Positions 1 to 64,000 of a stretch of 64,000 bases of DNA are shown here, piece after piece. The DNA is from Candidatus Thorarchaeota archaeon (GTDB lineage: Archaea; Asgardarchaeota; Thorarchaeia; Thorarchaeales; Thorarchaeaceae). Both the position numbers and the translations under genes were made by a program. The stretch covers positions 32,001-96,000 of the forward strand of contig JBHLRS010000006.1 in NCBI GenBank assembly GCA_048882325.1, read 5' to 3'. Under the pieces are notes generated by a model. It was not told the DNA's origin and made no database searches. It worked only from the letters and a program-made list of their open reading frames with translations. Numbering within the stretch: the first letter of the stretch is position 1; the number at the start of each line of letters is the position of its first letter.

Positions 1-1086
1 GAACAGAGTATTCTCGATACCGTCAAAGAGCTACCAGGAATGGATTTTGATGCTATTCCACAGACACTTCTAGCTGAGCGTGTTGCTGGAATCACACCTG
101 GCAGTCACAAGAAACGTGTTGTATTCACCACCTCTGGTGGTCGTGCTGTTGAAGGATGTATGAAATCTGCCATGGACTTGTCAGGAAAACGAAGGTTTGT
201 TGCCTTCAGACCCGCTTTTCATGGACGAACCGGTTATGCATTATCTCTAACATCATCAAATTCAAAACATAAATCTGGTTTTCCGCAGGGCGTTGATGTC
301 ATCCGTGTCTTCTATCCATATTGCTACCGGTGTCCCTATGGAACACATGTTGAAGACTGTAGCTTGGAGTGTGTTGAAGCCCTGCGGTATGCTTTGCAGG
401 TTGAAGGCAATGATATTGCAGCAACAGTCATGGAATCAATATCTGGAGAAGGAGGTTACATAGTACCCCCAGCAAAGGCAGTTCAGGGATTCTATAAAGT
501 GACAAAGGAAGTTGGAGCATATTTCATGTCAGACGAGGTTCAATCTGGAATGGGTAGAACTGGGAAATGGTGTGCTGTGGAGAATTATGGTGTAGTTCCT
601 GACTATATCTCAATGGGCAAAGCAATCGGTGGTGGTTATCCACTGGGTGCATCAATTGGTCCTGCTCCAATGTTTTCTGGAGGCGCTCGACACTCCGAAA
701 CATTCTCTGCAGAGCCAAAGATGTCCTTACTTTCATTGTGGATATTCAAACACATGGAGGATGGAAACTATCTCAAGAAAAATGCTGAGAAAGGCGCCTA
801 TCTATTGAAGCAGTTCAATGATCTCATGGACAAGTATGAGGTTATTGGAGATGTCAGAGGTATCGGTCTTATGGCTGGTATCGAATTTGTGAAGGATAAG
901 AAGTCAAAAGAGAAAGCATCCAAGCTTCGTGATGAGATTCTCAAGAATGCTGTCCAGAAACAGAAACTATGGGTACTTGGTTGTGGTCAGAACGTAATCA
1001 GGTTTATGCCTAGTTATGTCATAACTAACGAAGAGTTAGACGAAGCTGTAGCCCGACTTGACAAGGCAATTAGTGCTTGTGTCTAA
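1..1086 (+). CDS. Class-III PLP-dependent aminotransferase (4-aminobutyrate/ornithine aminotransferase-like), 5'-truncated by window edge
   Basis: Frame is open from base 1. Motifs AFHGRT, DEVQSGMGRTG, GKAIGGG (PLP Lys), DVRGIGLMAGIEFV. Confidence 0.9.
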   Translation, partial: EQSILDTVKELPGMDFDAIPQTLLAERVAGITPGSHKKRVVFTTSGGRAVEGCMKSAMDLSGKRRFVAFRPAFHGRTGYALSLTSSNSKHKSGFPQGVDVIRVFYPYCYRCPYGTHVEDCSLECVEALRYALQVEGNDIAATVMESISGEGGYIVPPAKAVQGFYKVTKEVGAYFMSDEVQSGMGRTGKWCAVENYGVVPDYISMGKAIGGGYPLGASIGPAPMFSGGARHSETFSAEPKMSLLSLWIFKHMEDGNYLKKNAEKGAYLLKQFNDLMDKYEVIGDVRGIGLMAGIEFVKDKKSKEKASKLRDEILKNAVQKQKLWVLGCGQNVIRFMPSYVITNEELDEAVARLDKAISACV

Positions 1087-1101
1087 AAAAAGAAAAAGAC
1101 C

Positions 1102-1129
1102 CATCTCTGGTCATAGAACGCCAGAGATG
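1102..1129. terminator. Hairpin between convergent genes, probably a bidirectional terminator
   Basis: catctctgg (1102-1110) pairs with ccagagatg (1121-1129). A-tract on the left (T-tract on the - strand) and T-rich sequence on the right. Confidence 0.65.
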
Positions 1130-1140
1130 AGTTCATTTCT

Positions 1141-1479
1141 TTATAGCAACCAAAGAATCGCGCCTAGTATGACGAGAATGCCACCAAGGTCGCTTGCGAA
1201 CACAACCATTAGGATTCCAATAATGAGAACCACAATGAACTTGTTCGTCTTTCCAAAGTCCAGTGCCTTGATCTTTAGGAATCCACTGTTCACCAATGCT
1301 ATAAGTGAGAACAGAATAGCCAAGATGCCTATGACAATAGCATCAAGGTAACCCCCCAATGGATTAAAGTAACCTAATGTGTAACCCGCGCCTGGAATTA
1401 GCAATAGGATTCCCTGGATTAGGCCAATCAATGCACCTAGGAGAACTAGAAGGTCTCCAATCTTCTTTAGGTCTGCCAT
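1141..1479 (-). CDS. Small hypothetical integral membrane protein (about 4 TM)
   Basis: 112 aa, almost entirely hydrophobic Leu/Ile/Gly helices. Purine-rich SD-like aggagag upstream on the - strand. Confidence 0.8.
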   Translation of the reverse strand: MADLKKIGDLLVLLGALIGLIQGILLLIPGAGYTLGYFNPLGGYLDAIVIGILAILFSLIALVNSGFLKIKALDFGKTNKFIVVLIIGILMVVFASDLGGILVILGAILWLL

Positions 1480-1565
1480 TTAGTGTTATACTCTCCTTCT
1501 ATGTACATTACCCTCGAAAGGGTTGAAAATGGACCCAACTTCTGCAATATAATGTTACCGAAAGT

Positions 1566-1596
1566 GGTTAACTTACGTTAATTTGTAATGTTAACC
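1566..1596. promoter_or_regulatory. Imperfect inverted repeat (candidate operator) in the divergent promoter region
   Basis: ggttaac-ttac (1566-1576) ... gtaa-t-gttaacc (1585-1596), between the divergent membrane-protein and MTase genes. Confidence 0.45.
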
Positions 1597-1643
1597 TATT
1601 AAGCCTAAAATATCTCCTCTACGCCCATAGGTGGTCTAGAACT

Positions 1644-2984
1644 GTGGATATGTTGACTCCAACCGATAGCCTTGATGAGTCTAGTCAGGGAGATTCACTT
1701 CAGACTTTGGAGTTTGTTGGTGATATTGACCCTCTTTTTGATATCCCCAATCAGGGGGAGATTCTCATTATCAGCAATGATCAGTCATATCTAACGCATG
1801 GAATTCACAAGTTTCCAGCCAAATTCTTTCCAGAATTACCTCGTTATTTAATTCGCAAGTATTCTTTGCCCGGCAATACAGTACTCGATCCAATGTGTGG
1901 TAGTGGGACGGTTGTCTTAGAGTCCCTTCTGAACGATCGGATTGGGATTGGAATCGATATTGACCCAATGGCACAGCTGATTACCAAAGTCAAGACTACA
2001 CCCATAGATCCTAAAGAACTGCTTCCGGCTGCACGAGGTTTAATTGCTCAGATAAATGAAATGAACGATGCTTCTGATTATCAACCTGAGATACCAGAGT
2101 TTCATTATCGTGATAGCTGGTTCCGGTCCTATGTTTTACTTGAATTGGCAATCATCCATGATTCCATTGACACCCTTACTTCGAAACAACAGAACGACTC
2201 CGACCGTGAGAACATTCGTGATTTCTTCCGAGTTGTACTCTCCTCCATCATCAGGGATGTGTCAAATGCTGATTCTCATTGTACTCGGACGGTAATCCGT
2301 AAGAAAGTAGTGAAGAAGATAGACCCCGGTGACACGCTAAGAAAGTTCTCTGAAACACTAACTAATCAGTGTGACTCTATGTCTGAGCTATTCCATATAT
2401 CGAATACACTGGGTATCAATGAAGTTCATCTCCCCATAAAGAACGCTTTTGATACTGGACTTGATTCTGACTCGATTGACCTCTCTGTTACATCTCCCCC
2501 ATACATAAACGCAGTAGATTATCCGCGAACACATCAGCTCGAGATGTACTGGCTTGGATTACTAGATGGTAGTCCTTTATCCCATGTCAAACGGAAATAC
2601 ATTGGGACCGAAACAGTCTACAAAAAAGAATATGCTACCCTTAGGACCTCAAGTTATGAATCCCTCGACCCTATTCTAGAGAAAATATACAACTCGGACC
2701 CAAGACGATCGTATATTGTCTTCAAGTTCTTTGAAGACATGAAGAAACAGCTTGCAGAAACATATCGTGTATTGAAACCTGGAGGTACTTATTGTTTAAC
2801 AATTGGGAGCAATTTGATTCGTGGAGTGGAAGTGCGTTCTGACCAAATTCTCTCTGAAATTGCAGTTACGGACATTGGATTTGAATTGGAAAAATCCTTC
2901 TTCTCAAAATTGATTCGACATTACATCAGAATTCCTCGTCCTGAACGAATGTTGGGTGAATGGGTACTAGTGTTGAGGAAATAA
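1644..2984 (+). CDS. Orphan DNA methyltransferase, N4-cytosine type (alpha motif order)
   Basis: THGIHKFPAKF, motif I LDPMCGSGT, then TRD, then motif IV VTSPPY, and RVLKPGG. The ATG at 1650 is a likely start. Confidence 0.85.
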   Translation: MDMLTPTDSLDESSQGDSLQTLEFVGDIDPLFDIPNQGEILIISNDQSYLTHGIHKFPAKFFPELPRYLIRKYSLPGNTVLDPMCGSGTVVLESLLNDRIGIGIDIDPMAQLITKVKTTPIDPKELLPAARGLIAQINEMNDASDYQPEIPEFHYRDSWFRSYVLLELAIIHDSIDTLTSKQQNDSDRENIRDFFRVVLSSIIRDVSNADSHCTRTVIRKKVVKKIDPGDTLRKFSETLTNQCDSMSELFHISNTLGINEVHLPIKNAFDTGLDSDSIDLSVTSPPYINAVDYPRTHQLEMYWLGLLDGSPLSHVKRKYIGTETVYKKEYATLRTSSYESLDPILEKIYNSDPRRSYIVFKFFEDMKKQLAETYRVLKPGGTYCLTIGSNLIRGVEVRSDQILSEIAVTDIGFELEKSFFSKLIRHYIRIPRPERMLGEWVLVLRK

Positions 2985-3019
2985 TGTGATATTTGTGAAA
3001 CTTAATCTGATGATTGTTT

Positions 3020-3730
3020 TCATTTCTTCCTTGATTTCAAATCCTCATCTATGCTTTTCAAGAGATCATCAACTAAAGCGCTAGGAAGATTCTTAGCTTG
3101 CTTCACAATATTATTCACTTCCTCCGGTGGGAGCCCTCTATTCTCAAGCTGTTTTCGAAGGTCCTCAATTTCAAAATCGGTAAGCTTGTCTTCAAACTCG
3201 GATTCCTGAATTGGTATCTCAAGTTTAGTATCATCGAGTGATTTTACAAATTCCTCTATCTTTTCCTTCGGGGCTGTTTCAGCCTCTTTCATGATTGCCT
3301 CAATTTCTATTTCTGGTACTTTCCGCCGAACCAACTCTGCTTCTAAATCAGCACACTCTTCTTCTGTTAAAGTCACAACTTTCTTTCTACGTTTCATTTT
3401 CTTCGGTTTTTCTGTTTTCTTGAAAAACTCAAGTGCAAGCTCCTTAGGAAGACTTCTTGCTTGTTCAACGATTGACTCGATTTCACGATCACTAGCTTTT
3501 CGCTTAATCAGCTCAGAACGAAGATTTTCAATTTCCTCTTCTGTGAGATGTTCAACCTTTTCTTCAACAGGTTTTGGTTTTTCTTTAGCCAGAATACTCT
3601 GAAGAAGCATCTGGACTACATCTTTTGGAAGTTCTCTGGCTTGTGTGACAAAGGACTCAATTTCATGCTCTGGAATTCCTCGTTTTTCAAGTTGTTCAGT
3701 CATTGTGTTCAATTCTAATTCTCTTAGCTG
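3020..3730 (-). repeat. Four ~45-aa cytoplasmic helical repeats, consensus L(T)xxEIExLRxxLxxRGxPxxEIExIVxQARxLPKxxxxxLLKS
   Basis: Four copies visible in the translation after the TM. One copy ends the 6202-aa paralog (LSDYELKEIRQQLVDAGIKGSELETIMEQARELPKELAEELLKSIL). Confidence 0.85.
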
Positions 3731-6700
3731 ATGTTCGATATCGAGTCCTTCTTCTTCTGGCTCAGAGATATCAGCATCTTCTTCAACTACAGCGTAAATG
3801 TCTGGTTTAGCTACTATAGCAGCTCCACCAATTCTCTTTCTCCTTTCTGCTACAACTTCTTCCATGACCTGTTCTACAGATTTGTTCTGTATACCTGCGA
3901 CTCTAATTGCTTCCTGACTAATTACCTCTCTTACGAAACTGGTTTGCTGACTCAACTTCATCTTTGATATCTCAAATTTGAAGTCATCAAGCTCTTGTTG
4001 AGTCATTTCAGTAAGTATAGCGAGGTCAATAATCAGTTCATCAATTTCAGGCACTTCTATTTTGACTGATTCTGCAGGAATTTGCGAAGCTTCTCTTTTA
4101 ATTCCAACTGGATCATGTAGTTCATTGAATAATTCTGCGACGAGGGATTGTCTTGATCGCACGCCCCTAGCTGGTTTAGGTACTCTACTTCTACGTAATT
4201 GTCTAACCTGACCACTAATTATCCTGATTATCTTTGGCACTCTTAGAATCCTTACCCATACAACACCGAATAGAATCAGGAAGATGGCAAAAGCACTACC
4301 GTAAGTCATTGCGTTCTGCAGAGCAAGATCTTCTTCAGATGGACTTACCGAAACTGAAATCATTACACTGGCTGTTTCATAGTATGTTTTATTGAAGTGA
4401 ATTGTTACTTCCGTGACACCAGCTCTTCTTTTAGCTAATACTCTAAACTGATAATATCCATCGCGACTTTCATCAGGACCTAGATATTCGACAGTGGCAA
4501 ATTGGGGTTCAGAGTTATCAACTATGATACGAGCCTCGGTAATTCCCTCTCCAGAATGACCTAGCCACGCATCGGAATAATAGATCCAAAATGTTGCGTT
4601 CATTCCCCAGTGAAGTGACAGTGCTGACGGTCCTTCCACCTGAAGACTAGTTTGAATCTTGATAATCGTGATCTCGAACACGAATACCGCGGTGGTGTGA
4701 TTTTCTAACATGAATTGGATGTTAAATAATATTGTCGCACCTAAGCCCCAATCAAGTGTGTTGAAAGCGAATGAATAATTACCATTTCCGTGATCGGACA
4801 AAATAAGTGGTTCTTCGTAGACTCTTGGTCCTGTATAGAACGAGTTGTTGGATATTGCGTCTGGAATCCCTCTTGCACCATAGGTGTCATTGTATAACAT
4901 GGTGACCGTAAGTGTATCTCCGTATGGTACTTGTAGTGTTGTCCAGGAATCTCCAATTCGATACAGTTCAGGGAGAAGAATCGAGATGTCCGTGGGGACT
5001 GATGCAATATGAATTCTAATCGTCAATTCTTCATCCTCATAGTTTGCCTTTCGGAACTCCACTGTGATCGTGTAAGTTCCCGGGTTTAGTTTTGATGTAT
5101 CAACTGGAATGCCATAGATTCCTTCACCAAGATATACAGCACTACCTGATCCTCCTGCCCAGGAAAAAGCGGAAAAGTCAGCCTGAATACCTTGTGCATG
5201 ATAACTATCATAGTAGGTGACATTGACAAAACCTGTCCCGCCCCAAACAAACTCATCAGTTCCTGGTGAAAGAATAGTTGCTTCTAGATTTCTCACATAT
5301 ATCGATGTAGAATTATCCGCCCTCTCGTAATCCTGATTGGGTGAATTGGCTGAGATGATGAATGTGTGAAGCGCGGCAATTCCTTGGCTTGTGTCGAAGT
5401 CATAGTAGTAATAACCAGGACCTCCAATTATGGGTCCATTCACTAATGTTCCATTTGTGCCGAGTTCAGGTGAGTTCCATGTAACATTCAGACCGTCTAA
5501 TCCTGTGGAGTACGGATGTGTTGCGTTAAGGGCTGGAGCTAGAACATAAACTCCAATTCTGACAATATCGGACCAGTACACAGATGTATATTCGTAGCTT
5601 AAAGTAGCATTATCGAGCCATACTACCATCTGTATCTTTGAAATTGCCATAATCAGAGTCGCGGATGCATTACCATAGTTGTATTTTGAAGCCCGTAGAC
5701 GAATCTGGTAACTTCCATATCCCGCATTTCCTGTAGGTATTTGAAGTCTGTAATGCCCCTGTTCACCTGATATCTCAGTCACTGTCAAATTGGTGTCATA
5801 CACCCAGCTTCCTACAAGGGTTGCCTCAGAAACATAAGTGCCGTCAAGGATGTCCTCTAGATAGACCTCAACCACAGCAGTAGCGCCATATGATACGGTG
5901 AAGACATAGCCTTCTTCAGGGATGATTTCCATTGGTCTTGGTAAAAGTCTGAAAACCAGCTGATAAGAAGCATCAATATAGTTTGGTGCACTACCTTCAA
6001 TTCTAACGATAATTGTGTCCGATATTACGCCCAAACTAGTATCGAGAATTGCTGTGTAGTTACCTGGCACACCAGTGGGTACAAATGAATCTATGTAGCC
6101 ATCCCAATCATATGTGATTGTCGCTATCGAAACAGTCTGATTTCTAAGTGTATCATTAATTGCTGCAAATATGGTGAGAGGCTCACCCCAGTATATATCG
6201 CTAGTGGCTCTTGGTCCACTCCAAGTGACAATCAGCTCGGATGGAACAGCAAGAAGGTTGATCTCTACATTCAGTGAAGAGATTGAATAGCGAAGCAGAT
6301 TTGCTTGCACAGATAAAATTTGAGAGCCATGACTCAAACTACCTGTCTGAAGAGTTAGATTATAACTACCATCTCCAAGATCAATGTATGACGACAAATC
6401 TCCCCATGTCAAGGTCAGTGAGGCTCCTGCAAGTGGGTTGTCGTCAGCATCATAATCAACGAGGTATATCATGGCTGATGTAGTATAGCCTGCATAGTTT
6501 GTAGGTGCAATAACTGCAGAGAGTCCTGCAACTCTCTTCCTTAATCCGAAAACTACAGATGTTTCTGCTATCTCGTATTGTGAGTGGTTGATTGTTACAA
6601 GTACAGATTGTAAACCAACAGTCAAGGAATCTACCATGCTCAATGTAATATTGTACTGTCCACTACCTAGTGCTAGAACTGACCAGGACGATGGTGCTAG

Positions 6701-9700
6701 TCCTGTTGATTCATAGATTAAAGAAATCTGCCCCTCTGCACCATTTATTGGCTGTCCATGATCCGTGTCCAAAAACTGAAGCACAAACGAAACGTCTTCA
6801 TAGAATGCTACAACTGAGGGTGATGGTAAGTCACTTGAAACAGATGTCTGAATTGCGCGAACTAATCCTTCTGCTTCTGGTGCAAAGGCAGTCATGTAGT
6901 ATGGAACTACTAAGGCGCTCCATTGAACTTCAATATCAAAACTGAAGGTTCCAAGGCTTCCTAATGAGGATGTGCTGACACGTATTGTATACTTCCCTGA
7001 ATCAACACCAGTTCCCATTTGGACCCAGTAATCCACTCCTTCAATGAGACCTGGAGCCTCAAAGCAATCAAAGACTATGATTGCACCTTCAATTGGATCC
7101 CCTGTCGACTGATCAGTGTACATCAGAGTGACGTTCATGAGATCCCCAAAAGGCGTTTCCTCAATTTGACCCAGCTCGATGTTTCCAAGTCTTCCTACTA
7201 TATCAACAAAGACTGAGGTCGCATCATCTTTGTAGTATGGAGCACCCGTAGTCCACTCAATCTGAATTGTTATGTTCCAATCGCTCACCAGGATTGCGCT
7301 TATGACAGTAGAATTGATTTTGAGTCTGAAAATCGAACCAATCTGCTGAATCACATACTCACCATATGCGAGAAGTGAAGTGTCACTGTATATCTTGACA
7401 TCACTAATAACAACTACAACACTTTCACCAGTTGATAAATCCACGAATGCAAAATCTAAGGTCATATTATCAAGGTACAATATTTGACCTGGTGGAAACA
7501 CTATCTCAACACTAGCAGATCTCTCAGTAACAGGGATATTGATATTTCGTTGAGCATCCTGGTAATGTGGAGGTCCTGCAGACCAATTGGCTACTACTGT
7601 TATTGTCTTTACTCCTGGAGGCCCGAGAGCAGATGTGTCCAATGAAAAAGCATAGAGACCGGGACTCGTTTCACTAATTTCATAGTCAACTGTGGGCTGA
7701 AGTAATGCTAATCCAAAATAGAGGTTAATTGTTCCACCAGTAATTCCTGATGATGATAGAATGTCCTTATACAGAATGGTGAAGTTTACGTAATCCTGAT
7801 AGTGCGTTTGAGAAGGTGACGAAATCAAGTCCAGACTTGTATCCCGTTCATGTATTTCGAATGGTACTAGTATCTCATTCCATTGGTAGAAGGGTGCTTC
7901 AAATTCGGAGCTGAAATTCAACCAAAGATGATAGGTTCGTCCTATCTCTATTACTTGATTAGAGGTTTCAACTGTGAGTAGGTAGTTCTGTTGTGATGGT
8001 CGCCAAGTACAAGTAAAGATCCAGTTGGATCCATTGAGTATCTCTAAGCTGGTCATGACACCTGTATCGTTTCCTATCGCAAAAAGGGAATCAAGGTCCT
8101 GGTAGTACAGAACTACACTGAATGAGCTTCCATATGGGATGGATCCAACAGGCTCAGATGTCAATAGAGTGTCTCGAAAACTGACCTCAAGGGTTTTTGT
8201 AGCACTTCTGGCTTGATAGTAGAACTGAACAGACGAAGCTTCCACTCTAAGTGAATAAAGTCCTGGCTTACCAAAGTATGATACATTCAGATTAACTAAG
8301 TATTCTCCAGACCCTAGATCTGTAATCTGAACATGACTAGAGGGAACAACTGTCACCCCGAAATATATGTCAATCGTGGCTCCTATTACCATCTTGGAGG
8401 CTGAACCTGCAATATCTACAAATGTCACAGTGAAGGTTGCATTATTACCAAATGGAGTTAGAGGGGGTGTAGGATATGTCAGAAGGGTTTGACGTTCTAT
8501 CAGTGTTATATCTATGATTCGTCCAGTGACGTTTGAATAGAATGGCAATCCACTCCAGGTAAGATTTAGGAATAGTTGTCTATCTCCTAGTGGGGCACCA
8601 AGCTGACTCGTGTTGAATGAAACTATGTATAATTCCTCAAGAGCATTGTAACTCAATGTGAAATCAGGCACATCTAGTAACACCGTCATGGCAGCTGGAT
8701 TATAGTCTATAGGACTTGAGAGTCCTCCCGTTGTATCTTCATAGGTGAAGGAGAATGTAGCATTCTCACCGTAGGGTACACTGGTTGGTGGTATGATTGA
8801 TAGTGATGCAGTCCTTGGAAGTACTCTCACTGAAATCAAGTCAGTCCTGTTTGTATAGAATGGAACCACATTGGCAGACCAGTTGATGAGTACCTTCATT
8901 GAAAAGATACCCGTTCCACTAATAATCGAATTGTTGAATCCGATTGAGTATTCCCCTTTCCTATTGACGCTGTCTATTTCCCAGATGTCCACTTGTGACA
9001 GATCCACAGTGACACCAACAAACTCAACACTAATGAAAACGTTGAATGTGTCGTTCGTGATGCCGCCTGTAGATGGGCTTGAATATAGGAAAGTGTAGGT
9101 CATGTAGTCTAGGCATGGAGAAGGAAGAGCTGCTTCAATCAGTGTGAGTTCTGTATCTGCACCAACTATTTCAACTGTAATGGATAGGAACCTGTTCTCA
9201 TACTTTTGGATGCTTCCAGTCCAATTGAAGTAGACTGTGAGTTGTTGAACTCCAATACCTCCAAACTGCAAGGCAACAATTGAAATGGTATAGTATCCAT
9301 CTCCTCTTGCCGTGTCATTATCCCAGGTAGTTGCTAATTGGTGGGTTGCATTCCAGACAGTACACTGAACATCAGAAGATACAATTCCCTGCAAGTGATC
9401 CCGATCCCCGTAATAAACTGAGATATTGATTGTTCCATCTGAAGTTGTGTCATCTACTGGTGAGAGCAGCCTGAGCTCGGTCCTAATGGAGCGAATCACA
9501 ACAGTGACATTGAATGATGCTGATTCATATTCTGCTCCGAATGAAAAATCAAAGACAAGCAGGTACAACGCTAAAGCATCGGTATCAAAGGTGTTGATGG
9601 TGACACTGTAACGGTTGCCCACCCACACAATGTCATAATGAACTGGAGTCCAGTTACAGCTATGACTCACTGTTAAGATTGGTAGGTCATGGTCCATGTC

Positions 9701-12700
9701 AATATAATCCACATAGAATGTCTGTGTGTCTCCTACTGGGATTTCTAGAGCTCCGACAGTAGCAGTTGCATATGTTCTGATTTGTCTGACCTGAATGTCT
9801 ATCGATATTATCTTGTCTTCATAGTTTGGTGCTGAAGCGGTGAAGCTCACAGTATAGACACCAATGCCCCATGTGTCGGTTTCAATCGTCACTCGATACC
9901 TGCCACTGGTTATCAGTTCTTGACCAAGCTTCGCAGCCCCAATCACGGTGAAAGTAGCTGTGTCAATTCCCTGTCCTCTATCTATATCAACAAACTCTAA
10001 GGTAACAACTGCATTCGTGCTGTAAGATATCGTCAAAAGTGGAAAGTCGGGTGAGCTTAAATCACAACGTGCTTGAGTGAACTGAAAACTAATGATGGGC
10101 GTCTGAACGTTGGAGTAGTTCTCTGAAACTCCAAATGAAATGAATATCCGTATTCCATATGTTCCTCCTGGGAAGTAGGACTGGTCTAAAGTTATGACAT
10201 ATGTCCCTGCACTTTGAGGTGAAAACGTCTTGATGTTATAGAGTGTACCATTCTTGTCCCTGACAGTGAAATGGCTCTGAAGAAGACCATTTACAGGCAT
10301 GTTATCAAAAGCTGAACTTGACTCATTCACAGTCACATAAGTGATTATCTCAAAATCATCCCCGACTGGGAAGACACCTATATTATCCCACAAAATCATT
10401 GTAGTCAATTTTTTGATGTTCAGAAGTATCGCAGTGGTTCCATCATAGTAATACCTAGGAGTTGTGGTTGTGAAAACTGTGAGGTCAATTGTATAGGTGC
10501 CTAATTCCCAATCCTGGGTTTCAATAAGGAATTGAAGAGATCCGTAACTTGCAGAACCTCCGGTCCATTCTGCGAGAACACTTGATAGGTTTCCGGTTAT
10601 TGCTGTATTTCCTGCATCAAGATCTAGCAACGATAGAGTAACTGTGACATTGGATCCCAAAGGTATAGTTCCATCATAACTGGCCACAACGGTAGTTCTA
10701 TGTGGTCTTATCGCCACTGCAACGGTAACCTCGCCCGCTTTATAGTTCGTGCCAGCTATTGTGAAATTGAACAAATAGATGTCAATACTGTACGAGTCAA
10801 CATCAATTTCGATGGAGTACCTCCCATCGAGTAAGTCTGTATACTGGAATATTCCATCACTACTCAACACACCTCCAGTTATTCCGATACTGCTATGATC
10901 AACATCTTGCCACTCAAGTATAATGGTTGCATTCTCACCCCAAGGTGTACTAACTGGATTGACCTCAACCTGAACCAAATCAGTCTCGATTTTTCTGTAT
11001 TGAACGTTCGCCTCCACAGAGCTATCGATTACGTACATTTGCGAAGGATTTGCATTTATGACAAAACAATGTGTTCCAAAATTCAATCCTGTTGAATCAA
11101 TGTTAACGATATACGTGCCATTGTTATAATCTGTGACACCATTTATTGTACCATTAGAGGTTATGGTGGCTCCTGCATAATATACTCCCGTTATTGCATC
11201 TTGGAGATTCACCCGGATAAGGAAGTCGTCTCCATATGGTGCTGAAGGTGGTGTTTCATAAGTCAACACCGTATTGTGAGATAGCTGCAAATCAAAGAAT
11301 GTTGCTGCATCAACGAGGAGTGGGTGGCTAGAAACAATGTCGAGTCTCCAATTTCCTGGCTGACCTAGATCCGAGGTGTTGAGAGTCTTTCCATAAATGC
11401 CGTTGCCATAATCTTCGAACTGGATTTGTGTCTCGATTCCCAAGACACTCCAGTTCATCATAACCGTGGAACCAACTACATTTTGTGCAGTTTCAATATC
11501 GGTCAGTTGAACCTCGACCTCTAGAAGTTCTCCTGCTGTCCGTACTGAAATTCCATCTCCAATTGCGTCATCTGGTGACAAGAGGTCAAGAGATGAAGCA
11601 TGTTCTACAATGAATAGTCTACTGTATCTTCCAACACGTTCTGGACTCAAGTCCGCCGTGTCGTTGAAGTCGACATGAACCTCCCAAAATCCATTTGGCC
11701 AAGAACCAGTCACGCTGATGCCTGTCCATTCGAACTGACCACTTCCATCTTGGCTCAAGTCATCTGAGCTGTAAAAGACCTGACCGCTTGGGTCTATCAA
11801 TTGAAGTTGCATGGCCGACCCAGGAATCACTGTTGCTGTCCCCCTAAACTTTGCAAGGTCTCCTGTCTGAAGTGTTACAGTATTTCCGTACGCACCAGCA
11901 TTTGCTCCACACTCTAGAAATGACGCCTCATTGTTTGAAGTGAATGTAAATGACCAAACACCTGGGACATCGAGGACTGACGATGGCACAGTGATCTGCA
12001 CACCTGTTGTTGAGATATCCAAGAGTCTGTTCCGGCCCATTGCATCAATGACCTTTGTCAGCGTCCAATCAACCGGATTCGTCAAAATCATCCTCAAATC
12101 ACTAACACCTTGTGGTGGACTCGCTAGGACATTTGCTGTCCATGTTACTCCCGTTCCGTTAGCCACAAAGAATGATGTTCCAGATACCATGTTCTCATCC
12201 AATGTTGAGCTCTGAGTTGTCACATTGAGTTTCATTCTTGGAAGGATACCCACAACCGATGAGGCATCTGTAGTGAAGGACAAAGTAGCGCTTTGTCCAT
12301 ATAGTACACTCTGTTCAGAACCAACACTTAGGAAGCTAGATGGGTCGTACTGGTTTTCATATTCAGTTTGAATCCAGCTAGCAGATTTGTAGCCCATCAT
12401 TGTGCGAAACTCGTCTATTCCTCCAAGGTGAACTTGCCCGCCTCCATATGAACCTAGCATGAAAATATTCGAAGCGTCTCTCAACCTATCTCCCAACCCT
12501 ATGCTTGAATCTGACTTGGAATCCTGCAGTACACCATCTGCAAAACTATAGGCTCGTAATGTTCCATCACCAGTACTTTCATACTTGTACACAACAAAGT
12601 TCCAAGTCTGACGTTTCACCAAGACATTGAGGTAGGTGGCGCCTCCAATATCAAAATGGATATCAGGTTGGAACGAAGCATAGTCGTCTGGCCAGCCCGT

Positions 12701-15013
12701 TGGATTCCTGAAAGTCCTTACCAGAGTTATAGATGTGCCCTTCTGGAAGAGCACGGGTTCTACACTTGTCCATTCAGCGTCACTTGAGTAATTAAAGTAG
12801 ACCCAAAACGAAAACTGGAAGTCTGACCAACCGTCGAAAATACTTTCGCTATCTATGAAGGGGATATAATTGCCAACCGCATCTTGGAAGTATCTAGCAT
12901 CTCCAATTTTCGCGTTCCGCATAAAGGATGTTTGAGTAGGTGTACCATCGTGGTTATTCTGGCTTGAATCTTCTAAGAACGAGCCATTGCCGGACTGTTC
13001 TGCGAGATGCCAAACGCTGTTATAGTCTTCCCAAATCCGATTCGGATTCTCTAGCATGGCTGCATTTGGAGCTCCATAAGCCATGGTGACTATTGTGTCA
13101 ATGGAAGCAGACAATAGAGGAACTTTCACCCAAGCCACAAGATGGGCATGAGTTGAATTATAATTAGAGTCAAAGAGTTCTATTTCGTGATCTAATGTTT
13201 CTGAACCAAGCATGAACTTGATATCCTCCCCATCTGGTTGAGTATCAGTCTTGAGATCGCTGTCATATATGTCAACCAGAACCGGGAAGTCCTTCAGGTC
13301 TGAGCTCACCTTTGTGTGGTCTATTGTCAAGTCTTTCCTATGATTAAGGATGGAAATAATATCATCTTCCTGAGGGACTAAGAAGTCCACGTAGAGCGTA
13401 GCCAAGTCGTCGCCGCCATAACCAAAAGTCCCCCTAATGGAGTTCCAGTCACGGTACTGGTCCGAGTTCATGTAGTCAATCATGATGCAGATATAGTTTC
13501 CACTATCCCACCCGGGACGGGATACTACACTTTGCACAAGCGAAGACATGTCAGGTGTTCTATATCTGAAATAATTCTCCCAAGAATCCTGTATCCAAGC
13601 TACACTTGTGCTGCTCCAGCTATACCTTTCTTCTAGATTTGGTAAACCGTTTGTGAACGGTGAAACATTGTCTTCCTCAGCTACAAATACCCGAAGCGAA
13701 TTGTTACCTCCACCAAAATAACCTAGCGCTTCCACCTCGAGAGATGCTGAGGTGATTATTGCACCTTGTGGAATATCTACTGGGAACTGGATGCCAATCT
13801 GATACTTGACAACATCATTCCATGATGTACCACTGGAACTCCAAACTCCCACTTCCAGCGCACTAGAAGTGCTAATTCCTGTATCAGATCTACTGAAACA
13901 GTCTCTTGCTGCGCCATCTGGAACATAGGTCGAAAAACTGCCTGATGTGGAGCTAGCTATTAAGGTCTGATTAGCACTGAGCCCAATCTGCTCTGGAAGA
14001 GGTCTGGCTTCGAAAATCACCTCAATCTCATCAATGAACAATCTATTGTTGATGTTTGAGGGTGCGTTTCCTGAGTAATCTGTACCAAGACCAATTGCAA
14101 GTGAAGTTGTACCCGGAATTGGCATATTATCAAAAACAGATGCAGGAATTTTAGCTTCACCTACAATCCACTGGTCTGTCACATATCCACTACTGAAGAC
14201 ATTGAATTTTGCCCGGAACCCACCAACATCTACAAATAAATAGAATATATCATTCATTACCTGTGCACTTGGGACAGAATGATAGAATCTAATCTCGCAA
14301 GAATACACGTCTCTCCAAGGCAACTGTAGGCTTTGGCTTAGATACAACTCCATATCAGTATTAATTGGTGTTCCTAAAGAGATTAGAACGCTAGGCCTCC
14401 ATCCCATGGAACTTTCTCTACCGCTCCCTGCTGAACTGTACCAGTACAGACTTCCATGTGTTGGATGAGTTGTAGAATCACCATTTTTCGATATTGACCA
14501 ATCATCTGGAACATTGAAAACCTCTGAGTTCCATGGTGAACCAGATAATATATGTCGTTCCTCATGATAATCATCGAGAAGACCATTCTTCACTGGTTTG
14601 ATCACTGTGGAAAGATACTCTAAGGACCCGCTCATGTCAGTACCAGTCCAACCTAACGGTGCCTGAATAGAAACCGGTGTGGGTGCTGATGAATCGAGCA
14701 TTACAATGCTTTGCGAATCATTGGAAAACAGGCCCTCATACGTAACTGGTTGAGCCGCTCCTGATGAGCTGTATGATTGTGATCCTTCTGTAGTCCAGAA
14801 CTGATTCGGTATGTTCTCGCTGGAGAATCCTCCACTAATCAAGTCAGCCTGATTTGGGTTGAGGCCTACAGGGGAGCAGAAAATCAAGAGAAAGATGCAC
14901 GGAATAATAATTCTGAAACTAGTGCGTTTGTACTCTTTAATTAAGGTCCTATAGCTTGATGAGATACTTAATCGAGATTTCTTGTGATAACCGGAGGATT
15001 CGATTAAACTCAT
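3020..15013 (-). CDS. Giant type-I membrane surface glycoprotein (3997 aa): DNRLRE-like domain, 1x DUF2341+LamG module, long Ig-like stalk, C-terminal TM, cytoplasmic tail with 4 helical repeats
   Basis: Hydrophobic N-terminal signal (RIIIPCIFLLIFCSP). IPQGAIITSASLEV. HRKDLTIDHTKV..FPVLVD..DGEDIKF..HEIE..WVKVP and VWHL..IDEFR..WIQTEYENQ. Many ~100-110 aa beta-rich repeats with GxY and N-x-S/T sequons. TM YGSAFAIFLILFGVVWV. Confidence 0.9.
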   Translation of the reverse strand: MSLIESSGYHKKSRLSISSSYRTLIKEYKRTSFRIIIPCIFLLIFCSPVGLNPNQADLISGGFSSENIPNQFWTTEGSQSYSSSGAAQPVTYEGLFSNDSQSIVMLDSSAPTPVSIQAPLGWTGTDMSGSLEYLSTVIKPVKNGLLDDYHEERHILSGSPWNSEVFNVPDDWSISKNGDSTTHPTHGSLYWYSSAGSGRESSMGWRPSVLISLGTPINTDMELYLSQSLQLPWRDVYSCEIRFYHSVPSAQVMNDIFYLFVDVGGFRAKFNVFSSGYVTDQWIVGEAKIPASVFDNMPIPGTTSLAIGLGTDYSGNAPSNINNRLFIDEIEVIFEARPLPEQIGLSANQTLIASSTSGSFSTYVPDGAARDCFSRSDTGISTSSALEVGVWSSSGTSWNDVVKYQIGIQFPVDIPQGAIITSASLEVEALGYFGGGNNSLRVFVAEEDNVSPFTNGLPNLEERYSWSSTSVAWIQDSWENYFRYRTPDMSSLVQSVVSRPGWDSGNYICIMIDYMNSDQYRDWNSIRGTFGYGGDDLATLYVDFLVPQEDDIISILNHRKDLTIDHTKVSSDLKDFPVLVDIYDSDLKTDTQPDGEDIKFMLGSETLDHEIELFDSNYNSTHAHLVAWVKVPLLSASIDTIVTMAYGAPNAAMLENPNRIWEDYNSVWHLAEQSGNGSFLEDSSQNNHDGTPTQTSFMRNAKIGDARYFQDAVGNYIPFIDSESIFDGWSDFQFSFWVYFNYSSDAEWTSVEPVLFQKGTSITLVRTFRNPTGWPDDYASFQPDIHFDIGGATYLNVLVKRQTWNFVVYKYESTGDGTLRAYSFADGVLQDSKSDSSIGLGDRLRDASNIFMLGSYGGGQVHLGGIDEFRTMMGYKSASWIQTEYENQYDPSSFLSVGSEQSVLYGQSATLSFTTDASSVVGILPRMKLNVTTQSSTLDENMVSGTSFFVANGTGVTWTANVLASPPQGVSDLRMILTNPVDWTLTKVIDAMGRNRLLDISTTGVQITVPSSVLDVPGVWSFTFTSNNEASFLECGANAGAYGNTVTLQTGDLAKFRGTATVIPGSAMQLQLIDPSGQVFYSSDDLSQDGSGQFEWTGISVTGSWPNGFWEVHVDFNDTADLSPERVGRYSRLFIVEHASSLDLLSPDDAIGDGISVRTAGELLEVEVQLTDIETAQNVVGSTVMMNWSVLGIETQIQFEDYGNGIYGKTLNTSDLGQPGNWRLDIVSSHPLLVDAATFFDLQLSHNTVLTYETPPSAPYGDDFLIRVNLQDAITGVYYAGATITSNGTINGVTDYNNGTYIVNIDSTGLNFGTHCFVINANPSQMYVIDSSVEANVQYRKIETDLVQVEVNPVSTPWGENATIILEWQDVDHSSIGITGGVLSSDGIFQYTDLLDGRYSIEIDVDSYSIDIYLFNFTIAGTNYKAGEVTVAVAIRPHRTTVVASYDGTIPLGSNVTVTLSLLDLDAGNTAITGNLSSVLAEWTGGSASYGSLQFLIETQDWELGTYTIDLTVFTTTTPRYYYDGTTAILLNIKKLTTMILWDNIGVFPVGDDFEIITYVTVNESSSAFDNMPVNGLLQSHFTVRDKNGTLYNIKTFSPQSAGTYVITLDQSYFPGGTYGIRIFISFGVSENYSNVQTPIISFQFTQARCDLSSPDFPLLTISYSTNAVVTLEFVDIDRGQGIDTATFTVIGAAKLGQELITSGRYRVTIETDTWGIGVYTVSFTASAPNYEDKIISIDIQVRQIRTYATATVGALEIPVGDTQTFYVDYIDMDHDLPILTVSHSCNWTPVHYDIVWVGNRYSVTINTFDTDALALYLLVFDFSFGAEYESASFNVTVVIRSIRTELRLLSPVDDTTSDGTINISVYYGDRDHLQGIVSSDVQCTVWNATHQLATTWDNDTARGDGYYTISIVALQFGGIGVQQLTVYFNWTGSIQKYENRFLSITVEIVGADTELTLIEAALPSPCLDYMTYTFLYSSPSTGGITNDTFNVFISVEFVGVTVDLSQVDIWEIDSVNRKGEYSIGFNNSIISGTGIFSMKVLINWSANVVPFYTNRTDLISVRVLPRTASLSIIPPTSVPYGENATFSFTYEDTTGGLSSPIDYNPAAMTVLLDVPDFTLSYNALEELYIVSFNTSQLGAPLGDRQLFLNLTWSGLPFYSNVTGRIIDITLIERQTLLTYPTPPLTPFGNNATFTVTFVDIAGSASKMVIGATIDIYFGVTVVPSSHVQITDLGSGEYLVNLNVSYFGKPGLYSLRVEASSVQFYYQARSATKTLEVSFRDTLLTSEPVGSIPYGSSFSVVLYYQDLDSLFAIGNDTGVMTSLEILNGSNWIFTCTWRPSQQNYLLTVETSNQVIEIGRTYHLWLNFSSEFEAPFYQWNEILVPFEIHERDTSLDLISSPSQTHYQDYVNFTILYKDILSSSGITGGTINLYFGLALLQPTVDYEISETSPGLYAFSLDTSALGPPGVKTITVVANWSAGPPHYQDAQRNINIPVTERSASVEIVFPPGQILYLDNMTLDFAFVDLSTGESVVVVISDVKIYSDTSLLAYGEYVIQQIGSIFRLKINSTVISAILVSDWNITIQIEWTTGAPYYKDDATSVFVDIVGRLGNIELGQIEETPFGDLMNVTLMYTDQSTGDPIEGAIIVFDCFEAPGLIEGVDYWVQMGTGVDSGKYTIRVSTSSLGSLGTFSFDIEVQWSALVVPYYMTAFAPEAEGLVRAIQTSVSSDLPSPSVVAFYEDVSFVLQFLDTDHGQPINGAEGQISLIYESTGLAPSSWSVLALGSGQYNITLSMVDSLTVGLQSVLVTINHSQYEIAETSVVFGLRKRVAGLSAVIAPTNYAGYTTSAMIYLVDYDADDNPLAGASLTLTWGDLSSYIDLGDGSYNLTLQTGSLSHGSQILSVQANLLRYSISSLNVEINLLAVPSELIVTWSGPRATSDIYWGEPLTIFAAINDTLRNQTVSIATITYDWDGYIDSFVPTGVPGNYTAILDTSLGVISDTIIVRIEGSAPNYIDASYQLVFRLLPRPMEIIPEEGYVFTVSYGATAVVEVYLEDILDGTYVSEATLVGSWVYDTNLTVTEISGEQGHYRLQIPTGNAGYGSYQIRLRASKYNYGNASATLIMAISKIQMVVWLDNATLSYEYTSVYWSDIVRIGVYVLAPALNATHPYSTGLDGLNVTWNSPELGTNGTLVNGPIIGGPGYYYYDFDTSQGIAALHTFIISANSPNQDYERADNSTSIYVRNLEATILSPGTDEFVWGGTGFVNVTYYDSYHAQGIQADFSAFSWAGGSGSAVYLGEGIYGIPVDTSKLNPGTYTITVEFRKANYEDEELTIRIHIASVPTDISILLPELYRIGDSWTTLQVPYGDTLTVTMLYNDTYGARGIPDAISNNSFYTGPRVYEEPLILSDHGNGNYSFAFNTLDWGLGATILFNIQFMLENHTTAVFVFEITIIKIQTSLQVEGPSALSLHWGMNATFWIYYSDAWLGHSGEGITEARIIVDNSEPQFATVEYLGPDESRDGYYQFRVLAKRRAGVTEVTIHFNKTYYETASVMISVSVSPSEEDLALQNAMTYGSAFAIFLILFGVVWVRILRVPKIIRIISGQVRQLRRSRVPKPARGVRSRQSLVAELFNELHDPVGIKREASQIPAESVKIEVPEIDELIIDLAILTEMTQQELDDFKFEISKMKLSQQTSFVREVISQEAIRVAGIQNKSVEQVMEEVVAERRKRIGGAAIVAKPDIYAVVEEDADISEPEEEGLDIEHQLRELELNTMTEQLEKRGIPEHEIESFVTQARELPKDVVQMLLQSILAKEKPKPVEEKVEHLTEEEIENLRSELIKRKASDREIESIVEQARSLPKELALEFFKKTEKPKKMKRRKKVVTLTEEECADLEAELVRRKVPEIEIEAIMKEAETAPKEKIEEFVKSLDDTKLEIPIQESEFEDKLTDFEIEDLRKQLENRGLPPEEVNNIVKQAKNLPSALVDDLLKSIDEDLKSRKK

Positions 15014-18000
15014 TTGTCTCCACCTCCTTCTCCTAAGATGCTCTTCAGAAGTTCTTCAGCAAGTTCCTTTGGCAGTTCTCTGGCCTGCTCCATGATTGTT
15101 TCAAGTTCACTTCCCTTAATACCCGCATCCACTAATTGCTGACGTATCTCTTTTAGTTCGTAATCACTAAGCATGTCTTCTGAAACGACTTCTTCGAACT
15201 CTATAGGTTCTAGAAGACTTTCTTCTTTTTCATCAACAATCTTTAGTTCGGCCTTCTCCATAACAAGTTCTGGTCGAAAGACTTCTTCAATATCTTCTCC
15301 TGCAAGAATAGCACGTGCCTTTGCTGCAGTCTCTGCTAGAATCAACTCCATCGGTTTTCTTTCTATCCGTCCTTGTTTGATGGCTTCCTGGTTGATTACC
15401 TCCTTGACAAAAGCAACTTGCTCACTCAATTTCATCTTTGAAACATCAAGTCTGAAGTCTTCAAGTTCATCATCAGTCAAATTCGACAGGATTGATAATT
15501 GAACAAGCAACTCTTCTATTTCAGGAACCTCAGAAGGAATCGCTTCACTTGGAATAGATGAAGCTGTCTTTGTAATTCCAATAGGTCCAGCAATATCATT
15601 GAAGAGATTTGCAACAATCTCCTGTCTAGTGGGAACATTATCTGGTATTTCAGGAATCTTTCCTTTACTGATGGTCTTTACCATCTTTCTTATCTCTCGT
15701 AACCGCTTTGGTATACTGAAAAGCCGAGTCCATAAGACAGCTCCAACCAACAACACGAATCCGATAGGTGCGCCATATATGATTACTCGTTCTATAAGTA
15801 TGTCAAATTCTGACGGTTCCACAGAAATTGCTATGGACACACCAGCAGACTCAAAGTTGTCTTTTGACAGAATAATCGAAACAATTGTTGAGCCTTGGGT
15901 TCTTCGAGATCGTACTCTGATTTCATACCAACCTGGTCTGGAAGAATCAGATTGGTTCAGTGACACAATCACATATCCAGTGTCGAGAGGTGTTGCGTTT
16001 ATTGACCCTCCAGCTATACCCTCACCTGCATGACCAACCCATGCGTCATAATAGAATACCCAGATCGTGTACTCTTTTCCATAGCTCATGGTCAAAGAAG
16101 AAGATCCGTCAACTTGGAGACCTGTTGGAACATTGATGATGGTGATCTGTACTTCTACTGTGGCCCGACTCCAGTTTCCAAGATAGAAGTTTAGAATAAC
16201 CCTATATGGGCTATCACTTACAATCCAACGGCTCGTATCAAACAGTAGGCTGTAGTTTCCATCAGAAATTTCCTCAATCAGGATATAATCCCGTTCAGGA
16301 ATCTCAAGACCAATAACAACCCCGGTGATCTCAGTTGCACCAGGGATGCCTCTATTATACCATGTGTCATTATAGAACAGAACAACTGGAAGTACATCGC
16401 CATAGGGAACTTCCAAGATTAGAGCATCCTCGTCAAGCTGATTCAAGGTTGGTGCAAACACGCGGATAGCTGTAGGAACCTCCTTGACATTGAGTGTAAA
16501 GACCCCTGTTCCTATCTTGTAGTTGTCCAGTATGAAGCGGACAGAAACCGGATAAATTCCTGGTGTTACCAATGATGCATTGATAAACACTTGATAGGTT
16601 CCATTACCAACATACCTGAATGTATTTTCAAGACCATTCCAATCTACGATAACATCTGCACCAGCAATTCCTCTGTCAAATAGGAGGTCCCAGTAGGTGA
16701 GATTAACCCAACCTGTCCAACCCCATATCTTAGGACTTAGGTACGTTGATTCAACTGATGTTTCGATTGGTTCGATGATTAGTGTAGTAAAATTGCTGGA
16801 ATAAGCAAACATACCAATGTTTGGGTGTGCTGTGATTCTTAGAGTGTATGTTGATGCAGAATAGTCGAAGGTATTGAAATCGAAGTAGAAATACCCTGGA
16901 CCTCCAATCAATGATCCATTCAGGAATTCACCAGTAAAAATTGTTCCTGACAGAGACCACTGCACAGTGCAGTTTGCTAAGCCAGTTGATAATGGATAGG
17001 ATACATTCAATGATGGCGCAAGGACATATACTCCAACTCGAATTATGTCTGACCAATTGAAGGTACGAGTACTATATGTCGAGGTTAAAGCATCAAGCAT
17101 GACAACGGTTGATATCTGTTTGATTTTTACACTTACAGACGTAGTTGCTGTAACGTAGTTTGTTCTATCAGCTCTTACTGTAAGAACATATTCTTGAACA
17201 AACAGGTCATTAGTGTCAACAAACCCAGTATAGTATCCATCCAATCCCGGAACTGGGGAAAGAGTAATGCTCTGTTCACCTTGAGCAACCCAAGTCACTT
17301 CGACAGTCGCTCCCAGCAGGGGAGTATTAGTATAGGTATTATTGACATATACAGTGATATTCACAGGAGTGCCTTTGAAAACTTCTGGTTGGGTGTTACT
17401 AACAACAGTCAACTCAAGTGAAAGTTTCAATACATTCACAGTAAGTTGACCAGTTATTGTTTCATAGTTATTGAGCGTGGCTGTAATTGATACAACATAG
17501 GTTGTGGCTACAGCGAGATTTCCGGAATCAATCGTAATGGTGTAATTCCCCGGATCTGTTACCACTTCGGTAAGACTGCCACTCAGAACTCCAAACTGAT
17601 ACTCAAGATTTGCACCAGATATCAGGATGTTATCTCGAGTATCATTAAAGATGGCCCAGATAGAAACATCTTCACCCCAGTAGACATCGGGGATAGTCTG
17701 AGGTAGAATAAGCTCTGTGGAAATGCTTAGGATTTGAACTGGTACTGAAACATCTGAGATGAAATAGTCACTCTTCTGTGCACCAACAACCAGTGTGTAG
17801 AGGCCTGAATCAAGACTAGTTGTAGTCAGAGTAATATTGTATAAGCCTGGTCCAATTGACACGTAATCTGGTGTGTATCCGATGTCTGGCCATGTTAATG
17901 TCAGAACGGCACCATCAATCGGTGCATAACCTGCATCAATGTCAACGAGCTCAACAATAACATATGTTGTTTCGCCATAGTATGTGGCTGGAGCTACAAT

Positions 18001-21000
18001 TTCATTCAATTCTCCTTGTCGGAGTCGGATTTGAAATGGAACTTGAATCTCAACAGTTTGATAGTCCATGAATGATAGTGTTATTGTGAGTGCATTAGTC
18101 CCCGTTACGCCAGCATCAGAGCAATCCACAACCAATTCGTATACCCCTGGTGAAATTGGGATTATGCTCCAGGTTGAGGGTCCAGATGTGTTAGTCTTGT
18201 AGGTTACCGAGAATGACCCCTCGGCTCCAATGATTGGACTAGAATGATCCAGATCTTGAAGATTCAACACAACGGAAACATTGTCATGTATTGGTACAGT
18301 AGATGGATTTGGTTCTTCATTCGTGAGTTGTGTTTGAATTAAGCGAACAGTTCCTTGGAGATACAACATTGTCGTGTTTCTATAAAATGGCTCTAGGGTG
18401 GGGTTCCATAGTAAACGAAGGGAGAAAGTGAATGTTCCTGTGCTGCCAAGACTTGTAGTATCAACAAGTATCGAATAATTGCCATTATTTTGGAATACCC
18501 AGAAATCAACACCCTCGATTAAGCCACTTGGGCTAAGACAGTCGAATAAGACAATTGCATTATTGATACCTGCGCCAGTCGAATCATCAACATATCTAAA
18601 TTCGAGTGTCATATTGTCATGTATTGGAACAGTCGGCGATGACTCGCGAATTACAATCCCAACTCTGTTGACCACATTTACCCATGTGGATACCCGCCCA
18701 TCTGCATAGTACGGTGCAACGTTATCCTGCCACTCTATATAGAATGTAATGTTCCAACTGCTGATTAATCCAATTTTCAATATTGACGAGTTGATAGAAA
18801 CTTCATAACCAGGGCTTCGATACATCATCGAGAAATCGTTGCCCTGCAACGGAGTTCCTTCGCTATATATCAGCAACTGATCCTTGTTGAACAGTATTTC
18901 CTGTCCAGTTGAATCATCACTATATCTAATTGTGAAGGTGACATTCTCAAGGTACCTGACTAATGTTGTAGAAGTCAATATTTCTGTAATTGAGTTTCTC
19001 TTTGTGACACTCAGAGTGAGGCTTAGCACAGATGTTGAGTAGTATGGCGGGGCTGATATCCATGACGCAGTTAACTGAAGATTAACATTTGTCCCCGCTG
19101 GTCCTATCGATGTTGTATTGAGCGAAATCGAATAACGACCAATTGCTGGACTTTGTAGTAGGTAATCCACTCCTTCAACTAAGTCCGACCCACCAATTGT
19201 CAAAGTGATAGTGGCGCCAGCGATTCCACTCAAGGATAGCGTGTCCTGGTAGTAAACAGTAAAGTTGATCTTCTCAAGATACTGTGTTGGTTCTGGTGAT
19301 GATGTAAGTTCCAGATTTGTAGTTCGCTCTCGTAAGGTAAATGAAATAAACGCTTCAGAGGACAGATAGAACGGTGCCGCGTCTGGATAGCTGAGTTCAA
19401 TCCAAAGAACATATTCTTTGTTTATCTCAAGAATTTGATTGTATGTCTGAACTGTGAGAAGATAATCTTCTGAAGCACCACGCCAAACTGAGCTGAAGAT
19501 CCATGAACTTCCATTAAGGATCTTGATTGTTGTTGGTGTTGAAGTGTTACCAATATCCGCTAGAGTCAACACATCACTATAGTGGAATACTATTTCTAGG
19601 GAGTTATTGTATGGTGTTTCTGCAACAGGCTCTACTAGAACAACAGTTAGTCTGTATTGTAGACTGAGTGTTCGTGTTGCAGCGACCAGTGCATAGTAGA
19701 AATGGCTTGTACTCATTTCTATCGTAATTGCATAAGTTCCCGGATTTGAGAAGTAGGTTGTCTTAAGCTCTATTTCATAATCTCCGTTTCCGAGTGGTGA
19801 GAATGAATATTCAGATACAGGAATTTCCTGTACGCCATTATAAAGGGTGACTAAACCATCGTCGATTGTTTGTGATGCTCCTTCTGTGACATCAGTGAAA
19901 GAAACATGTAGTGTCACATTGTCGCCATAGGGTGCTGGACTAATTGCTGAGTAATCAAACTCTGTTTCACGGAACCTAACACTAATGATGACATTTCTCC
20001 CCGTCACATTAGTATAGAATGGTGACCCTGTCCAAACAACACCTATACTAAATTGTCTAGCTCCGAGAGGAGCTCCTAGAATACTTGTGTTGAAGGAAAC
20101 ATGGAACTGTCTTATGGATTCGTTATAGGTGATGGTATAATCTGGCAGACCAATAGTTATCGTCATCTGACTACTGTTTGCTACACTGTAAGCGATGCCT
20201 TCTGCTACGTCATCGAATGAAAATGCGAAGGTTGCGTTGACACCATATGGAGTACTCTCTGGAGGTATTAAATTGACCACAGTGCTTCTTGGAATGATCC
20301 GCACCGAAACAGTATCTGTCCAGTTACCATAGCCTGGATCAACTCCTTTCGACCAGTTCACGTACACAATCATGGTGTATATTCCAGGTTTTCCAAACAT
20401 CGTGCTGTTGAACATGATTGAATAATAACCTGGATTTCCGCTATCCTCAGTAATTGTATATAGAGAGGGATTGAAAGAATAGCCAACAAAATTAACATAG
20501 ATATGCACATTTCCTGCAGGTGCAGACACATTTGAAATTCCAATCCCACTGTAAAGTTCACTGTAAACATATGTATAGGTTAAGTTACCTAGGTACGGCG
20601 TAGGTTCTGCAGAATCAAACAACTCAAGATTTGAAGCCTCCCCTATTATTCTTATGGAAGCAAAAAGGGACCCATTGAGGTATTTCTGGACAGGTCCTGT
20701 CCAGTTGAAGTAGACCGTGAGATCGAAGATGCCAGAACTTCCCAAATTAGTTGCTGCGAATCGAATTATGTAATATCCATCTCCTAAGACTGTATCATTT
20801 TCATAAGTTGCTGGAATCAACCCCGAATCACCGTATACAGACAGAGCGATTGGAGCCTCTGCAATTCCAACATCATTGTCAAGGTCACCACAATAGACGG
20901 ATATATTGACCATGGCATTGTAGCTTGTAGGTTCGATAGCACTAGCAAGCCTGAACTCAGTTAAATGAGTCCTGACAATGATGCTTAGATTGAAGTAACC

Positions 21001-24000
21001 AGTCTGATAATTCGGACCTTTAGAGAAGGTGAACATTACCAAGTAACTACCGAGACCATCTGTGTCCGTACTTGGTAATTCGATTCTATACTGGTCACCT
21101 GTCCAACTAATACTCAAAGAATACGTCCAGTTATGGTTGATAGTTGCTCCGAGGATAGGTGCGTCATGTGTGATATCCCAATAGTCTGCGTAAAAGACTG
21201 CAGTGTCTCCAACTGGCAAATCTATGATAGAAACTGATGATCTAGCGTAGGCATATGCAATTTGGACAAGAATTTGAAAAGTCAGTGTTTTTGCTTGGTA
21301 TCCGTTTGCATCTGCTGTTAGATTAACCTCATGAGTACCGAGGTCCCATCCCTGTACAATGATCAGAACCTCATACACTCCGTTTCCGGTGTGTCGCCAG
21401 ACAATCGATGCCCCCTCTGAAGTTATTGTACCGATAGTTATGTTCTGTACATGATCAATGTCAACATACGACAATGTGACGGTGACATTTGTGTCAAAAC
21501 TTGTTGTCACTGTAGGATAGTCTGGTGATGATAGATATGTAAGAATCGGACGGTATGAAAACGTAACCTCTGGTGTGCTGCTGTCCGTATAGTTTTCTGC
21601 TGGCAGGAAATCAACAAAGACCTTTATCTTGTATTGCCCTTCAAGAAATCTTGTACTATCAATTGTGATTTGATAGACCCCTTCTCCGAGGTTTATGAAA
21701 CTCTCGAAGGTGTAAGGGTTCCCTGTTTCGTTAGTAGCACTAAAGTAAGACTGGTCAAGTCCCGTAATTGGCGTACCATCTATTGGATTTCCCGGCTCAC
21801 TGACGTTCACGTATACAAACATCACAAAGTCATTTCCATTTGGAAATGGCTCAAGCGGATCCCAACTCAGGTATACATTCAGTTTTCGAATCTCAAGTTG
21901 GATTTCGAGGTAAGAATCCATATAGAATCTCGGAGCTCCAATTGCATTGATTGTCACATTGATTGTATACGACCCAATGGCCCAACCACTTGTATCCAAC
22001 CAGAAACTGAACGCAGGGAAACTATCGCTTCCTGTGCCCCAATCCAGATTCACCTGACTCAGATTTCCACCACCAATTGATACTGAGTAAAGGTCCAAAT
22101 CCAGCCAAGAAACATCAAAGTACGCATCAGTGCCCACTGGTATTGTTGAGTTATAGTTTATACTTGGTGTTGTTCTATGGGCTAGAATTGTGATACTTAT
22201 AGTTGACATTGATGATTGGTAATTCTGTTTTGAGAATGTCAAATTGAAGTAGTAGGTCCCAGGAGTAAAGGAACTGACATCGATTGTTAGGCTGTAGTAG
22301 CCGCCTCCATCGTCATTAAGTTGAGTCTGAACAAATGGGGATATTGATATTGAGCCTCCATCAACTCCAATTCCCGCATGGTCAACATCAGACCAGTATA
22401 TGCTAGTATTAGCCTGATGTCCCCATGGCGACTCAACAGCATCAGGGTTAAGAGGGGTTACTTCAGTAGCAATGCCTCGATAATTGAATTGAACATCAAT
22501 ATTACTACTCAGTAGGTATGAAGTACTTGGGGATGTCGTGAACCTAAATGTATGTTCTCCAACGGAGAAACCTGTACTATCAATTGTTACTAGATATGTT
22601 CCATTTCCATAATCTGTTGGTAAACCTAGTATTGTCGCATTACAAGAAATAGTGGCACCTGTCAATGGGGTATTATCGAATTTGTCTCTAAGTGTCAGTT
22701 TAACCTCAAAATTACCTCCATATGGTGTGTCCTTAGGCGGTTCGTACGTGAGGAAGGTTCTATGAGAGAGATCCAAATAGAAGAAGTCTGTTGCATTTGT
22801 ATAGAATGGATGTGATGACTCAAGATCTAACCTCCATCGCCCATAGCTTCCCAGATCAGATGTATTGAGTGTCGTCCCATATCTGCCATCTCCATAGTCA
22901 TTGAGCTGGACATTAGTTGGTACTCCACTAACACTCCAGTTCATCGAAACTTCTGCTCCACTTAACATTGCAGTAGTCAATGTATCTTTCAGTTCAAACT
23001 CAACATAGAGCTGTTCTCCAATGAGTTTGGTCGAAATTCCATCTGCTATCGCATCTCCAGGTGCTATGAGACCTAATGAAGTCCCACGTTTCACAATGAA
23101 ACTTCTAGAAAACGTGCCCACCCTGTAATTTACATCAGAACTGCTATCACTATATCGGGCTGATGCATGCCAGACTCCTGCGGGAGCAGAGGCATCCAGA
23201 TTAATAGGGGCAGATTCCGAATATCCACTAGTTTCTTCCGAACTGACAGAATAGAAAACACTTGGATTATTCTGGTTCTCGAACTCAGTATTAATCCACG
23301 CACTAGATCGTGCAATATCGGAAATTCGCACTTCATCGATCTGCCCTATCCATGGGAAGGTCCATGCTTTTCCCTCTGGCTGGTCTGCATGCCCAATTCG
23401 GAATGAATCCGGAAGGGCTGACAAGATATTTGTTGTCATCTCCATTGTTGCTGCGTCTTGGCTGCCATCAATATAGAATTTCACAAGGGAGCCATCATAT
23501 GTGGCAACTACATGGTGCCACCCATTGGGCGCAATAGTCTGACTAGTACCCAAATCATAGGTGCCACCAGTAGGTCTAGGACCCAGATTAATCCTCATGT
23601 TTTGACTATTCTGAGACATGGTAAATCGATATCCACTGTACCACCCTTTGTGATTGAAGGGACCCATATTTGGATGTGTAGCGGATGGATACTGCATCCA
23701 AAGCTGAAGCGTAATCTGGTTGCCCGTAATATCAAGACTAGTGGCATTCCCACAGTCGATAAAGTGATCTGTGAAGTCTTGTCCGTAACCAATTCGTGTT
23801 GCCACCCTAGATGGTACATAACTGACATTTCCATCACCACCTTGCCCATGGTTATTGTAGAGGCTACTGTCTGCATATTCATCTACAAGTCCTGCACCAA
23901 TCTCTCCAAGATGCCAGACTCCTACATAGTTCGAATCCCAGACCGGTCCTGATGCATAAACTATAGGAGCCAATGGATTGTCGTAGTACATACTGATTAT

Positions 24001-27000
24001 TGTGTCACTTGAGCAAGAGAGCAATGGAACTTTTACCCATGCTACGAGATGCGCGTGAGTCAAGTTGTACGCTTGGTCGAAGAGTTCTATCTCATGTGAA
24101 AGTGTTTCTTCACCAATCGCGAATGCGATATCTCTACCATCAGGGCGGACATCTGTGCGGAGGTCTGTGTCGTATATGTCTATTAGAACTGGGAAGTTGG
24201 CAAGATCCTCTGCCACATTCTCATGACTGACTGTCAAGGTTTTCCTGTGATAGTATGGTAGTGTGAATCGATCTCCCTGATTTATAGTAGCTCCCGTATA
24301 CCAGGCTGAGCCTGATGGGTCTGTCAGCTCAAGAGCGATTGTTGACCCTGTAATCCACGAACTCCTTATTCTGAACTGGATGTCTTCACCCAATGTGAAC
24401 TGGTCGGTGGAAGAATAAGGTCCTCCACTTGGTCCAATTTGCATGTCAAGAATATGGTTTCTGTCTAGGAATTTGATTTGCCACATGCCATATTCATCAA
24501 TCGCTGTTGAAGCAACCGTTAGTCTACCATCAAAACATGTCCAATCCGATGCGTATGCTTTTTCAACACCTGAAGGGCTTGTAACAGAAAGTGGCCACCA
24601 ATCACCATCTGGATAGGAAATCTCGAATGAAATATCAACTATTTCAGACGGCGGGGAAATCAACACACCCGTAGTCCAAACTGGTACGCTTCCATTAGCA
24701 ATTGAGAAGGTTGTTCCTAGGCTGAAGTCATCTGCGTAGGTATAAAACGAAGTTTGGACTTCTAGTGTCAATTCAGCTCCAATTGTAACAGCAGACGCAG
24801 AGCTTGTTGTGAAAAGGTATTCTATACCGCTGATTTGTACCTCTGATCCAATAGAAAGGAAGGAGCTTGGATCGTTTTGATTGTTGTATTCCGTGATTAC
24901 CCAACCTGGAGATTGGACCGCAGTAGACACTCGAATTTCATCAAATTTCCCTAGAAAACGACTGGCGGTATCAAGTTGATTTCCTCCCCAAAGCCAATCA
25001 CCAAGACTTGCTAACTGTGTCCACTCTGTTGGTACATTTTCTGCGGCAAGAATCATTGGTGCTCCATCTAGGTAAATGATGACACTCTTTGTAGAATAGT
25101 CCAGTGTGAGCACAAGATGATGCCATACATTGTTTGTGAATGGGTCAGTGGCAAGGTTATAATCAATGCTGTTGCCACCCCAAGGATAGAAGAAGTGGTC
25201 ACCATCAGGTTGAACAGCCCATTCAAAGCCATCATCTTGTAGAAGTGTTGGTGGAGGAGCGGGATTCAATATGAACCGGTCACTGGTTGTCATAACTCGC
25301 TGATATCCTCCATCAGCGGAATCTACCCAATTGATCCATAATGAAAGAGTACCTGCGTATTTTACCGAATCCAGACTGGAACTTTCAGATACATTGATCA
25401 TGTCATCGACTCCATCCAACGCAAATCCACTTCCAATTTGCCCTGGAACGAGAGCTGAACCACTCATGGACCCCAAAGTTGCGCCATCATTATTGTATGG
25501 GCTACTATCATAAACTGTTCCTGTTGGAGTTTCCTCCAGATGCCACACACCTGCATAATTACCCCAGACCGCACTCGGATTTTCTTGAGCTGTCAAATCT
25601 GGGTTGCCATAATACATTGTGATTGTTGTGTCAACAGACGAGGAAAGGTCTGTTTTGACCCAGACCATTAGATGTGCATGTGTTGCATTATAGGTCTGGT
25701 CGAAGTAAGTAATCTCGTGTGGACACCAGCTTTGTCCGTTCCTGAACATGATGTCATCTCCATCAGATTGAACATCATTTCTAAGATCTGTGTCAAAGAT
25801 GTCAATGAGAACCGGGAAGTCAGTAAGGTCTGTAGCGACTTTTGCATGATCAACCACTAAATCCTTTTTGTATTGAAAATCAGTAGCTCGAGCTCTTGAT
25901 TGATATCCAACCCGGAGAGTTGTTTCCTCTCCTATTGAGTAGAAGCTTGACGGGTCATTTTGGTTTCTGTACTCTGTTGTAATCCAAGAGGCTGAGTGAG
26001 CAATACTTGAGATGCGGATTTCATCCATGGTGCCATTGACCATTCTGTCTAAATCAATTGTACCAGCTATGTTATCCACTGAGAGGGTGTTTGCACCTAC
26101 TGTTTCATCCTGTTGTATCCAAACACCATTAATATAGAGATCTCCAAAATCCCCTGACCTTACAAAAACAATATGCTGCCATGCATCCGCTACAACTGAA
26201 CTTGATGGGAAATCGAAATACTCAGCATCTGTAGCTGTTTCAACTCGTATCCTACCATTATAGTAAGAAATCCTATTAAGATAGGCATCTGCACCCATGA
26301 AATTGACTTCGCTATTGGGTCCCGGTGGAAATCCCACAGGATATACCCAAAATGAATAGGTTCCAGTGGACTGCGTATTAGAACTCTGCAAAGCAATGAA
26401 ATCATCTGTGCCGTCGAAATCATATCCATATCCCATGCGACCAGTAATTCCTTGAGTGGGTCCTCCCATTAAAGTACCATCTGGTCCACCAGAAACTGAA
26501 TCTCTCGAAACACCGGAGGTTTCTCCGAGATGCCAAACCCCCCAATAATTATCATTCCAGACACCATTCTGATTCTCCTGATTTGTTGCTGAGGGATTTC
26601 CGTAGAACATAGTAACAATCGTGTCAACTGTAGACGAGAGATTGGTCTTGACCCACGCAACAAGATGAGCATGCGTCGAGTTGTAGTTCTGATCAAAGAG
26701 CTCAATTTCATGTGGTAGGACTGTAGTACCAAGTTTGAAGATAATGTCATCACCATCTATCTGGACTTTTGCCCTCAAATCAGTGTCAAATAAATCAACA
26801 AGTAATGGGAAGTCTGTCAGGTCTGAGTCGACCTTCGTGTGGTCAACAGTTAAGTCCTTCTTGTAATCAAATTCGATAAGCTGCATTGATACTTCTGTAC
26901 CTACCGAATAGAAACCGGATGGATCGTTCTGATTTAGATACTCTGTCGCAATCCAGTCTGGGGAAAGAGAAACATTGAGGATTCTAAATTCTGAGATTGC

Positions 27001-30000
27001 TCCGGAGCCCCACATGTTTCCACCACTTAAATCGGACAGAATAGCTAATTGATTCCAGGTTAGGTGTGGATTTGCGTTATCTGCACTATTATCTTCCGCA
27101 TCCAATGTGCCATTCAAATAATGATATGCCCTTACCGCAGACATTGATCTTACCCATGCAAATTGGAACCATGTATCAGCTTCCCATGAACTCTTGCTTC
27201 CAGTACAGGTTTCGTCAATATCTGACGTGACCTCCATATGTGTCACGACCAAACCTGAACTCGCGGCAAATCTCATCAAAGGGTAGTCATTTGTTAGACT
27301 GTTTCCTCTGAAGAAGTGCATATCACTTCCTGGTGGGAAGACACTATCAAGGGCAAACCACGATTGAAATGTGAAATCATTTACAGGTCCTGAAATCCCG
27401 TTGATGCTAAATCTATCATCTAATCCATCCACAGCAATCGCAGTTCCTAGTTCACCGTCATATACCCTCTGGTCCGAACCAAATCCAGTTGCTGTCAGGT
27501 CATACCCATTAATTGTACTGTCTTTTATCAAGGAAGATGATGGATCTTGATTCATATGCCAAACCGCAACATAATTACTATTCCATACATCAGATGGATT
27601 CTCTTGATTACTTAAACCGGGATTTCCATAATACATCGAGATTGTTGTATCTACAGTGGAAGAAAGGTCAGTCTTGACCCAGGCGACAAGATGAGCATGC
27701 GTCGAGTTGTACGTCTGATTAAAGAGCTCTAGTTCGTGAGGCAATATTGTGTTGCCAATTGTGAAGATGATATCATCACCGTCAGATTGAGTCTTTGTCT
27801 GTAGATCACTATCAAAGATGTCAACAAGTAGTGGAAAGTCAACTAAATCTGCCGCAACTTTTGTATGATCAATGCTTATTTCTTTCTTGTAGTTGAATAC
27901 AAGGTCTTGAGATATTTCGGGACTGATTATACTTGTAGGTTCCGGACTCACAAAAGGTCTGAGAAACGCGTCATCTGCAATAACCGTGTTGGGTTCTGTC
28001 TGAGGTGCAGCCCAGTAAAAAACCGTACAGAACCTATCTATGCCCTCTGTTCCAAGATTTACTCCAGTTACTTCAATCTCAAGATTTCCGTCGAGCCATA
28101 ATCTAGCTTCACCGACAGTATCAGAGATCTTAGCCTGCATATCTAGTGTATGCCAAGAACCCGTGGAAATCGTACTTGTCGTTCCATAACCATATGCCTC
28201 ATCAACAACATCATTCCACATATACAGAGTCATGTCATCTCTAATTGTTACACTAAGTTGGTTTTGCCACACCGCGGAGGTGTCAACATATTGCATTATT
28301 GTGACATGATCGCTGGTGGAGAATCCTGCTGGTAGGTAGAAATGTACTCTTGCAAACAGATTCGATTTGTCACTGAAATCCTTCCAGACCATGGCTTGAG
28401 CGGCTGCCACATCGTCAACATCTCCCCTTACTGCATAGGTTCCGGAATGAACTGGAATCAGTGGTGTATTCAACACAATCAGTGTGTCACCAGTGTCTGT
28501 ATATGAACCATCCCAAGCGCTAAGATCCCCGCTCTCAAAACCATCATAGAATTGGAACACGTTCGTGTAGTCATTTGGTGGATTAGTAACAGTGGGATTT
28601 CCGTAGTATATGAAGTACTGATCATCGGAGGAGTATGCAGGAATATCCGTTTGAATTCTGAACCATATCTTTGCGGTCGCGGAATTCCAAGAAGAGTCAA
28701 AATCTAATATCCTGTCCAATTCAGTCAAACTTAGACCATTCCAGTACATTATCCGTAGATCATCACCATCAATTTGCGATTTCCCTGCAGCGACTAATGA
28801 TGCATGATCAATAGTCACTGAAGTCGTATATCCAGCAGGGACAAGTTCGGATCCTGAAGTAATGGTGACTTGCCTGCTGTATTCATATGTCACAGCAGTC
28901 GTGGTTTCAATTTCAACTGCATAGAATGAACTTGGGTCATTCTGGTTGTTAAATTCAGTAACAATCCATCCTAGATTTCTATAAGAGTTTGAAACCCGAA
29001 CCTCATCAATTCGGCCATCCCACTCTTGAATGAAACCAACTGACCCTGGATTATTGGCAATGTGAATTACTGATGTGCCCGTTTGAGTTGAGCCGGTGTA
29101 AGCTGCATTTCCACGCTCAACTCCATCAACATACAAGCGCAGTTCGCCAGTATCTGCATTTGCCACACCCGCAACATGATGCCACTGCCCATCATTCACC
29201 CAGCTTAGTGATGTTGTTACACTCTGAGTGTCGTCAACATAAAATGCGAGAGTCGAACTGTCCAATTTCCCTAGCCAATAGTTTCTGTGACCCACATCTC
29301 CCCATTTGGCGACTATCGCATCTGAAGAACCATCAATATTGTTTGTCCTTACCCACGCTTCTACCAGCATGTCTGAGGGAAGGACGAGTGAAGAGGAGTG
29401 AGGCGCTTCAATTCTGTCGTTGGTTGCCTCTCCGTAGAACTCAGAGCACCCGTCTATTTTCCCTGTCTGAAGAGTAGGTTCAGAGCCAAGTGGGTACCCT
29501 ATACCATCGTTTCCATTTGCTGTGCTATCGTAGACAGTCCCGGCTGGGTCTTCACTGAGATGCCACACAGCTGCAAAGGAAGTATCCCAGACACCATTGG
29601 GGTTTTCCTGACTCTCTGAACTGGAATCTCCATAGTACATCGATAGGACAGTATCAGTTGAAGCAGAGAGGTCAGCTCTCACCCAAGCGATAAGGTGTCC
29701 ATGCGAGGAATTGTATGATTGGTCAAACAGCTCAATCTCGTGCGGGAGTATCCATCCATCCTTCACAAACACAATGTCATCACCATCTGCTTGTACATCA
29801 AATCGAAGGTCTGCATCATAAAGATCGATAAGGACCGGAAATCCATAGAGGTCTGAGGCAACCTTGGTATGGTCGATGATGATGTCTTTCTTGTACATGA
29901 ATTCAAGTGGAACTTTCTTTGGAATTATGACCTCTTGCTCAACTCCCAGCGAATAGAAGCTGGACGGATCAAATTGGTTATTGTACTCTGTGAGAATCCA

Positions 30001-33000
30001 TGCAGGTGACCGTGCAACATACGATAATCGAAACTCATCGAGAGATCCATTAACGGGGGCTGAATCTCTGGATATCTGCAGGTCTCGGATGCTGGTGATG
30101 TCATCAACCATGCTTACGTCAACAGGAGTAGCAATCAAATTTCCGTCCATATAATATCTCATTAGATTATCAGATCTATCAACTGTCACAGCATAATAGA
30201 TCCATGCGTTGAGTGTAAAATCAACATAGGTGGATGATATTCTATCAACCCCATCGTTTACCAAGGCTTCGGTCTTTGTGGCGGCAGTATTTGTCGCAAG
30301 GGAATACCCTGGATCTGTCAATCCAGTAGATCCTTTGTATATTATATCTTGATAGTACCCTGTGCCACCGTCAAAGAATACCCAAATGCTGAAGGTCAAG
30401 TCGTTTGCTCCGAAATCAAGATCCCTATCCGCAGGATTTCCAAAATTAATGGAATCATCGATTCCATCCACATCATTTGCATTACCTATTTTACCAGATG
30501 CTCCTTGGGTGACACCTCCAAGAGGAATCCCATCATTATCATGTGCAGTTGAGTCGAGGGCATTACCACTAGTATCCCCAAGATGCCACACCCCAGCATA
30601 CGTGTAGCTCCATACCCCAACAGGATTTTCCTGACTCCCCATCGACGGATTGCTATAAAACATTGACAATACAGTATCAGTCGTGGATGAAAGGTCCATC
30701 CTCACCCAAGCTACCAAGTGAGCATGCGTAGAGTTGTATTGCTGGTCGAACAACTCTATTTCATGTGGAAGACTCCTGCCATTTGATGTGAACATTATGT
30801 CATCACCATCTGGTTGGACGTCTTTATGTAAGTCTGAGTCATAGATGTCAATCAATACTGGGAACCCTGTAAGATCAGATGCCACTTTATTATGGTCAAT
30901 AGTGATATCTTTCATATATCGAAAATTGACACCCTCTTCGCCTACTGTCAAAAATAATCCTGGATTTCTTTGATTATTGTATTGAGTTCTAATCCAGGCA
31001 TCTGATCTAGCAACAGTCGAAACCCGTACTTCATCAACAATACCATCAAAATAAGATGTTCCACCTGGATTATCGGACCTGCGACCAATTCTAAATGGAC
31101 GATTTGGATCATTCATAGATGCTGGTGTACCGGTTGTTATTTGGTCTACCAGCTCGCCATTCAAATAGAATCTCGCATATAATGAGGGTTGGAACACTCC
31201 CACGACATGGTACCATTGGCCAGTTTCAACACGTTCATAGCCAATGCTTGTGGTAGATACACCATCTGGACTAAATCTGAACATCACCCAACCTGCAGGA
31301 CTTATGGATGAATCAACGTCAAAACTGAGATCCCACCCACGGAAGTTGTTCTCAGCTGACTTGACAACAAGATAGTCATTATCAATAAAGTCCGCCTTGA
31401 ACCAAGATTCAACTGTGATTGCTCCAGTTATCTGCAGCTCTGCTGGATTTCCAAAATCAATGTAGTCGTTCACGCCCTCAAGATCAATAGCATTTCCAAA
31501 TTGACCGCTAACACTGTCACTAGATGTCATTGTCCCATAGGTTGAACCATCAAGACCTAGTAAAGTGCTATCAACGATTTGAGGTTGGTGCGGTAGATAA
31601 TCAGCTGATGTGGAATCCCATTGTGGTTGTGCAGGGTCATCATTCAGATGCCAAACAGCAGAATAGCCTGAGTCCCAGACATTCAGTGGATCTTCTTGAC
31701 TACCAAGGTCCTCGTCGCCATACACCATTACTAGGGTCGTGTCCTCAATAGATGACAAATACGGGACATTAACCCAGCAAACCAGATGTGCATGAGTTCC
31801 ATTTCCTTTCTTATCAAACAACTCAAGCTCATGAGGAATAATCTGGTCATTGTAAAGGAATGCGATGTCATCACCATCTGGCTGAACATCGATGTGTAGG
31901 TCCTCATCCCATATATCCACCAAGACTGGAAAGTTCTGAAGGTCTGAAACAACCCTAGTGTGGTCTATCACTAGGTTTTTGTTATATCGAAAGCTGGGAA
32001 TGGTATCACTCGGGTCTGGTGAGGTGAAGTCCACAAAGAGTCGCGCAAGATCTGCTTGTAAATACCCGCTTGAGCCCTTTATGTTGTAGTATTCGTAATC
32101 TGACGTGGAGTACGCGTAATCAATCATTATACAGATGTAGTTTCCGCTCTGCCAGCCGGGTCTCGAAACTACTTCCTGGATGAGAGCTGACACGTCGGGC
32201 GAGTCATATCTTCCGTTAGCGAGCCACGTTGTGGGACGCCAATAGATACTAGTGTTGACCCAATCATATCTGTCTTGGAGAAGAGGATATCCTGTTGTGA
32301 ATGCAGTCACATCATCCTCATCTGCGATATAGATCCTCACTCCAGGATTACCAGTTGCGTCGAAGGCGGCCTCCACTTGCAAAATAGCAGATGAGATTGT
32401 TGATCCTTGTGGCACATGTAATGGAAATTGAAGTCCGACGCTATATGGGTCTGCACTCGTCCAGTCGCCCGGTGTAAGTAAATCATTGCCAACATCTATG
32501 TAGCCATTGTCATCGTACCCATTCAGATCCACTCCACCAGCGCCCCAATTTGACGTATCACCACTATAACAGTCTCTGTTGCTCCCATCAGGAACATATG
32601 GTGAAACACTTCCCTGAGTTGAACCGGTTATTATAGCTCCGTTTGCTCGTAGGTCAATCTCCTCAGGAAACGGACGTACAAGAAATCTCAAATCAATTTC
32701 ATCAATGAATATTTCATGGACAGCAGCACCTGGAGGGTTTCCAATCATATCTGTTCCAAGACCAATGTCGAAAAGTAATGCGTTTTGAATTTCTATCGAC
32801 TGAAAATAGGATGAAGGAATTGTAGCCTTGGCTTCTAGCCATGTGTCTATGGGGGTGACGCTTTCAAACACATGGAACTTTGTAACATAGTCTTCCAACC
32901 TAGTAAAGACAAATATCATGTCATCCAAATTGGAAACACTCGAAACATAGTAACGGAATGTGATTTCCGCAGAGTAAACCTCCCTCCATGGAGCAGAGAT

Positions 33001-38071: not shown

Positions 38072-38284
38072 TTGTCTCTACCTCCTTCTGCGAAGTTTCT
38101 CTACGTGCTGCTTAGGGACCGGCGACGGATGTCCCGTCAAGACCTCATCAGCATAACGTTTCTCCCTCCCAGGACTGTGAACTATGGTCTCAGTAGACTG
38201 AAGGCTCTTGGTCTAATTAGAGAGGAGGAACATGAGGAAGACGCGAGGGAGCGGGTCTACGAGTTGGTTCAGGCACCCATGTAG
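38072..38284 (+). CDS. Small winged-helix (MarR-like) transcriptional regulator; start uncertain
   Basis: LPPSAKFLYVLL..LPPRTVNYGLSRLKALGLI..DARERVY matches a common archaeal small wHTH family. Confidence 0.75.
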   Translation: MSLPPSAKFLYVLLRDRRRMSRQDLISITFLPPRTVNYGLSRLKALGLIREEEHEEDARERVYELVQAPM

Positions 38285-38300
38285 TGGGAACAGTGATGCA

Positions 38301-38336
38301 GAAGGTGGTATCTGGGATGATTCCCAGACCTCCTTC
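38301..38336 (+). terminator. Stem-loop downstream of the wHTH gene
   Basis: Inner stem tctggga/tcccaga (38311-38328), outer stem gaagg/ccttc, followed by aattttcc. Confidence 0.55.
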
Positions 38337-38411
38337 AATTTTCCATCCTAACGGTTTCCAAAAGCCTCATAATGTATTCCGCCTCCCAGCTGCATCAACT
38401 CAGACTGAGGC

Positions 38412-39776
38412 ATGAAGATGGATTTCTATAGAGATACTGGCACCGAACCAATAGGTGAAGAGGTTCGAACTCACTTCAGTAGCGAGATTACAGCTGAACT
38501 GGCTGGAAGCGAAGTTGTTCTTATGGGTTGGACCCACATCTTGAGGGATAAGGGGAAGATAAAGTTCCTCATCCTTAGAGATGAAGGAGGGACAGTTCAA
38601 GTCACTATACCACAGAAGAAAGTGTCAGAGGAGGTCTTTAGGACGTCTGAGCAATTAAAGCCTGAAACCGCTATTTCTGTCACAGGAGAGGTTGTTGCAA
38701 CTACTCAGGTTGAATCAGGTGCTGAGGTCATCCCAAAGAAGATTCGAATCATCAACACTTCTGAGCGACTTCCAATAGATGTGGTTGAAGGGAAAACCGA
38801 CATTGAACTCGACACCCGACTAAATTACAGAATTCTCGACCTCAGGAAGCCATCAGTTAATGCAATCTTCAAGATCCAACACAGTCTGGTTCGGTTCGCC
38901 AGGGCATTCCTAGAGGACAATGACTTCGTTGAAATACACACACCGAAGTTAGTTGCTGAGGCAACTGAAGGTGGGGCAAACCTCTTCGAGGTCAAGTATT
39001 TCGAGAGGAAAGCATACCTTGCCCAGAGTCCACAGTTCTACAAGCAACTCATGCTCTTGGCTGGCTTTGGGAGAGTCTATGAGATAGCTCCCGTGTTTCG
39101 AGCTGAGAAGCATAACACGCGACGTCATGTAAATGAATATACATCGTTTGATTTTGAGATGGCCTGGATTAGTGGGGTGGAAGATGTCATGAAGATGGAG
39201 GAGAACATGCTCCATCACTCCTTCAAGATGACAAAGAAACATGCCGCTGCTGAATTGGAACTCCTTGGTATTGATCTGGAGGTTCCAAAAGTTCCCTTCA
39301 AGAGAATCAAGTATCAAACAGCAATCGAGCTTGTCAATGAAGCTGGAAAGGACCTTACGATAACTGATGACCTTGACCCGGAGTGTGAACGTCTTCTCGG
39401 AGAGATATTTCCTGAAAAATATGGAACTGACATGGTCTTCATAACTCACTACCCATTGGAACTCCGTCCAGCATACACGATGCCCAGCATGACTGATGAA
39501 GGAATGACAGAGAGTTTTGACCTGACATACAAAGGAATGGAGATCACAACAGGAGGTCAGCGAATCCACTTGTATGACCTACTCGTTGAACGCTTCAGAG
39601 CCAAGTGCTTCAATCCTGATGATTTTTCATTCTATCTTGATCCCTTCAAGTATGGTGCACCCCCACATGGTGGTCTGGGACTCGGAGTTGAACGAATGAC
39701 AATGCAGCTCTTGGGCATAGAAAACATAAGGGAAGCAACCTTACTACCCCGAGACCGCGATCGCCTCACACCTTAA
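38412..39776 (+). CDS. aspS: Aspartyl-tRNA synthetase, archaeal type (possibly non-discriminating)
   Basis: OB-fold N-terminus, LDTRLNYRILDLR, LAQSPQFYKQ, motif 2 FRAEKHNTRRHVNE, GGQRIH, PPHGGLGLGVER. GWTH has His at the position associated with ND enzymes. Confidence 0.93.
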   Translation: MKMDFYRDTGTEPIGEEVRTHFSSEITAELAGSEVVLMGWTHILRDKGKIKFLILRDEGGTVQVTIPQKKVSEEVFRTSEQLKPETAISVTGEVVATTQVESGAEVIPKKIRIINTSERLPIDVVEGKTDIELDTRLNYRILDLRKPSVNAIFKIQHSLVRFARAFLEDNDFVEIHTPKLVAEATEGGANLFEVKYFERKAYLAQSPQFYKQLMLLAGFGRVYEIAPVFRAEKHNTRRHVNEYTSFDFEMAWISGVEDVMKMEENMLHHSFKMTKKHAAAELELLGIDLEVPKVPFKRIKYQTAIELVNEAGKDLTITDDLDPECERLLGEIFPEKYGTDMVFITHYPLELRPAYTMPSMTDEGMTESFDLTYKGMEITTGGQRIHLYDLLVERFRAKCFNPDDFSFYLDPFKYGAPPHGGLGLGVERMTMQLLGIENIREATLLPRDRDRLTP

Positions 39777-39796
39777 GGTATTCTGAGGAGAAACTG

Positions 39797-40864
39797 ATGA
39801 CCGCAGAACTGGATCAAGATAGAGCTGGTGACACCGACATCTCAAATCCGTTCTTCTCAAAAAGGGAGAAAGAGTTTCGGAGATGGGCTAGAGAAAATCC
39901 TCATCTAGTCTATGAAGCTCACCCTGACTCTCTACAGGAAGGATTCGAGTATTTCTTCACAACACGAGCGGATAAACTGCCAGCGGAGCGGCCCTCAGTG
40001 AGACGGATTGGAATGTTTCAAGAGAGAGGTTTGCCAAAACGTGCTATTCCTTCAATTATGCGGACCTTCTTCAATATCATGAGAGGAATAAACGCCAGCT
40101 GGAATGAAACCAACAAGTACCTTGACCATCTGGAACACCAACCGTTCGAGCCCCAACCTGAGCTCTGGTCTGAACTCAGTGAGTGGGTGGGAACAAGATG
40201 GGATGATGTCATTCTCGGTTTTACTGAACTTCCCTCTCAGATGATTTTCAAAGGCAAATCGACTCTCTTTAAGTATGCAATTGTCGTTGGACAGGAGATG
40301 AAGAAGGACAAGATTGACTACGCACCTGACTATAGGGCTGGAAAAGAAGTGATGCGAGTTTATGGAAGCCTGGGATTGGTTGTGAATGACATTGCAAAGT
40401 GGCTTAGGAAAAAGGGTGTTCGTTGCCAGAGCAACCATCCTTTAGGAGGTCTAACAAATACCACAACACTGGCTGGAAAGGCTGGGATGGGTTGGCAAGG
40501 AATGAATGGACTCCTTATCACACCCAAATTTGGCCAACGTATTCGTTTGGCTCCTGTCTTTGTGGAACACAAATACTTCGAGTACACAGACAACAGAGAT
40601 CACGATTGGATTGAGAACTACTGCAAGCTCTGCAGACGATGTGAGAAAGAATGCCCTCAACAAGCGATTTACAGTGAGAAGATAGTGAGAATGGTCGATG
40701 TACCCGGCATTGGGCAGTGGAAAACATGCATCGATCGTGACAAGTGTTTCGACTTCTTCTGGAAAACACTAGGCTGCTCTGTATGTGTGAAGGTGTGTCC
40801 CTTCTCCAAATCCGAGGCTGCTTACGACAGATTGAAGGCTGTTGGTGAGAAGAATAGGACCTGA
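39797..40864 (+). CDS. Reductive dehalogenase/epoxyqueuosine-reductase (RdhA/QueG) family 2x[4Fe-4S], cobalamin-type protein
   Basis: AGMGWQGMNGLLITPKFGQRIRL, CKLCRRCEKECP and C-x9-CSVCVKVCPF. No twin-arginine signal evident. Confidence 0.8.
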   Translation: MTAELDQDRAGDTDISNPFFSKREKEFRRWARENPHLVYEAHPDSLQEGFEYFFTTRADKLPAERPSVRRIGMFQERGLPKRAIPSIMRTFFNIMRGINASWNETNKYLDHLEHQPFEPQPELWSELSEWVGTRWDDVILGFTELPSQMIFKGKSTLFKYAIVVGQEMKKDKIDYAPDYRAGKEVMRVYGSLGLVVNDIAKWLRKKGVRCQSNHPLGGLTNTTTLAGKAGMGWQGMNGLLITPKFGQRIRLAPVFVEHKYFEYTDNRDHDWIENYCKLCRRCEKECPQQAIYSEKIVRMVDVPGIGQWKTCIDRDKCFDFFWKTLGCSVCVKVCPFSKSEAAYDRLKAVGEKNRT

Positions 40865-40913
40865 TAATACTCTGTCTTAAAGCGCGAGTCGTTCTAAGGC
40901 ACTCACCGACCTA

Positions 40914-41705
40914 GTGCGGATTAGAATAATGAAGGGAAACGATCCAATGCACGAGCGACTTCACTCAGAACTTTACGCATCTATTGCTACGCTTGACCAG
41001 CTGAAGAAACTCTACGATCTTGGTGCAGTGGATATTCGGTCCTACCAACGCGAGTCACAAGCGCTTCTCAACGATGTTCGTTCACAGATTGAGAATATGC
41101 GTCGTCTGGGTCTTGATATTGGACGATTTGTGTCTAGTGAACGTATTATCGAGGTCTTTCCGGAAGCATCGACGCTCCTGCGACTTGGCAACCTTGCACC
41201 ACGAAGTACTCCTCAAGGGATGACTATGGACCAATTCTATGACTATGTTGGATTGGCAATACTTGATGTTGCCACAGAGCACTCATCACAGGGACTCATG
41301 GGGCTCGCTGAACTTATTGTCGAGGTTGTACGCCGCCTGCCCGAACTTGAATCAGTGACATACAATGATGTCATTGAGGCTGTGAACCGAGTTGCCGACA
41401 ACGGACTTATCCCTGGAATTCGGACTCTCCGTGGTGGTGTGAAAGTTGTAGAACTGAGGCCGCTTGAACTCCGACGCGACCAGGCTGATGTGATCAATCT
41501 AGCTGCTAGCAAAGGGTATGTGTCAGTGGAGGAAGTCATTATGCAACTCAAGTGGTCAGAAGATCATGCCCGACAAGTCTTATCGAGCTTGGTCGATGCT
41601 GGAATGGCTGTCGCAGACATTCGCTTTTCAACGGGTGGTCGATACTATTTCCCTGGTCTAAGAGCACGCGATACTTCGGATCCTCGAGGAACTAGTGCAT
41701 ATTGA
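40914..41705 (+). CDS. Vps28 N-terminal-like domain fused to EAP30/Vps22/Vps36 (ESCRT-II) winged-helix domains
   Basis: N-terminus SELYASIATLDQLKKLYDLGAVDIRSYQRESQALL resembles Vps28 AELYSII.TL..LEKAY..D.I....Y...C..LL. C-terminus DQFYDYVG..GLMGLAEL..DVIEAV..ELRRDQADVINLAASKGYVSVEEVIMQLKWSEDHARQVL..YYFPGL resembles EAP30/Vps22. Confidence 0.85.
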   Translation: MRIRIMKGNDPMHERLHSELYASIATLDQLKKLYDLGAVDIRSYQRESQALLNDVRSQIENMRRLGLDIGRFVSSERIIEVFPEASTLLRLGNLAPRSTPQGMTMDQFYDYVGLAILDVATEHSSQGLMGLAELIVEVVRRLPELESVTYNDVIEAVNRVADNGLIPGIRTLRGGVKVVELRPLELRRDQADVINLAASKGYVSVEEVIMQLKWSEDHARQVLSSLVDAGMAVADIRFSTGGRYYFPGLRARDTSDPRGTSAY

Positions 41706-41707
41706 TT

Positions 41708-42442
41708 CTATGTGGAAACGATAATTGCACCTCGTTTCTCATCAATCCATTCTGCTAATCCTTTCTTCACCATGATTGCCAGAACTATGTGAATATCCCT
41801 CTCTGGGAGAGTAGCAAAGTCTTCATCAACTTCTTGGATGACTATTGACTTCACATCAAGTCTAAGTTTTCCTGTCTTCAAAGCCCAATGGTATAGAATA
41901 TCTGCCCAATCCTCAAGTGGTTTCCAGTAAACTCTCAGCTGTCGTTTCTTTTTATCAACCCACTCAGCAACCTCTTTGTCCACAAGGACTGCCGCAATTT
42001 CCTTGAACGAATCGACTTTGTTCCTTAAATCCTTGAAAGGGGGCTCACTTATGAATGTCGCCAGAGATATAATGTGCACCTTCTTGTCCTCAGTCCACTC
42101 TAAGAGATAGTCTGACCATTCACCCGCCCAGAGTTCCCTGTCTTCTTCTCTAGTAGGCGTTCCATACATCCACTCAGTTTCTTCAACATCTCCCCAACTG
42201 GGCATGATAAAACCAGAATCAGTGGTCAGGGTTTCCATTACTTCTTCAGTCGCACTCTCAGTCTGTTCTTCTTGTTCTTCTGTTACTACAGGTTCAGTGA
42301 CCTCAACAACAACTTCTGGACTATGGATTTCTTCTTGCACTCTTGTTTTTTCAACAGAAGGAACCTCAACTTGCTCTTGTTCTACTGCCTCGGCTTTTTC
42401 CTTGGTCTTAGGTTTCTCTCGTTTTTTTTCTCTGACACCCAA
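41708..42442 (-). CDS. vps25: ESCRT-II Vps25-like protein with acidic low-complexity N-terminal extension
   Basis: WAGEWSDYLLEW, AEWVDKKKRQLRVYWKPLEDWADILYHWA, and a second WH ending GLAEWID. Directly downstream of vps4. Confidence 0.85.
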   Translation of the reverse strand: MGVREKKREKPKTKEKAEAVEQEQVEVPSVEKTRVQEEIHSPEVVVEVTEPVVTEEQEEQTESATEEVMETLTTDSGFIMPSWGDVEETEWMYGTPTREEDRELWAGEWSDYLLEWTEDKKVHIISLATFISEPPFKDLRNKVDSFKEIAAVLVDKEVAEWVDKKKRQLRVYWKPLEDWADILYHWALKTGKLRLDVKSIVIQEVDEDFATLPERDIHIVLAIMVKKGLAEWIDEKRGAIIVST

Positions 42443-42445
42443 TCT

Positions 42446-43654
42446 TTAGGAACCCTCCGCCCAGTCAATGTATCTCTTGACATCCTCTGGAGGGGTTGCA
42501 GGTCGAATGTTTTCTATTGCATGCAGGAAATCATCCCTGGATACGGGACGGATGTCGAGTATCTCCTGCTCATCATCCATTCTACCAGTCCGTTGCAAAT
42601 CCCTGATTGGTTCCATTGCCGCCTCACGACACACGACACTAATGTCTCTCCCACTGTATCCTTCAGTAAGGTCAGCGAGCTCCTCATATTCTACAGTGGG
42701 TGAGACCTCGATGTCTTCGATATGAATCTCGAAGATTTTCGCACGGGCTTCTCTGTCGGGAAGTGGAACATGTATCTTCTTTTCAAACCTCGACCGTAAT
42801 GCAAAGTCCAACTCCCACGGCAGGTTTGTTGCACCGATGAGCGTTACCCGGTCATCCTCATTACTCGCCAGTCCTTGAAGTTCAGTTAGTAACTGCGTCT
42901 TCAGTCGTCTCTCTCCACCAACATCATCCCCTGATCTTGACACCCCAATTGAATCCAACTCATCAATGAAAATTATTGCAGGTTGGTTCTTCCTCGCAAG
43001 TTCAAAGAGGTTCATGACGAGTCGTTCAGATTCACCAAGCCACTTGCTCACAATATTTGCAGCTGAAACATTGAAGAATGTGGCATTGACCTCAGAGGCT
43101 ACTGCTTTCGCTATCAAAGTTTTTCCGCATCCCGCTGGCCCATAGAATAGGATTCCCCTCCATGGTTGTCTCGCCTTGCCTATGAATAATTCCGGATGCT
43201 TCATGGGTGCTAGAATCGCGTCTTCAATTGCTTGTTTTGCATCTGCTAGCCCGGCTACTTCTGACATCTTGATACTCGGACGTTCTGTGATTATTGTATC
43301 AGAAATCATCTCTCTGAGTCGTTTCTCTTCCTCATCAAGCTCCGGTTCAGCACGTGTGGTTGGCACTGGTTCTGCAGTACTTTCATCAACCTTAGGTGGG
43401 GCAACAAGACCGTCAACTGGGCCATGCGATTTCTTCTTTATACCTGAGAGATATCTGACCCTGTCTACGCATTCTTGAGCTCGGTCAAAGTAGTGCTTTT
43501 TGATTGAAGGCAATGACGCAGAGTTTGACAGTTTGATGAGGATCTTACTAGCCTTGAGATACTCCTGGCAAGCCTCCTTCTTCATCCCCTTATTGTCCAA
43601 TTCTATTGCTTTGGCAAGTAGTGCTTTCAGCCCGTGGTCTACTCGATCCGCCAT
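42446..43654 (-). CDS. vps4: Vps4 AAA+ ATPase with N-terminal MIT domain
   Basis: MIT (AKAIELDNKG..EACQEY), PWRGILFYGPAGCGKT, SKWLGESERL, IIFIDELD, GATNLPWELD..RSRFEKKIHVPLPD, TEGYSGRDI. Confidence 0.95.
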   Translation of the reverse strand: MADRVDHGLKALLAKAIELDNKGMKKEACQEYLKASKILIKLSNSASLPSIKKHYFDRAQECVDRVRYLSGIKKKSHGPVDGLVAPPKVDESTAEPVPTTRAEPELDEEEKRLREMISDTIITERPSIKMSEVAGLADAKQAIEDAILAPMKHPELFIGKARQPWRGILFYGPAGCGKTLIAKAVASEVNATFFNVSAANIVSKWLGESERLVMNLFELARKNQPAIIFIDELDSIGVSRSGDDVGGERRLKTQLLTELQGLASNEDDRVTLIGATNLPWELDFALRSRFEKKIHVPLPDREARAKIFEIHIEDIEVSPTVEYEELADLTEGYSGRDISVVCREAAMEPIRDLQRTGRMDDEQEILDIRPVSRDDFLHAIENIRPATPPEDVKRYIDWAEGS

Positions 43655-43656
43655 GT

Positions 43657-43672
43657 GAGTTCATGTGAACTC
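43657..43672. promoter_or_regulatory. Inverted repeat immediately upstream of the vps4 start codon
   Basis: gagttca-tg-tgaactc. Confidence 0.35.
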
Positions 43673-43776
43673 TGCCTATATGGTGTTAAGAATTTCTGTC
43701 ACACCCGGTACATACACACACTATACAAACAAGTTGACGTCAATACTCTTTTCAGTCGTATGCGCATTGTTAAGCT

Positions 43777-44049
43777 GTGACAGATACAACTAATCACTAT
43801 CCTGTCGACATGATGGAATGGCGAGACTGGATCAAGAAGAATCTGGGTTATACAACAGAACAGGGAATCGAGTTTGTTCGAGCTGGCACTTTTCCGGTAT
43901 CGGAGCTTGTAGCGGTTTGGCGACAAGAATTCACTGTAGAGAAAGGGTATGTTGCTGATTTCATCCCGGCCTTAGAACGTAATAAGATGGGCTTCTTGCG
44001 TTGGATATATGCTGACGGAGCTGAGCCTTTTTGGAAAGAATCTGATTGA
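43777..44049 (+). CDS. Small hypothetical protein inside the ESCRT locus
   Basis: 90-aa ORF filling the gap between vps4 and ESCRT-III, with globular, Trp-rich composition. No family recognised. Confidence 0.65.
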   Translation: MTDTTNHYPVDMMEWRDWIKKNLGYTTEQGIEFVRAGTFPVSELVAVWRQEFTVEKGYVADFIPALERNKMGFLRWIYADGAEPFWKESD

Positions 44050-44132
44050 ATTAGTTGATATCTTCTGTTAACTACGAAGGTTTAAACGCTATCCTCCCAT
44101 TGATTGACCTGAGTTAACACACATAGAGTAAG

Positions 44133-44750
44133 GTGAGATTCTTGAGTCCAATTAGAAAGGCATTCTCCTGGGGAAGAAAGAAACCAGATATTGGTGAGAT
44201 ATCCAGCCGTCTAAGGATTCTATCTAAACAACTAGCACGCCAGAGGAACAAGTTGGAAAAGGAGGAACGAGATACAAAGGCACGTGCAGTTCGCGCAAGA
44301 AAGGCTGGACAGACTGAGGCGTACCGAACATATGCAACAGAAATGGTACGGTTCCGTAGATATGCTCTCGCGGTTGATAAATCACGGTTACAAATTCTGA
44401 AAATTCTGGCTCACCTGAATCGCGCTCAGACATCCGCAAAAACCACTATAGCACTCCAAGAAGTTGCCAAGATATTAGGGATGCTTGGTGATGGCACTGA
44501 TGCTTCAAAGGTTGTTGCAAATGTCGATGAGATTGCTCGACGCCTTGAAGAGTTTGAGATTGAAGCAAGTATATCTGACGAAGCTCTCGATTCAACGATG
44601 GAAGTGAGTTCAGAAGACCTTACATTTGCCTTTCAGGAAATTGATGCTGAAGCTGGGCTCGCAGATACACCAACTGCTGCAAGACCTGCTAGCGAGGCTG
44701 AAACCCTAGAGGAAGATATCAAAGCGCTAGAACGGGAATTGGGAGTATAA
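44133..44750 (+). CDS. ESCRT-III subunit, Vps2/24/46 class
   Basis: Basic helical hairpin LRILSKQLARQRNKLEKEE..KAGQTEAYRTYATEMVRFR, acidic C-terminal half, C-terminal MIM-like LEEDIKALERELGV. Adjacent to vps4. Confidence 0.9.
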   Translation: MRFLSPIRKAFSWGRKKPDIGEISSRLRILSKQLARQRNKLEKEERDTKARAVRARKAGQTEAYRTYATEMVRFRRYALAVDKSRLQILKILAHLNRAQTSAKTTIALQEVAKILGMLGDGTDASKVVANVDEIARRLEEFEIEASISDEALDSTMEVSSEDLTFAFQEIDAEAGLADTPTAARPASEAETLEEDIKALERELGV

Positions 44751-44752
44751 TA

Positions 44753-46312
44753 TTACCAGAGCTGGTCTCGACTCTCTCTTGTTGCCCGTTCCATCTCACG
44801 CATGTTGTGATACGAATCTCTCATCAGATCTCTATATCGCCTGATGAAGTCCTCAGCAACAAGCTGACCACTGCGTAGCATGTGTACTGTATCCCGAATA
44901 GCAGTTTCAATTGACGCAGCATCTCTTCTCAGTGAGTGCATTCTTGGACTCATATCATAAGTGTGACTTGTACTCGGTCTCCTATCATATTGTCCAATAA
45001 CTCGATCGAGCTCCTCTCGGAATGACTCTGGTTTTTGGTAGTAGCTATCGTATGGGTATCGCCGAATTGGTGGTGAATCCAAATCACTGGAACGATGTCT
45101 TGGACCTGGTCGCATCAAAGGCATATCCTCACTATACTGTGACCTGTCATTTGTCGAGAGAAGTGAGTAAACCATTCCCTCAATCTTCAGTCGAACATCA
45201 CTAGTGCCGATATCAGTTTGTTCGATTTTCCTGACTCTCTGCATATCTGTTTGGATGTATTTGTCAAATTTTCTTGCAATCTCGATATAATCAGGTAGGA
45301 CTCTCTTTGTTTGGTCTGAGCATGTTGCTTTAATCTCGCCTTGTTTCAACTTCAACACAAGCCGTTTTCTTAGCCTACCGTCTTCCTCAATGGACTTTAG
45401 ATAGAGGAGGGGAAAATCGAATACCGTTTCCATCTTCTTGCGAACCCTGCCGGTTTCAGCAATGAAGAGGAGTCTCTTGTTCGTAATGTACAGAGTCCCA
45501 AACGCCTTGTCATTTTTCAGAAAATCACTCCCTGCTATCTTAACCTCTGGGAGTGCACAGACAGGAAGCTCACCTACTGCGAGTTGACCGTGCTCGTAGA
45601 ATGTGGTGAATTGTCCCTTGTAATAATCAAGACCATCAAGCTGTCGCCTCACATCCTTTAGTGTTCCTCTGAGGGGTTCAAGTGCCTCGTCAACATTCTG
45701 TTTGTAGTAGATCCCCATTTCTGTAATTCTGTTTGTTATCCCCTCAACGAATGGAAATTGTGCTGGTTTCCATTGTGTATAATCTATGAAATCCTTTGTT
45801 TCTGCAGCCATGCGTTTTGCTATGATTTCAGCTTGACTTGAAATCCTATTCTTGATTGCTGGTAGCTCATTTTGAATTCCTTCAATCTTCTCCTCTATCC
45901 ACTTGTAATGCAGAAAATTAGCCATCCTGAGGGACACAAGTAATCTCTTCGCGCTAGACAGTTTGTTCGTGAACTCTCTGAGTTTTGTATGACCATATTG
46001 GATGGTCATAATGGCATGTCGCATATCAAGGGCCAAGGTTCTTCTTCTATCTTCAAGGAGCACAACTCTCGATGAATGGCATCTTGAACAGATGTCCACA
46101 GTCTTTCTTCCTTTGCTCAGTTCCTCTGATTCACACTGAGGACATTTTTCAAATTTCTCGCCCGGCATTGGAGTACCAAGAATGTGGTGACATTCGCTGC
46201 AAACGGTGTATTCACTAGACCTAGATTCAAGACATCCTGAACACAGTGCAGCACCACAATCTTCGCACATATGAGTAGGCCTTTCAGTCTGACAGGATCT
46301 GCATTGTCCCAT
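44753..46312 (-). CDS. Zn-finger + coiled-coil + PH/GRAM(GLUE)-like + C-terminal steadiness-box-like protein (putative ESCRT-I Vps23/37-related)
   Basis: Six CxxC pairs at the N-terminus, long coiled coil, FGTLYITNKRLLFIA (PH-like), Pro/Arg-rich linker, IETAIRDTVHMLRSGQLVAEDFIRRYRDLMRDSY. Start taken as ATG 46312 (track start is TTG 46330). Confidence 0.8.
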   Translation of the reverse strand: MGQCRSCQTERPTHMCEDCGAALCSGCLESRSSEYTVCSECHHILGTPMPGEKFEKCPQCESEELSKGRKTVDICSRCHSSRVVLLEDRRRTLALDMRHAIMTIQYGHTKLREFTNKLSSAKRLLVSLRMANFLHYKWIEEKIEGIQNELPAIKNRISSQAEIIAKRMAAETKDFIDYTQWKPAQFPFVEGITNRITEMGIYYKQNVDEALEPLRGTLKDVRRQLDGLDYYKGQFTTFYEHGQLAVGELPVCALPEVKIAGSDFLKNDKAFGTLYITNKRLLFIAETGRVRKKMETVFDFPLLYLKSIEEDGRLRKRLVLKLKQGEIKATCSDQTKRVLPDYIEIARKFDKYIQTDMQRVRKIEQTDIGTSDVRLKIEGMVYSLLSTNDRSQYSEDMPLMRPGPRHRSSDLDSPPIRRYPYDSYYQKPESFREELDRVIGQYDRRPSTSHTYDMSPRMHSLRRDAASIETAIRDTVHMLRSGQLVAEDFIRRYRDLMRDSYHNMREMERATRESRDQLW

Positions 46313-46497
46313 TAGTGAATCTTTTGTCAAATGAGTACCTCCGGTCGTCTATTTACATCGAGGAGTTATCCAAGAATAACCCGTGTATTATTCGGGAAAC
46401 ATTGGAGTATCCCTCTTCAAATGTTCAGAAAGTATGTTCAAGCCATATCAGTTATAACCGGCTTGATAGGCTGGAGCTTAAATCAAAGGGGATTTTC

Positions 46498-47883
46498 ATG
46501 GAAGATCTTGCTCAGGCAGCTATTGACACAGCTTTAACGACTGGAGTCAGCTTTGTAGACGTACGAATTGAGAACTCTACAACAACGATAATTGAGCTGA
46601 ATGATGGTATCACCAGACAATCAATGGCCTCAAGAATGAAAGGTGCTGGGATTCGCGCATTCATTGATGGTGCCTGGGCTTTCGCACAAACTACTAATCT
46701 TACTGCTGGTGGCATGCAAGCAACTGGTGAATCAGTAGCTAAGCTTGCTCTTGCTACCTGTGAAAACGTCGAAGAGAAGTTCACAATAGACGGACCGGTG
46801 TTTAATGACCGGGTTAAACTGAATGTAAAGAAACCCTTTGACAGTATTTCAATAGATGAAAAGATGCAATTTGTGCAGATGATTGATGATCAAGCACGCG
46901 ATTATGATGATCGAATCGTTGCGACACGAACAATCTATGGTGAACTGACATCCGAAATTTACGTAGCCAACTCACTGGGAACACATGTATATCTCCAGAA
47001 TGCTATTCCTAGAATCATCACAGTCCCAACAGCCAAAGAAGGTCCTAATCGGCAACGCATTCAACAGTCAATTAGCCTTCGCAGTGGATTCGAAGAAATG
47101 GAAACTGAGGAAGCTCAGAATATTGGTACAAAAGCTGCAAAACTCGCTATTGACCTGCTTTCGTCCAAGACCACAAAGGGCGGAATCTATGATGTCGTGA
47201 TTGATCCAGCACTAAATGGTGTTGTGACTCACGAAGCTTTTGGCCATGCAGCAGAAGCTGACAACTGGCCAGCCCATTCGACTGTCTTAGAAGATAAGAT
47301 TAACGAAGAGGTTGGGCCCGATTATCTCAGCATCAGTGATGACCCAACACTGGCAGGTATGCGAGGATCAACAGAATATGACTGGGAGGGCACGAAGACA
47401 AAGAAACGATTCCTTGTGAAGGATGGAATTCTGACTGACCTTCTTCACAGTCTGGAAACTGCTAGTAGGCTAGAATTAGAAGCAAACGGAGCTGCACGAG
47501 CTCAATCATTCATGCACCCACCACAACCCCGAATGAGCAACACCTTCATGGAACCAAAAGACTGGGATATGGAGGAACTAATAGAGGATACAAAATCAGG
47601 AATTCTTCTTTGCAGTTTTAACTATGGGTATACTCAATCAGCCAAAGGACAATTCATGTTTCAGGCAAGTCATGGATATATGATTGAAGATGGTGAGCGA
47701 GGAACGATGGTTCGAGATGTGTCACTTGCGGGAAATATACTCGAGATTCTGTCTAAAGTCGATGCAATAGGTAAAGACTTCGAGTTGGAGGCTGGAACCT
47801 GCGGAAAAGATGGCCAAAGTGTCCCAACGATGACCGGAGGTCCTCATGCAAGAATCCGACAGGTACCTGTGGGAGGTGTCTGA
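46498..47883 (+). CDS. tldD: TldD-family metalloprotease subunit
   Basis: HEAFGH zinc motif, ISDDPT..YDWEG, PRMSNTF, CGKDGQSVP. Start moved to ATG 46498 to avoid overlap with the divergent gene. Confidence 0.9.
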   Translation: MEDLAQAAIDTALTTGVSFVDVRIENSTTTIIELNDGITRQSMASRMKGAGIRAFIDGAWAFAQTTNLTAGGMQATGESVAKLALATCENVEEKFTIDGPVFNDRVKLNVKKPFDSISIDEKMQFVQMIDDQARDYDDRIVATRTIYGELTSEIYVANSLGTHVYLQNAIPRIITVPTAKEGPNRQRIQQSISLRSGFEEMETEEAQNIGTKAAKLAIDLLSSKTTKGGIYDVVIDPALNGVVTHEAFGHAAEADNWPAHSTVLEDKINEEVGPDYLSISDDPTLAGMRGSTEYDWEGTKTKKRFLVKDGILTDLLHSLETASRLELEANGAARAQSFMHPPQPRMSNTFMEPKDWDMEELIEDTKSGILLCSFNYGYTQSAKGQFMFQASHGYMIEDGERGTMVRDVSLAGNILEILSKVDAIGKDFELEAGTCGKDGQSVPTMTGGPHARIRQVPVGGV

Positions 47884-47884
47884 G

Positions 47885-49234
47885 ATGAAGGAGCAACTTC
47901 TCGAGATTGCAGAGAAAGCAGTTAAGATGGCTGAGAAACTAGGCGCATCACAGGCTGAAGCTTATGTGGGACAATCTAAAGCTTTTGCCATTGAAGCGGA
48001 GAACTCAGCTATCCGGAATGCCGAAGAAAAACAAGATGCAGGAATTGGCATTCGTACTGTTATCAACAAAAAGATTGGTTTTGCATTTGTCACCACTCTC
48101 TCTGAGGATGATGTTCTGGAAGCTGTTACGCGGTCATTTAAGCTTGCTAATGCATCAATTCCAGATCCAGACTTTGTGAGTCTACCATCTGAGGATAAGT
48201 CATACTCAACGGTGAAGGGGCTCTTTGATAAAAACATCGCAGAGTTACCATCAGAAGCCACTGCTGATATGATAATTCGGATAATCAAGGCGTCAAAAGA
48301 GGTCCTTCATGGACGTGATTTTGCGATTTCCGCTGGAGTCCAGAGCTCATCAGGAATAAATGCTGTTGTTAACTCACTGGGAATATCATTCTCGGAGTCG
48401 CGAACATCAATCCTGCTTTACTCATCCCCTGTTGTGAGAGATGACGGTGACCAAACAACAAGTTATGATTTCCAACTAACTAGGGATTTGAGTGAGGTTG
48501 ATCCTGAGCATGTTGGAAGGAGTGCTGGCGAGCTTACACTCAACAATCTTGGACCCAAGATTATTGAAGGTGGCGAAATGCCTGTTGTCTTTGCTCCTTT
48601 GGGCGTGGGTACTGTCATAGGCTATGGATTTGCTGCAGCAGTGTTTGCAGAGGAGGTTCAGAAGGGGCGCTCCTACATCACCGATGCTTTTGGTGACAAG
48701 ATTGCTTCCGAACAGCTTGAGATTGTAGATGATGGATTATTGACAGGAGGATTGGGGTCTCGAACCTTCGATGCAGAGGGATACCCCTCCCAGCGTACAT
48801 CAATTATTGAAAATGGTGTGCTAAAGGGACTTCTTCACAACTCATACACTGCGAACAAGGATGACGTCCCGAACACAGGAAATGCCAGTAGACCCTCATA
48901 TTCAGGACTTCCGTCAATCTCCACTTCAAACTTCATAATCACTCCTGGAACGGGAACTCTGGATGATTTGGTTTCTGAGATTGACAGAGGGGTTCTTTGT
49001 CGGAACACTGCAGACCGACCAAATATGACAACTGGAGATCTCAGTGCTATGCTCTATGAGGGATTCTACATCGAAAAAGGAGAGATTAAACATCCACTAA
49101 AGAATACGCTTGTAGGAATTAACATGCGAGATTTGCTACAACGCATCAGTCGAGTTGGAAGTGACACGAGAACAACTTTAGCAATGATAACCCCCTCAAT
49201 TGTGGTTGAAAGAGCGACAGTTACTTCTGGATAG
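47885..49234 (+). CDS. tldE: TldE/PmbA-family subunit
   Basis: GASQAEAY, SRTFDAEGYP, TGNASR, no HExxxH. Starts 1 nt after the tldD stop. Confidence 0.88.
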   Translation: MKEQLLEIAEKAVKMAEKLGASQAEAYVGQSKAFAIEAENSAIRNAEEKQDAGIGIRTVINKKIGFAFVTTLSEDDVLEAVTRSFKLANASIPDPDFVSLPSEDKSYSTVKGLFDKNIAELPSEATADMIIRIIKASKEVLHGRDFAISAGVQSSSGINAVVNSLGISFSESRTSILLYSSPVVRDDGDQTTSYDFQLTRDLSEVDPEHVGRSAGELTLNNLGPKIIEGGEMPVVFAPLGVGTVIGYGFAAAVFAEEVQKGRSYITDAFGDKIASEQLEIVDDGLLTGGLGSRTFDAEGYPSQRTSIIENGVLKGLLHNSYTANKDDVPNTGNASRPSYSGLPSISTSNFIITPGTGTLDDLVSEIDRGVLCRNTADRPNMTTGDLSAMLYEGFYIEKGEIKHPLKNTLVGINMRDLLQRISRVGSDTRTTLAMITPSIVVERATVTSG

Positions 49235-49235
49235 A

Positions 49236-51143
49236 TTACATTCTGTCCACTAAAGGTATACCGAGTACTGAAAGACAGTTCGCCATCGTCGTCTTGAACG
49301 CGCGGACAAGTGCCAATCGCGAAGCCCTGACATCTTTTTCCGCTTTTAATACAGGACAGGAGTCGTAGAACTTACTGAAGAGATTAGCTACATTATAGGT
49401 ATAAGCTGTAAATCTGTTGGATGTGAAACTTGTACCCCATACGTTCTTCTTGAGAGATCTAGCCACCTCAAGCAGTTCTTCTGGGAGTTGAGATATGGCC
49501 TTGACTAGTGCAAACTCAGCGTCTGAAGAAAGCAAGGTTAGGTCAATCTTTGGTGCGGGTCCCTCTTCTGCTTTTTCTATAATTCTTTGGGCTCTCGCAT
49601 GAGAGTATTGGAGATATGGAGCAGCATCACCATTGAAATCTAGTGCCTCCTCCCATCTGAAGGTTATTTGCCTATCTGGTGATGCGTTGAGCATGAAGTA
49701 GCGTACGGCTCCTACTCCAACCTTATTGGCTACATCGTCCTTGAACTCATCAGATTCGTCCGGGTTCCTCTTGTCAACCTCGACCCTTGCAAGCTCGGTG
49801 GCTTTGTCAATCACATCGTCGGTTGTATATCCAATCCATGTTCCATGTCTTCCAGAGAAATCAGCGTCATCGAGTCCCACGAACTCATATGCGATGTGAT
49901 GTGAGTTGTTGCTCTCTTTCTTATAACCAAGCAAGTCCAAGACCGTGTAGACCATCTTCTGAGGATGCGCTTGGCGAGAGCCAATGACATTCATCACGAT
50001 ATCGAACTTACCCAGATCCAGTTTCTTTCCTTTAAGGTCAGTTCTCATCACAGGCTTGCCATTTGGCTGATTCTCAAATAACGTATATTTGAACGGATCA
50101 TCAATAATCCCAAACTTCCAGAGTTGTAGCGCAACATCTGCACCTGTGTACGTTCTAGTACCATCAGACCTGAAGAGAATCTTATAGGGGTCCTTCATGT
50201 CCTTGAATTCATCAATCACGGACAGGTCCGCGACGATGCAGCCTGCCTTCTCTCCCTCTTCAAGCTTCAAGATGTTCTCTGACTTTAGCATCATCTTCTT
50301 AGCTAGCTCAAGTATTCCACTATGAGCGATTGCACTCTCCCACACCTGGTAATCGTGGTATATCCCTAACCTATACGAGGTTTCATTTTGAGCATTGAGA
50401 CATCTAGTCACCATCTTTGCACTAAGTTTGGCTTCATTGCTATCGAGATTTTCGAGTTTTCTAGAAACCTCTCGAATCTCCTTCTGGACTGAATCATCCT
50501 CATCGAATGCCTTCTGAACCTCTACATAGAGATGACCCAGATAATGGTCATACTTCGTTTCAACCTCTTCATCACCAACCTGCACAAGTTTCCAGATTAA
50601 CTGAGCAATCTGAAGGCCTAGGTCGTTCACATAGTCCAGCCTTACAGCATCATACCCTACCCAGTCAAGGATGTTACAAAGGGTATCTCCAAGAATCGCA
50701 TTCCTTGCGTGACCAATGTGCCATGGTTTAGATGGGTTGACAGCAGGTGACTCAATCAAGGCTCTTTGTCCCTTGTACTCCTCACTTTGACCATATTTGT
50801 CCTCAAGAGTGAGAATGCTTTCCACTGTCAACTTAGCAAGCATACCATGATCTATGAAGAAGTTGATGTAGGGGCCTTTTGTCGATATTTCATGGATTGT
50901 TGGGTTCTTTGATACAAGATCTTCAAGTTGGGAGAGGAACTCACTGACAATAGCTACGGGATTCTTCTTCAATTCCTTAGCCAACGTGAATGCAATCGTT
51001 GAAGCTAGATCTCCCAATGCTGAGTCAGGAGGTATCTCTATTGATCCTGCAGCGACCTCATATGAAACCGAGAACACATTTGACAGCATCCCCACTACGG
51101 TTTCTCTAACTGTATACCAGGGGTTAGTTGAAATATCCGTCAA
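49236..51143 (-). CDS. argS: Arginyl-tRNA synthetase
   Basis: NPSKPWHIGHARNA (HIGH), YVNDLGLQ, RSDGT, FSGRHG, APYLQYSHARA, DALR-type C-terminus ending DRM. Confidence 0.95.
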   Translation of the reverse strand: MTDISTNPWYTVRETVVGMLSNVFSVSYEVAAGSIEIPPDSALGDLASTIAFTLAKELKKNPVAIVSEFLSQLEDLVSKNPTIHEISTKGPYINFFIDHGMLAKLTVESILTLEDKYGQSEEYKGQRALIESPAVNPSKPWHIGHARNAILGDTLCNILDWVGYDAVRLDYVNDLGLQIAQLIWKLVQVGDEEVETKYDHYLGHLYVEVQKAFDEDDSVQKEIREVSRKLENLDSNEAKLSAKMVTRCLNAQNETSYRLGIYHDYQVWESAIAHSGILELAKKMMLKSENILKLEEGEKAGCIVADLSVIDEFKDMKDPYKILFRSDGTRTYTGADVALQLWKFGIIDDPFKYTLFENQPNGKPVMRTDLKGKKLDLGKFDIVMNVIGSRQAHPQKMVYTVLDLLGYKKESNNSHHIAYEFVGLDDADFSGRHGTWIGYTTDDVIDKATELARVEVDKRNPDESDEFKDDVANKVGVGAVRYFMLNASPDRQITFRWEEALDFNGDAAPYLQYSHARAQRIIEKAEEGPAPKIDLTLLSSDAEFALVKAISQLPEELLEVARSLKKNVWGTSFTSNRFTAYTYNVANLFSKFYDSCPVLKAEKDVRASRLALVRAFKTTMANCLSVLGIPLVDRM

Positions 51144-51355
51144 CGATTCTCACCAAGAAACAAGAGACACTCTTCACTGCATCCTCATAAATGAAACGCT
51201 AAGCCAAGCGATTGGCAATCATTTTACATTGGTTTGGGAGTGATACGCAGTTGCGTGCATGAATTTCAAAATGTCAGCTTCAATAAGAATCAAGATTAGC
51301 AAAGGAAATTCAGTTATCAAATAATCAAAAATCCATTTGAACAGTCTACAAAGCC

Positions 51356-51455
51356 TTTATATTGGTTTTTGTGTGCGCATGTGTGTTCGTCCGCCCGTTG
51401 GACGAATCACCAGTGCCACAAAAAGACAAGGATTCTCTCCACGCCAGAGGGAATC
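51356..51455 (+). promoter_or_regulatory. TATA-like box followed by two hairpins in the tfb 5' region
   Basis: tttatatt at about 51356-51363. Hairpins ttcgtcc/ggacgaa (51386-51406) and gattctctc/gagggaatc (51431-51455). Confidence 0.45.
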
Positions 51456-51512
51456 GACGCATTCGATCAATCTACAGCTCTGACCGCAGTGCTACCAACA
51501 AGGTAAGCCTGC

Positions 51513-52481
51513 ATGGAGATGATTGGACTGGCCAGCAGACATTCAAAGACCCAGAAAAAGAGAGAGCGCATTGGTTCGGCCAGCTATGTCTGTTCTGCTT
51601 GTAGCTGCGTTGATGTCTATATTGACCACACACGTGGCGAAGTTATTTGTTCTAGTTGCGGATTAGTTCTTTCAGACCGTTCTATAGATATGGGCCCAGA
51701 ATGGAGAGCCTTTACTGCTGATGAGCAAAATGCACGACAGCGAGTAGGAGGTCCAACAGACTGGAGTAAGTTTGACCAAGGTCTCACTACTACCATCGGT
51801 CGGCAGAATGTTGACGCATCAGGAAGGAAGCTTACTTCAACACGAAGAGCAGAGATTCACAGACTTAGAAAATGGCAGATACGTACCAAGGTTCACTCCT
51901 CTGACAAACGCAACCTTGCAGTTGCGATGACAGAGCTCCATAGAATAAGCTCTCAATTGAGCATCCCGTACTCAATTCGAGAGACCTCGGCCGTGATCTA
52001 CAGGAAAGCCTTACGAAAGAGACTTACCCGTGGTCGTACCATTCTGGGGATGATTGCCGCTTCACTCTATCTTGCGTGTCGTGTTCATCAGGTTCCACGA
52101 CCTCTCGAGGAGATCGTAGAACAGATTCACATCACACGAAAGGAACTTAGTCTCTGTGTTCGACTTATTCTTCGGTATCTGAACCTTAAGATACCTCATA
52201 GCAATCCTGTCGAGTTTGTTCATCGTTTCGGCACTGAACTGGAACTTCCAGGAGAAGCAAAGAAGAAGGCGATTGACATCCTAGAGATGGCAAGGGAGCA
52301 GAGACTAACAATAGGCAAGGATCCCAAAGGAATGGCGGCTGCAGCAATCTACGTTGCTAGTATCCTTACAGGTGCTAGACGGACCCAACTGGAGATTGCT
52401 AGAACCGCACGAGTGACCGAGGTCACCGTGAGGAACCGCTACAAGGAAATGGTGGAGAAGCTAGGCATCTCGACCACTTGA
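51513..52481 (+). CDS. tfb: Transcription initiation factor IIB (TFB)
   Basis: Zn ribbon CSAC..GEVICSSCGLV, GPEWRAF, LRKWQ, two cyclin repeats, GKDPKGMAAAAIY, VTEVTVRNRYKE. Confidence 0.95.
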   Translation: MEMIGLASRHSKTQKKRERIGSASYVCSACSCVDVYIDHTRGEVICSSCGLVLSDRSIDMGPEWRAFTADEQNARQRVGGPTDWSKFDQGLTTTIGRQNVDASGRKLTSTRRAEIHRLRKWQIRTKVHSSDKRNLAVAMTELHRISSQLSIPYSIRETSAVIYRKALRKRLTRGRTILGMIAASLYLACRVHQVPRPLEEIVEQIHITRKELSLCVRLILRYLNLKIPHSNPVEFVHRFGTELELPGEAKKKAIDILEMAREQRLTIGKDPKGMAAAAIYVASILTGARRTQLEIARTARVTEVTVRNRYKEMVEKLGISTT

Positions 52482-52488
52482 GCTACAC

Positions 52489-52522
52489 AGAGGGGGGTTT
52501 ATCCCCTCTCTCTTCCCTTTTT
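52489..52522 (+). terminator. Terminator-like hairpin plus pyrimidine tract after tfb
   Basis: agagggg/cccctct stem followed by ctcttcccttttt. Confidence 0.55.
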
Positions 52523-52579
52523 CAGTCTGTCAAGGTTTATTGCACTTCAGAGAGTACTGAAATTAAGGAAAAGTTTCGA

Positions 52580-52789
52580 ATGTGGGCATTATTACTATTT
52601 CTTGGTGTCGCTGTATTTGCTATTGTAGTCTTCCTAGTGAGTCCGCCAATTCGAAGCAGAAGAGGCCATCGTTCACCAAAAACACGCACCGTGACAAAGA
52701 CACTGCTCAAACAAAGAAAAGAGGAGGAGAAACATCGTATCAGAGAGCGAGAAAAACACCATCGATTGCAGAGATGGCGTAGTTGGTAG
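52580..52789 (+). CDS. Small membrane-anchored basic protein
   Basis: The ATG at 52580 gives the N-terminal TM MWALLLFLGVAVFAIVVFLVS followed by an Arg/Lys-rich tail. Confidence 0.55.
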   Translation: MWALLLFLGVAVFAIVVFLVSPPIRSRRGHRSPKTRTVTKTLLKQRKEEEKHRIREREKHHRLQRWRSW

Positions 52790-52870
52790 ATTTCCGTAAT
52801 TACATATATTTCACTCGTCGTATATAGGCTTATCATCATTGGTTTCAAACTATTGATAGAAAGTGGTACC

Positions 52871-53707
52871 ATGTCAGGGAAACAGACCATACTGGGTGTC
52901 TGGCTAATCGAGCGAGGTAGCGGTAGGAATCTTGTTTCAAGGCGCTATTCTGATGCAGTAAAACTGGACATGGACCTAATTGCACCTTTCTTATCCGCCA
53001 CACACACATTCATAGACAAGGCATCAAATGAAACCCTCAAAACTGTAGATACTGAAACTAATAGATATGTCTGGGAAGCCAACGAGCATCTTCTCTTTGT
53101 AATGGTCGTTTCCAAAGCAGCACGAATTGGACACATGCGTTTCATGCTTGAATATGCCCTCAATGAGTTCATGAGCAGGGAAGTTCCCAAGAACTCCAAC
53201 ATAGAAACAGTATTGAGAAACTGGCTTGGGTCCCCCAACACATTCAAGAAATTTGGAAAATTCATCGACGAACTAGTGACCCAATACGAAGTCACAGATG
53301 AGAGCCTAGTTGCTGGAAAGTCAATGGACTGTCTTGAGGTCTACAGTCACCTCTTCAGGGGAATAATGAAGGTAAAGGGAGGAAAGCAGAAGAAGAGTAC
53401 CATAATCAAACGCATGAAGGGTTGGATGGAGCCCCTTCATGATAGGTATCCATTTCTCCAAGATGTTCCAATAGATACTGCTGGAATCGAGATTCTAGAT
53501 ATTGATGTCAACAGTGTGGCGTACCAGCATCTTAGAGACTCATTGGAGGAACTGCTTCGATTATTAGGAAAAGCTGTTCGTGAGGTTGCAACCCCGAAAG
53601 CATATAGAGATATGATCTTTGACCACGTGATGCCATATGTGAAACACGACATCCAGAGATTGCAGACGTATGCTATCCTAGATGATGTTGTTAGATATCT
53701 CTTCTAA
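52871..53707 (+). CDS. Longin-like N-terminal domain protein with helical C-terminal domain
   Basis: ILGVWLIERGSGRNLVSRRY..DLIAPFLSATHTF..LLFVMVV fits the longin pattern typical of Asgard proteins. ATG 52871 is the likely start. Confidence 0.75.
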   Translation: MSGKQTILGVWLIERGSGRNLVSRRYSDAVKLDMDLIAPFLSATHTFIDKASNETLKTVDTETNRYVWEANEHLLFVMVVSKAARIGHMRFMLEYALNEFMSREVPKNSNIETVLRNWLGSPNTFKKFGKFIDELVTQYEVTDESLVAGKSMDCLEVYSHLFRGIMKVKGGKQKKSTIIKRMKGWMEPLHDRYPFLQDVPIDTAGIEILDIDVNSVAYQHLRDSLEELLRLLGKAVREVATPKAYRDMIFDHVMPYVKHDIQRLQTYAILDDVVRYLF

Positions 53708-55048
53708 TCACTTCTCAAGGACAATGACTGCCCTCTGAACTACTTGCCCGCGCTTTCTCTCAGGTATCAATTCTCGACTAGGTCTGATTTTCAAGCGTGG
53801 ATCAATATCCCGGTGGGTCATTATCGATTCACCTGGTAGCAGTCGATAGAGTGCTAGTCCCGTGTTTCGAGTTAGGTCGCTGAATTTCACTGATACTGGC
53901 TCAGTTTCTGTACTTATCACTGGAATTGTCATTGCGATACGACCATCTGGTCGTAAGATTTTGGATATTTCACCAAGAACTTGATTGTACAGCTCTGTGA
54001 GCTCCAAGATTGTTTCTTCTGCTTCACTCAACAGAGGTCGTTTCTTGTAAATTGGACCTAAGACCGGTTCAAACGCTACTGCATCTACCTGTTTCTTGAC
54101 AAGTGATGACAGATTCCTAGAGTCACCGACAAAGATGTCATAGTCTAATTTCTCACCCATGTCCTTTGCCAACCACTTGAGGTTGGATCTTGCCCCTTGC
54201 ACTTGGTCGCCGTCAATATCGACACCAATACATTTCATCCCCAACATTGCAGCCTCCATTAGAAGAGTGCCAGTCCCACAGAATGGGTCAATGATTGTGT
54301 CTCCTGACCGTGCTCCTGATAGATTCAACAGAGTCCTGCAGATTTTTGGGCTTGTGCTGATCTCTGCAGAAACAAAAGGTCTTGACTCATCGCGGTACTG
54401 CTGCAACATCGAATCATATACTACATTGGTTCGAGCTATGTAGAGCTTCTTCTCAGAAAAAACAGCTAGAACCTCTGCATTTGGCGGTGTCAACAGGGAA
54501 TTTCTGGCAATAGTCTTTGGCCAGAGGGCAATATTCAACCTCCCCTCTACGCGTCGGTCTGGCTCATCGTAGATGTAGTAGTCAGCTCTCCTTGCACCAT
54601 TTTCGACAAGGAGTTTCTTTACTTGATCATTCATCCCTCTTGAGAATCTCCTGAAGTTAATTGGAAATCTACCTTCGAAGATTGGGTATGTGCTCACACC
54701 GAACCGAATCTTCTTTCCTTTTACTCTAGGCCACACGATCTTCAGCCAGGGGCACTTTCTGATTTCCTTCAGGTCTTCTTTGTTGGTCACCTTCTTTGCT
54801 GGATATGCTCCCAGAGGAAGGTCAATATCATATTCCCAAATGACCTTCCCGATTTTGAATGCTCCACCAAGGGATGATTGCATGTCAACAATCTGGTCAT
54901 TATTCAGACGTTGCTTAATATCGACAAGCGCGGCACTTCTTGAATGGTCTATTAAGATCCCATCATAGCCTCTGTCCTGGATATAGACCAGAAGTTCAGC
55001 AATGCTGAGAAGCCAGTTGGACCCAAGGACAAATGCCAGCTTTGTCAT
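53708..55048 (-). CDS. Trm11/TrmG10-like SAM-dependent (tRNA) methyltransferase
   Basis: RPF..STSPKICRTLLNLS, IIDPFCGTGTLLMEA, IGVDID. Motif IV is atypical (AFEPVLG). Confidence 0.7.
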   Translation of the reverse strand: MTKLAFVLGSNWLLSIAELLVYIQDRGYDGILIDHSRSAALVDIKQRLNNDQIVDMQSSLGGAFKIGKVIWEYDIDLPLGAYPAKKVTNKEDLKEIRKCPWLKIVWPRVKGKKIRFGVSTYPIFEGRFPINFRRFSRGMNDQVKKLLVENGARRADYYIYDEPDRRVEGRLNIALWPKTIARNSLLTPPNAEVLAVFSEKKLYIARTNVVYDSMLQQYRDESRPFVSAEISTSPKICRTLLNLSGARSGDTIIDPFCGTGTLLMEAAMLGMKCIGVDIDGDQVQGARSNLKWLAKDMGEKLDYDIFVGDSRNLSSLVKKQVDAVAFEPVLGPIYKKRPLLSEAEETILELTELYNQVLGEISKILRPDGRIAMTIPVISTETEPVSVKFSDLTRNTGLALYRLLPGESIMTHRDIDPRLKIRPSRELIPERKRGQVVQRAVIVLEK

Positions 55049-55890
55049 CTACTTCCTTTCTCCAGCTCTTCATAGAGAAACTTGGCGTACAGCGCTCCCT
55101 GCAGAGGGTTAGTGGATTCGCTTATGAACGTAGGCCTGTAACCACACTCTCGAGTAACCTCAATCAACGGTAAAATATCCGGTCCCCATTCATCACCAAG
55201 CGGTCGATGTGCGGCTTCTCCTTTTTCCGTGAATGTTATCCCACTGATGTGAAAGTGCATATTGTCTAAGAATAGATCCCCTAGCTCTTCCTCGACATGA
55301 GTGAGAACTTTGAGGAAGCCCGCTTTGTCATTGAGTTCTCCCTGACTTCTGGCATAGAGATGTGCCCAATCTATCGTTGGGATGCATCCATCCACTTCTT
55401 GGCACAATCGTATTATCTGATCTACAGAACCATATGCTGAGAGTTTGCCAGCTGTTTCAGGAGCCAGAAGGACACCTTCTCCCTGATCACCTGCAGTTTC
55501 CCAAACTGCCTGCAGTGCATCTCTGATTACAACATGCGCCTCCTTGTTGCTAAGGCCACCTAGATATCCCGGATGGAACACAATCCGTTTTACGTTCATT
55601 GAAGGTGCAAATCTTAGAGCCTTCACCAGTCTTTCTTTTGATGCTTCTCTTATACGCTGAGTTTTCGATGCGATACTGATGTAGTAAGCTGCATGCAAGC
55701 TCATCGAGATTCCTGTTTCTCTGGCCAAATCGCCAATTAGCTTGGCCTTCTCCTCTTTTGTCCGCAATCCATGAACAGCTGCATACTCGAGTGCATCCAA
55801 GCCAGTTTCTTTCAAAATCTGGAAGACACGTTTCACATTACCTCGCGCCTCACTTGGATAACCTGCTGTACCAAAGAGGATTTTCTTCAT
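55045..55890 (-). CDS. Endonuclease IV-like (AP endonuclease family 2) TIM-barrel protein
   Basis: FGTAGYP, SLHAAYYI, VFHPG, PETAGK, IDWAHLYAR, HFHISGI, ISES. Start moved to ATG 55890. Confidence 0.88.
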   Translation of the reverse strand: MKKILFGTAGYPSEARGNVKRVFQILKETGLDALEYAAVHGLRTKEEKAKLIGDLARETGISMSLHAAYYISIASKTQRIREASKERLVKALRFAPSMNVKRIVFHPGYLGGLSNKEAHVVIRDALQAVWETAGDQGEGVLLAPETAGKLSAYGSVDQIIRLCQEVDGCIPTIDWAHLYARSQGELNDKAGFLKVLTHVEEELGDLFLDNMHFHISGITFTEKGEAAHRPLGDEWGPDILPLIEVTRECGYRPTFISESTNPLQGALYAKFLYEELEKGSR

Positions 55891-55994
55891 TTCTTTTCCA
55901 CTTTGACCCTCGCAAAAGGGATACAATATGAGTGATTGGGTGTGGCGACTGGTGTCCACAAGTCTTTAATTGAAGAGGTCTCTCGAGAGCTTGG

Positions 55995-56948
55995 TTGGAC
56001 TGCGAAATGACAGAATCGATGACTGAACCAGCTAGTTCCAAGCGCTTCTACCCCATGGCTTGGCTCTCAATTATCAGACCGCAGAACTGTTTCATTGGAG
56101 GACTGAGCGTCATCGCAGGTGTAGCAATGGCGTATAACATAGCTGCAGTCAGCACAATATCTGTTCACATCCCTCTGTTCATCTACGGATATATCACCTA
56201 CTTCTTTGTAGCAGCAGGAGGAAATGTCGTCAATGATATCTTTGATGTAGAGGTCGATAAAATTAATCGTCCACATAGGGCTCTCCCAAGCGGGCGAATG
56301 ACGATAAGACAGGCGTGGGCATATGTAGCATTTCTAAGTTTTGTAGGTCTTCTATTTGCTTTACTTACTGGTATATACAGTGCTCTCATTGTACTGTGTT
56401 TCCTGATTATCGGTTATGTATATGCAGCGAAAGTGAAGACACTCGGACTTGCAGGAAATTTCATGGTCGCATTTTCATTTGCTTTCGGAATACTTTATGG
56501 TGCTTTTGCTTATGCTGAAACTGTCGGATTCATCCTCACATGGGATATAATTCCAATACCCAATTGGCTATTCTTTTTCACAGCGTTCCTAATCCTTCAG
56601 GCTCGTGAAACCATCAAAGGTGCCGAGGATGTTGAGGGTGACCGAGCTCGAGATGTGCAAACAATTGCCAGAGTGTACGGATACCGAGCTGCTGCAGGTG
56701 TAGCTGCAGCACTCAACTTCATTGGTGTTATCAGTTACGTGTTGATTTGGATAATGGGATATGCCAGTTGGGATCTGTGGATTCTTCTAGTACTCGGTTC
56801 GGGAATTGTCCTTGGAGCTGGTGTTGCTCCACTCACAGGACCTGATAGCAAACGATCTCTCTTGATAGGAAGTACTTTGGACAAGATTGGTGCGCTGGTG
56901 GGTCTGATAACCTTTGTAATCATTCCCCTCTATGAGATTCTTCTCTAG
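55995..56948 (+). CDS. UbiA-family prenyltransferase, digeranylgeranylglyceryl phosphate synthase-like
   Basis: IRPQN, NDIFDVEVDKINRPHRALPSG, RETIKGAEDVEGD, multiple TM helices. Confidence 0.85.
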   Translation: MDCEMTESMTEPASSKRFYPMAWLSIIRPQNCFIGGLSVIAGVAMAYNIAAVSTISVHIPLFIYGYITYFFVAAGGNVVNDIFDVEVDKINRPHRALPSGRMTIRQAWAYVAFLSFVGLLFALLTGIYSALIVLCFLIIGYVYAAKVKTLGLAGNFMVAFSFAFGILYGAFAYAETVGFILTWDIIPIPNWLFFFTAFLILQARETIKGAEDVEGDRARDVQTIARVYGYRAAAGVAAALNFIGVISYVLIWIMGYASWDLWILLVLGSGIVLGAGVAPLTGPDSKRSLLIGSTLDKIGALVGLITFVIIPLYEILL

Positions 56949-57778
56949 TGTACCTGCCAAAATGTCCACAATAACACAATCACACACGCAATTGAGACTA
57001 GCGTCGCCCACACTGTCGAAGTGTCATGTGCCTCTCGGATTCCGAAAATCAATAGATATCCGGTCCACAAGAACGCTCCTGTCATCAAATAGTCTAAGGT
57101 CGTCCAAATAGTTGACGTATACGCCCAATCTACAACGGTTGGGGTCAGAGCCGCAAGAGACCCTGAATCAAATGGGACTATATCCGGATATGCCGGCATG
57201 GCGATGAGAACGACGAGAAGTGAAAACAATCGCACGAGGATTACTGGCATCATGCTATACCCAATCACCGACAAAGTTTTCAGCTTACTTCCTGTGCCAC
57301 CAGTCAGCTTGAAAGCAAAGTGAGCAAACGCTGTTCCAACAACCAAGTAGATTAGTCCAATCATGATACTTGGCATTATTCCCACCAGACCAACCACCCA
57401 GTTCATGCCTCCCTGCGGACTGAACAACAAATTAGCTGGACCAATCTCACCACTGGTTGCATTCACTATGACCAATGTTGTGACCTTTGAGGACAAAGAA
57501 AGAAACAGTCCTGCGATGATCAGCGCATTAATCACGATTATCAAGAATGGTCCTGCAGCATCAGGTCTTTGTCCTATATCCCGATAGGTGGGGGCCGGTC
57601 TCCTGATTACGCCCCACATCCTCTCAGTAGCGCTCATGAACTTGACATCTGGAGACTCCGGACGTTTCAGAATGGGTAGAATCCGTTCGAGAGTCTCCTC
57701 TGCAATTGTTTCCTTACAGACTGGACAGATAGTTGCATCAGCCGGGACTGGGCTGTCGCAGAATTCACAGCGCCGCAC
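56945..57778 (-). CDS. Yip1-domain membrane protein with N-terminal zinc ribbon
   Basis: CEFC..CPVC, GVIRRPAPTYRDI, HFAFKLTGGTG..TLSVIGYSMMP, IFGIREAH, about 5 TM. Confidence 0.8.
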   Translation of the reverse strand: MRRCEFCDSPVPADATICPVCKETIAEETLERILPILKRPESPDVKFMSATERMWGVIRRPAPTYRDIGQRPDAAGPFLIIVINALIIAGLFLSLSSKVTTLVIVNATSGEIGPANLLFSPQGGMNWVVGLVGIMPSIMIGLIYLVVGTAFAHFAFKLTGGTGSKLKTLSVIGYSMMPVILVRLFSLLVVLIAMPAYPDIVPFDSGSLAALTPTVVDWAYTSTIWTTLDYLMTGAFLWTGYLLIFGIREAHDTSTVWATLVSIACVIVLLWTFWQVH

Positions 57779-57859
57779 GATTCATCATCTCTTAGTGGTG
57801 GACGTACAGGATAGAATGATGCGGCTGTCTATTTAAGCGAATTCCGGTTGGCCATTGTT

Positions 57860-58480
57860 TCACCACATTCCAAAGCTCTTGAAGATGCCTGTTCTATGTA
57901 CAATGATGAATGGAACTAATGCATCCCACAGACTTTGGAACGCATTCAGAATAATTGCGTAACCAAGAATGAATTCTACAGTGAAGAATGGTGCTGCTAT
58001 GCTCCAGTATATCAAATTCGTTGGAATCATTATCAAAAGTCGAAGGATGAAAGCTGTGAGCATTAATGTGGTATAGAATCTTAGCTTGGAAAGTGATATA
58101 CCTCGTGCCTCAGCTCCTAACCTGCGAACACCAAACCAAGGTACGAGTATCATTGGCAATGTAGCTAATAACTTGAATACAGGTCCAATTGCTGTTGGGT
58201 CATAAAGGAATAGACCAAAAGTACCAGCAAAGGCACTTATAATACCCACCCAATAACCTCCGAGTAGAAATGATACAATCCAGAAAATAGACACAGGATC
58301 AAAGAGGGCAATACCCCATCCAGGAATCCTTGGGATAACGGATGCTATTGGGGCAACAGCAATCGAGAGCGACGCCAAAACACTCGCTGTGACAATCTGT
58401 TTAACTCTCTCTGCGCTTTCAGATGTCTTTACAAAGTCCATACTCTCAGATGTTTCATCGTCGAACCTCTGTTCAGCCAT
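57860..58480 (-). CDS. ECF-transporter S-component-like membrane protein
   Basis: About 6 TM, FDPVSIFWIVSFLLGGYWVG pattern. Start moved to ATG 58480. Confidence 0.6.
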   Translation of the reverse strand: MAEQRFDDETSESMDFVKTSESAERVKQIVTASVLASLSIAVAPIASVIPRIPGWGIALFDPVSIFWIVSFLLGGYWVGIISAFAGTFGLFLYDPTAIGPVFKLLATLPMILVPWFGVRRLGAEARGISLSKLRFYTTLMLTAFILRLLIMIPTNLIYWSIAAPFFTVEFILGYAIILNAFQSLWDALVPFIIVHRTGIFKSFGMW

Positions 58481-58586
58481 TCTCGATTCCCCTTGGGTGC
58501 TTATGTCTACCATACTGGTGCAGCCCAATATGTCCACTTATTAATGTACCCATAAAACACTACCTACTCATATTTGAGTAAGTTTA

Positions 58587-59042
58587 CTATGTCGAGTCTT
58601 CCAACAGTCTCTCATCTTTTCTATGAAAATCATCTGATGAGGCGGGTTTGAACTTTGGTCTTCTCATCATCTGCAGTAATTTCCGTGTGGGCTCTAACCA
58701 GTCTGGGTTTATTCTCCATTCTGCCCAATCAATACCTGATGTGAGTGAAGTCCTACTCAAAATGAGACGTGATGCCACAAGCTCGTTCATTCCGTTTAGC
58801 ATTGTACCAATAGTCACTGCACCAACAATAGGTCGCTCCCGTCGGGCCGCTCTCAAGAGGTCTGCAGTCGTTACCCAGTTTCCATCCTCAATAAGGACCT
58901 TCAATACCCTAGACCTTACAGGGTCTGACTCTAAAGCTCCTTTCAGCGGGGCAAGGTTGATTGGTTGGAGTCGTCGTGTGGCTGATTCAGGTCGGGACCA
59001 CGCATCATGATCATGTCCGTTATGGAATGAACTAAAGTCCAT
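58587..59042 (-). CDS. Hypothetical protein, probable winged helix
   Basis: DPVRSRVLKVL..WVTTADLL..EWRINPDW pattern. Confidence 0.6.
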   Translation of the reverse strand: MDFSSFHNGHDHDAWSRPESATRRLQPINLAPLKGALESDPVRSRVLKVLIEDGNWVTTADLLRAARRERPIVGAVTIGTMLNGMNELVASRLILSRTSLTSGIDWAEWRINPDWLEPTRKLLQMMRRPKFKPASSDDFHRKDERLLEDST

Positions 59043-59104
59043 ACTATTGCACCATCATAGACTCGAGTCTAAGGCTTTTGAAACACAGTATTATCCCAAA
59101 AATC

Positions 59105-59136
59105 GGTTGTGCGAATACATTGCACAACCCTTTAAA
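59105..59136 (+). promoter_or_regulatory. Palindromic operator next to a TATA-like box
   Basis: ggttgtgc-N9-gcacaacc (59105-59129), then tttaaa (59131-59136), about 30 nt before the regulator ATG. Confidence 0.65.
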
Positions 59137-59165
59137 GTATCTGTTCTCATGTTCAGGCGATTGCG

Positions 59166-59543
59166 ATGAGTCTAAGGGAGCCTATTATTGGATTGTTTTC
59201 CAAGAACTTCGAAAAACCGTCCGATCTTCTGTGCTGCGCATTTGGTCTTCGAAACAGTGAGATTGATACATATTTCTCATTGATTTCAGGTCCAAAGACA
59301 GTAGAGCAGATTAGTGAGATCATTGACAAGGACAGAAGTACAGTCCAACGTGTTTTGAATAAGCTTCACAAGAAGAACCTAGTTGAACGAGAGACTCACT
59401 ACATTGAGAGGGGTGGATATTTCTACGAATACAGTGCCAAATCTACTGATGAGGTACGAAAGGAAATTCTGGCTCAACTTGATGAATGGTATGAAGCAAC
59501 CAAAAGCTTCTTGTTACAGAGCTGGCCGCGAACGCCTCAGTAA
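59166..59543 (+). CDS. TrmB-like/COG3355-type HTH transcriptional regulator
   Basis: DLLCCAFGL, TVEQISEIIDKDRSTVQRVLNKL, GGYFYEY. Confidence 0.85.
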   Translation: MSLREPIIGLFSKNFEKPSDLLCCAFGLRNSEIDTYFSLISGPKTVEQISEIIDKDRSTVQRVLNKLHKKNLVERETHYIERGGYFYEYSAKSTDEVRKEILAQLDEWYEATKSFLLQSWPRTPQ

Positions 59544-59552
59544 TGCTACAAC

Positions 59553-60140
59553 ATGAGGCTGGGTCTGATGTCACTCGTCCCAATACGATCAAACACTGTT
59601 ACGGTCACGACGCTAGCAATCATAGCGGCGTTGGGAATTGTTGTAAGATATGCAATTCAAATCCCAGTAATCCCGAATGTGGTAGTTCTTACACCTGGAT
59701 TCATATTCTCTATTCTTGGTGGTGTTATCGGAGGTATACCGGGAGGAGCTCTCATCGGGGCCATCGTAGGAATTTCTGGAGCGTTGTCTGGTACTGAGAT
59801 TCCTATCCTGCCGATGTTTGGGAACGTATGTTTGGGTATTGGGTCAGGCTATGCAATCTATTTCTCCAAACGTGACAATTTGAAGTACTATATTCTAGTT
59901 GTCCTTGGAAGCGGCCTCATTGGGGGATTCATTCCCACTATGACTGTCTTTTACTCACTAATTGATCCGCTTGTTGTGAACATCATTGCTGCGTCAATTG
60001 ATATGGCACAGGCTTTTCTCTGGGCCATTGTTGCTCTAATTGTTGAAAAGAAAATCGTTCGACCTATATCTGGTCACTATCTCTATTCAGAAGTAGAGAT
60101 TCAAGAACTATCTGAACAGGATGTTAGTAAAAATGAATGA
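59553..60140 (+). CDS. ECF-transporter S-component-like membrane protein
   Basis: TLAIIAALGIV..IPV..PG..GVIGGIPGGALIGAIVG pattern, about 6 TM. Its stop overlaps the hypB start. Confidence 0.7.
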   Translation: MRLGLMSLVPIRSNTVTVTTLAIIAALGIVVRYAIQIPVIPNVVVLTPGFIFSILGGVIGGIPGGALIGAIVGISGALSGTEIPILPMFGNVCLGIGSGYAIYFSKRDNLKYYILVVLGSGLIGGFIPTMTVFYSLIDPLVVNIIAASIDMAQAFLWAIVALIVEKKIVRPISGHYLYSEVEIQELSEQDVSKNE

Positions 60141-60798
60141 ATCAGAAGATGGGAGTAGAACTGTCAGCATCGACATTCGAAAAGACCTCTTTGGAGCGAA
60201 TGAGAATGCAGCAGCTCTAAATGCAGAGACCTTCAAAGAACACGGCATTGTCGCAATTGACATTATGGGGTCTGTTGGTACAGGTAAGACGCAGTTAATT
60301 GAATCACTCTGCGAACATCTGAGAGACAAGTATCGCATCCTCATGTTTGCTGGAGACCTTGCAACCACTATCGATGCAGATCGCGTAGCATCACATGGAG
60401 TAGATACGATTCAGATTAACACCGGCACGGCTTGTCACTTGGATGCTAGAATGATCAAGGTAGCACTCCAGAAGGTGAATCTTGCAAACTATCAAGTTGT
60501 CTTTATTGAGAATGTCGGAAACCTAATCTGCCCTGCTGGGTATTCACTGGGTGTTGACAAGAAAATCGTTGTAGTGAGTGTTACAGAAGGTCCCTACATG
60601 GTCCGTAAACACCCACTCACAATAAAGCATGCGGACATGGTCATCATCAATAAGATTGACCTTGCGGATGCTTTGGAGTTTGACATTGATGCACTCGAGA
60701 AAGACATTCGTGAAGTGGATGCAAACATTCCCGTCTTTCGTGTAAGCTCCAAGACTGGGGATGGTATTGACAAACTGATCACAGCCCTGAACCTCTGA
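60133..60798 (+). CDS. hypB: Hydrogenase nickel-incorporation GTPase HypB
   Basis: MGSVGTGKT, QINTGTACHLDA, FIENVGNLICPA, SVTEG..KHP, INKIDL. Confidence 0.93.
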   Translation: MNESEDGSRTVSIDIRKDLFGANENAAALNAETFKEHGIVAIDIMGSVGTGKTQLIESLCEHLRDKYRILMFAGDLATTIDADRVASHGVDTIQINTGTACHLDARMIKVALQKVNLANYQVVFIENVGNLICPAGYSLGVDKKIVVVSVTEGPYMVRKHPLTIKHADMVIINKIDLADALEFDIDALEKDIREVDANIPVFRVSSKTGDGIDKLITALNL

Positions 60799-61459
60799 GG
60801 AGATTTGCAAGAGCCACCTTCACACCCTGTATGTGTCCTGCCCCCAGAACTGCTACAATCTTCCCTTCAACGTCATTCAGTATAAACTGCAGAGCGTTTG
60901 CCACATATTGGTCTCTCTGTTCAATGAGTACGTTAGCCAAACCAGGGAATTCCGACCTAAACTGTTCTATTAAGTCGTCAACCGCCCCCTCCTCTTTCAG
61001 CATGGCGAATATGTCACTGGCGCTCCCATCTTCGATATCCTTTGTTGCATCTGGCAACATACTAGTTAGTTTGTAAATCTCATCAACAGAAACCTGCAAT
61101 ATGGCTTGGACAGTCGCCGTCATTGGTCTGTCCACAAGTGCTATCTTAGCTCCAATGGCTCTTCCTTCCTCTATTGCAGCGAGCATCTCATCTCCCACAT
61201 CGGATCCAGTAATATCACCCAAGCTCTTCTCCAACAAAGCAAGCTGTTGCATCAGATCCTGTGCCATGTCTCCCAAACCTGGTGTCACTATCTCTCCCTC
61301 TTCAGGTGGGTTCATCAATTGATGATATCTATCGTGATCCAGCTCAACTGCAACAACATCTGGTTTGGTTTCCCTTACAACACGTCGCGCCTCTTCCACA
61401 CTTTCAAGGTCGGTATGTATCACTGAAACGAATACTATCCGTTCTGATTCACCTACCAC
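60779..61459 (-). CDS. TraB/TraB-domain (GumN superfamily) protein
   Basis: KPDVVAVELD, GDEMLAA, LVDRP, LIEQRDQY, VAVLGAGH. Confidence 0.85.
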   Translation of the reverse strand: MVGESERIVFVSVIHTDLESVEEARRVVRETKPDVVAVELDHDRYHQLMNPPEEGEIVTPGLGDMAQDLMQQLALLEKSLGDITGSDVGDEMLAAIEEGRAIGAKIALVDRPMTATVQAILQVSVDEIYKLTSMLPDATKDIEDGSASDIFAMLKEEGAVDDLIEQFRSEFPGLANVLIEQRDQYVANALQFILNDVEGKIVAVLGAGHIQGVKVALANLLRGSGL

Positions 61460-61651
61460 TTAGAGACACGCTCAACGTATGATAAACACACCTAGATATC
61501 ACCTTTTTGTAGAGTGAATTTCAATAGTAAACGTTTATTGGTGGATGAAGTTTCTCTTGGCCCTGTAGCACCTGAGTAGTATTAAGAGAAGGTTTTTCAC
61601 AAACCTAGCGTGTACTACAGACATGCATTTCAAGGGAGTAGGAAGAGAAGC

Positions 61652-62002
61652 ATGACATCTGACTTGGAATTAGCATTTGCTAAGCTTATGAATCCACGAA
61701 TGAGTGCGGGATTGATGGTCCTTCATAGTCTATTGGAGGACCTTAAAGGAAGTCCAGTAGAACCCCGAGAGGTTCGCAAAGCAGTTGACAATCGCATTGA
61801 TAAACGAAGAGTATCAAAGCAATCTATTACAAACGCTGCAAGACGACTCGAAGAAGCAAATATCATAAGTAGGAAAGAAAACCGGTATACGGTGAATTAT
61901 GGGTATCTGATCTCAGTATTACTCAACACACTCCTCGAGATGACCCATCGTATAGAGGATCTCGAGGATGAGATACTTGCATTGAAATCGATTGAAAGAT
62001 AA
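61652..62002 (+). CDS. Hypothetical winged-helix protein with C-terminal coiled coil
   Basis: VSKQSITNAARRLEEANII..YTVN and a heptad tail. ATG 61652 is the likely start. Confidence 0.65.
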   Translation: MTSDLELAFAKLMNPRMSAGLMVLHSLLEDLKGSPVEPREVRKAVDNRIDKRRVSKQSITNAARRLEEANIISRKENRYTVNYGYLISVLLNTLLEMTHRIEDLEDEILALKSIER

Positions 62003-62147
62003 TCCTTTGGTCCAACACTTCCTATTCCTAAATGGCAAGAATCTCCACTGGCGGTAGACGTCAGTAATATCCCCGTTTATCTTATATTTACCAATGCTGT
62101 CTAGAATAAGACCCACAACCCCCCGTTGTGGTTCGGAGGAAAGACAT

Positions 62148-62519
62148 ATGTCTGGTAAACCAACCGGAGTTCTACTATTAGCAATTCTTCAGCTCATCGG
62201 AGCATTGTTGAATCTAGCAGCAGGAGCTTTACTACTGATGGTGGCACTGGAAATAGGTTTCCTTGCCATATTTGCAGCATTTCCAGCCCTAATCCTATTC
62301 ATCGTAGGATTGATAGGATTGATACTCTTCTACGGGCTATACACCCTGAAGGGTTGGGCGTGGCTATGGGCACTAATCTTTAACCTGCTTGCTGTCTTAG
62401 GTGGCATATTGCAGGGTGCTGACCTCATGGCCAACTACGTTGCATTAGGCGGGTTCATAGTTAGCTTGATAGTTTTCATCTATCTAATATTGCCCTCCAC
62501 CAGAGCTCACTTCAGGTGA
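62148..62519 (+). CDS. Small 4-TM membrane protein
   Basis: SD ggagga before ATG 62148. KPTGVLLLAIL..YGLYTLKGWAW..IYL..P..RAHF. Confidence 0.8.
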   Translation: MSGKPTGVLLLAILQLIGALLNLAAGALLLMVALEIGFLAIFAAFPALILFIVGLIGLILFYGLYTLKGWAWLWALIFNLLAVLGGILQGADLMANYVALGGFIVSLIVFIYLILPSTRAHFR

Positions 62520-62528
62520 GATTAGTCC

Positions 62529-62575
62529 GAAGTTCTGAATAGGCGACTATTCAGAACTTCTTTCCTCTTTTTTTT
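62529..62575 (+). terminator. Perfect 14-bp stem with GCGA tetraloop followed by a T-tract
   Basis: gaagttctgaatag-gcga-ctattcagaacttc, then tttcctctttttttt. Confidence 0.85.
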
Positions 62576-62643
62576 CAGTTTGTCAGTTTCTAGATGAGTA
62601 TCTTTAAGACTCTGGACTATTTGACCATCAACGAGGTGTCTAG

Positions 62644-63546
62644 GTGAAGCTATCAAAGGACGCTTTCAAAAAGGCTGAAGATTTCATATATTCCAACGCT
62701 AGGGACCTTGACATCCGACTCTTTGAACATCATTTCAAGGACACCCCAAAAGATGATGTGCTCGGAGAGTTAGAAAAATTCCAGAACCAAGATGGTGGTT
62801 TTGGTAAAGCAATCGAACCTGACTTTAGGCTTGTAGAATCATCCACCATGGCCACCTCTGTCGGACTACAGTATTGCATTGAAGTAAACGCCAAGTCGAA
62901 GGATGAAATCATCAGCAATGCAATGAACTACCTCTCAAGTACCTACGATGTTGAAGATAGTTATTGGCCACAAACACCGCTAAGCGTCAATGATGCGCCA
63001 CACGCGCCTTGGTGGCATATAGAAGAAATCAAACCACCAGCTGAGAGTTCATGGGCAAATCCTAATGCGGAATTACTTGGATATCTCCATCGATATCATG
63101 AGCACGTTCCAAACGAAATACTTGTGAGTGCAAGGAAGCGAGCTCTTGAAAACTTGAAAAACATCGATACTATCCAAAGTCTATACAGTTTCATGTGTTG
63201 GGAACGAGCATATCGATTGGTTCCTGAACCACTTAGCTCACTCATCGCTGAGAAACTCGCAACGACTCTCAAGACATTTGAACCTAAACCTGATGCTCTT
63301 GGAGAGATCAGAGTGTTCTGGATTGCGCCTAACCAGGACTCGTTCCTACTACGGTTTCCTGGTTATGTGTACTGGCTTTATGACCGAGAGATAGAGGAAC
63401 AATCTGAGGATGGTGGATGGAGACCTACGTGGAAGTGGGGTCAATATGAGGATGTCTGGCCTATAGCAGAAAAGGAGTGGGCTGGAAAGATAACTGTCAA
63501 TGGTTTGATTGCTATGGATAAATTCAACATAATCGAATCATCTTAA
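62644..63546 (+). CDS. Prenyltransferase/squalene-cyclase repeat (alpha-alpha barrel) hypothetical protein
   Basis: FQNQDGGFG and QSEDGGW repeats, NARDLD, EPDFR, PHAPWW. SD gaggtg upstream. Confidence 0.7.
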   Translation: MKLSKDAFKKAEDFIYSNARDLDIRLFEHHFKDTPKDDVLGELEKFQNQDGGFGKAIEPDFRLVESSTMATSVGLQYCIEVNAKSKDEIISNAMNYLSSTYDVEDSYWPQTPLSVNDAPHAPWWHIEEIKPPAESSWANPNAELLGYLHRYHEHVPNEILVSARKRALENLKNIDTIQSLYSFMCWERAYRLVPEPLSSLIAEKLATTLKTFEPKPDALGEIRVFWIAPNQDSFLLRFPGYVYWLYDREIEEQSEDGGWRPTWKWGQYEDVWPIAEKEWAGKITVNGLIAMDKFNIIESS

Positions 63547-64000
63547 TCGAAGAGATTGATGTGTCTTCCAAGTTCTTTCTTTTTTGCGGCTTCATATACA
63601 ACTTTAGCAGCAGCAATGTCTTGAGCAGATAGTCCCGTAGAATCGAAAATAGTAGTTTCATCATCGGTTTCACGTCCCGGTTTATCACCATTTACAATCT
63701 CACCTATTTCTGCGTGGATGTCATTTTCATCAATAAGACCAAGACCCAGGGCATGCTGAACCTCTCCTATCTTTCGACATTGCTCCAAACTGTCAACTAC
63801 AATTTTCGTAGCATTCGAAACAATCTTCGGGTCCAGTTCCTGTTTCCCTGGACCATCAGCTCCTATTGCATTGATATGCATTCCATCTTGAATTGCATCA
63901 ACACTGATGAGTTTGGTTCTCGATGGTGTAGCAGTCACAAGAATATCTGCATCTGGAGCTACATCATCAGGAGACTCCACTACGGTGACATCAATAGAGA
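63543..64000 (-). CDS. Ornithine cyclodeaminase/archaeal alanine dehydrogenase (mu-crystallin) family, 5'-truncated by window edge
   Basis: ADILVTATPS, HINAIGADGPGKQELD, TIFDSTGLSAQD. Confidence 0.9.
   Translation of the reverse strand, partial: SIDVTVVESPDDVAPDADILVTATPSRTKLISVDAIQDGMHINAIGADGPGKQELDPKIVSNATKIVVDSLEQCRKIGEVQHALGLGLIDENDIHAEIGEIVNGDKPGRETDDETTIFDSTGLSAQDIAAAKVVYEAAKKKELGRHINLFD

What the first reader, a model, noticed from the sequence alone, without database searches (positions are those of the whole stretch)
3020..33618. 30.6-kb operon of two giant paralogous receptor/adhesin-like membrane proteins with reciprocal repeat counts
Seen: 6202-aa and 3997-aa proteins, colinear end to end, coupled by an ATGA overlap (15010-15013). 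The larger has 8 extracellular DUF2341+LamG-like modules and 1 cytoplasmic repeat. The smaller has 1 extracellular module and 4 cytoplasmic repeats. Their stalks align segment by segment. Inference: a heterodimeric surface appendage or receptor, with one chain specialised for outside glycan or partner binding and the other for inside scaffolding. This is functionally reminiscent of eukaryotic adhesion receptors, without implying homology.
Basis: partly seen in the sequence, partly recalled or inferred. Interest (0 to 1): 0.82.

Follow-up and report, generated by a model that had tools for sequence, protein, structure and literature searches.

The report
Paired giant Thorarchaeal surface adhesion proteins
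Two neighbouring genes of an Asgard archaeon (Thorarchaeota) encode matching giant membrane-anchored surface proteins, with swappable sugar-binding-type tips outside the cell and a conserved undescribed domain inside, and they travel with a leucine-rich-repeat gene and a dead-looking small GTPase, so they are a candidate two-chain adhesion receptor wired to the cell interior.

Summary
In detail: ORFs of 6202 and 3997 aa, an ATGA overlap, 8 versus 1 DUF2341+LamG modules and 1 versus 4 cytoplasmic three-helix repeats. Both stalks have 23 Ig-like units in register (39% identity). The pair recurs in 33 of 86 Thorarchaeal family genomes (4-5 genera). All 16 intact junctions overlap (-4 or -1 nt). 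An LRR gene and a divergent P-loop-defective GTPase come with it. 'Reciprocal counts' is not a rule: the large chain carries 5-9 modules, while the small chain always has 1 module and 4 repeats. The family has two other loci per genome with one repeat per chain, and solitary members in many genera. Each tandem pair arose by its own duplication (a single alpha/beta ancestor is rejected, p=3e-43). Head modules are shuffled and exchanged between genera while stalks follow descent. Best reading: a co-translated, probably co-assembled glycan-binding adhesin/receptor pair with variable tips, docked inside to an LRR/pseudo-GTPase adaptor. Co-assembly and docking are inferences. It is not an integrin. 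No paper found; this scan had noted pieces on other genomes.

The parts
15010..33618 (-). Gene A, giant type I membrane protein (6202 aa from GTG; probably 6193 aa from the ATG at 33591)
3020..15013 (-). Gene B, paralogous giant type I membrane protein, 3997 aa
15010..15026 (-). ATGA stop/start overlap, with a GGAGGTG ribosome-binding motif inside the last codons of A; overlap conserved in 16 of 16 intact orthologous junctions
33529..33591 (-). A: N-terminal signal peptide or signal anchor (hydrophobic stretch)
   Evidence: hydropathy only
32014..33276 (-). A: two head domains homologous to the CBM jelly roll and the CBM96-like domain of B
   Evidence: by homology to the B model
24829..31992 (-). 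A: DUF2341+LamG modules 1-7 (module 4 at 27904-28887 is divergent); variable and shuffled between genomes
23230..24255 (-). A: module 8, inserted into an Ig-like domain
15817..23100 (-). A: stalk of 23 Ig-like units; the ectodomain is rich in N-glycosylation sequons (82 versus 59 expected)
15298..15786 (-). A: TM helix (GxxxG) and conserved ~140-aa helical cytoplasmic core
15037..15171 (-). A: single cytoplasmic three-helix repeat
13379..14605 (-). B: CBM-type jelly roll (residues ~137-337; Z 13.4 to a hyaluronan-binding CBM) and CBM96-like domain (~357-545; Z 15.6 to a chondroitin-sulfate CBM, 13.5 to an alginate CBM)
12305..13345 (-). B: single DUF2341+LamG/pentraxin-fold module
4343..11623 (-). 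B: stalk of 23 Ig-like units in register with A (ectodomain sequons 66 versus 33 expected); the Ig domain at 11594-11932 resembles a Haloferax S-layer domain (Z 12.8, rmsd 2.2, 102 aligned)
3824..4309 (-). B: TM helix and conserved cytoplasmic core
3050..3727 (-). B: four three-helix repeats (3593-3727, 3419-3547, 3236-3370, 3050-3184) on acidic linkers
33767..34390 (-). Cytoplasmic LRR protein gene, directly upstream of A in 4 genera
34582..35889 (+). Ras-like pseudo-GTPase 1 (unknown N-terminal domain; P-loop GEDGVGINS without Lys; G3 replaced by AWTF; NKTD kept), divergent from the LRR gene
36013..37260 (+). Ras-like pseudo-GTPase 2, tandem paralogue (64% identical)

Best explanation
A and B are two chains of a Thorarchaeal surface adhesin/receptor, made in matched amounts from one translationally coupled transcript. 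Each is exported, N-glycosylated and held by one TM helix. A stalk of 23 Ig-like domains (roughly 80-95 nm if extended; inferred) lifts a head of carbohydrate-binding-fold domains above the cell coat. The two equal stalks most likely lie side by side in one assembly (dimer or small oligomer). A supplies a variable, exchangeable array of 5-9 LamG lectin-type modules that sets binding range and avidity for polysaccharides or partner-cell glycans. B has a fixed small head and supplies four extra cytoplasmic docking repeats. The conserved cytoplasmic core and repeats recruit partners, most plausibly the co-inherited LRR protein and pseudo-GTPase, which act as non-catalytic adaptors to the cell interior. 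Shown: anatomy, folds, coupling, register, cassette conservation, module shuffling. Inferred: ligand, co-assembly (about 0.45), LRR/pseudo-GTPase docking (about 0.4), signalling as opposed to mere anchoring.
For: Folds: CBM jelly roll, CBM96-like and LamG/pentraxin domains in the head, and an S-layer-type Ig domain. Sequons are enriched outside, with only one in each cytoplasmic tail. Coupling: -4/-1 overlap in 16 of 16 intact locus-1 junctions, against about 12% of close co-oriented neighbours in this genome. Register: stalks are 2449-2463 aa in both chains in every orthologue with a complete stalk, with no indel of 20 aa or more between partners. Family stalks elsewhere range from 1782 to 3904 aa, and non-partners differ by whole domains. 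The locus-3 pair shows the same coupling and 17/17 units, whereas the non-overlapping locus-2 pairs are out of register. Pairs duplicate as units (G257, G153). No B was seen with intact upstream DNA and no A; the apparent solo in G245 has A's last codons after a scaffold gap. Cassette: 23 of 23 LRR orthologues and 28 of 29 full-length pseudo-GTPases occur in the 33 genomes with A/B, in the same arrangement in 4 genera. Module exchange: single modules are 75-80% identical in genomes whose stalks are only 57-58% identical, including a second genus, and they sit at different positions in the array. B residues ~400-900 are 75-83% identical (nt) to another genus, against 52-75% within the genus.
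Against: Solitary family members of 4,700-5,100 aa occupy locus 2 in well-assembled genomes of several genera, so the family does not need a linked partner. Locus-2 pairs differ by 1 to 15 stalk units. Partners are sisters at each locus, so equal stalks could simply be inherited from the duplication. Cassette co-occurrence is confounded by physical linkage and kinship. Divergent LRR + pseudo-GTPase pairs exist without adjacent giants in G265 and G213. Both chains carry heads and cores, so the division of labour is only partial.
Confidence: 0.5

Rival explanations
1. A and B are independent adhesins (monomers or homo-oligomers) from a tandem duplication. They stay linked and co-expressed for dosage and repertoire, like ordinary tandem adhesin arrays, and the repeat asymmetry is lineage history.
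For: Solo members are common at locus 2. Partners are sisters at every locus, and duplications recur (G025, G077). A distant Asgard family has loose arrays of 2-4 paralogues with 150-600-nt gaps. Module counts vary independently of repeat counts.
Against: The overlap and ribosome-binding motif are kept in all locus-1 junctions and nearly all locus-3 junctions, despite 32-41% identity between partners. Stalk length is frozen exactly where genes overlap and free where they do not. Pairs duplicate whole.
Confidence: 0.27
2. The pair are structural cell-coat proteins, stalks of an irregular non-crystalline surface layer. The cytoplasmic core simply anchors them to a scaffold, and the LRR/GTPase neighbours are hitch-hikers.
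For: An Ig domain resembles the Haloferax S-layer protein. Heavy predicted glycosylation. The family is nearly universal in the family, 74 of 76 genomes. Cultured Asgards have irregular coats and tower-like appendages (10.1101/2025.07.22.663070; PMC9834061).
Against: Locus 1 is patchy (33 of 86 genomes) and its head modules are swapped between genera, which fits selection on binding specificity. The LRR-pseudoGTPase arrangement is kept in different genomic contexts.
Confidence: 0.13
3. The pair is a polysaccharide-capture scaffold for feeding. It tethers sediment or biofilm polysaccharide (alginate- or GAG-like) near the cell, possibly with lyase activity in module 4, rather than mediating cell-cell adhesion.
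For: The best structural matches of the head are CBMs from polysaccharide lyases. Module 4 matches Pfam Polysacc_lyase at E 3.8e-12.
Against: No transporter or hydrolase gene among the neighbours scanned. By eye, module 4 lacks the RxELR, QIH and YFKxG motifs I recall for PL7 lyases (own knowledge). The elaborate cytoplasmic tail would be unexplained.
Confidence: 0.1

Closest known systems
Giant archaeal Laminin_G_3 and adhesin-like proteins (Amaral & Devos, PMC11573180; Nerearchaeum 5416-aa adhesin-like protein, 10.1101/2025.07.22.663070)
   Same: Signal sequence, LamG modules and/or long Ig/fibronectin-like stalk, membrane span, over 5000 aa; function not understood.
   Different: The passages read mention no conserved cytoplasmic domain, no coupled in-register paralogue pair, no LRR/pseudo-GTPase cassette and no module exchange. 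The full cytoplasmic domain is essentially Thorarchaeal, with weaker relatives in other Asgard families.
Integrin alpha/beta heterodimers (functional analogy only)
   Same: Two large single-pass chains, ligand-binding heads on Ig-like legs, cytoplasmic tails as docking sites (own knowledge).
   Different: Integrin alpha and beta are not homologous to each other, whereas A and B are paralogues. The B head model is all beta-sandwich CBM/LamG. Tails here are 240-400 aa and folded. Pairs arose repeatedly by tandem duplication.
Haloarchaeal S-layer glycoprotein (7ptp)
   Same: Ig-like domain fold (Z 12.8, rmsd 2.2, 102 aligned) and N-glycosylation sequons.
   Different: 23 units instead of about 6, lectin-type heads, and a long folded cytoplasmic tail instead of a short archaeosortase-type end (own knowledge).
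Roco proteins (LRR-Roc-COR) and eukaryotic pseudo-GTPase adaptors
   Same: An LRR gene next to a Ras/Roc-like domain (Pfam Ras and Roc hits).
   Different: Separate, divergently transcribed genes, no COR hit, and the P-loop Lys and DxxG are lost.

Membership tests
Giant archaeal LamG adhesin-like surface proteins | N-terminal signal, Laminin_G_3 domain(s), repeated Ig-like domains, membrane anchor | tested here: met
Giant archaeal LamG adhesin-like surface proteins | Surface display and adhesion or glycan binding | not testable with these tools
   fold likeness only
Integrins | Heterodimer of two non-homologous chains | tested here: not met
   A and B are paralogues, 35-39% identical over head and stalk
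Integrins | FG-GAP beta-propeller and vWA/beta-I head domains | tested here: inconclusive
   The head domains were assigned to CBM, CBM96-like, DUF2341, LamG and Ig folds; stalk units were not folded one by one
Integrins | One conserved alpha lineage and one beta lineage across pairs | tested here: not met
   AU test rejects upstream genes as one clade, p=3.2e-43
Haloarchaeal S-layer glycoproteins | Csg-type Ig domains | tested here: met
   Z 12.8 to 7ptp for one domain
Haloarchaeal S-layer glycoproteins | Short C-terminal PGF-CTERM anchor without a cytoplasmic domain | tested here: not met
   237- and 403-aa cytoplasmic tails with folded helical units
Haloarchaeal S-layer glycoproteins | Forms a 2D lattice | not testable with these tools
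   needs cryo-ET
Roco proteins (neighbouring LRR + GTPase) | LRR, Roc and COR in one chain | tested here: not met
   separate, divergent ORFs
Active Ras-superfamily GTPases (neighbours) | G1 GxxxxGK[S/T] and G3 DxxG | tested here: not met
   In the window copies and the six close orthologues G1 has I/V at the Lys position (divergent G265 and G213 copies have Lys) and G3 DxxG is replaced; NKxD is kept
PL7-type polysaccharide lyase (module 4 of A) | Catalytic RxELR/QIH/YFKxG motifs | tested here: inconclusive
   Pfam Polysacc_lyase hit; motifs not seen by eye, motif list from memory

The most novel reading that the evidence does not exclude
Thorarchaeota independently evolved a heterodimeric adhesion receptor, made repeatedly by tandem duplication of a homo-oligomeric adhesin. 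One chain carries an exchangeable lectin array, and the other carries a multivalent cytoplasmic docking tail for a dedicated LRR protein and Rab-like pseudo-GTPase. That would be an outside-in adhesion-signalling module analogous, not homologous, to integrin complexes.
Probability: 0.28. Interest if true: 0.9.

Novelty: new variant of a known kind. Interest (0 to 1): 0.72.

Why it matters
Cultured Asgard archaea crawl and adhere with actin-filled protrusions and carry unidentified surface densities, but the papers read here name no molecule that links an outside ligand to the inside (PMC13716822, PMC9834061). This family is a concrete candidate. It is nearly universal in Thorarchaeota, has weaker relatives in other Asgard families, and has a conserved cytoplasmic domain with no family assignment. 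One locus comes with its own LRR and pseudo-GTPase. The small cytoplasmic parts (about 140-aa core, 46-aa repeat, 207-aa LRR, 420-aa pseudo-GTPase) can be expressed and tested now, without a Thorarchaeal culture. The exchange of lectin modules between genera also points to an adhesion repertoire under diversifying pressure in sediments.

Tried and rejected
(1) Co-folding A with B (last Ig unit + TM + core, each as an alignment) gave 'no answer', score 0.01 against a mark of 0.32. The tool states this is no evidence either way. (2) Fold searches with the cytoplasmic model (pLDDT 78) gave no match: Foldseek none at E<=0.001, VIA best Z 5.8, Atlas TM<=0.2. ESM Atlas feature searches were blank for the tail and for the pseudo-GTPase N-domain. 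Pfam gave no consistent family. None of this shows a new fold. (3) No RNA holder was listed, so expression is untested. (4) One ancient alpha/beta operon duplicated three times: rejected by AU test. (5) Recent gene conversion between A and B: rejected, best nucleotide matches 65-77% over short stretches. (6) Assembly artefact or collapsed repeats: rejected (and orthologues). (7) A solo B in G245: rejected, A's end lies after a scaffold gap. (8) Foldseek hits to clostridial neurotoxin binding domains reflect only the shared LamG fold (10-16% identity); no toxin relationship is claimed. (9) A profile comparison of core versus repeat gave only a weak 21-column match (probability 43%), so a fifth hidden repeat is unproven. 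(10) Literature searches for Asgard+DUF2341 and Asgard+pseudoGTPase found nothing, and broader searches found no paper on this family. The library lacks most subscription papers. (11) The sigma-70 promoter scan was uninformative for an archaeon. (12) The careful 63-row tree did not finish; the quick tree and a careful 20-row tree were used.

Full report
Observation. The two ORFs are as described: A at 15010..33618 (-, 6202 aa) and B at 3020..15013 (-, 3997 aa), overlapping by ATGA. Single contigs from four public runs of two studies span the junction with 1-6 differences. Each protein has an N-terminal hydrophobic stretch and one TM helix near the C-terminus. A probably starts at the ATG at 33591, behind an AGGAG motif (6193 aa), as several orthologues do. 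Profiles built from the proteins find 7 similar modules in A plus a divergent one (residues 1578-1905), and 1 in B. They find 1 cytoplasmic repeat in A and 4 in B. The modules are 37-47% identical to one another and the repeats 31-48%, so both expansions are old. NCBI names homologues as Candidatus Thorarchaeota hypothetical proteins.

Anatomy. An AlphaFold2 model of B residues 78-1233 (mean pLDDT 81) resolves five kinds of domain. First comes a CBM-type jelly roll (Z 13.4 to a hyaluronan-binding module, 12.8 to an alginate CBM). Next is a CBM96-like domain (Z 15.6 to a chondroitin-sulfate CBM, 13.5 to an alginate CBM), then DUF2341, then a LamG/pentraxin domain (Z 11-15). An Ig domain resembles the Haloferax S-layer protein (Z 12.8, rmsd 2.2). 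A sequence profile independently matches pentraxins and an S-layer-domain protein over the LamG part. A shares this head at 35% identity, with modules 2-7 inserted after module 1 and module 8 inserted into the Ig domain. Both stalks have 23 units of about 105 aa and align at 39% with an offset of 2373-2377 over 2,600 residues. N-glycosylation sequons are enriched outside (82 versus 59 expected; 66 versus 33), and there is one in each tail. The tail model (pLDDT 78) shows the TM continuing as a basic juxtamembrane helix, a helical core, and four three-helix units on acidic linkers. The core has 14 invariant residues across 38 paralogues and orthologues.

The family. The TM+core profile hits 74 of 76 genomes of the family with 1-9 copies. 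It hits other Asgard families weakly, and only 144 representatives in 1.8 billion proteins. The window's genome has exactly six full members, in three tandem pairs (contigs C6, C19, C16). Locus 3 (about 2,600 + 2,600 aa, no LamG module, one repeat each) is found across the family. Locus 2 holds a loose pair in some genera but a single 4,700-5,100-aa gene in others, on long contigs (G100, G147, G158, G195, G222, G265, G052). Locus 1, the finding, is present in 33 of 86 family genomes.

Reciprocal counts. At locus 1 the asymmetry is conserved. All 23 B chains examined have 4 repeats and at most 1 module, and A chains have 1 repeat. But A carries 5, 6, 7, 8 or 9 modules in different genomes while B does not change, and 86 other family members have one repeat. 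The counts are therefore a fixed asymmetry with one variable side, not a trade-off.

Origin of the pairs. In three trees the partners of each locus group together. Holding all upstream genes together is rejected (AU p=3.2e-43; A1+A3 against B1+B3, p=2e-47). The root is not independently known, but this test does not depend on it. Further sister pairs occur in G025 and G077. Pairs thus arose by separate tandem duplications (or early locus-wide homogenisation), unlike the alpha and beta lineages of integrins.

Evidence that locus-1 partners work together. All 16 intact junctions overlap by -4 or -1 nt, usually with a GGAGG motif in A's last codons. About 12% of close co-oriented neighbours in this genome can overlap that way (rough gene calls). 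Locus 3 behaves the same, whereas locus-2 pairs are 122-200 nt (once 1,754 nt) apart. Stalk length follows this split: 2449-2463 aa in both chains at locus 1 and 1782-1819 aa at locus 3, with no indel of 20 aa or more between partners. At locus 2 it runs from 2258 to 3904 aa, with partners 1-15 units apart. Where a locus was duplicated, the pair was duplicated whole (G257, G153). The six genomes with B but no A evidence and the three with the reverse are 62-91% complete and mostly fragmented, and one of the B contigs is probably misbinned. Kin are not independent and equal stalks can be inherited, so this is indirect support for co-assembly.

A larger cassette. Upstream of A lie a co-oriented LRR gene (33767-34390) and two divergent Ras-like genes (34582-37260). 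Their P-loop lacks the lysine and their DxxG is replaced, while NKxD is kept; the same holds in six close orthologues. The order pseudo-GTPase (divergent), LRR, A, B is found in four genera and in different flanking contexts. All 23 LRR orthologues and 28 of 29 full-length pseudo-GTPases lie in the 33 genomes with A/B. G153 lacks the giants and keeps only an N-domain remnant, while G265 and G213 have divergent LRR+GTPase pairs without adjacent giants. Linkage alone can produce such co-occurrence, so a physical link to the tails is an inference.

Variable tips. Modules of A move between positions and genomes. Module 6 here is 71% identical to module 2 of G013 and 75% to module 3 of G236. Module 5 is 75-77% identical to module 8 of G236 and G257, whose stalks are only 57-58% identical. 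B residues about 400-900 are 75-83% identical at DNA level to a different genus, against 52-75% within the genus, whereas the stalk shows the opposite order (52-65% versus 65-83%). In the sediment runs, extra depth and variant contigs pile up over B's head (12.3-14.3 kb) and A's module 8, as if a co-occurring population shared only these parts; this rests on contigs and is a hint. The pattern fits recombination of binding modules on a conserved chassis, as expected for adhesins under selection for ligand range.

Mechanism. I commit to a co-translated two-chain adhesin/receptor. Its equal stalks project glycan-binding heads some 80-95 nm (23 units at 3.5-4 nm, inferred). A provides a variable multivalent lectin array and B multivalent cytoplasmic docking, with the LRR protein and pseudo-GTPase as likely adaptors. 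My odds: glycan-binding surface adhesin 0.8, partners acting together 0.7, physical co-assembly 0.45, adaptor docking 0.4, whole account 0.5. Rivals are independent tandem adhesins (0.27), structural coat proteins (0.13) and a polysaccharide-capture scaffold (0.1).

Relation to known things. Giant LamG-bearing archaeal proteins of unknown function are on record (PMC11573180), as are giant adhesin-like proteins of a Lokiarchaeon (10.1101/2025.07.22.663070). A and B belong to that broad kind. They fail membership tests for integrins, S-layer glycoproteins and Roco proteins. I found no paper on this family, its cytoplasmic domain, its pairing or its cassette. Earlier unverified notes of this scan saw the tail, the 1-versus-4 repeats and the pseudo-GTPase/LRR linkage on other genomes; I re-tested those claims here. 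Verdict: real, conserved and undescribed as far as I could search; a new variant of giant archaeal adhesins with receptor-like features; interest 0.72.

Noticed in passing
G000:C19 (L057:1-16683) and G000:C16 (L058:1456-15692): Two further tandem pairs of the same family in this genome. The C16 pair (locus 3, next to a probable tyrosyl-tRNA synthetase gene, identified by eye) is overlap-coupled, has 17/17 stalk units and no LamG module, and is found across the family; a ~700-aa co-oriented gene precedes it in many genomes.
   Followed up: partly
L029/L027 (G010:C248, C53), L037/L040 (G015): At locus 2 a further paralogue ('X', over 4,279 aa) appears to lie head-to-head (divergent) with another family member instead of in tandem; inferred from separate contigs.
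   Followed up: partly
L081-L088 (G141, G077, G035, G092; another Asgard family): Arrays of 2-4 large single-pass proteins (1,400-4,500 aa) with a distant version of the cytoplasmic core but no hit to the three-helix repeat; an 862-aa relative occurs in a 1.4-Mb genome (L090).
   Followed up: partly
window 1644-2984 (+): A DNA-methylase-like gene (N6_N4_Mtase) converges on B's end in most genus-g1 orthologues but not in other genera.
   Followed up: partly
L119 (G257:C8 ~88300), L107, L122, L132, L127: Short (130-215 aa) proteins made only of the pseudo-GTPase N-terminal domain sit near the cassette in genus g25; a distant version of the domain occurs in a ~430-530-aa protein in nearly all family genomes (own genome C2:69980).
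   Followed up: partly
window 12300-14300 and 23000-23700: Public sediment runs show 2-4-fold extra depth and ~90%-identical variant contigs mainly over these head modules, as if another population shared them.
   Followed up: partly
L026 (G009:C17 18212-18359) and G003:C44: Family genes split into two frames (a locus-2 gene in G009, a B gene in G003): assembly errors or broken copies.
   Followed up: no
L139 (G213:C124): This B fragment and its neighbour look nearly identical to those of G017 in another genus: possible misbinned contig.
   Followed up: no
window 14858-14926 (-): B has a 30-residue basic stretch before its hydrophobic signal and a Cys at the end of it in several genus-g1 orthologues (FCSP); it may be an uncleaved anchor or be lipidated.
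   Followed up: no
   Followed up: no
own genome, other contigs: 37 ORFs of 1,200 aa or more, many with N- and C-terminal hydrophobic helices, that do not carry this cytoplasmic core (e.g. C21 4830 aa, C27 2980 aa, C11 2635 aa).
   Followed up: no

What the first reader, a model, noticed from the sequence alone, without database searches (positions are those of the whole stretch)
3020..4250. Conserved, unrecognised cytoplasmic domain and helical repeat on the giant proteins
Seen: after the TM both paralogs share PK.+R.I..V, RQ.+VA.LFN and EVPEI+EL+++L.IL..+T..EL+DF+.++SKMKLS.Q..FV+EVI.QEA. This is visibly more conserved than much of the ectodomain. It is followed by a ~45-aa repeat (4 copies here; 1 at about 15030-15175). 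Inference: a protein-interaction module, with L..RG+P..EI loosely recalling UBA/RecX/Pex14N-type small helical bundles. It is a candidate docking site for cytoskeleton, the neighbouring LRR/GTPase-like proteins or ESCRT adaptors. Simple S-layer anchors do not need a tail of about 400 aa.
Basis: partly seen in the sequence, partly recalled or inferred. Interest (0 to 1): 0.7.

Follow-up and report, generated by a model that had tools for sequence, protein, structure and literature searches.

The report
Conserved inner tail of Thorarchaeal giants
Two giant surface proteins of a Thorarchaeota (Asgard) archaeon end inside the cell in a conserved, unannotated tail (membrane-hugging basic helix, new helical domain, acidic leash, one or four small three-helix bundles) that looks like a docking platform, but its partner is still unknown.

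Summary
Two giant genes with overlapping stop and start codons (3997 aa at 3020-15013; 6202 aa at 15010-33618; minus strand) encode type I membrane proteins. Both have the same cytoplasmic tail:
- a TM helix
- an amphipathic polybasic helix with KGK-P and SRQ motifs
- a helical juxtamembrane (JM) domain of about 140 aa
- a disordered acidic leash
- a 47-aa three-helix module, four copies in A and one in B.

An exhaustive search found only 117 cluster representatives among 1.84 billion proteins. The module always ends 2-8 residues before the C-terminus, in one copy or four. Strong full-tail matches were found only in the window's own family (Thorarchaeota) and one sister-family genome. The TM-plus-basic motif occurs in many other Asgard families.

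A small single-copy membrane protein found in every well-assembled genome of the family searched carries a homologous JM domain without any ectodomain.

No Pfam, NCBIfam, PDB-sequence or fold match is significant.

Positive-inside charge, sequon depletion and composition place the tail in the cytoplasm.

My reading is a docking or anchoring platform (about 0.5). No partner was identified.

The scan has already reported orthologous tails in two other genomes.

The parts
3020..15013 (-). Giant gene A (3997 aa): signal-like N-terminus, S/T/N/G/Y-rich ectodomain with one weak DUF2341 match, one C-terminal TM helix and a 407-aa cytoplasmic tail
4244..4312 (-). TM helix of A (residues 130-152 of P0002)
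   Evidence: Hydropathy maximum. AF2 helix 2-28 of the tail model, pLDDT above 90.
4085..4243 (-). Juxtamembrane motif shared across Asgard families: Pro kink, amphipathic polybasic helix (PK..R...), (K/R)G(K/R).P turn, SRQ..V..LFN helix
   Evidence: Mean hydrophobic moment 0.62 against 0.32 in shuffles. P and R (P-x-x-x-R) are invariant across four Asgard families. Found in 187 of 301 genomes of the phylum at E <= 1e-6.
3818..4084 (-). Helical core of the JM domain, including the EVPEI...KMKLS.Q..FV.EVI.QEA block. Shared by the window's family, its sister family and one further Asgard family (f12).
   Evidence: Alignment A3, invariant L76 M97 S100 F105 V109 Q112 E113. AF2 model pLDDT 88.4, pTM 0.59. 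No significant fold or sequence match. f12 tails match model positions 4-170.
3731..3817 (-). Acidic, disordered leash between the JM domain and the first module
   Evidence: pLDDT below 50 for tail residues 174-196. Net charge of the whole tail is -21.
3590..3730 (-). Three-helix module, copy 1 (P0005:3762-3808)
   Evidence: local HMM, E 1e-18; AF2 helices 203-247
3410..3550 (-). Three-helix module, copy 2 (P0005:3822-3868)
3233..3373 (-). Three-helix module, copy 3 (P0005:3881-3927), the most diverged copy
3047..3187 (-). Three-helix module, copy 4 (P0005:3943-3989). This terminal copy is the closest to the family consensus and ends 8 residues before the stop codon.
   Evidence: E 5e-22, the best of the four copies
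15010..33618 (-). Giant gene B (6202 aa), paralogue of A. Its stop codon overlaps the start of A (ATGA), with GGAGGTG 8 nt upstream.
15292..15786 (-). TM helix (15718-15786) and JM domain (15292-15717) of B
15034..15174 (-). Single terminal three-helix module of B (P0001:343-389)
   Evidence: E 6e-19
33767..34390 (-). Cytoplasmic LRR protein (207 aa, no signal peptide or TM), co-oriented about 150 nt upstream of B. Its position is conserved across genera. Binding to the tail is not shown.

Best explanation
The stretch encodes the intracellular tail of a giant type I surface protein. The tail is a previously unannotated module set that marks a family of Thorarchaeal giant surface proteins.

Shown:
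- The order of parts is TM helix, proline kink, amphipathic polybasic helix with (K/R)G(K/R).P and SRQ motifs, a compact helical JM domain of about 90 further residues, a disordered acidic leash, then a net-acidic 47-aa three-helix bundle.
- That bundle always closes the protein. It is present once, or four times in one clade.

Inferred mechanism:
- The basic amphipathic helix lies on the inner membrane leaflet and fixes the JM domain there.
- The acidic leash is repelled from the membrane and holds the terminal bundle(s) out into the cytoplasm as a handle for a soluble, probably basic, partner. Four copies would raise valency.
- The tail would thus couple the giant ectodomain to an intracellular partner or scaffold.
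- The JM domain is an autonomous unit that sits next to the membrane. A small, single-copy membrane protein found in every genome of the family of at least 85% completeness searched consists of little more than a TM helix plus a homologous JM domain. It is a candidate co-subunit or competitor.
For: Topology:
- K/R count is 10 after the TM and 0 before it. Both N-termini are signal-like.
- Sequons across the family: 2.31 per 100 aa in ectodomains, 0.32 in tails.
- Lysine is 1.4% outside and 10% inside. The tail of A has no W and one Y; the tail of B is similar.

Fold:
- The AF2 tail model has mean pLDDT 87. It shows four separate three-helix units and a disordered leash.
- The JM-only model has pLDDT 88.4 and pTM 0.59.
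- The basic helix is amphipathic, with hydrophobic moment 0.62 against 0.32 in shuffles.

Selection on the tail:
- Only 117 representatives were found in 1.84e9 proteins, on ectodomains of roughly 2000-6500 aa.
- The module ends 2-8 aa from the C-terminus in about 105 representatives. Only one-copy and four-copy forms were seen among full-length tails.
- Tail lengths fall into three tight classes of about 212, 268 and 432 aa.
- The four-module tails form one clade, SH-aLRT 99.
- The terminal copy is the best conserved.

Autonomy of the JM domain:
- The 174-aa protein P0131 aligns to the tail with hhalign probability 97.2, E 4e-11, over 83 columns.
- It was found in 57 of 57 family genomes of at least 85% completeness, and in 73 of 81 family genomes sampled without a completeness filter, always as a small ORF.

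Co-expression: B and A overlap by ATGA. The genome holds three tandem pairs of tail-bearing giants.

The modules are net negative: mean -4.4, and 96% of them are negative.
Against: - No partner is known. Nothing here shows binding of anything to the tail.
- Conserved polar positions in the module (E6, E23) are explained by helix N-capping boxes. Module conservation may therefore be largely structural rather than a binding surface.
- In this genome the module occurs only in the six giants, with no free-standing copies, so a homotypic adaptor network is unlikely.
- Only this gene pair has the conserved LRR and pseudo-GTPase neighbours. Gene context therefore names no general partner.
- Fold searches give only noise-level matches, so no function can be borrowed from a known structure.
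Confidence: 0.5

Rival explanations
1. Anchor and biogenesis device. The TM helix with the conserved basic motif is a stop-transfer and topogenic signal and an in-plane membrane foot. It keeps a multi-thousand-residue ectodomain in the bilayer, or is read by insertion or sorting machinery. The remainder of the tail is ballast or a spacer with no specific ligand.
For: - The only part shared across many Asgard families is the TM helix plus the polybasic P-x-x-x-R...(K/R)G(K/R).P...R motif.
- That helix is amphipathic.
- Loki-like homologues have tails of only about 60-80 aa after the TM helix.
- Conserved polar residues in the module look structural.
Against: - A simple anchor does not explain a folded JM domain with 11 invariant positions.
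- It does not explain the strict terminal placement and high conservation of the module (57% mean column identity).
- It does not explain fixed tail-length classes.
- It does not explain an ectodomain-less protein that keeps the JM domain in every family genome of at least 85% completeness searched.
Confidence: 0.25
2. Lateral organiser. JM domains associate with each other under the membrane (A with B, or giants with the small JM-domain protein). This sets the stoichiometry and spacing of the surface coat from the inside.
For: - Tail-bearing giants come as tandem pairs, three pairs in this genome, and the same pairs recur in other genomes.
- B and A overlap by ATGA.
- Each giant has its own orthologous tail lineage.
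- A small membrane protein found in 57 of 57 well-assembled family genomes carries a homologous JM domain.
- Death-fold domains, which are homotypic assemblers, recur among the noise-level structural matches: 8 of the top 50, Z 4.0-5.3.
Against: - No JM-JM complex was tested.
- The structural matches are at noise level for helical bundles.
- Pairing could be mediated entirely by the ectodomains.
- This idea does not explain the leash and the terminal module.
Confidence: 0.15
3. Nucleic-acid tether. The three-helix modules are HTH, SAP or RecX-like DNA- or RNA-binding units that hold nucleic acid at the membrane.
For: Sub-threshold Pfam hits to RecX_HTH1 and RecX_HTH2 (57 and 29 of 131 modules) and to SAP (4 of 131). 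The L..L..+G.P..EI pattern resembles helix-turn-helix motifs.
Against: - 96% of modules are net negative, mean charge -4.4, and they sit on an acidic leash.
- No hit reaches a Pfam gathering score.
- The same motif matches designed helical repeat proteins and the uS15 N-terminus equally well, so it is a generic helix-cap pattern.
Confidence: 0.03

Closest known systems
Eukaryotic single-pass adhesion receptors with adaptor-binding cytoplasmic tails (integrin beta and cadherin juxtamembrane regions). Named from general knowledge, not tested here.
   Same: Type I topology, a huge modular ectodomain, a conserved membrane-proximal basic region, and a distal tail element presented on a flexible segment.
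   Different: No sequence or fold similarity was found. No adaptor is known. The helical JM domain and the terminal three-helix bundle have no counterpart in those tails.
Small three-helix-bundle interaction modules on flexible linkers (paramyxovirus phosphoprotein X domain, staphylococcal protein A and streptococcal GA modules)
   Same: Size of about 45-55 aa, up-down-up three helices, tethered by a disordered linker. These are the best structural neighbours of module 4: Z 4.7-5.4, rmsd 2.4-2.7 over 47-55 aa.
   Different: The Z values are at noise level for helical bundles. Sequence identity is 7-22%. The context is unrelated.
RecX three-helix repeats (PF21982, PF02631) and the Pex14 N-terminal domain (PF04695)
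   Same: A shared pattern of helix, (K/R)-G, x-P/S-x-x-E-I, helix. 57, 29 and 15 of 131 modules give weak matches to these families respectively.
   Different: All matches are below the gathering scores (best E 1e-4). The modules are acidic, membrane-tethered and always C-terminal. There is no link to a RecA or peroxin context.
Prokaryotic C-terminal sorting signals (PGF-CTERM with archaeosortase, LPXTG, MYXO-CTERM)
   Same: A C-terminal TM helix followed by a basic cluster on large surface proteins, conserved across a lineage.
   Different: Those signals end a few residues after the TM helix and carry their signature motif before it. Here 240-407 folded residues follow the TM helix, and the conserved motif lies on the cytoplasmic side.

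Membership tests
RecX three-helix repeat (PF21982 RecX_HTH1, PF02631 RecX_HTH2) | Sequence match at or above the Pfam gathering score | tested here: not met
   57 and 29 of 131 modules match only at E between 1e-4 and 1. The whole tails gave no RecX hit at all.
SAP / HeH motif (PF02037) | Match to the SAP profile and a basic, nucleic-acid-binding character | tested here: not met
   4 of 131 modules match weakly, best E 0.007. Module net charge averages -4.4 and 96% are negative.
Pex14 N-terminal domain (PF04695) | Sequence match at or above the Pfam gathering score | tested here: not met
   15 of 131 modules match, best E 3.6e-4, below the cut-off.
UBA-like three-helix domains | Profile match, or a structural match well above background | tested here: inconclusive
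   UBA is not among the 25 Pfam families hit by most modules. No UBA domain as such is named among the VIA rows; one row (HIV-1 Vpr with hHR23A, 6xqi_A, Z 4.0) may include one. Small helical folds are easily missed.
Death-fold (DD/CARD) six-helix bundle | Structural match of the whole domain well above the background for helical bundles | tested here: inconclusive
   Eight death-fold chains appear in the top 50 for JM residues 64-144, at Z 4.0-5.3 only. The tool's own guide puts Z below 8-13 at background for helical bundles.
Archaeosortase-type C-terminal sorting signal (PGF-CTERM and relatives) | Signature motif, TM helix and a short basic cluster forming the extreme C-terminus | tested here: not met
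   239-407 residues follow the TM helix. NCBIfam, which holds models for such sorting signals, gave no hit.
The new tail family itself (TM helix + JM domain + terminal module) | JM domain with invariant P, R, P, R, L, M, S, F, V, Q, E positions directly after a TM helix, and a 47-aa module ending 2-8 aa before the C-terminus | tested here: met
   Both A and B meet all of these features.

The most novel reading that the evidence does not exclude
The Asgard-wide juxtamembrane motif, the Thorarchaeal JM domain, the small JM-domain membrane protein found throughout the family and the leash-borne terminal bundles together form a receptor-type transmembrane linkage. In this reading giant adhesin-like surface proteins are physically coupled to an intracellular system (cytoskeleton, small-GTPase/LRR module or ESCRT). 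That would be a prokaryotic forerunner of eukaryotic adhesion-receptor tails, allowing outside-in or inside-out communication.
Probability: 0.15. Interest if true: 0.85.

Novelty: new variant of a known kind. Interest (0 to 1): 0.6.

Why it matters
Asgard archaea are the closest known relatives of eukaryotes. How their elaborate cell surface connects to their eukaryote-like cytoplasmic machinery is an open question.

This tail is a defined, conserved and unannotated handle on the cytoplasmic side of the largest surface proteins of one Asgard class. Part of it is shared across many Asgard families.

It offers small, expressible baits: a 47-aa module, a 144-aa JM domain and a 174-aa tail-only protein. 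With these the question becomes directly testable. It also supplies three new domain definitions for annotating thousands of proteins now labelled hypothetical.

Tried and rejected
- Pfam and NCBIfam on both tails, on single modules, on non-Thorarchaeal tails and on the small protein gave nothing at threshold.
- PDB sequence-profile searches with the module and the JM domain returned only designed repeats, the uS15 N-terminus and polycystin-2 fragments at weak E-values.
- Foldseek against the PDB gave no match at E <= 0.001 for the whole tail or for the JM domain.
- VIA wide search gave a best Z of 5.8 and 5.7, which is background for helical bundles.
- ESM Atlas by shape gave TM scores of 0.30 or less. 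By features it gave no usable hit.
- Co-folding of the cytoplasmic tail of A with the upstream LRR protein, each as an alignment, scored 0.00. The tool returned no verdict, so this counts neither for nor against binding.
- I asked whether the LRR and pseudo-GTPase genes accompany all tail-bearing giants. The other two pairs in this genome are cut by contig ends. In another genome of the genus a C19-type pair has DUF2334, histone and ThiI genes upstream. A C16-type giant has only a weak LRR-like gene about 5 kb away.
- A cis-prenyltransferase fragment fused to two modules (P0120) lies on a 1147-bp metagenome scaffold. I set it aside as a possible chimera.
- I considered villin-headpiece likeness (LS..F...G...LP...) from memory. 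VHP is not among the 25 Pfam families hit by the most modules and is not in the VIA lists. It remains untested as a fold.
- Five literature searches found no description of these tails.
Full report
WHAT IS THERE

The window comes from an Asgard archaeon. Its neighbours include EAP30/Vps36, Vps25, Vps4 with a MIT domain, two Ras/Roc-like proteins and an LRR protein. A family member in NCBI is labelled 'Candidatus Thorarchaeota archaeon'. Earlier notes of this scan also place the genome in Thorarchaeia.

Two giant ORFs lie head to tail on the minus strand:
- B, 15010-33618, 6202 aa.
- A, 3020-15013, 3997 aa.

The stop codon of B and the start codon of A overlap as ATGA. GGAGGTG lies 8 nt upstream, which suggests translational coupling.

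Both proteins begin with a signal-like hydrophobic stretch. Each has one further strongly hydrophobic helix near the C-terminus. The finding covers everything after that helix in A.

CHECK OF THE OBSERVATION

- The quoted motifs are present in both tails. The tails align at 39% identity over 373 aa, E 1e-90.
- The repeat is real. Five ungapped copies were found, four in A and one in B, each with a 47-aa core, spaced about 60 aa apart in A. The coordinates given for B (about 15030-15175) are right: the module spans 15034-15174.
- The claim that the tail is more conserved than the ectodomain is only partly right. Between A and B the 144-aa JM domain is 41.7% identical, against an ectodomain mean of 38.4%. 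The 52-aa core is 60% identical, in the top 1.3% of ectodomain windows.
- Against the orthologue P0006 the JM domain is 69% identical against 57% overall. The core is 81%.

TOPOLOGY

- Ten K/R residues lie in the 30 residues after the TM helix of A, and none in the 20 before it. B is similar.
- The ectodomains are rich in S, T, N, G, Y and W and contain 1.4% lysine. They carry 1.4-1.9 N-x-S/T sequons per 100 aa.
- The tails are rich in E, K and R (8-10% lysine) and almost free of W and Y. They carry 0.25-0.4 sequons per 100 aa.
- Across the family the sequon figures are 2.31 outside and 0.32 in the tails.

ANATOMY AND PREDICTED STRUCTURE

An alignment of 84 tails (A1) gave an AF2 model with mean pLDDT 87. 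Its elements, in tail numbering, are:
- TM helix, 2-28.
- A break at V-P-K, then a helix at 32-45.
- A loop carrying (K/R)G(K/R).P.
- Helices at 59-70, 95-106, 110-120, 125-147 and 151-166.
- A disordered stretch, 174-196.
- Four separate three-helix units.

The low pTM of 0.37 fits beads on a string. The JM domain folded alone gave pLDDT 88.4 and pTM 0.59.

The first cytoplasmic helix is amphipathic and basic. Its mean hydrophobic moment is 0.62, against 0.32 for shuffles. The first 36 JM residues carry about +7 net charge, and the rest of the JM domain about -10. The modules are acidic: mean charge -4.4, 96% negative.

The module consensus is close to RLSEEELEELRKELEKKGVPEEEIDTIIEQAKELPRALVEELLKSLG. 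Its two most conserved glutamates sit in S/T/P-x-x-E positions. I read these as helix N-capping boxes, which is inference.

The JM block LT..ELD.F...I.KMK.SEQ may be a degenerate relative of the first helix of the module. The support is hhalign probability 59% over 22 columns, so this is suggestive only.

DISTRIBUTION

An exhaustive phmmer search of 1.84 billion cluster representatives found 117 proteins. Nearly all match at their extreme C-terminus. Many are fragments of very large proteins.

A local HMM of the module shows three things:
- The module ends 2-8 residues before the C-terminus in about 105 representatives.
- It is present once in about 90 representatives and four times in nine (A included). 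Two copies were seen only in two fragments and in the suspect fusion P0120, and three copies never.
- In four-copy tails the last copy is the closest to the consensus.

Tail length from TM helix to end falls into three tight classes of about 212, 268 and 432 aa. On a JM-domain tree the four-module tails form one clade (SH-aLRT 99). B-type tails form another (SH-aLRT 90).

The window's own genome (3.6 Mb, 93% complete) has six tail-bearing giants in three tandem pairs. It has no free-standing module.

In a sample of 301 genomes of the phylum:
- Strong full-tail matches occur only in the window's family (74 of 76 genomes) and in one sister-family genome.
- Family f12 has large proteins that match the TM helix plus the whole JM domain.
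- Odin-like (f3) and Loki-like (f9) genomes match only the TM helix plus the basic motif.
- One Odin-like tail also ends in a module-like hairpin (E 3.7e-7 in a small local search).

A profile of the TM-plus-basic motif (A5) has invariant P-x-x-x-R. It matches 187 of 301 genomes at E <= 1e-6.
- Beyond the four families used to build it, it hits f7 (5 of 5), f21 (3 of 3), f24 (6 of 7) and f15 (3 of 4).
- It found nothing in f5 (0 of 28), f22 (0 of 21) or f14 (0 of 11).

A TAIL-ONLY RELATIVE

The weakest own-genome match led to a 174-aa protein, P0131, at G000:C36:7403-7924. It has an N-terminal TM helix followed by KGK...P.V.SRQ.II..F and more helices.

- Its family alignment (A6, 27 sequences from all genera sampled) matches the giant-tail alignment with hhalign probability 97.2%, E 4e-11, over 83 columns. 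The match covers the basic helix through the first core helices.
- Full-length copies (E < 1e-37), almost always one per genome, were found in 55 of the 57 family genomes of at least 85% completeness; the other two gave only weak cross-hits.
- It was also found in 73 of 81 family genomes sampled without a completeness filter.
- Outside the family, one sister-family genome has a weak small-ORF match (198-aa frame, E 1.8e-9). All other outside hits are cross-hits on the JM motif of large surface proteins.
- Its neighbours are housekeeping genes.

The JM domain is therefore an autonomous cytoplasmic unit that sits next to the membrane.

COMPARISON WITH KNOWN FAMILIES

No Pfam or NCBIfam model reaches threshold on the tails, the modules, the non-Thorarchaeal tails or P0131.

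Scanned one by one, the modules give weak matches to:
- RecX_HTH1: 57 of 131, best E 1e-4.
- RecX_HTH2: 29 of 131.
- Pex14_N: 15 of 131.
- SAP: 4 of 131.

The same pattern also matches designed helical repeats and the uS15 N-terminus. I read it as a generic helix-turn-helix capping pattern.

Foldseek, VIA and Atlas searches give nothing above background for either model. The neighbours of module 4 are generic three-helix bundles: the paramyxovirus P X domain, protein A, the GA module and KIX, at Z 4.7-5.4. Death-fold domains recur among the JM neighbours at Z 4.0-5.3. That is a lead, not a match.

GENE CONTEXT

The cytoplasmic LRR gene lies directly upstream of B, with the divergent pseudo-GTPase gene(s) beyond it. 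This arrangement recurs in other genomes of the genus and in a second genus. LRR orthologues were found in 22 of 81 family genomes, in four genera, often on the same contig as a B-type giant.

The pseudo-GTPase pair is unique in this genome. The other pair types show no such neighbours where the upstream region could be read. Context therefore ties the LRR and GTPase genes to this operon, not to the tail family as a whole.

INTERPRETATION

Best reading (about 0.5): a cytoplasmic docking and anchoring platform.
- Shown: the topology, the order of parts, the predicted folds, the conservation rules and the lineage distribution.
- Inferred: the basic helix lies in the membrane plane; the acidic leash projects the acidic bundle(s) into the cytoplasm; the bundles bind a partner; four copies add valency.

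Rivals:
- A pure anchor or biogenesis signal with a passive tail (0.25).
- A JM-JM lateral organiser that includes the small protein (0.15).
- A nucleic-acid tether (0.03), which the acidic charge contradicts.

NOVELTY AND PRIOR SIGHTINGS

I found no paper that describes these tails. Public records call the proteins hypothetical.

The scan has already reported orthologous four-module tails in two other genomes, with the same structural reading and no partner.

New in this report:
- The terminal-position rule and the one-or-four copy rule.
- The three tail classes and their clades.
- The tandem, translationally coupled gene pairs.
- The spread of the juxtamembrane motif through Asgard families.
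- The tail-only JM-domain protein found throughout the family.

Noticed in passing
G000:C36:7403-7924 (locus L011:1441-1965, protein P0131); outside the window: A 174-aa protein with an N-terminal TM helix and a domain homologous to the giants' JM domain (hhalign probability 97.2%). It was found in 57 of 57 family genomes of at least 85% completeness, nearly always as a single full-length copy. It has no Pfam family.
   Followed up: yes
window 15010-15013 and 15014-15030 (minus strand): The stop codon of giant gene B overlaps the start codon of giant gene A (ATGA). A Shine-Dalgarno-like GGAGGTG lies 8 nt upstream, encoded by the GGG run at the end of B.
   Followed up: yes
window 33767-37260: The LRR gene lies upstream of B and co-oriented with it, with one or two divergent Ras-like genes beyond. 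This arrangement is conserved in at least two genera. In one genome of the second genus a second giant pair follows directly after the GTPase gene (G248:C8).
   Followed up: partly
P0120, locus L038 (1147-bp metagenome scaffold): The N-terminal half of a cis-prenyltransferase (UppS-like) is fused to two copies of the three-helix module. The contig is too short to tell a real fusion from an assembly chimera.
   Followed up: partly
G109:C84:41607-51659 and G222:C109:8437-17680 (Loki-like family f9): Tandem arrays of three or four genes with open frames of about 540-1350 aa, most of them 1100-1350 aa. Each protein ends in a TM helix plus the same basic juxtamembrane motif and a short tail.
   Followed up: partly
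window 1644-2984 (+): A 446-aa N6/N4 DNA methyltransferase-like gene (PF01555, E 3e-16) converges on the 3' end of giant gene A. Only 35 nt separate the two stop codons.
   Followed up: no
G000 contigs C19 and C16: The upstream member of each of the other two giant pairs is cut by a contig end. Giant repetitive genes appear to break this assembly.
   Followed up: partly

What the first reader, a model, noticed from the sequence alone, without database searches (positions are those of the whole stretch)
40914..46312. Candidate new ESCRT architecture: a domain-rearranged, apparently ubiquitin-independent ESCRT-I/II module
Seen: six clustered genes, namely Vps28N-Vps22/36 fusion (+), Vps25 (-), Vps4 (-), a 90-aa unknown (+), ESCRT-III (+) and a Zn-finger/coiled-coil/PH/steadiness-box protein (-). 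No ubiquitin, E1/E2/E3 or UEV gene is in the window. Known: in eukaryotes the Vps23 steadiness box and Vps28 N-terminus form the ESCRT-I headpiece, and Vps28-CTD bridges to ESCRT-II via Vps36, whose GLUE (PH) domain binds lipid. Inference: the same parts are distributed differently here. Vps28N is covalently on ESCRT-II, and the PH domain sits on the steadiness-box protein. One hairpin-hairpin contact would then link a Zn-finger/PH sensor to Vps22/36-Vps25, ESCRT-III and Vps4. I cannot confirm from the sequence that this is unpublished.
Basis: partly seen in the sequence, partly recalled or inferred. Interest (0 to 1): 0.92.

Follow-up and report, generated by a model that had tools for sequence, protein, structure and literature searches.

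The report
Thorarchaeial ESCRT cluster, already described
This is the standard ESCRT membrane-remodelling gene cluster of Thorarchaeia, with a Vps28-N/Vps22 fusion and a zinc-finger/PH/steadiness-box protein in a lineage that lacks ubiquitin. It is real and conserved, but its parts and the missing ubiquitin are already published.

Summary
Window 40947-46330 encodes a Vps28-N/Vps22 fusion, Vps25, Vps4, one ESCRT-III and a 525-aa Zn-finger/coiled-coil/PH/helical-hairpin protein.

- **Conservation:** the five genes keep the same order in 8 of 10 other Thorarchaeial genera sampled.
- **The 90-aa ORF:** it lies in a ~345-bp insertion found only here and on one JGI contig, so it is not part of the conserved cluster.
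- **The fusion:** its N-terminal 88 residues match the N-domain of 12 of 12 genuine Asgard Vps28 proteins (22-66 bits). The full-length fusion occurs only in the Thor family and one sister lineage.
- **What is missing:** free Vps28 and ubiquitin were found in 0 of 26 genomes of this family, against about 100 of 151 Asgard genomes. UEV was found in 0 of 41 and E2 in 1 of 41, a weak hit.
- **The contact:** a complex model supports docking of the Vps28-N domain on the C-terminal hairpin (ipSAE 0.85, best control 0.11).

The mechanistic reading is therefore supported, but it is not new. Makarova et al. 2024 describe the SB-Vps22 fusion and the Znr_PH_CC_SB family. Hatano et al. 2022 report that Thorarchaeota lack ubiquitin and ran yeast two-hybrid assays on the AB_25 orthologues of these genes.

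Interest is modest.

The parts
40947..41705 (+). Vps28-N/Vps22 fusion, the ESCRT-II core subunit. It is 252 aa from the ATG used by its homologues. The ORF is also open from a GTG at 40914.
   Evidence: Pfam EAP30 E 4e-14. Family profile against human Vps22 3cuq_A, E 5e-19. Foldseek 3cuq_A, E 1.2e-8. 138 homologues, nearly all 245-260 aa and starting at this Met.
40947..41201 (+). Vps28 N-terminal (steadiness-box type) helical domain, residues 1-85 of the fusion.
   Evidence: A profile of residues 1-88 hits the N-domain of 12 of 12 Asgard Vps28 ORFs at 22-66 bits. Weak hits to yeast Vps28 2f6m_B and 2p22_B. The sister-lineage orthologue passes the Pfam VPS28 cut-off with 26.9 bits. AF2 helices 2-24 and 30-54, pLDDT above 90.
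41214..41669 (+). Tandem winged-helix EAP30 region of the fusion, residues 90-241.
41708..42442 (-). Vps25 (ESCRT-II), with an acidic, low-complexity N-terminal extension of about 80 residues.
   Evidence: Pfam ESCRT-II E 1.3e-14, residues 104-193. Sequence. Orthologue of ThorAB25_09020.
42446..43654 (-). Vps4 AAA ATPase (MIT + AAA + Vps4_C). It lies 3 nt downstream of vps25 on the same strand.
   Evidence: Pfam AAA 4e-40, Vps4_C 23.5 bits above its cut-off, MIT 22.6 bits below its cut-off.
43725..44071 (.). Lineage-restricted insertion of ~345 bp in the vps4/ESCRT-III divergent intergenic region. It carries the 90-aa ORF at 43777-44049 (+). It is not part of the conserved module.
   Evidence: Alignment with same-genus loci. 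No tblastn hit in 31 related loci. Single copy in this genome. One 64%-identical relative at the same position on a JGI contig. No Pfam or Atlas hit.
44133..44750 (+). ESCRT-III subunit of the Snf7 family, orthologue of ThorAB25_09000, which Hatano labels 'ESCRT3A'.
   Evidence: Pfam Snf7 43.6 bits. Labels. A second paralogue lies on contig C4.
44753..46330 (-). Znr_CC_PH_SB protein, 525 aa, from a TTG start that matches the homologues' N-terminus. An ATG lies at 46312.
   Evidence: 166 homologues, most of them 515-525 aa. Alignment A1. AF2 model. Orthologue of ThorAB25_08990, labelled 'SB'.
46079..46303 (-). Zn-binding region, residues 10-84. It has 12 invariant Cys: a B-box-like cross-brace (C10...C47) plus a Zn ribbon (C63, C66, C81, C84).
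   Evidence: Invariant columns. zf-B_box in 15 of 25 members, best E 8e-6, and DZR in 17 of 25. Weak FYVE/PHD/RING hits in PDB.
45611..46057 (-). Coiled-coil or three-helix stalk, residues 92-240.
   Evidence: AF2 helices 92-136, 143-178 and 189-240, pLDDT 80-95.
45272..45565 (-). PH/GRAM/GLUE-like beta-sandwich, residues 256-353.
   Evidence: Foldseek hits: MTMR2 GRAM at E 4e-4, EAP45 GLUE 2hth_B and 2dx5_A at E 1.5-1.9e-3 (TM by target 0.55-0.64), and many DH-PH proteins. bPH_3 in 17 of 25 and GRAM in 10 of 25 members.
44759..44947 (-). C-terminal helical hairpin, residues 462-524, the steadiness-box candidate. It follows a disordered linker at residues 394-460.
   Evidence: AF2 helices 462-486 and 492-524, pLDDT 85-93. 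Vps23_core in 4 of 25 members (best E 0.0035) and Mod_r in 4 of 25. Its profile aligns weakly (10-14 bits) to the Vps23 SB region of Asgard UEV-Vps23 ORFs. It forms the predicted interface with Vps28-N.

Best explanation
This is the Thorarchaeial version of the Asgard ESCRT machinery.

**Downstream steps (inferred from the eukaryotic and Asgard paradigm).** The Vps22-type subunit and Vps25 form the ESCRT-II core. Vps25 recruits ESCRT-III, and Vps4 recycles ESCRT-III.

**Upstream steps.** The upstream end is wired differently from eukaryotes and from other Asgard lineages. The Vps28 N-terminal domain is covalently part of Vps22, and there is no Vps28 C-terminal domain. This was shown here by sequence homology. 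The C-terminal steadiness-box hairpin of the Znr_CC_PH_SB protein docks on that Vps28-N domain. This step is predicted, not measured. One headpiece-like contact would therefore join a Zn-finger/coiled-coil/PH protein directly to ESCRT-II. The PH domain probably provides membrane association, and the B-box-like Zn fingers probably bind a protein ligand. Both roles are inferred and their ligands are unknown.

**Ubiquitin.** Thorarchaeaceae genomes lack ubiquitin, E2, UEV-Vps23 and free Vps28. Recruitment in this lineage therefore does not use the canonical ubiquitin-UEV route.
For: - **Component identities:**
- **Vps28-N homology of the fusion's first 88 residues:** 12 of 12 Asgard Vps28 ORFs hit at 22-66 bits. 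The sister-lineage orthologue is above the Pfam VPS28 cut-off and also touches Vps23_core.
- **Clade restriction:** full-length fusion matches occur only in family f1 (26 of 26) and in f2. Elsewhere matches start at profile position ~65-112.
- **Domain order of the 525-aa protein:**
- **Complex model of Vps22 1-85 with residues 455-525:** ipSAE 0.85 against a best control of 0.11. That mark was reached by 58 of 80 solved complexes and 2 of 110 mismatched pairs. The runs agree in at least 97% of contacts, and partner pLDDT is at least 84. The interface falls on invariant residues of both families.
- **Synteny:** aaRS-Vps22f-Vps25-Vps4-Snf7-ZnCCPHSB-TldD-TldD in 8 of 10 other Thor genera.
- **Absences in the own genome (93% complete):** no ubiquitin, UEV or UQ_con, and no real Vps28 or Vps23_core.
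- **Absences in the family:** ubiquitin 0 of 26, VPS28 0 of 26, UEV 0 of 41, UQ_con 1 of 41 (weak). In contrast, ubiquitin occurs in 107 of 151 and VPS28 in 103 of 151 Asgard genomes. The UQ_con positive control hit 5 of 5 genomes.
- **Literature:** PMC10936438 (SB-Vps22, Znr_PH_CC_SB). PMC9192718 (Thor lacks ubiquitin; Thor Vps22 self-interacts; yeast two-hybrid contact between a steadiness-box protein and Vps22).
Against: - The SB-Vps28N contact is a model only. Yeast ESCRT-I headpiece structures (2F6M, 2P22, 2CAZ) are solved, so the pass may partly reflect likeness to them.
- Sequence support for calling the C-terminal hairpin a Vps23-type SB is weak. Vps23_core is found in 4 of 25 members, and one search gives only 10-14 bits in a small database.
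- The eukaryotic headpiece has three hairpins, and no third hairpin was identified here.
- The genome carries ThiS/MoaD beta-grasp proteins and an E1-like/JAB pair. A non-canonical modifier therefore cannot be excluded.
- No Thorarchaeon is cultured, and no functional data exist for the Zn fingers or the PH domain.
- A second, 805-aa EAP30 protein encoded elsewhere may also belong to ESCRT-II and was not modelled.
Confidence: 0.7

Rival explanations
1. The Vps28-N domain on Vps22 serves Vps22 self-association, or binds another SB-bearing protein, rather than the Znr_CC_PH_SB hairpin. The two genes would then be neighbours in one pathway without this direct contact.
For: Hatano et al. report that Thor Vps22 interacts with itself in yeast two-hybrid assays. 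Steadiness-box hairpins are generic helical hairpins that can pair promiscuously. Makarova et al. note many SB-bearing proteins in Asgard archaea.
Against: The hetero-complex model scores 0.85 against 0.11 for controls, on invariant residues of both families. The two genes are linked in 8 of 10 genera. In eukaryotic and other Asgard ESCRT-II, self-association is attributed to the Vps22 body and N-helices, not to a Vps28 domain.
Confidence: 0.15
2. The module still depends on a modifier. A non-canonical ubiquitin-like protein would mark cargo and be read by the GLUE-like PH domain or the Zn fingers. Candidates are a ThiS/MoaD-type SAMP, or the product of the E1-like/JAB operon on contig C41.
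For: There are seven ThiS-family hits and ThiF E1-like genes. A 623-aa E1-E2-like protein is followed by a JAB protein. The PH domain resembles the ubiquitin-binding EAP45 GLUE domain.
Against: None of these genes is linked to the ESCRT cluster. ThiS and ThiF are ubiquitous sulfur-carrier genes, and the control genomes also hit them. No UEV or E2 was found in 41 family genomes. The GLUE likeness is at fold level only (E about 1e-3).
Confidence: 0.12
3. Ubiquitin, UEV-Vps23 and Vps28 are present but unassembled in this 93%-complete MAG, so the cluster is an ordinary ubiquitin-ESCRT system.
For: The genome has 89 contigs and 93% completeness.
Against: The same absence holds in 26 to 41 other genomes of the family, including single-contig and 97-99%-complete ones, while other Asgard families score about 90-100%. 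It was also reported independently (PMC9192718).
Confidence: 0.03

Closest known systems
Thorarchaeota AB_25 ESCRT cluster (ThorAB25_08990 SB, 09000 ESCRT-IIIA, 09010 Vps4, 09020 Vps25, 09030 Vps22), Hatano et al. 2022, Nat Commun (PMC9192718)
   Same: These are orthologous genes of the same lengths, and their consecutive locus tags fit the same gene order. That paper also states that Thorarchaeota lack ubiquitin.
   Different: This genome has an extra ~345-bp insertion with a 90-aa ORF between vps4 and ESCRT-III. The paper labels the 525-aa protein only 'SB' and the fusion only 'Vps22'.
Asgard 'Vps22#' (asCOG cog.002769, Vps22 fused to a steadiness box) and 'Znr_PH_CC_SB' (cog.011556), Makarova et al. 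2024, mBio (PMC10936438)
   Same: The domain architectures are the same. That paper also infers that Znr_PH_CC_SB is an ESCRT-I-like component whose PH domain is membrane-associated.
   Different: Three points were found here and were not seen in the text I read:
- The SB on Vps22 is specifically a Vps28 N-domain homologue.
- The full-length fusion is confined to the Thor family plus one sister lineage.
- It coincides with loss of free Vps28, ubiquitin, E2 and UEV.

Assignment to the asCOGs could not be tested, because no asCOG profiles were on hand.
Eukaryotic ESCRT-I headpiece (Vps23 SB, Vps28 N-domain and Vps37; PDB 2F6M, 2P22, 2CAZ) and the Vps28-CTD/Vps36 bridge
   Same: A Vps28 N-domain pairs with a steadiness-box hairpin that follows a coiled-coil stalk. 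A PH/GLUE-type domain and Zn fingers are present in the assembly.
   Different: There is no UEV, no Vps37 and no Vps28 C-terminal domain. Vps28-N is covalently joined to ESCRT-II. The PH domain and Zn fingers sit on the SB protein rather than on Vps36. The lineage has no ubiquitin.

Membership tests
ESCRT-II Vps22/EAP30 | Tandem winged-helix EAP30 region with sequence homology to Vps22/SNF8 | tested here: met
   Pfam EAP30 53 bits. Family profile against 3cuq_A, E 5e-19. Foldseek 3cuq_A, E 1.2e-8.
Vps28 | N-terminal helical (steadiness-box type) domain | tested here: met
   A profile of residues 1-88 hits 12 of 12 Asgard Vps28 N-domains at 22-66 bits. Yeast Vps28 chains hit at E about 0.1. The G112 orthologue scores 26.9 bits on Pfam VPS28, above the cut-off.
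Vps28 | C-terminal four-helix bundle that binds ESCRT-II | tested here: not met
   The Pfam VPS28 match covers only model positions 2-60, and the chain continues as EAP30. No other significant VPS28 hit exists in the genome or in 26 family genomes. The fusion is therefore not a Vps28; it only carries the Vps28 N-domain.
ESCRT-II Vps25 | Pfam ESCRT-II domain | tested here: met
   55 bits, E 1.3e-14.
Vps4 | MIT domain, AAA ATPase and Vps4_C | tested here: met
   AAA 137.6 bits. Vps4_C 23.5 bits, above its cut-off of 21.3. MIT 22.6 bits, below its cut-off of 30, but placed at residues 11-69.
ESCRT-III (Snf7) | Snf7 domain | tested here: met
   43.6 bits against a cut-off of 27.3.
Asgard Znr_PH_CC_SB (cog.011556) | Three Zn-binding modules | tested here: met
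   12 invariant Cys in CxxC pairs. zf-B_box and DZR hits across the family.
Asgard Znr_PH_CC_SB (cog.011556) | Coiled coil and PH domain | tested here: met
   AF2 model. Foldseek PH/GRAM/GLUE hits. bPH_3 in 17 of 25 members.
Asgard Znr_PH_CC_SB (cog.011556) | C-terminal steadiness box homologous to the Vps23 core | tested here: inconclusive
   A confident helical hairpin is present. Sequence support is weak: Vps23_core in 4 of 25 members (best E 0.0035), Mod_r in 4 of 25, and 10-14 bits to Asgard Vps23 SB regions. The modelled interface with Vps28-N is consistent with an SB.
Asgard Znr_PH_CC_SB (cog.011556) | Match to the asCOG profile itself | not testable with these tools
   No asCOG library is available. 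The link rests on matching architecture and on orthology to ThorAB25_08990.
Canonical ubiquitin-ESCRT-I (UEV-Vps23 plus ubiquitin) | UEV domain protein, ubiquitin and E2 encoded in the genome | tested here: not met
   Own genome: none at E <= 1. Family: ubiquitin 0 of 26, UEV 0 of 41, UQ_con 1 of 41 and below cut-off. Positive controls worked.

The most novel reading that the evidence does not exclude
In Thorarchaeia and one sister lineage, fusing Vps28-N onto Vps22 made Vps28-CTD, UEV-Vps23 and ubiquitin dispensable. The result would be a minimal ESCRT-I/II supercomplex of Vps28N-Vps22, Vps25 and Znr_CC_PH_SB. Its cargo or membrane cue would be read by B-box-like Zn fingers and a PH domain instead of by ubiquitin. 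I did not find this wiring, or the co-loss pattern, stated in the papers I read. It would be a natural experiment on how ESCRT targeting works without ubiquitin.
Probability: 0.45. Interest if true: 0.5.

Novelty: already known. Interest (0 to 1): 0.3.

Why it matters
Asgard ESCRT systems are the closest prokaryotic relatives of the eukaryotic sorting machinery. Thorarchaeia are the one ESCRT-bearing Asgard group without ubiquitin, so they show how ESCRT-I/II-like modules can be targeted without it.

The gene set and domain architectures are already in the literature, so this window adds no new kind of system. The useful increments are these:
- firm evidence that the 'SB' on Thor Vps22 is a Vps28 N-domain;
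- its restriction to the clade that lost free Vps28, ubiquitin, E2 and UEV;
- a controlled structural prediction of the contact that would join the two proteins.

That contact is cheap to test biochemically.

Tried and rejected
- **Weak VPS28 hits elsewhere in the genome.** Hits on C4 and C58 proved to be unrelated coiled-coil, AAA-associated and Zn-ribbon proteins. The Vps23_core hit on C3 is a 56-aa frame at E 0.07.
- **FYVE reading of the Zn fingers.** The best PDB hit is ZFYVE19 at E 0.028. The sequence does not show the basic FYVE motif as I recall it, and B-box hits dominate across the family. I did not pursue this.
- **The 90-aa ORF as an ESCRT accessory factor.** Rejected. It is absent from all related loci sampled except one JGI contig. 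It has no Pfam hit and no Atlas lead.
- **Whole-model Foldseek of the 525-aa protein.** DH-PH proteins dominate because helices plus a PH domain align together. Only the compact PH/GRAM/GLUE hits are informative.
- **Hatano et al. [quoted passage not shown] This is left unresolved.
- **Earlier scan notes.** They held only first-reader notes on the same stretch.

Full report
**What is in the window.**
ORF listing and Pfam scans show a compact cluster.
- A 252/263-aa EAP30 protein at 40947/40914-41705 (+).
- Vps25 at 41708-42442 (-), followed 3 nt later on the same strand by Vps4 at 42446-43654 (-).
- A 90-aa ORF at 43777-44049 (+).
- An ESCRT-III/Snf7 gene at 44133-44750 (+).
- A 525-aa protein at 44753-46330 (-).

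The flanks are an Asp/Asn-type class II tRNA synthetase, a 4Fe-4S protein and two TldD/PmbA genes. Source names on the closest database relatives place the organism in Thorarchaeota. The window lies on contig C6 of a 3.6-Mb, 89-contig genome that is 93% complete.

**The EAP30 protein is a Vps28-N/Vps22 fusion.**
- Its family (138 relatives, alignment A2) matches human Vps22 at E 5e-19 over residues 90-241. It matches the yeast Vps28 N-domain only weakly, at E about 0.1 over residues 6-70.
- The AF2 model shows two long N-terminal helices at pLDDT above 90, then the winged-helix tandem. Foldseek returns ESCRT-II Vps22 and Vps36 chains.
- The decisive test was a profile of the first 88 residues searched against ORFs fetched around Pfam-defined Vps28 genes of 12 other Asgard genomes. 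All 12 Vps28 proteins were hit in their N-domain, at 22-66 bits, across profile positions 4-84.
- The orthologue in the sister lineage (G112) passes the Pfam VPS28 cut-off with 26.9 bits and also touches Vps23_core.
- Across 151 Asgard genomes, full-length matches to the fusion (positions 1-249) occur only in the window's own family (26 of 26) and in that sister lineage. Elsewhere the match begins at about position 65-112, which is the Vps22 body alone.

The fusion is therefore real, clade-restricted, and carries no Vps28 C-terminal domain.

**The 525-aa protein.**
- Its family has 166 relatives, and 25 of them were aligned as A1. It has 12 invariant cysteines in CxxC pairs.
- Across members Pfam finds B-box (15 of 25), double Zn ribbon (17 of 25), bacterial PH (17 of 25), GRAM (10 of 25), and weakly Vps23_core and Mod_r (4 of 25 each).
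- The AF2 model (pLDDT 78) gives Zn fingers at 1-91, three long helices at 92-240, a PH-like sandwich at 256-353, a disordered linker at 394-460 and a confident helical hairpin at 462-524.
- Foldseek finds PH, GRAM and GLUE domains, including the EAP45 GLUE domain.
- The hairpin profile aligns weakly (10-14 bits, in a small database) to the steadiness-box region of Asgard UEV-Vps23 ORFs.
- The family is not specific to Thorarchaeia. It was found in 199 of 301 Asgard genomes, and in 73 of 76 genomes of the own family.

**The proposed contact.**
A controlled complex prediction of Vps22(1-85) with residues 455-525 passed. The ipSAE was 0.85 in three runs against 0.11 for the best of three controls. 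That mark was reached by 58 of 80 solved complexes and 2 of 110 mismatched pairs. The runs agree in at least 97% of contacts, and partner pLDDT is at least 84. The interface (fusion residues 3-40, partner residues 482-511) lies on invariant or nearly invariant columns of both families. This supports binding but does not show it. Because yeast ESCRT-I headpiece structures exist, the pass may partly reflect likeness to them.

**Linkage.**
In 8 of 10 other Thor genera sampled, the order tRNA synthetase-Vps22f-Vps25-Vps4-Snf7-ZnCCPHSB-TldD-TldD is kept. One genus has a local rearrangement. In another, only Snf7 and ZnCCPHSB lie in the stretch fetched.

**The 90-aa ORF.**
It has no tblastn hit in any of 31 related loci. 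Same-genus genomes have a 130-220-bp vps4/ESCRT-III spacer where this genome has 478 bp. The alignment shows a clean insertion of about 345 bp, which is single-copy in this genome. One 64%-identical relative lies at the same position on a JGI contig. The ORF has no family or fold lead. It may be a real, young gene, but it is not part of the conserved module.

**Ubiquitin independence.**
- The own genome has no match at E <= 1 to ubiquitin, UEV or UQ_con, and no credible Vps28 or Vps23_core elsewhere.
- Ubiquitin was found in 107 of 151 Asgard genomes but in 0 of 26 of this family.
- VPS28 was found in 103 of 151 but in 0 of 26.
- UEV was found in 0 of 41, and UQ_con in 1 of 41, below its cut-off.
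- Positive controls worked: UQ_con hit 5 of 5 non-Thor Asgard genomes, including their UEV-Vps23 genes.
- The other Asgard families without ubiquitin also lack Vps22 and the Zn/PH/SB protein, which means they have no ESCRT at all.
- The genome does carry ThiF E1-like genes, seven ThiS/MoaD-type genes, and an E1-E2-like/JAB/transglutaminase operon on contig C41. Only the canonical ubiquitin route is therefore excluded.

**What is already known.**
- Makarova et al. 2024 (PMC10936438) state that Asgard Vps22 (cog.002769) is fused to a steadiness box. They describe Znr_PH_CC_SB (cog.011556) as a likely ESCRT-I component with a membrane-associated PH domain, ancestral in Asgard archaea.
- Hatano et al. 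2022 (PMC9192718) report that Thorarchaeota seemingly lack ubiquitin. They list ThorAB25_08990 'SB', 09000, 09010, 09020 and 09030 'Vps22' among the proteins assayed. They found that Thor Vps22 self-interacts, and they report a yeast two-hybrid interaction between a steadiness-box protein and Vps22.
- A 2023 preprint (10.1101/2023.07.25.550441) notes that Loki- and Thorarchaeia lack UEV-Vps23.

**Verdict.**
The cluster is a real, conserved and correctly read system. The mechanistic inference is well supported in silico. The novelty claim fails, and the 90-aa gene does not belong to the module.

Noticed in passing
window 43725-44071 (ORF 43777-44049 +): An insertion of ~345 bp carrying a Trp-rich 90-aa ORF lies in the vps4/ESCRT-III divergent promoter region. 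It is absent from 11 same-genus genomes. It is present, at 64% protein identity, at the same spot on one JGI metagenome contig (L045). Its origin and function are unknown.
   Followed up: yes
G000:C41 (L011) 4323-8896: A possible prokaryote-type ubiquitin-like conjugation operon. It has a 103-aa ORF, a 623-aa protein with repeated ThiF matches that hits PADLOC 'E1-E2' and BilD models, a 460-aa protein with an N-terminal JAB domain, and a transglutaminase-like protein. It is not linked to the ESCRT cluster.
   Followed up: partly
G000:C36 (L046) 5395-7812 +, protein P0247: A second EAP30-domain protein of 805 aa, with a coiled coil, a beta-sandwich-like region and a C-terminal EAP30 at residues 605-782. 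Similar frames of 777-857 aa occur across the Thor family. It may be a second ESCRT-II-type subunit and was not characterised.
   Followed up: partly
G000:C4:23737-24225 (-): A second ESCRT-III/Snf7 paralogue lies outside the cluster (62 bits). It is probably the ESCRT-IIIB type that Hatano et al. found to bind Vps25.
   Followed up: no
window 42203-42442 (-), Vps25 residues 1-80: Vps25 has a long acidic, low-complexity N-terminal extension rich in Glu, Val and Thr. The extension is conserved in the AB_25 orthologue, but sequence conservation is poor in other genera.
   Followed up: no
L045 4239-5013: On the related JGI contig, the ESCRT-III gene between the small ORF and the Zn/PH/SB gene is called as two short pieces of 36 and 89 aa. 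This suggests a frameshift or an assembly error there.
   Followed up: no
window 46315-46330: The TTG start of the Zn/PH/SB gene (-) and the GTG start of the first TldD gene (+) overlap by 16 bp on opposite strands. Most TldD homologues align only from about residue 60, so the TldD start is probably further downstream.
   Followed up: no

What the first reader, a model, noticed from the sequence alone, without database searches (positions are those of the whole stretch)
40914..41705. ESCRT-I/ESCRT-II fusion: Vps28 N-terminal domain joined to Vps22/36 winged helices
Seen: the first ~90 aa match the Vps28 N-terminal pattern (ELY..I.TL..L.K.Y..G.V....Y......LL, later FPEA..LL.LG), directly followed by DQFY and two EAP30-like WH domains. 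There is no room for a Vps28 C-terminal four-helix bundle. Inference: the fusion replaces the non-covalent ESCRT-I-to-II bridge, which bears on how that bridge evolved.
Basis: partly seen in the sequence, partly recalled or inferred. Interest (0 to 1): 0.8.

Follow-up and report, generated by a model that had tools for sequence, protein, structure and literature searches.

The report
Vps28 head fused to Thorarchaeal Vps22
This Thorarchaeota gene really does join the front domain of the ESCRT-I protein Vps28 to the winged-helix body of the ESCRT-II protein Vps22, probably tying two membrane-sorting complexes together in one chain, but the fusion was already published in 2024.

Summary
The gene most likely starts at the ATG at 40947 and encodes 252 aa.

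- **Front domain:** about 85 residues are a genuine Vps28 N-terminal domain. hhalign against Asgard Vps28 gives 99%, E 3.7e-18. The 12 best PDB fold matches are all Vps28-N chains.
- **Back domain:** two Vps22 winged helices (human SNF8, E 1e-16).
- **Not the ordinary Vps22 N-terminus:** hhalign gives 0.6% against it.
- **Not an assembly artefact:** 84 of 85 genomes of the same family, and the one sister-family genome, have the full-length fusion.
- **Free Vps28 is missing:** these genomes lack it (1 of 85, against 246 of 314 other Asgard genomes). They also lack any Vps28 C-terminal domain (0 of 41; positive control 5 of 5).
- **Likely origin:** in other Asgard lineages vps28 sits directly upstream of vps22, which suggests fusion by deletion.
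- **Likely partner:** a complex prediction supports docking of the Vps28-like domain on the C-terminal hairpin of the neighbouring Znr_PH_CC_SB protein. This is not shown.

The architecture is already published. Makarova et al. 2024 (mBio, Table S3) list a Thorarchaeota Vps22 whose residues 1-70 hit the Vps28 N-domain at 99%. Hatano et al. 2022 used the ortholog as "Vps22". This scan has also reached the same verdict on other Thorarchaeota genomes. It is real and interesting biology, but not new.

The parts
40947..41705 (+). vps28N-vps22 chimera gene, 252 aa plus stop. The GTG at 40914 is an upstream in-frame alternative start that homologs do not support.
   Evidence: most homologs are 252-253 aa and conservation begins at M12
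40947..41198 (+). Vps28 N-terminal (steadiness-box type) domain: a helical hairpin plus three short helices
   Evidence: hhalign 99.0%, E 3.7e-18 against Asgard Vps28. Profile search retrieves Vps28 proteins. AF2 helices 2-24, 30-53, 58-64, 67-70 and 72-78. The 12 best PDB fold matches are all Vps28-N.
41199..41222 (+). Poorly conserved linker at the fusion junction
   Evidence: Low conservation in the alignment. pLDDT dips to 66. hhalign to Vps28 ends at residue 95 and hhalign to Vps22 starts at residue 101.
41223..41459 (+). Vps22 winged helix 1
   Evidence: Pfam EAP30 E 4e-14; SNF8 3cuq_A E 1.3e-16; AF2 secondary structure; hhalign 100%, E 1.6e-40 against Asgard Vps22
41460..41660 (+). Vps22 winged helix 2
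   Evidence: Same evidence as winged helix 1
41708..42442 (-). Vps25 homolog (ESCRT-II) with a roughly 100-aa acidic N-terminal extension, convergent with the chimera gene
   Evidence: Pfam ESCRT-II (PF05871) E 1.3e-14, residues 104-193
42446..43654 (-). Vps4 AAA ATPase (MIT, AAA and Vps4_C domains)
   Evidence: Pfam AAA E 4.3e-40, Vps4_C, MIT
44133..44750 (+). ESCRT-III (Snf7 family) subunit
   Evidence: Pfam Snf7 E 3.2e-11
44753..46330 (-). Znr_PH_CC_SB protein (Zn ribbons, coiled coil, PH/GRAM-like domain, C-terminal steadiness-box hairpin), the proposed partner. It is the ortholog of ThorAB25_08990 'SB' of Hatano 2022. The exact start is uncertain.
   Evidence: Weak Pfam bPH_3 and GRAM hits. 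Sequence printed in Hatano Suppl. Data 1. Family described by Makarova 2024. Present in 41 of 41 Thor-family genomes sampled and on the same contig as the chimera.
44756..44944 (-). C-terminal steadiness-box hairpin of Znr_PH_CC_SB. The predicted contact surface is residues 482-511 (44798-44887).
   Evidence: Most conserved stretch of the protein's tail. Predicted interface.

Best explanation
The gene encodes a natural chimera specific to the Thorarchaeota order. The N-terminal helical-hairpin domain of the ESCRT-I subunit Vps28 is joined by a short linker to the two winged helices of the ESCRT-II subunit Vps22. It takes the place of the canonical Vps22 N-terminal helices. This much is shown.

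The rest is inferred:
- The winged helices still bind the neighbouring Vps25, which recruits ESCRT-III and Vps4.
- The Vps28-like domain packs against the C-terminal steadiness-box hairpin of the neighbouring Zn-ribbon/PH/coiled-coil protein (Znr_PH_CC_SB), as Vps28-N packs against Vps23-C in the ESCRT-I headpiece.
- A membrane- or cargo-recognising, ESCRT-I-like module would then be wired covalently to ESCRT-II, without a Vps28 C-terminal domain, UEV or ubiquitin.
- The fusion most likely arose by a deletion between abutting vps28 and vps22 genes. That deletion removed the Vps28 C-terminal bundle and the Vps22 N-terminal helices.
For: Architecture:
- hhalign of the N-domain against Asgard Vps28 gives 99.0%, E 3.7e-18.
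- The N-domain profile finds 51 proteins among 1.84e9. Of 43 scanned, 30 carry Pfam VPS28 and only 2 carry EAP30. Of those 2, P0131 lies in the sister family of the order. P0126 was not placed; it is 62% identical to this protein.
- The domain-only AF2 model has Vps28-N chains as its top 12 PDB matches.
- The C-terminal part gives hhalign 100%, E 1.6e-40 against Asgard Vps22, starting at residue 101, and SNF8 E 1.3e-16.

Derived state:
- Non-Thor Asgard Vps22 proteins match Pfam EAP30 over positions 1-219. Their N-termini are unrelated to this one (0.6%).

Distribution:
- The full-length fusion is in 84/85 genomes of the family and 1/1 of the sister family.
- Pfam VPS28 above cut-off is in 1/85 of the family against 246/314 other Asgard genomes.
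- The Vps28 C-domain profile hits 0/41 Thor genomes and 5/5 control genomes from other families.
- A full Asgard Vps28 profile hits only this ORF in the own genome (2.3e-15).
- No E2/UEV fold, ubiquitin or Vps23_core was detected in the own genome, which is 93% complete. The E2 control rang in 5/5 genomes.

Origin:
- vps28 lies immediately upstream of vps22 on the same strand in about 46 of 48 non-Thor genomes where both places were listed.
- The two ORFs abut or overlap in several of the fetched loci.

Partner:
- Znr_PH_CC_SB is present in 41/41 family genomes.
- Complex prediction scored 0.81, with the best of 3 controls at 0.28. That mark was reached by 58 of 80 solved complexes and 2 of 110 mismatched pairs. 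The runs agree in at least 97% of contacts and the partner's pLDDT is at least 82.
- The predicted contacts fall on the most conserved residues of both proteins.

Published support:
- Makarova 2024, Table S3: Thor Vps22 residues 1-70 against PF03997, 99%.
- Hatano 2022: Y2H suggests the free steadiness-box protein of Loki and Thor interacts with Vps28.
Against: - Binding to Znr_PH_CC_SB and to Vps25 was not measured here.
- The complex prediction resembles solved Vps23-C:Vps28-N structures (2F6M, 2CAZ, 6VME). Its pass may reflect that likeness and not this pair. My own alignments were used, so the calibration holds only roughly.
- Hatano 2022 report that Thor Vps22 interacts with itself in Y2H. 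The hairpin might therefore serve self-association instead.
- Eme 2023 and Makarova 2024 report a Thorarchaeial BAR protein fused to a distant Vps28-like region (HHpred 84% to 2J9U_A). I could not detect it in this genome. A remote Vps28-C-like module may therefore still exist.
- The deletion origin is inferred from synteny only. No intermediate form was seen.
- Pfam VPS28 on this protein alone is below the cut-off.
Confidence: 0.72

Rival explanations
1. The Vps28-like hairpin serves mainly to dimerise the chimera. It would replace the lost Vps22 N-terminal helices, which in eukaryotes help pair Vps22 with Vps36. It would not bridge to an ESCRT-I-like partner.
For: Hatano 2022 report Y2H self-interaction of Thor Vps22. 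Asgard genomes have a single Vps22/36-like gene thought to homodimerise. The canonical N-terminal helices are missing here.
Against: The complex prediction with the Znr_PH_CC_SB tail passed (0.81 against best control 0.28). The partner gene is conserved in 41/41 family genomes and in the same cluster. Steadiness-box hairpins typically form hetero-assemblies. The two roles are not mutually exclusive.
Confidence: 0.2
2. The N-terminal region is just the ordinary Vps22 N-terminal helical domain, or a generic coiled-coil resemblance, and there is no real fusion.
For: The region has the same length (about 90 aa) as the canonical Vps22 N-terminus. Pfam VPS28 is below its cut-off (E 0.023). The PDB profile hits are marginal (E about 0.05).
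Against: hhalign gives 99.0% against Vps28 and 0.6% against canonical Asgard Vps22. Thirty of 43 database hits of the N-domain profile are Pfam VPS28 proteins. The top 12 fold matches are Vps28-N over 80 or more columns. Canonical Vps22 proteins cover EAP30 positions 1-81; this protein does not.
Confidence: 0.02
3. The fusion is an assembly or gene-calling artefact that joins two adjacent genes.
For: vps28 and vps22 are adjacent in other Asgard lineages. The genome is a metagenome-style assembly of 89 contigs.
Against: The same uninterrupted 250-280-aa frame occurs in 84/85 independently assembled family genomes and in the sister family, and in over 100 protein clusters from several sources. 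There is no Vps28 C-domain or Vps22 N-domain remnant. The junction is in frame and conserved.
Confidence: 0.01
4. A steadiness-box or Vps28-like N-terminus is the ancestral state of all Asgard Vps22 proteins, following a literal reading of 'Vps22 family proteins (cog.002769) are fused to an SB'. Thorarchaeota simply kept it.
For: The wording of Makarova 2024, and cog.002769 includes Heimdall proteins. A few non-Thor matches to the full-length profile extend into positions 19-46.
Against: Seven non-Thor Vps22 proteins from seven families, all that were scanned, match Pfam EAP30 from position 1-2, as eukaryotic Vps22 does. The profile of 17 non-Thor Vps22 proteins from 13 families shows no relation to the Thor N-domain (0.6%). 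The only supporting row in Table S3 is a Thorarchaeota protein. Free Vps28 is present wherever the canonical Vps22 is.
Confidence: 0.05

Closest known systems
Thorarchaeota 'Vps22' with an SB/Vps28-N head (KXH75178.1 in Makarova et al. 2024 mBio Table S3; ThorAB25_09030 in Hatano et al. 2022 Nat Commun Suppl. Data 1)
   Same: An ortholog with the same length, the same Vps28-N plus two winged-helix architecture and the same gene cluster (Vps25, Vps4, ESCRT-III, 'SB' protein). Makarova list residues 1-70 against PF03997 at 99%.
   Different: Nothing of substance; this is another species' copy. The papers do not state that the head replaces the canonical Vps22 N-terminus only in Thorarchaeota. 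They also do not state that free Vps28 and Vps28-C are missing there. Both points are shown here.
Canonical Vps22/SNF8/EAP30 (eukaryotes; other Asgard lineages)
   Same: Two tandem winged helices (SNF8 3cuq_A E 1.3e-16; hhalign 100%). It is adjacent to Vps25.
   Different: The canonical N-terminal helices (Pfam EAP30 positions 1-81) are absent and are replaced by a Vps28-N domain.
Vps28 (ESCRT-I; eukaryotes and most Asgard lineages)
   Same: The N-terminal hairpin domain is homologous in sequence and fold. It is predicted to pack on a steadiness-box hairpin as in the ESCRT-I headpiece.
   Different: It lacks the C-terminal four-helix bundle that contacts ESCRT-II. The domain is instead covalently attached to ESCRT-II.
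Heimdallarchaeota UEV-Vps23-Vps28 fusion (HeimAB125_14070, Hatano 2022)
   Same: Another Asgard case in which ESCRT subunits that are separate in eukaryotes are joined in one chain. Its Vps28-N segment is retrieved by the same profile.
   Different: That fusion lies within ESCRT-I and keeps Vps28-C and a ubiquitin-binding UEV. This one spans ESCRT-I and ESCRT-II and occurs in a genome without detectable UEV or ubiquitin.

Membership tests
Vps22/EAP30 (PF04157) | Two tandem winged-helix domains homologous to SNF8/Vps22 | tested here: met
   Pfam E 4e-14 above cut-off; 3cuq_A E 1.3e-16; Foldseek 3cuq_A E 6.9e-10; hhalign 100% against Asgard Vps22
Vps22/EAP30 (PF04157) | Canonical N-terminal helical region (profile positions 1-81) | tested here: not met
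   The match starts at profile position 82. hhalign gives 0.6% against the N-termini of canonical Asgard Vps22, which do cover positions 1-219.
Vps22/EAP30 (PF04157) | Forms the ESCRT-II complex with Vps25 | not tested
   Only gene adjacency with a Vps25 homolog was seen. No binding test was run.
Vps28 (PF03997) | N-terminal hairpin domain that joins the ESCRT-I headpiece | tested here: met
   hhalign 99.0%, E 3.7e-18. Thirty of 43 profile hits are VPS28 proteins. The top 12 fold matches are Vps28-N. Pfam on the single sequence is below cut-off (14.9 against 24.5 bits).
Vps28 (PF03997) | C-terminal four-helix bundle that binds ESCRT-II | tested here: not met
   The AF2 model goes from the linker straight into WH1. 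The Vps28-C profile finds nothing in 41 Thor genomes including this one, with a 5/5 positive control.
SB-fused Asgard Vps22 ('Vps22#', Makarova 2024) | Steadiness-box type hairpin followed by two winged helices, in an ESCRT cluster | tested here: met
   The published example row is in Table S3.
ESCRT-I headpiece-like assembly | Vps28-N packs against the steadiness-box hairpin of a Vps23-like partner | tested here: inconclusive
   Complex prediction with the Znr_PH_CC_SB tail scored 0.81 against a best control of 0.28. That mark was reached by 58 of 80 solved complexes and 2 of 110 mismatched pairs. This supports binding but does not show it, and a like complex has been solved.

The most novel reading that the evidence does not exclude
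The Vps28N-Vps22 chimera is not a general Asgard feature. It is a single derived event of the Thorarchaeota order.
- It arose by an in-frame deletion between abutting vps28 and vps22 genes.
- It went together with loss of free Vps28, Vps28-C, UEV and ubiquitin.
- The result is a merged, ubiquitin-independent ESCRT-I/II complex nucleated on Znr_PH_CC_SB.
This would be a natural experiment showing that the Vps28-C bridge can be replaced by a peptide bond.
Probability: 0.5. Interest if true: 0.45.

Novelty: already known. Interest (0 to 1): 0.3.

Why it matters
The ESCRT-I to ESCRT-II hand-off is a defining step of eukaryotic endosomal sorting. A lineage that hard-wires the two complexes and drops ubiquitin recognition shows how modular the machinery was in the archaeal relatives of eukaryotes.

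The architecture itself is published.
- the fusion is confined to the Thorarchaeota order;
- it replaces the canonical Vps22 N-terminus instead of being added to it;
- it coincides with loss of free Vps28 and Vps28-C;
- it has a plausible origin from the conserved vps28-vps22 gene pair;
- it has a testable predicted partner interface.

Tried and rejected
- **Pfam on the single sequence:** only a sub-threshold VPS28 hit. NCBIfam gave nothing useful.
- **Fold search with the whole model:** dominated by the winged helices and blind to the N-domain. I therefore folded and searched the domain alone.
- **Other weak PF03997 hits in the genome (contigs C4 and C58):** rejected. Their ORFs show only coiled-coil or Zn-ribbon noise in Pfam. 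The C4 ORF gives hhalign 4% against Vps28.
- **The published Thorarchaeial BAR-Vps28 protein:** looked for with PF09325 and with the Asgard Vps28 profile. Nothing significant was found in this genome, so its presence here is undetermined.
- **Read or RNA support:** I did not pursue this by other means.
- **The 90-aa ORF at 43777-44049:** considered as an ESCRT accessory gene. It was not found in 29 other Thor loci that should cover that position, so it was not included.
- **A tree of Vps28-N domains:** considered and not built. About 85 columns would not resolve the donor.

Full report
**Locus and organism.** The window lies in a 3.6-Mb, 93%-complete genome. The close homologs of its proteins are named Candidatus Thorarchaeota or Promethearchaeota in public records. 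The reported ORF sits in a typical Asgard ESCRT cluster:
- the ORF itself (40914/40947-41705, +);
- Vps25 (41708-42442, -);
- Vps4 (42446-43654, -);
- an ESCRT-III/Snf7 gene (44133-44750, +);
- a 525-aa Zn-ribbon/coiled-coil/PH-like protein (44753-46330, -).

**Checking the observation.**
- More than 100 homologs, mostly 252-253 aa, start at the methionine that is residue 12 of the ORF as listed. Conservation also starts there. The gene therefore most likely begins at the ATG at 40947.
- Pfam gives EAP30 at E 4e-14 for residues 90-235, but only from profile position 82 onward. It gives a sub-threshold VPS28 hit (E 0.023) that starts at profile position 2.
- Residues 105-249 align to human SNF8/Vps22 (3cuq_A, E 1.3e-16).
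- I built a profile of the first 93 residues from 19 Thorarchaeota sequences. In the PDB its best natural hits are four yeast Vps28-N constructs, at marginal E-values.
- Against 1.84 billion representative proteins the profile finds 51 proteins at E <= 1e-3. Of the 43 that are not fragments, 30 carry Pfam VPS28 (best 3.7e-19), 6 carry Vps23_core, 4 UQ_con and 2 UEV. These last groups are the known UEV-Vps23-Vps28 fusions. Only 2 carry EAP30.
- A profile-profile comparison with 14 full-length Vps28 proteins from other Asgard families gives 99.0%, E 3.7e-18, over 80 gap-free columns.
- AlphaFold2 models the protein (pLDDT 87) as a helical hairpin plus three short helices, a 12-residue linker, and two winged helices.
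- The whole model matches Vps22 structures (3cuq_A, E 6.9e-10).
- The N-domain folded alone (pLDDT 86.6) has Vps28-N chains of ESCRT-I headpiece structures as its 12 best PDB matches. These are 6vme, 2f6m, 2caz, 2p22 and 2f66, with TM 0.52-0.73 and rmsd mostly 2.5-3.6 A over 80 or more columns. A sharp drop follows.

**Is it the ordinary Vps22 N-terminus?** No.
- I fetched vps28-vps22 regions from 18 genomes of other Asgard families and the sister family.
- All seven non-Thor Vps22 proteins I scanned match Pfam EAP30 over positions 1/2-219, as eukaryotic Vps22 does.
- The profile of 17 non-Thor Vps22 proteins shows no relation to the Thor N-domain (hhalign 0.6%).
- The Thor protein aligns to them at 100%, E 1.6e-40, but only from residue 101 onward.
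- The Vps28-N domain therefore replaces the canonical Vps22 N-terminal helices. The junction lies at about residues 96-103.

**Distribution.**
- A full-length profile searched over 400 Asgard genomes finds end-to-end matches (positions 1 to about 249, in frames of 250-280 aa) in 84 of 85 genomes of the same family. It also finds one in the single genome of the sister family of the order.
- Other families mostly match only the winged-helix part.
- The diverged EAP30-bearing hit P0131 belongs to that sister family (88% identical).
- Pfam VPS28 above its cut-off is found in 246 of 314 genomes of other Asgard families but in only 1 of 85 of the Thor family, and not in this genome.
- A profile of the Vps28 C-terminal domain finds nothing at E <= 0.01 in 41 Thor-family genomes. 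It finds the domain in 5 of 5 genomes from families not used to build it.
- A profile of full-length Asgard Vps28 hits only this ORF in the own genome (2.3e-15).
- No E2/UEV fold, ubiquitin or Vps23 core is detectable in this genome. The E2 control rang in 5 of 5 other Asgard genomes. This agrees with published statements that Thorarchaeota lack ubiquitin and UEV-Vps23.
- Recurrence in 85 independent assemblies excludes an assembly chimera.

**Origin (inferred).**
- For about 48 non-Thor genomes both genes were listed. In about 46 of them vps28 lies directly upstream of vps22 on the same strand.
- In the fetched loci the two ORFs abut or overlap in about ten cases.
- One deletion spanning the Vps28 C-domain, the gene boundary and the Vps22 N-terminal helices would yield the Thor gene.

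**Mechanism (inferred).**
- The 525-aa neighbour is the Znr_PH_CC_SB family of Makarova et al. and the 'SB' protein ThorAB25_08990 of Hatano et al..
- It is present in 41 of 41 sampled family genomes, and on the same contig as the chimera where both were listed.
- Its tail has a highly conserved helix-turn-helix.
- A complex prediction of that tail with the Vps28-like domain scored 0.81, with the best of 3 controls at 0.28. That mark was reached by 58 of 80 solved complexes and 2 of 110 mismatched pairs. The runs agree in at least 97% of contacts and the partner's pLDDT is at least 82.
- This supports binding but does not show it. Vps23-C:Vps28-N complexes have been solved, so the pass may reflect that likeness.
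- The contacts fall on the invariant residues of both sides.
- Hatano et al. report Y2H hints that the free steadiness-box protein of Loki and Thor interacts with Vps28, and that Thor Vps22 self-interacts. Self-interaction keeps a dimerisation role open.

**Comparison with what is known.**
- Makarova et al. 2024 (mBio, PMC10936438) state that Asgard Vps22 family proteins are fused to a steadiness box.
- Their Table S3 lists Thorarchaeota Vps22 KXH75178.1, residues 1-70, against PF03997 'VPS28 protein (N-terminal domain - SB)' at 99%.
- Hatano et al. 2022 used the ortholog ThorAB25_09030 as 'Vps22'.
- The architecture is therefore published. Earlier follow-ups in this scan reached the same verdict on other Thorarchaeota genomes.
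Cog.002769 also includes Heimdall proteins. Seventeen Vps22 proteins sampled from 13 other Asgard families, none of them those Heimdall records, have canonical N-termini.
- It also adds the complementary loss of Vps28 and Vps28-C, the synteny-based origin, and a predicted partner interface.

**Caveat.** Eme et al. 2023 and Makarova's Table S3 mention a Thorarchaeial BAR protein with a distant Vps28-like region. I could not detect it here.

**Verdict.** The novelty class is 'already known', and the interest is modest.

Noticed in passing
window 43777-44049 (+): A 90-aa Trp-rich ORF lies between vps4 and the ESCRT-III gene. It has no Pfam or NCBIfam hit. tblastn did not find it in 29 other Thor-family loci that extend about 1.5 kb past the Znr_PH_CC_SB gene. 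It is either genus-specific or not a gene.
   Followed up: partly
window 41708-42442 (-): The Vps25 homolog carries a roughly 100-residue, highly acidic Glu/Val/Thr-rich N-terminal extension before the Pfam ESCRT-II match (residues 104-193).
   Followed up: no
G000 contig C36:17191-17739 (locus L005) and C9:67802-68140 (locus L006): Two further long ORFs (open frames of 815 and 693 aa) have sub-threshold EAP30-like winged-helix matches (25.7 and 22.7 bits). Most Thor-family genomes also show a second, weaker match to the Vps22 profile. These may be additional ESCRT-II-like multidomain proteins.
   Followed up: no
window 36013-37260 (+): A 415-aa protein has a C-terminal Ras/Roc-type small GTPase domain (Pfam Ras E 9.9e-12) behind a roughly 210-aa unannotated N-terminal region. 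It lies a few kb upstream of the ESCRT cluster.
   Followed up: no
loci L028-L045 (non-Thor Asgard genomes): The gene order vps28 then vps22, on the same strand and often abutting or overlapping by a few bases, is conserved across at least 12 Asgard families. In families f4 and f18 the Vps28 carries a roughly 90-110-aa N-terminal extension (293-303 aa in total).
   Followed up: partly
window 39797-40864 (+): The gene directly upstream of the chimera encodes a 355-aa protein with a C-terminal double 4Fe-4S cluster domain (Pfam Fer4 family hits). It appears unrelated to ESCRT.
   Followed up: no

What the first reader, a model, noticed from the sequence alone, without database searches (positions are those of the whole stretch)
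44753..46312. Zn-finger / coiled-coil / PH(GLUE-like) / steadiness-box protein: a Vps23-like subunit with Zn fingers in place of UEV
Seen: CRSC, CEDC, CSGC, CSEC, CPQC and CSRC (up to 3 Zn; B-box-like with a nested ribbon, about 46312-46080). Then a long helical region, GTLYITNKRLLF (about 45460-45500), a Pro/Arg/Ser linker, and the C-terminal IETAIRDTVHMLRSGQLVAEDFIRRYRDLMRDSY (about 44800-44910). Known: GxLYxTxxRLxF marks GRAM/GLUE-type PH folds, and the TSG101/Vps23 steadiness box reads AIEDTI..L..AL..G.I....FLK.VR.L.R.QF. Inference: a cargo or lipid adaptor combining Vps23/37 and Vps36 features. Its stop is 2 nt from the ESCRT-III stop (convergent).
Basis: partly seen in the sequence, partly recalled or inferred. 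Interest (0 to 1): 0.85.

Follow-up and report, generated by a model that had tools for sequence, protein, structure and literature searches.

The report
Known Asgard zinc-PH-steadiness-box ESCRT adaptor

Summary

An AlphaFold2 model (pLDDT 86.6) and profile searches show five parts:
- a 12-Cys (3-Zn) head;
- a three-helix bundle;
- a GRAM/GLUE/bPH-type PH domain;
- a disordered linker of about 65 aa;
- a C-terminal helical hairpin, whose family profile hits the yeast Vps23 core (E 2.7e-7) and TSG101 (4.8e-5).

The family matches in 286 of 301 sampled genomes of the phylum, usually tail-to-tail with an ESCRT-III gene.

This is the Znr_CC_PH_SB family (asCOG cog.011556; Makarova et al. 2024, PMC10936438), already proposed as an ESCRT-I-like membrane adaptor. 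This scan has reached the same verdict on other genomes several times.

Three results go beyond the paper:
- This genome has no canonical Vps23 or Vps28.
- A complex prediction docks the hairpin on the Vps28-like hairpin at the N-terminus of the neighbouring Vps22 (score 0.76, best control 0.02; possibly by likeness to solved ESCRT-I).
- In one genus the Zn-bundle-PH module is fused directly to the Vps22 winged helices, with both hairpins lost.

No experiment exists.

The parts
44753..46330 (-).
   Evidence: Homologue N-termini support the TTG start. There are 166 close homologues and 90 representatives at 50% clustering.
46058..46309 (-). Zinc head, residues 8-91: six CxxC pairs (C10/13, C22/25, C30/33, C44/47, C63/66, C81/84), enough for 3 Zn
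   Evidence: The 12 Cys are invariant in 56 sequences. The domain model has pLDDT 89.5. There are weak B-box/RING/ZZ and Zn-ribbon matches.
45599..46057 (-). Three long helices (92-136, 144-177, 189-244), the 'CC' of the published name; R135, H141 and E146 are conserved
   Evidence: AF2 model with pLDDT mostly above 90. A profile search gave no specific PDB match.
45272..45583 (-). PH domain (residues 250-353) of GRAM/GLUE/bPH type, containing GTLYITNKRLLF and several conserved basic residues
45158..45268 (-). Helices 355-391 that follow the PH domain and are conserved with it
44951..45148 (-). Disordered Arg/Ser/Asp/Pro/Tyr-rich linker (residues 395-460)
   Evidence: pLDDT is 41-62. Length is variable among homologues.
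44759..44947 (-). Vps23-type steadiness-box helical hairpin (residues 462-524)
   Evidence: The predicted interface with Vps22 uses residues 482-511.
44133..44750 (+). Convergent ESCRT-III gene of Vps2/24/46 (CHMP1/2/3) type; its stop lies 2 nt from the stop of the gene under study
   Evidence: Pfam Snf7. The closest solved chains are CHMP1B, CHMP2A and CHMP3. The convergent pairing is conserved in other families.
40947..41705 (+). Vps22-like ESCRT-II subunit (EAP30). Its first ~64 residues (40947-41138) form a Vps28-N-like hairpin, the proposed docking site
   Evidence: EAP30 at E 4e-14 and a weak VPS28 match at residues 18-74. This is the best VPS28 match in the genome. The N-terminus is highly conserved. 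The fusion is published for Thor Vps22.
41708..42442 (-). Vps25-like ESCRT-II subunit with an acidic N-terminal extension
   Evidence: Pfam ESCRT-II, E 1.3e-14.
42446..43654 (-). Vps4 (MIT + AAA + Vps4_C)

Best explanation
The gene encodes a Thorarchaeota member of the Asgard Znr_CC_PH_SB family (asCOG cog.011556). It most likely acts as an ESCRT-I-like adaptor that does not depend on ubiquitin.

Proposed parts and roles:
- The PH domain, with its conserved basic residues, holds the protein on the membrane (inferred).
- The 3-Zn head, carried on a rigid three-helix bundle, binds a still unknown cargo or partner (inferred).
- The C-terminal Vps23-type steadiness-box hairpin sits on a flexible ~65-aa tether. 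It docks on the Vps28-like hairpin built into the N-terminus of the neighbouring Vps22 (predicted, not shown).
- Docking recruits ESCRT-II (Vps22/Vps25), then ESCRT-III and Vps4, all encoded in the same cluster.

Shown here: the domain composition, the homology of the hairpin to the Vps23 core, the near-universal presence in the phylum, and the conserved pairing with an ESCRT-III gene.
For: Family and architecture:
- The paper describes this architecture and the ESCRT-I adaptor inference.
- Our protein is homologous over residues 8-392 plus the hairpin to a 676-aa Loki-type protein, P0140 (E 3.8e-30).
- P0140 sits in the same L35Ae / X / MetE / Snf7 context that the paper's table gives for its cog.011556 example.

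Domains:
- The AF2 model has pLDDT 86.6.
- The SB profile hits the Vps23 core at E 2.7e-7 and TSG101 at 4.8e-5; 32 of 51 members hit Vps23_core.
- The PH fold matches at Z 11-12.
- The 12 Cys are invariant.

ESCRT linkage:
- The gene is convergent with ESCRT-III here and in L005 at 31% identity.
- In 9 of 10 sampled genomes from 7 families a Snf7 gene lies within 10 kb. In 8 of 10 it is convergent and within 2.5 kb.
- The family profile matches 286 of 301 genomes of the phylum, and 88 of 90 high-quality ones. Some of these matches are weak (E 1e-6 to 1e-9) and may cover only part of the protein.

Docking on Vps22:
- The own genome (93% complete) has no Vps23_core or VPS28 match over the cut-off. 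Its best VPS28 match is the Vps22 N-terminus.
- Complex prediction: score 0.76, best of 3 controls 0.02. That mark was reached by 58 of 80 solved complexes and 2 of 110 mismatched pairs. Runs agree in at least 93% of contacts and partner pLDDT is at least 80.
- Rosetta-stone fusion: in genus g41 the Zn-bundle-PH module (P0150 residues 7-390) is joined directly to the Vps22 winged helices (residues 476-601 align with Vps22 113-239). Both hairpins are absent.
- Published yeast two-hybrid work found a Lokiarchaeota steadiness-box protein binding Vps22 (PMC9192718).
Against: - No experiment exists for any member of the family.
- The window's own hairpin is weak against Pfam Vps23_core (E 0.16, 12.5 bits against a cut-off of 26.8). 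The homology rests on the family profile.
- The complex pass may reflect likeness to solved Vps23-Vps28 headpieces (2p22, 2f66, 2caz, 6vme) and not binding by this pair.
- The genome holds other SB-like hairpins that could be the true partner: a free 109-aa protein and a UPF0182 membrane protein.
- Lipid binding by the PH domain is inferred from fold and charge only. The domain scores closer to prokaryotic bPH_3 than to GLUE.
- The Zn head has no assigned partner.
Confidence: 0.7

Rival explanations
1. Same family, different wiring. The steadiness box does not dock on Vps22. It pairs with another SB hairpin (the free 109-aa SB protein, or itself). The protein then recruits the neighbouring ESCRT-III directly at the membrane, in the way CdvA does in TACK archaea.
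For: - The tightest conserved gene partner is ESCRT-III, not Vps22.
- The genome has a free SB-like protein (L011:1363-1692, E 1.1e-4).
- The paper reports sequence similarity between the CdvA hairpin and the SB.
- Three family hairpins hit Pfam CdvA.
Against: - The complex prediction favours the Vps22 N-terminus.
- The Zn-bundle-PH module is fused to the Vps22 core in one genus.
- No ESCRT-III-binding element was identified in the protein.
- Binding of the free SB protein was not tested here.
Confidence: 0.18
2. The zinc head is a RING/B-box-type module that works with a ubiquitin-like modifier system, as an E3-like or modifier-binding unit. The protein would then be a cargo-marking or cargo-reading factor, not mainly a membrane adaptor.
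For: - The Zn profile hits RING and B-box chains: RNF4 at E 5.7e-7, TRIM2 B-box at 4.7e-5, TRIM28 and TRIM21.
- Some homologues carry a Pfam zf-B_box call.
- VIA-align gives Z 4-5.3 to B-box, RING and ZZ domains.
Against: - These scores are typical of Cys-spacing matches. Foldseek found nothing below E 0.06, and Z stays under the noise level the tool names (about 8).
- Thorarchaeota are reported to lack ubiquitin (PMC9192718).
- No E2-binding features were tested.
Confidence: 0.08
3. The protein is unrelated to ESCRT function, and the neighbourhood is coincidental.
For: Single-sequence Pfam hits are all below the cut-off.
Against: - The convergent pairing with ESCRT-III is conserved across 7 families, down to 21-31% identity.
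- The hairpin profile hits the Vps23 core.
- The module is fused to EAP30 in one genus.
Confidence: 0.03

Closest known systems
Asgard Znr_CC_PH_SB (also written Znr_PH_CC_SB), asCOG cog.011556; Makarova et al. 2024, mBio 15:e00335-24 (PMC10936438)
   Same: The domain order is the same: three zinc-binding sites, helical region, PH domain, steadiness box. So are the Asgard-only distribution and the ESCRT neighbourhood. The proposed role is also the same: an ESCRT-I-like component held on the membrane by its PH domain.
   Different: Nothing essential differs. The Thorarchaeota proteins are shorter (about 520 aa against 650-730 in Loki-type genomes) because the linker is shorter. The paper gives no partner for the SB. 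The docking on the Vps22 N-terminal hairpin is predicted here.
Vps23/TSG101 (eukaryotic and Asgard ESCRT-I)
   Same: The C-terminal helical hairpin is homologous to the Vps23 core / steadiness box. It is predicted to contact a Vps28-N-type hairpin, as in the ESCRT-I headpiece.
   Different: - There is no UEV domain.
- No stalk helix leads straight into the SB. The helical region is modelled as three long helices within one chain, and it is separated from the SB by a PH domain and a disordered linker.
- The zinc head and PH domain have no counterpart in Vps23.
Vps36/EAP45 (eukaryotic ESCRT-II)
   Same: - The PH domain resembles GLUE: the best PDB sequence hit of the PH profile is the yeast Vps36 GLUE domain (2cay_A, E 0.049), the EAP45 GLUE domain matches at Z 11.1, and 14 of 56 members hit PF11605.
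- Zinc fingers occur in the same protein as the PH domain, as in yeast Vps36.
   Different: - This protein has no EAP30 winged helices.
- The zinc sites are N-terminal, not inserted in the PH domain.
- The PH domain scores at least as well against bPH_3 and GRAM.
- Only the g41 fusion proteins (P0150) have the Vps36-like order.
CdvA (TACK archaea)
   Same: It is a membrane-proximal adaptor encoded next to ESCRT-III. Its helical hairpin is reported to resemble the SB.
   Different: CdvA has a PRC barrel and a C-terminal peptide that binds the CdvB winged helix. Neither is present here.

Membership tests
Znr_CC_PH_SB (asCOG cog.011556) | Three zinc-binding modules at the N-terminus | tested here: met
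   Six CxxC pairs; the 12 Cys are invariant in 56 homologues. The domain model is confident.
Znr_CC_PH_SB (asCOG cog.011556) | Long helical / coiled-coil region | tested here: met
   Helices 92-136, 144-177 and 189-244 with pLDDT above 90.
Znr_CC_PH_SB (asCOG cog.011556) | PH domain | tested here: met
   Z 10-12 to many PH domains. 40 of 56 members hit bPH_3.
Znr_CC_PH_SB (asCOG cog.011556) | C-terminal steadiness box | tested here: met
   The family profile hits the Vps23 core at E 2.7e-7. 32 of 51 members hit Vps23_core. The modelled hairpin is at 462-524.
Znr_CC_PH_SB (asCOG cog.011556) | Sequence homology to a listed member of the asCOG | tested here: inconclusive
   The paper's table as held is cut and shows only the Lokiarchaeum GC14_75 entry, with no sequence. 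Indirect support: P0140 (E 3.8e-30 to our protein) lies in the same L35Ae / X / MetE / Snf7 context as that entry.
Vps23/TSG101 | N-terminal UEV domain | tested here: not met
   There is no UEV/UQ_con hit. The N-terminus is a zinc head.
Vps23/TSG101 | Vps23_core (PF09454) over the Pfam cut-off | tested here: not met
   The own sequence scores E 0.16, 12.5 bits, against a cut-off of 26.8. The homology is seen only at the level of the family profile.
Vps23/TSG101 | Stalk helix continuous with the steadiness box | tested here: not met
   In the model, the PH domain and a ~65-aa region with pLDDT under 62 separate the helical bundle from the hairpin.
Vps36/EAP45 | GLUE domain (PF11605) | tested here: inconclusive
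   The own sequence has no PF11605 hit. 14 of 56 members do, best E 2.3e-5. 2cay_A matches at E 0.049. Z 11.1 to 2hth_B is tied with other PH domains.
Vps36/EAP45 | EAP30 tandem winged helices | tested here: not met
   No EAP30 hit in this protein. It is present only in the g41 fusion P0150.
B-box / RING cross-brace zinc fingers | Two zinc sites bound in cross-brace order | tested here: inconclusive
   The sequence profile hits RING and B-box chains. Foldseek finds nothing below E 0.06. VIA-align gives Z 5.3 to the COL2 B-box over 3..91 and Z 5.3 to a Zn ribbon over 33..74. Model coordinates could not be inspected for ligand pairing.
GRAM domain (PF02893) | Score over the Pfam cut-off | tested here: not met
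   16.2 bits against a cut-off of 23.6 for the isolated domain. The fold is nevertheless closest to MTMR2 PH-GRAM, Z 12.2.

The most novel reading that the evidence does not exclude
In ubiquitin-less Thorarchaeota this protein is the only Vps23-type subunit. It plugs its steadiness box straight into the Vps28-type hairpin built into Vps22. That would give a two-gene bridge from membrane or cargo to ESCRT-II, replacing the whole eukaryotic ESCRT-0/I layer. The same Zn-PH module, fused to the Vps22 core in one lineage, would show how a Vps36-like subunit can arise.
Probability: 0.35. Interest if true: 0.6.

Novelty: already known. Interest (0 to 1): 0.3.

Why it matters
The family is one of the few ESCRT parts that are nearly universal in Asgard archaea yet absent from eukaryotes. 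It combines features that eukaryotes split between ESCRT-I (steadiness box) and ESCRT-II Vps36 (PH plus zinc fingers).

Knowing what the zinc head and PH domain bind would show how a ubiquitin-free ESCRT pathway chooses its membrane or cargo. The architecture and this idea are already published, so this window adds only a predicted docking partner and a supporting gene fusion, both untested.

Tried and rejected
- Single-sequence Pfam gave only sub-threshold bPH_3 and GRAM hits, so family alignments were needed.
- A profile of the helical bundle against the PDB gave only generic coiled-coil noise such as haemagglutinin HA2, designed bundles and chemoreceptors. No link to the ESCRT-I stalk or Mod_r could be made.
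- Foldseek of the isolated zinc head gave nothing below E 0.06. The wide VIA-align search stayed at or below Z 5.3.
- Foldseek of the whole model listed DH-PH proteins at rmsd of about 20 Å. That only reflects a helical bundle preceding a PH domain, and I do not read it as a RhoGEF relation.
- Canonical Vps23_core and VPS28 were sought in the own genome. Nothing passed the cut-offs, and the control genomes give equally weak hits.
- The reading 'Vps23 with zinc fingers in place of UEV' was rejected as a membership claim: there is no UEV, no stalk next to the SB, and the own Vps23_core score is below the cut-off.
- The paper's supplementary tables as held are cut, so I could not confirm that Thorarchaeota accessions are listed under cog.011556.
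- Several SB-like hits elsewhere in the genome look like the SHOCT-type 'G.I..EY' pattern and may not be true steadiness boxes.

Full report
**1. Observation**

The ORF list and translation show one open frame at 44753-46330 on the minus strand, 525 aa from a TTG. Close homologues of the same length begin MT(K/E)D.S.G.C, matching the residues upstream of that ATG, so the TTG is the likelier start.

The convergent ESCRT-III gene (Pfam Snf7) ends at 44750, 2 nt from this gene's stop.

The cluster also holds a Vps22-like EAP30 protein, Vps25 and Vps4.

**2. Anatomy**

HMMER against 1.8 billion representatives found 90 relatives. The word-indexed search found 166 close ones, all Thorarchaeota-like where named.

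An alignment of 61 diverse members fed an AlphaFold2 model with mean pLDDT 86.6. The model has these parts:
- a beta-rich zinc head (residues 1-91);
- three long helices (92-244);
- a PH-type sandwich with its C-terminal helix (256-353), plus further helices to 391;
- a low-confidence linker (395-460), rich in Arg, Ser, Asp, Pro and Tyr;
- a confident helical hairpin (462-524).

*Steadiness box.* The hairpin is present in about 55 of 61 members. A profile of 51 hairpins hits these chains across both helices:
- yeast Vps23 core chains 2p22_A, 2f66_A and 2caz_A (E 2.7e-7 to 4.2e-6);
- TSG101, 6vme_B (4.8e-5);
- VPS37B (0.03).

Scanned singly, 32 of 51 hairpins hit Pfam Vps23_core, best E 3.1e-7. 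The window's own hairpin reaches only E 0.16. The steadiness-box reading therefore holds at family level.

*PH domain.*
- The second-look structural alignment puts MTMR2 PH-GRAM first (Z 12.2, rmsd 2.6, 106 aligned). Lam6 follows at 11.7, the EAP45 GLUE domain at 11.1 and bacterial PH domains at about 10.5-10.8.
- The PH profile's best PDB sequence hit is the yeast Vps36 GLUE domain, at a marginal E 0.049.
- Of 56 members, 40 hit bPH_3, 21 hit GRAM and 14 hit Vps36_ESCRT-II.
- The domain is a GRAM/GLUE/bPH-type PH fold, not specifically a GLUE domain.

*Zinc head.*
- Twelve Cys are invariant.
- The profile hits RING and B-box chains, which is common for Cys-rich profiles.
- The isolated head modelled well (pLDDT 89.5), but Foldseek gave nothing below E 0.06.
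- The wide VIA-align search gave Z 5.3 to a tandem B-box over residues 3..91 with only 44 aligned. It gave Z 5.3 (rmsd 1.5) to a zinc ribbon over 33..74.

*Helical bundle.* A profile search gave no specific match.

**3. Context and distribution**

The family profile matches 286 of 301 sampled genomes of the phylum, and 88 of 90 high-quality ones. Matches in some families are weak (E 1e-6 to 1e-9) and may cover only part of the protein.

The gene is paired with ESCRT-III widely:
- A 31%-identical homologue converges on two Snf7 genes with overlapping stops.
- A Loki-type homologue lies in an L35Ae / X / MetE / Snf7 context.
- In ten further genomes from seven families, nine have a Snf7 gene within 10 kb. 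Eight of these are convergent and within 2.5 kb (coordinates compared).

The neighbour in this window is of the CHMP1/2/3 (Vps2/24/46) class. The genome's second ESCRT-III gene lies on another contig.

**4. What is known**

Makarova et al. 2024 (PMC10936438) describe 'Znr_CC_PH_SB', asCOG cog.011556:
- three zinc ribbons, a PH domain, a coiled coil and an SB;
- absent from eukaryotes and likely ancestral in Asgard;
- a likely ESCRT-I component whose PH domain is expected to bind membrane.

Their table lists a 650-aa Lokiarchaeum example flanked by L35Ae, MetE and Vps20. That is the context I found for P0140.

This scan's earlier follow-ups on other genomes reached the same verdict. I had reached it from the paper before looking those up.

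**5. How it may work in this genome**

Hatano et al. 2022 (PMC9192718) report that Thorarchaeota seem to lack ubiquitin.

In this 93%-complete genome no Vps23_core or VPS28 match passes the cut-off. The best VPS28 match is the N-terminus of the Vps22-like protein in this same cluster. The paper lists that fusion for a Thorarchaeota Vps22, and the hairpin is almost invariant among homologues.

I therefore tested whether the SB (455-525) docks on Vps22 (1-64):
- The score was 0.76, with the best of three controls at 0.02.
- That mark was reached by 58 of 80 solved complexes and 2 of 110 mismatched pairs.
- Runs agree in at least 93% of contacts, and partner pLDDT is at least 80.
- The interface uses residues 482-511 of the hairpin against residues 3-40 of Vps22.
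- Vps23-Vps28 headpieces are solved, so the pass may only show likeness to them.

A gene fusion gives support of a different kind:
- P0150 (601 aa) is collinear with our protein over the zinc head, bundle and PH domain (E 3e-31).
- It then continues into the Vps22 winged helices: its residues 476-601 align with Vps22 113-239 (E 3e-20; EAP30 at E 1.8e-11).
- Both hairpins are missing.
- The fusion occurs in two of three sampled genomes of one genus, next to Snf7. No SB-bearing copy of the module was found in those three genomes, which are 78-91% complete.
- A covalent link that replaces two hairpins is what one expects if those hairpins normally hold the two proteins together.
- Published yeast two-hybrid data also report a Lokiarchaeota SB protein binding Vps22.

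**6. Rivals**

- The genome has other SB-like hairpins. One is a free 109-aa protein. Another lies in a loop of a UPF0182 membrane protein. Either could be the partner, although some of these hits may only share a SHOCT-like motif.
- The tightest conserved neighbour is ESCRT-III, so a CdvA-like direct recruitment cannot be excluded.
- A RING/B-box-type role for the head is possible but weakly supported.

**7. Verdict**

The finding belongs to a family already described by computation, so it is not new. The predicted SB-Vps22 docking and the fusion argument are modest, untested additions.

Noticed in passing
L008:1641-3446 (P0150); also L045 (G053:C138:83409-85202) and L046 (G044:C95:9034-10839): In one genus (g41 of family f21) the Zn-bundle-PH module is fused to the Vps22-type EAP30 winged helices. 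This gives a Vps36-like domain order. Both steadiness-box hairpins are lost, and the gene lies next to a Snf7 gene. Its PH part hits Pfam Vps36_ESCRT-II at E 1.8e-4.
   Followed up: partly
window 40947-41138: The Vps22-like protein carries a highly conserved Vps28-N-like hairpin at its N-terminus. This is the best VPS28 match in a genome that otherwise lacks Vps28 and the Vps23 core.
   Followed up: partly
L011:1363-1692 (G000 contig C3): A free-standing 109-aa protein ends in a steadiness-box-like hairpin (E 1.1e-4 to the family SB profile). It could be a third headpiece subunit.
   Followed up: no
L010:655-3183 (G000 contig C35): A large UPF0182-family membrane protein has an SB/CdvA-like helical hairpin (about residues 272-341, E 2e-6 to the SB profile) between transmembrane segments. 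It may be an ESCRT client or only a SHOCT-like motif.
   Followed up: no
window 15010-33618 (-): A single open frame of 6202 aa. It was not examined.
   Followed up: no
window 43777-44049 (+): A 90-aa Trp-rich ORF lies between vps4 and the ESCRT-III gene. It has no Pfam hit, and its conservation was not checked.
   Followed up: no
L029:1360-1710 (G000 contig C1): A stand-alone 116-aa PH (bPH/GRAM-like) protein matches the family's PH region (E 7.7e-7).
   Followed up: no
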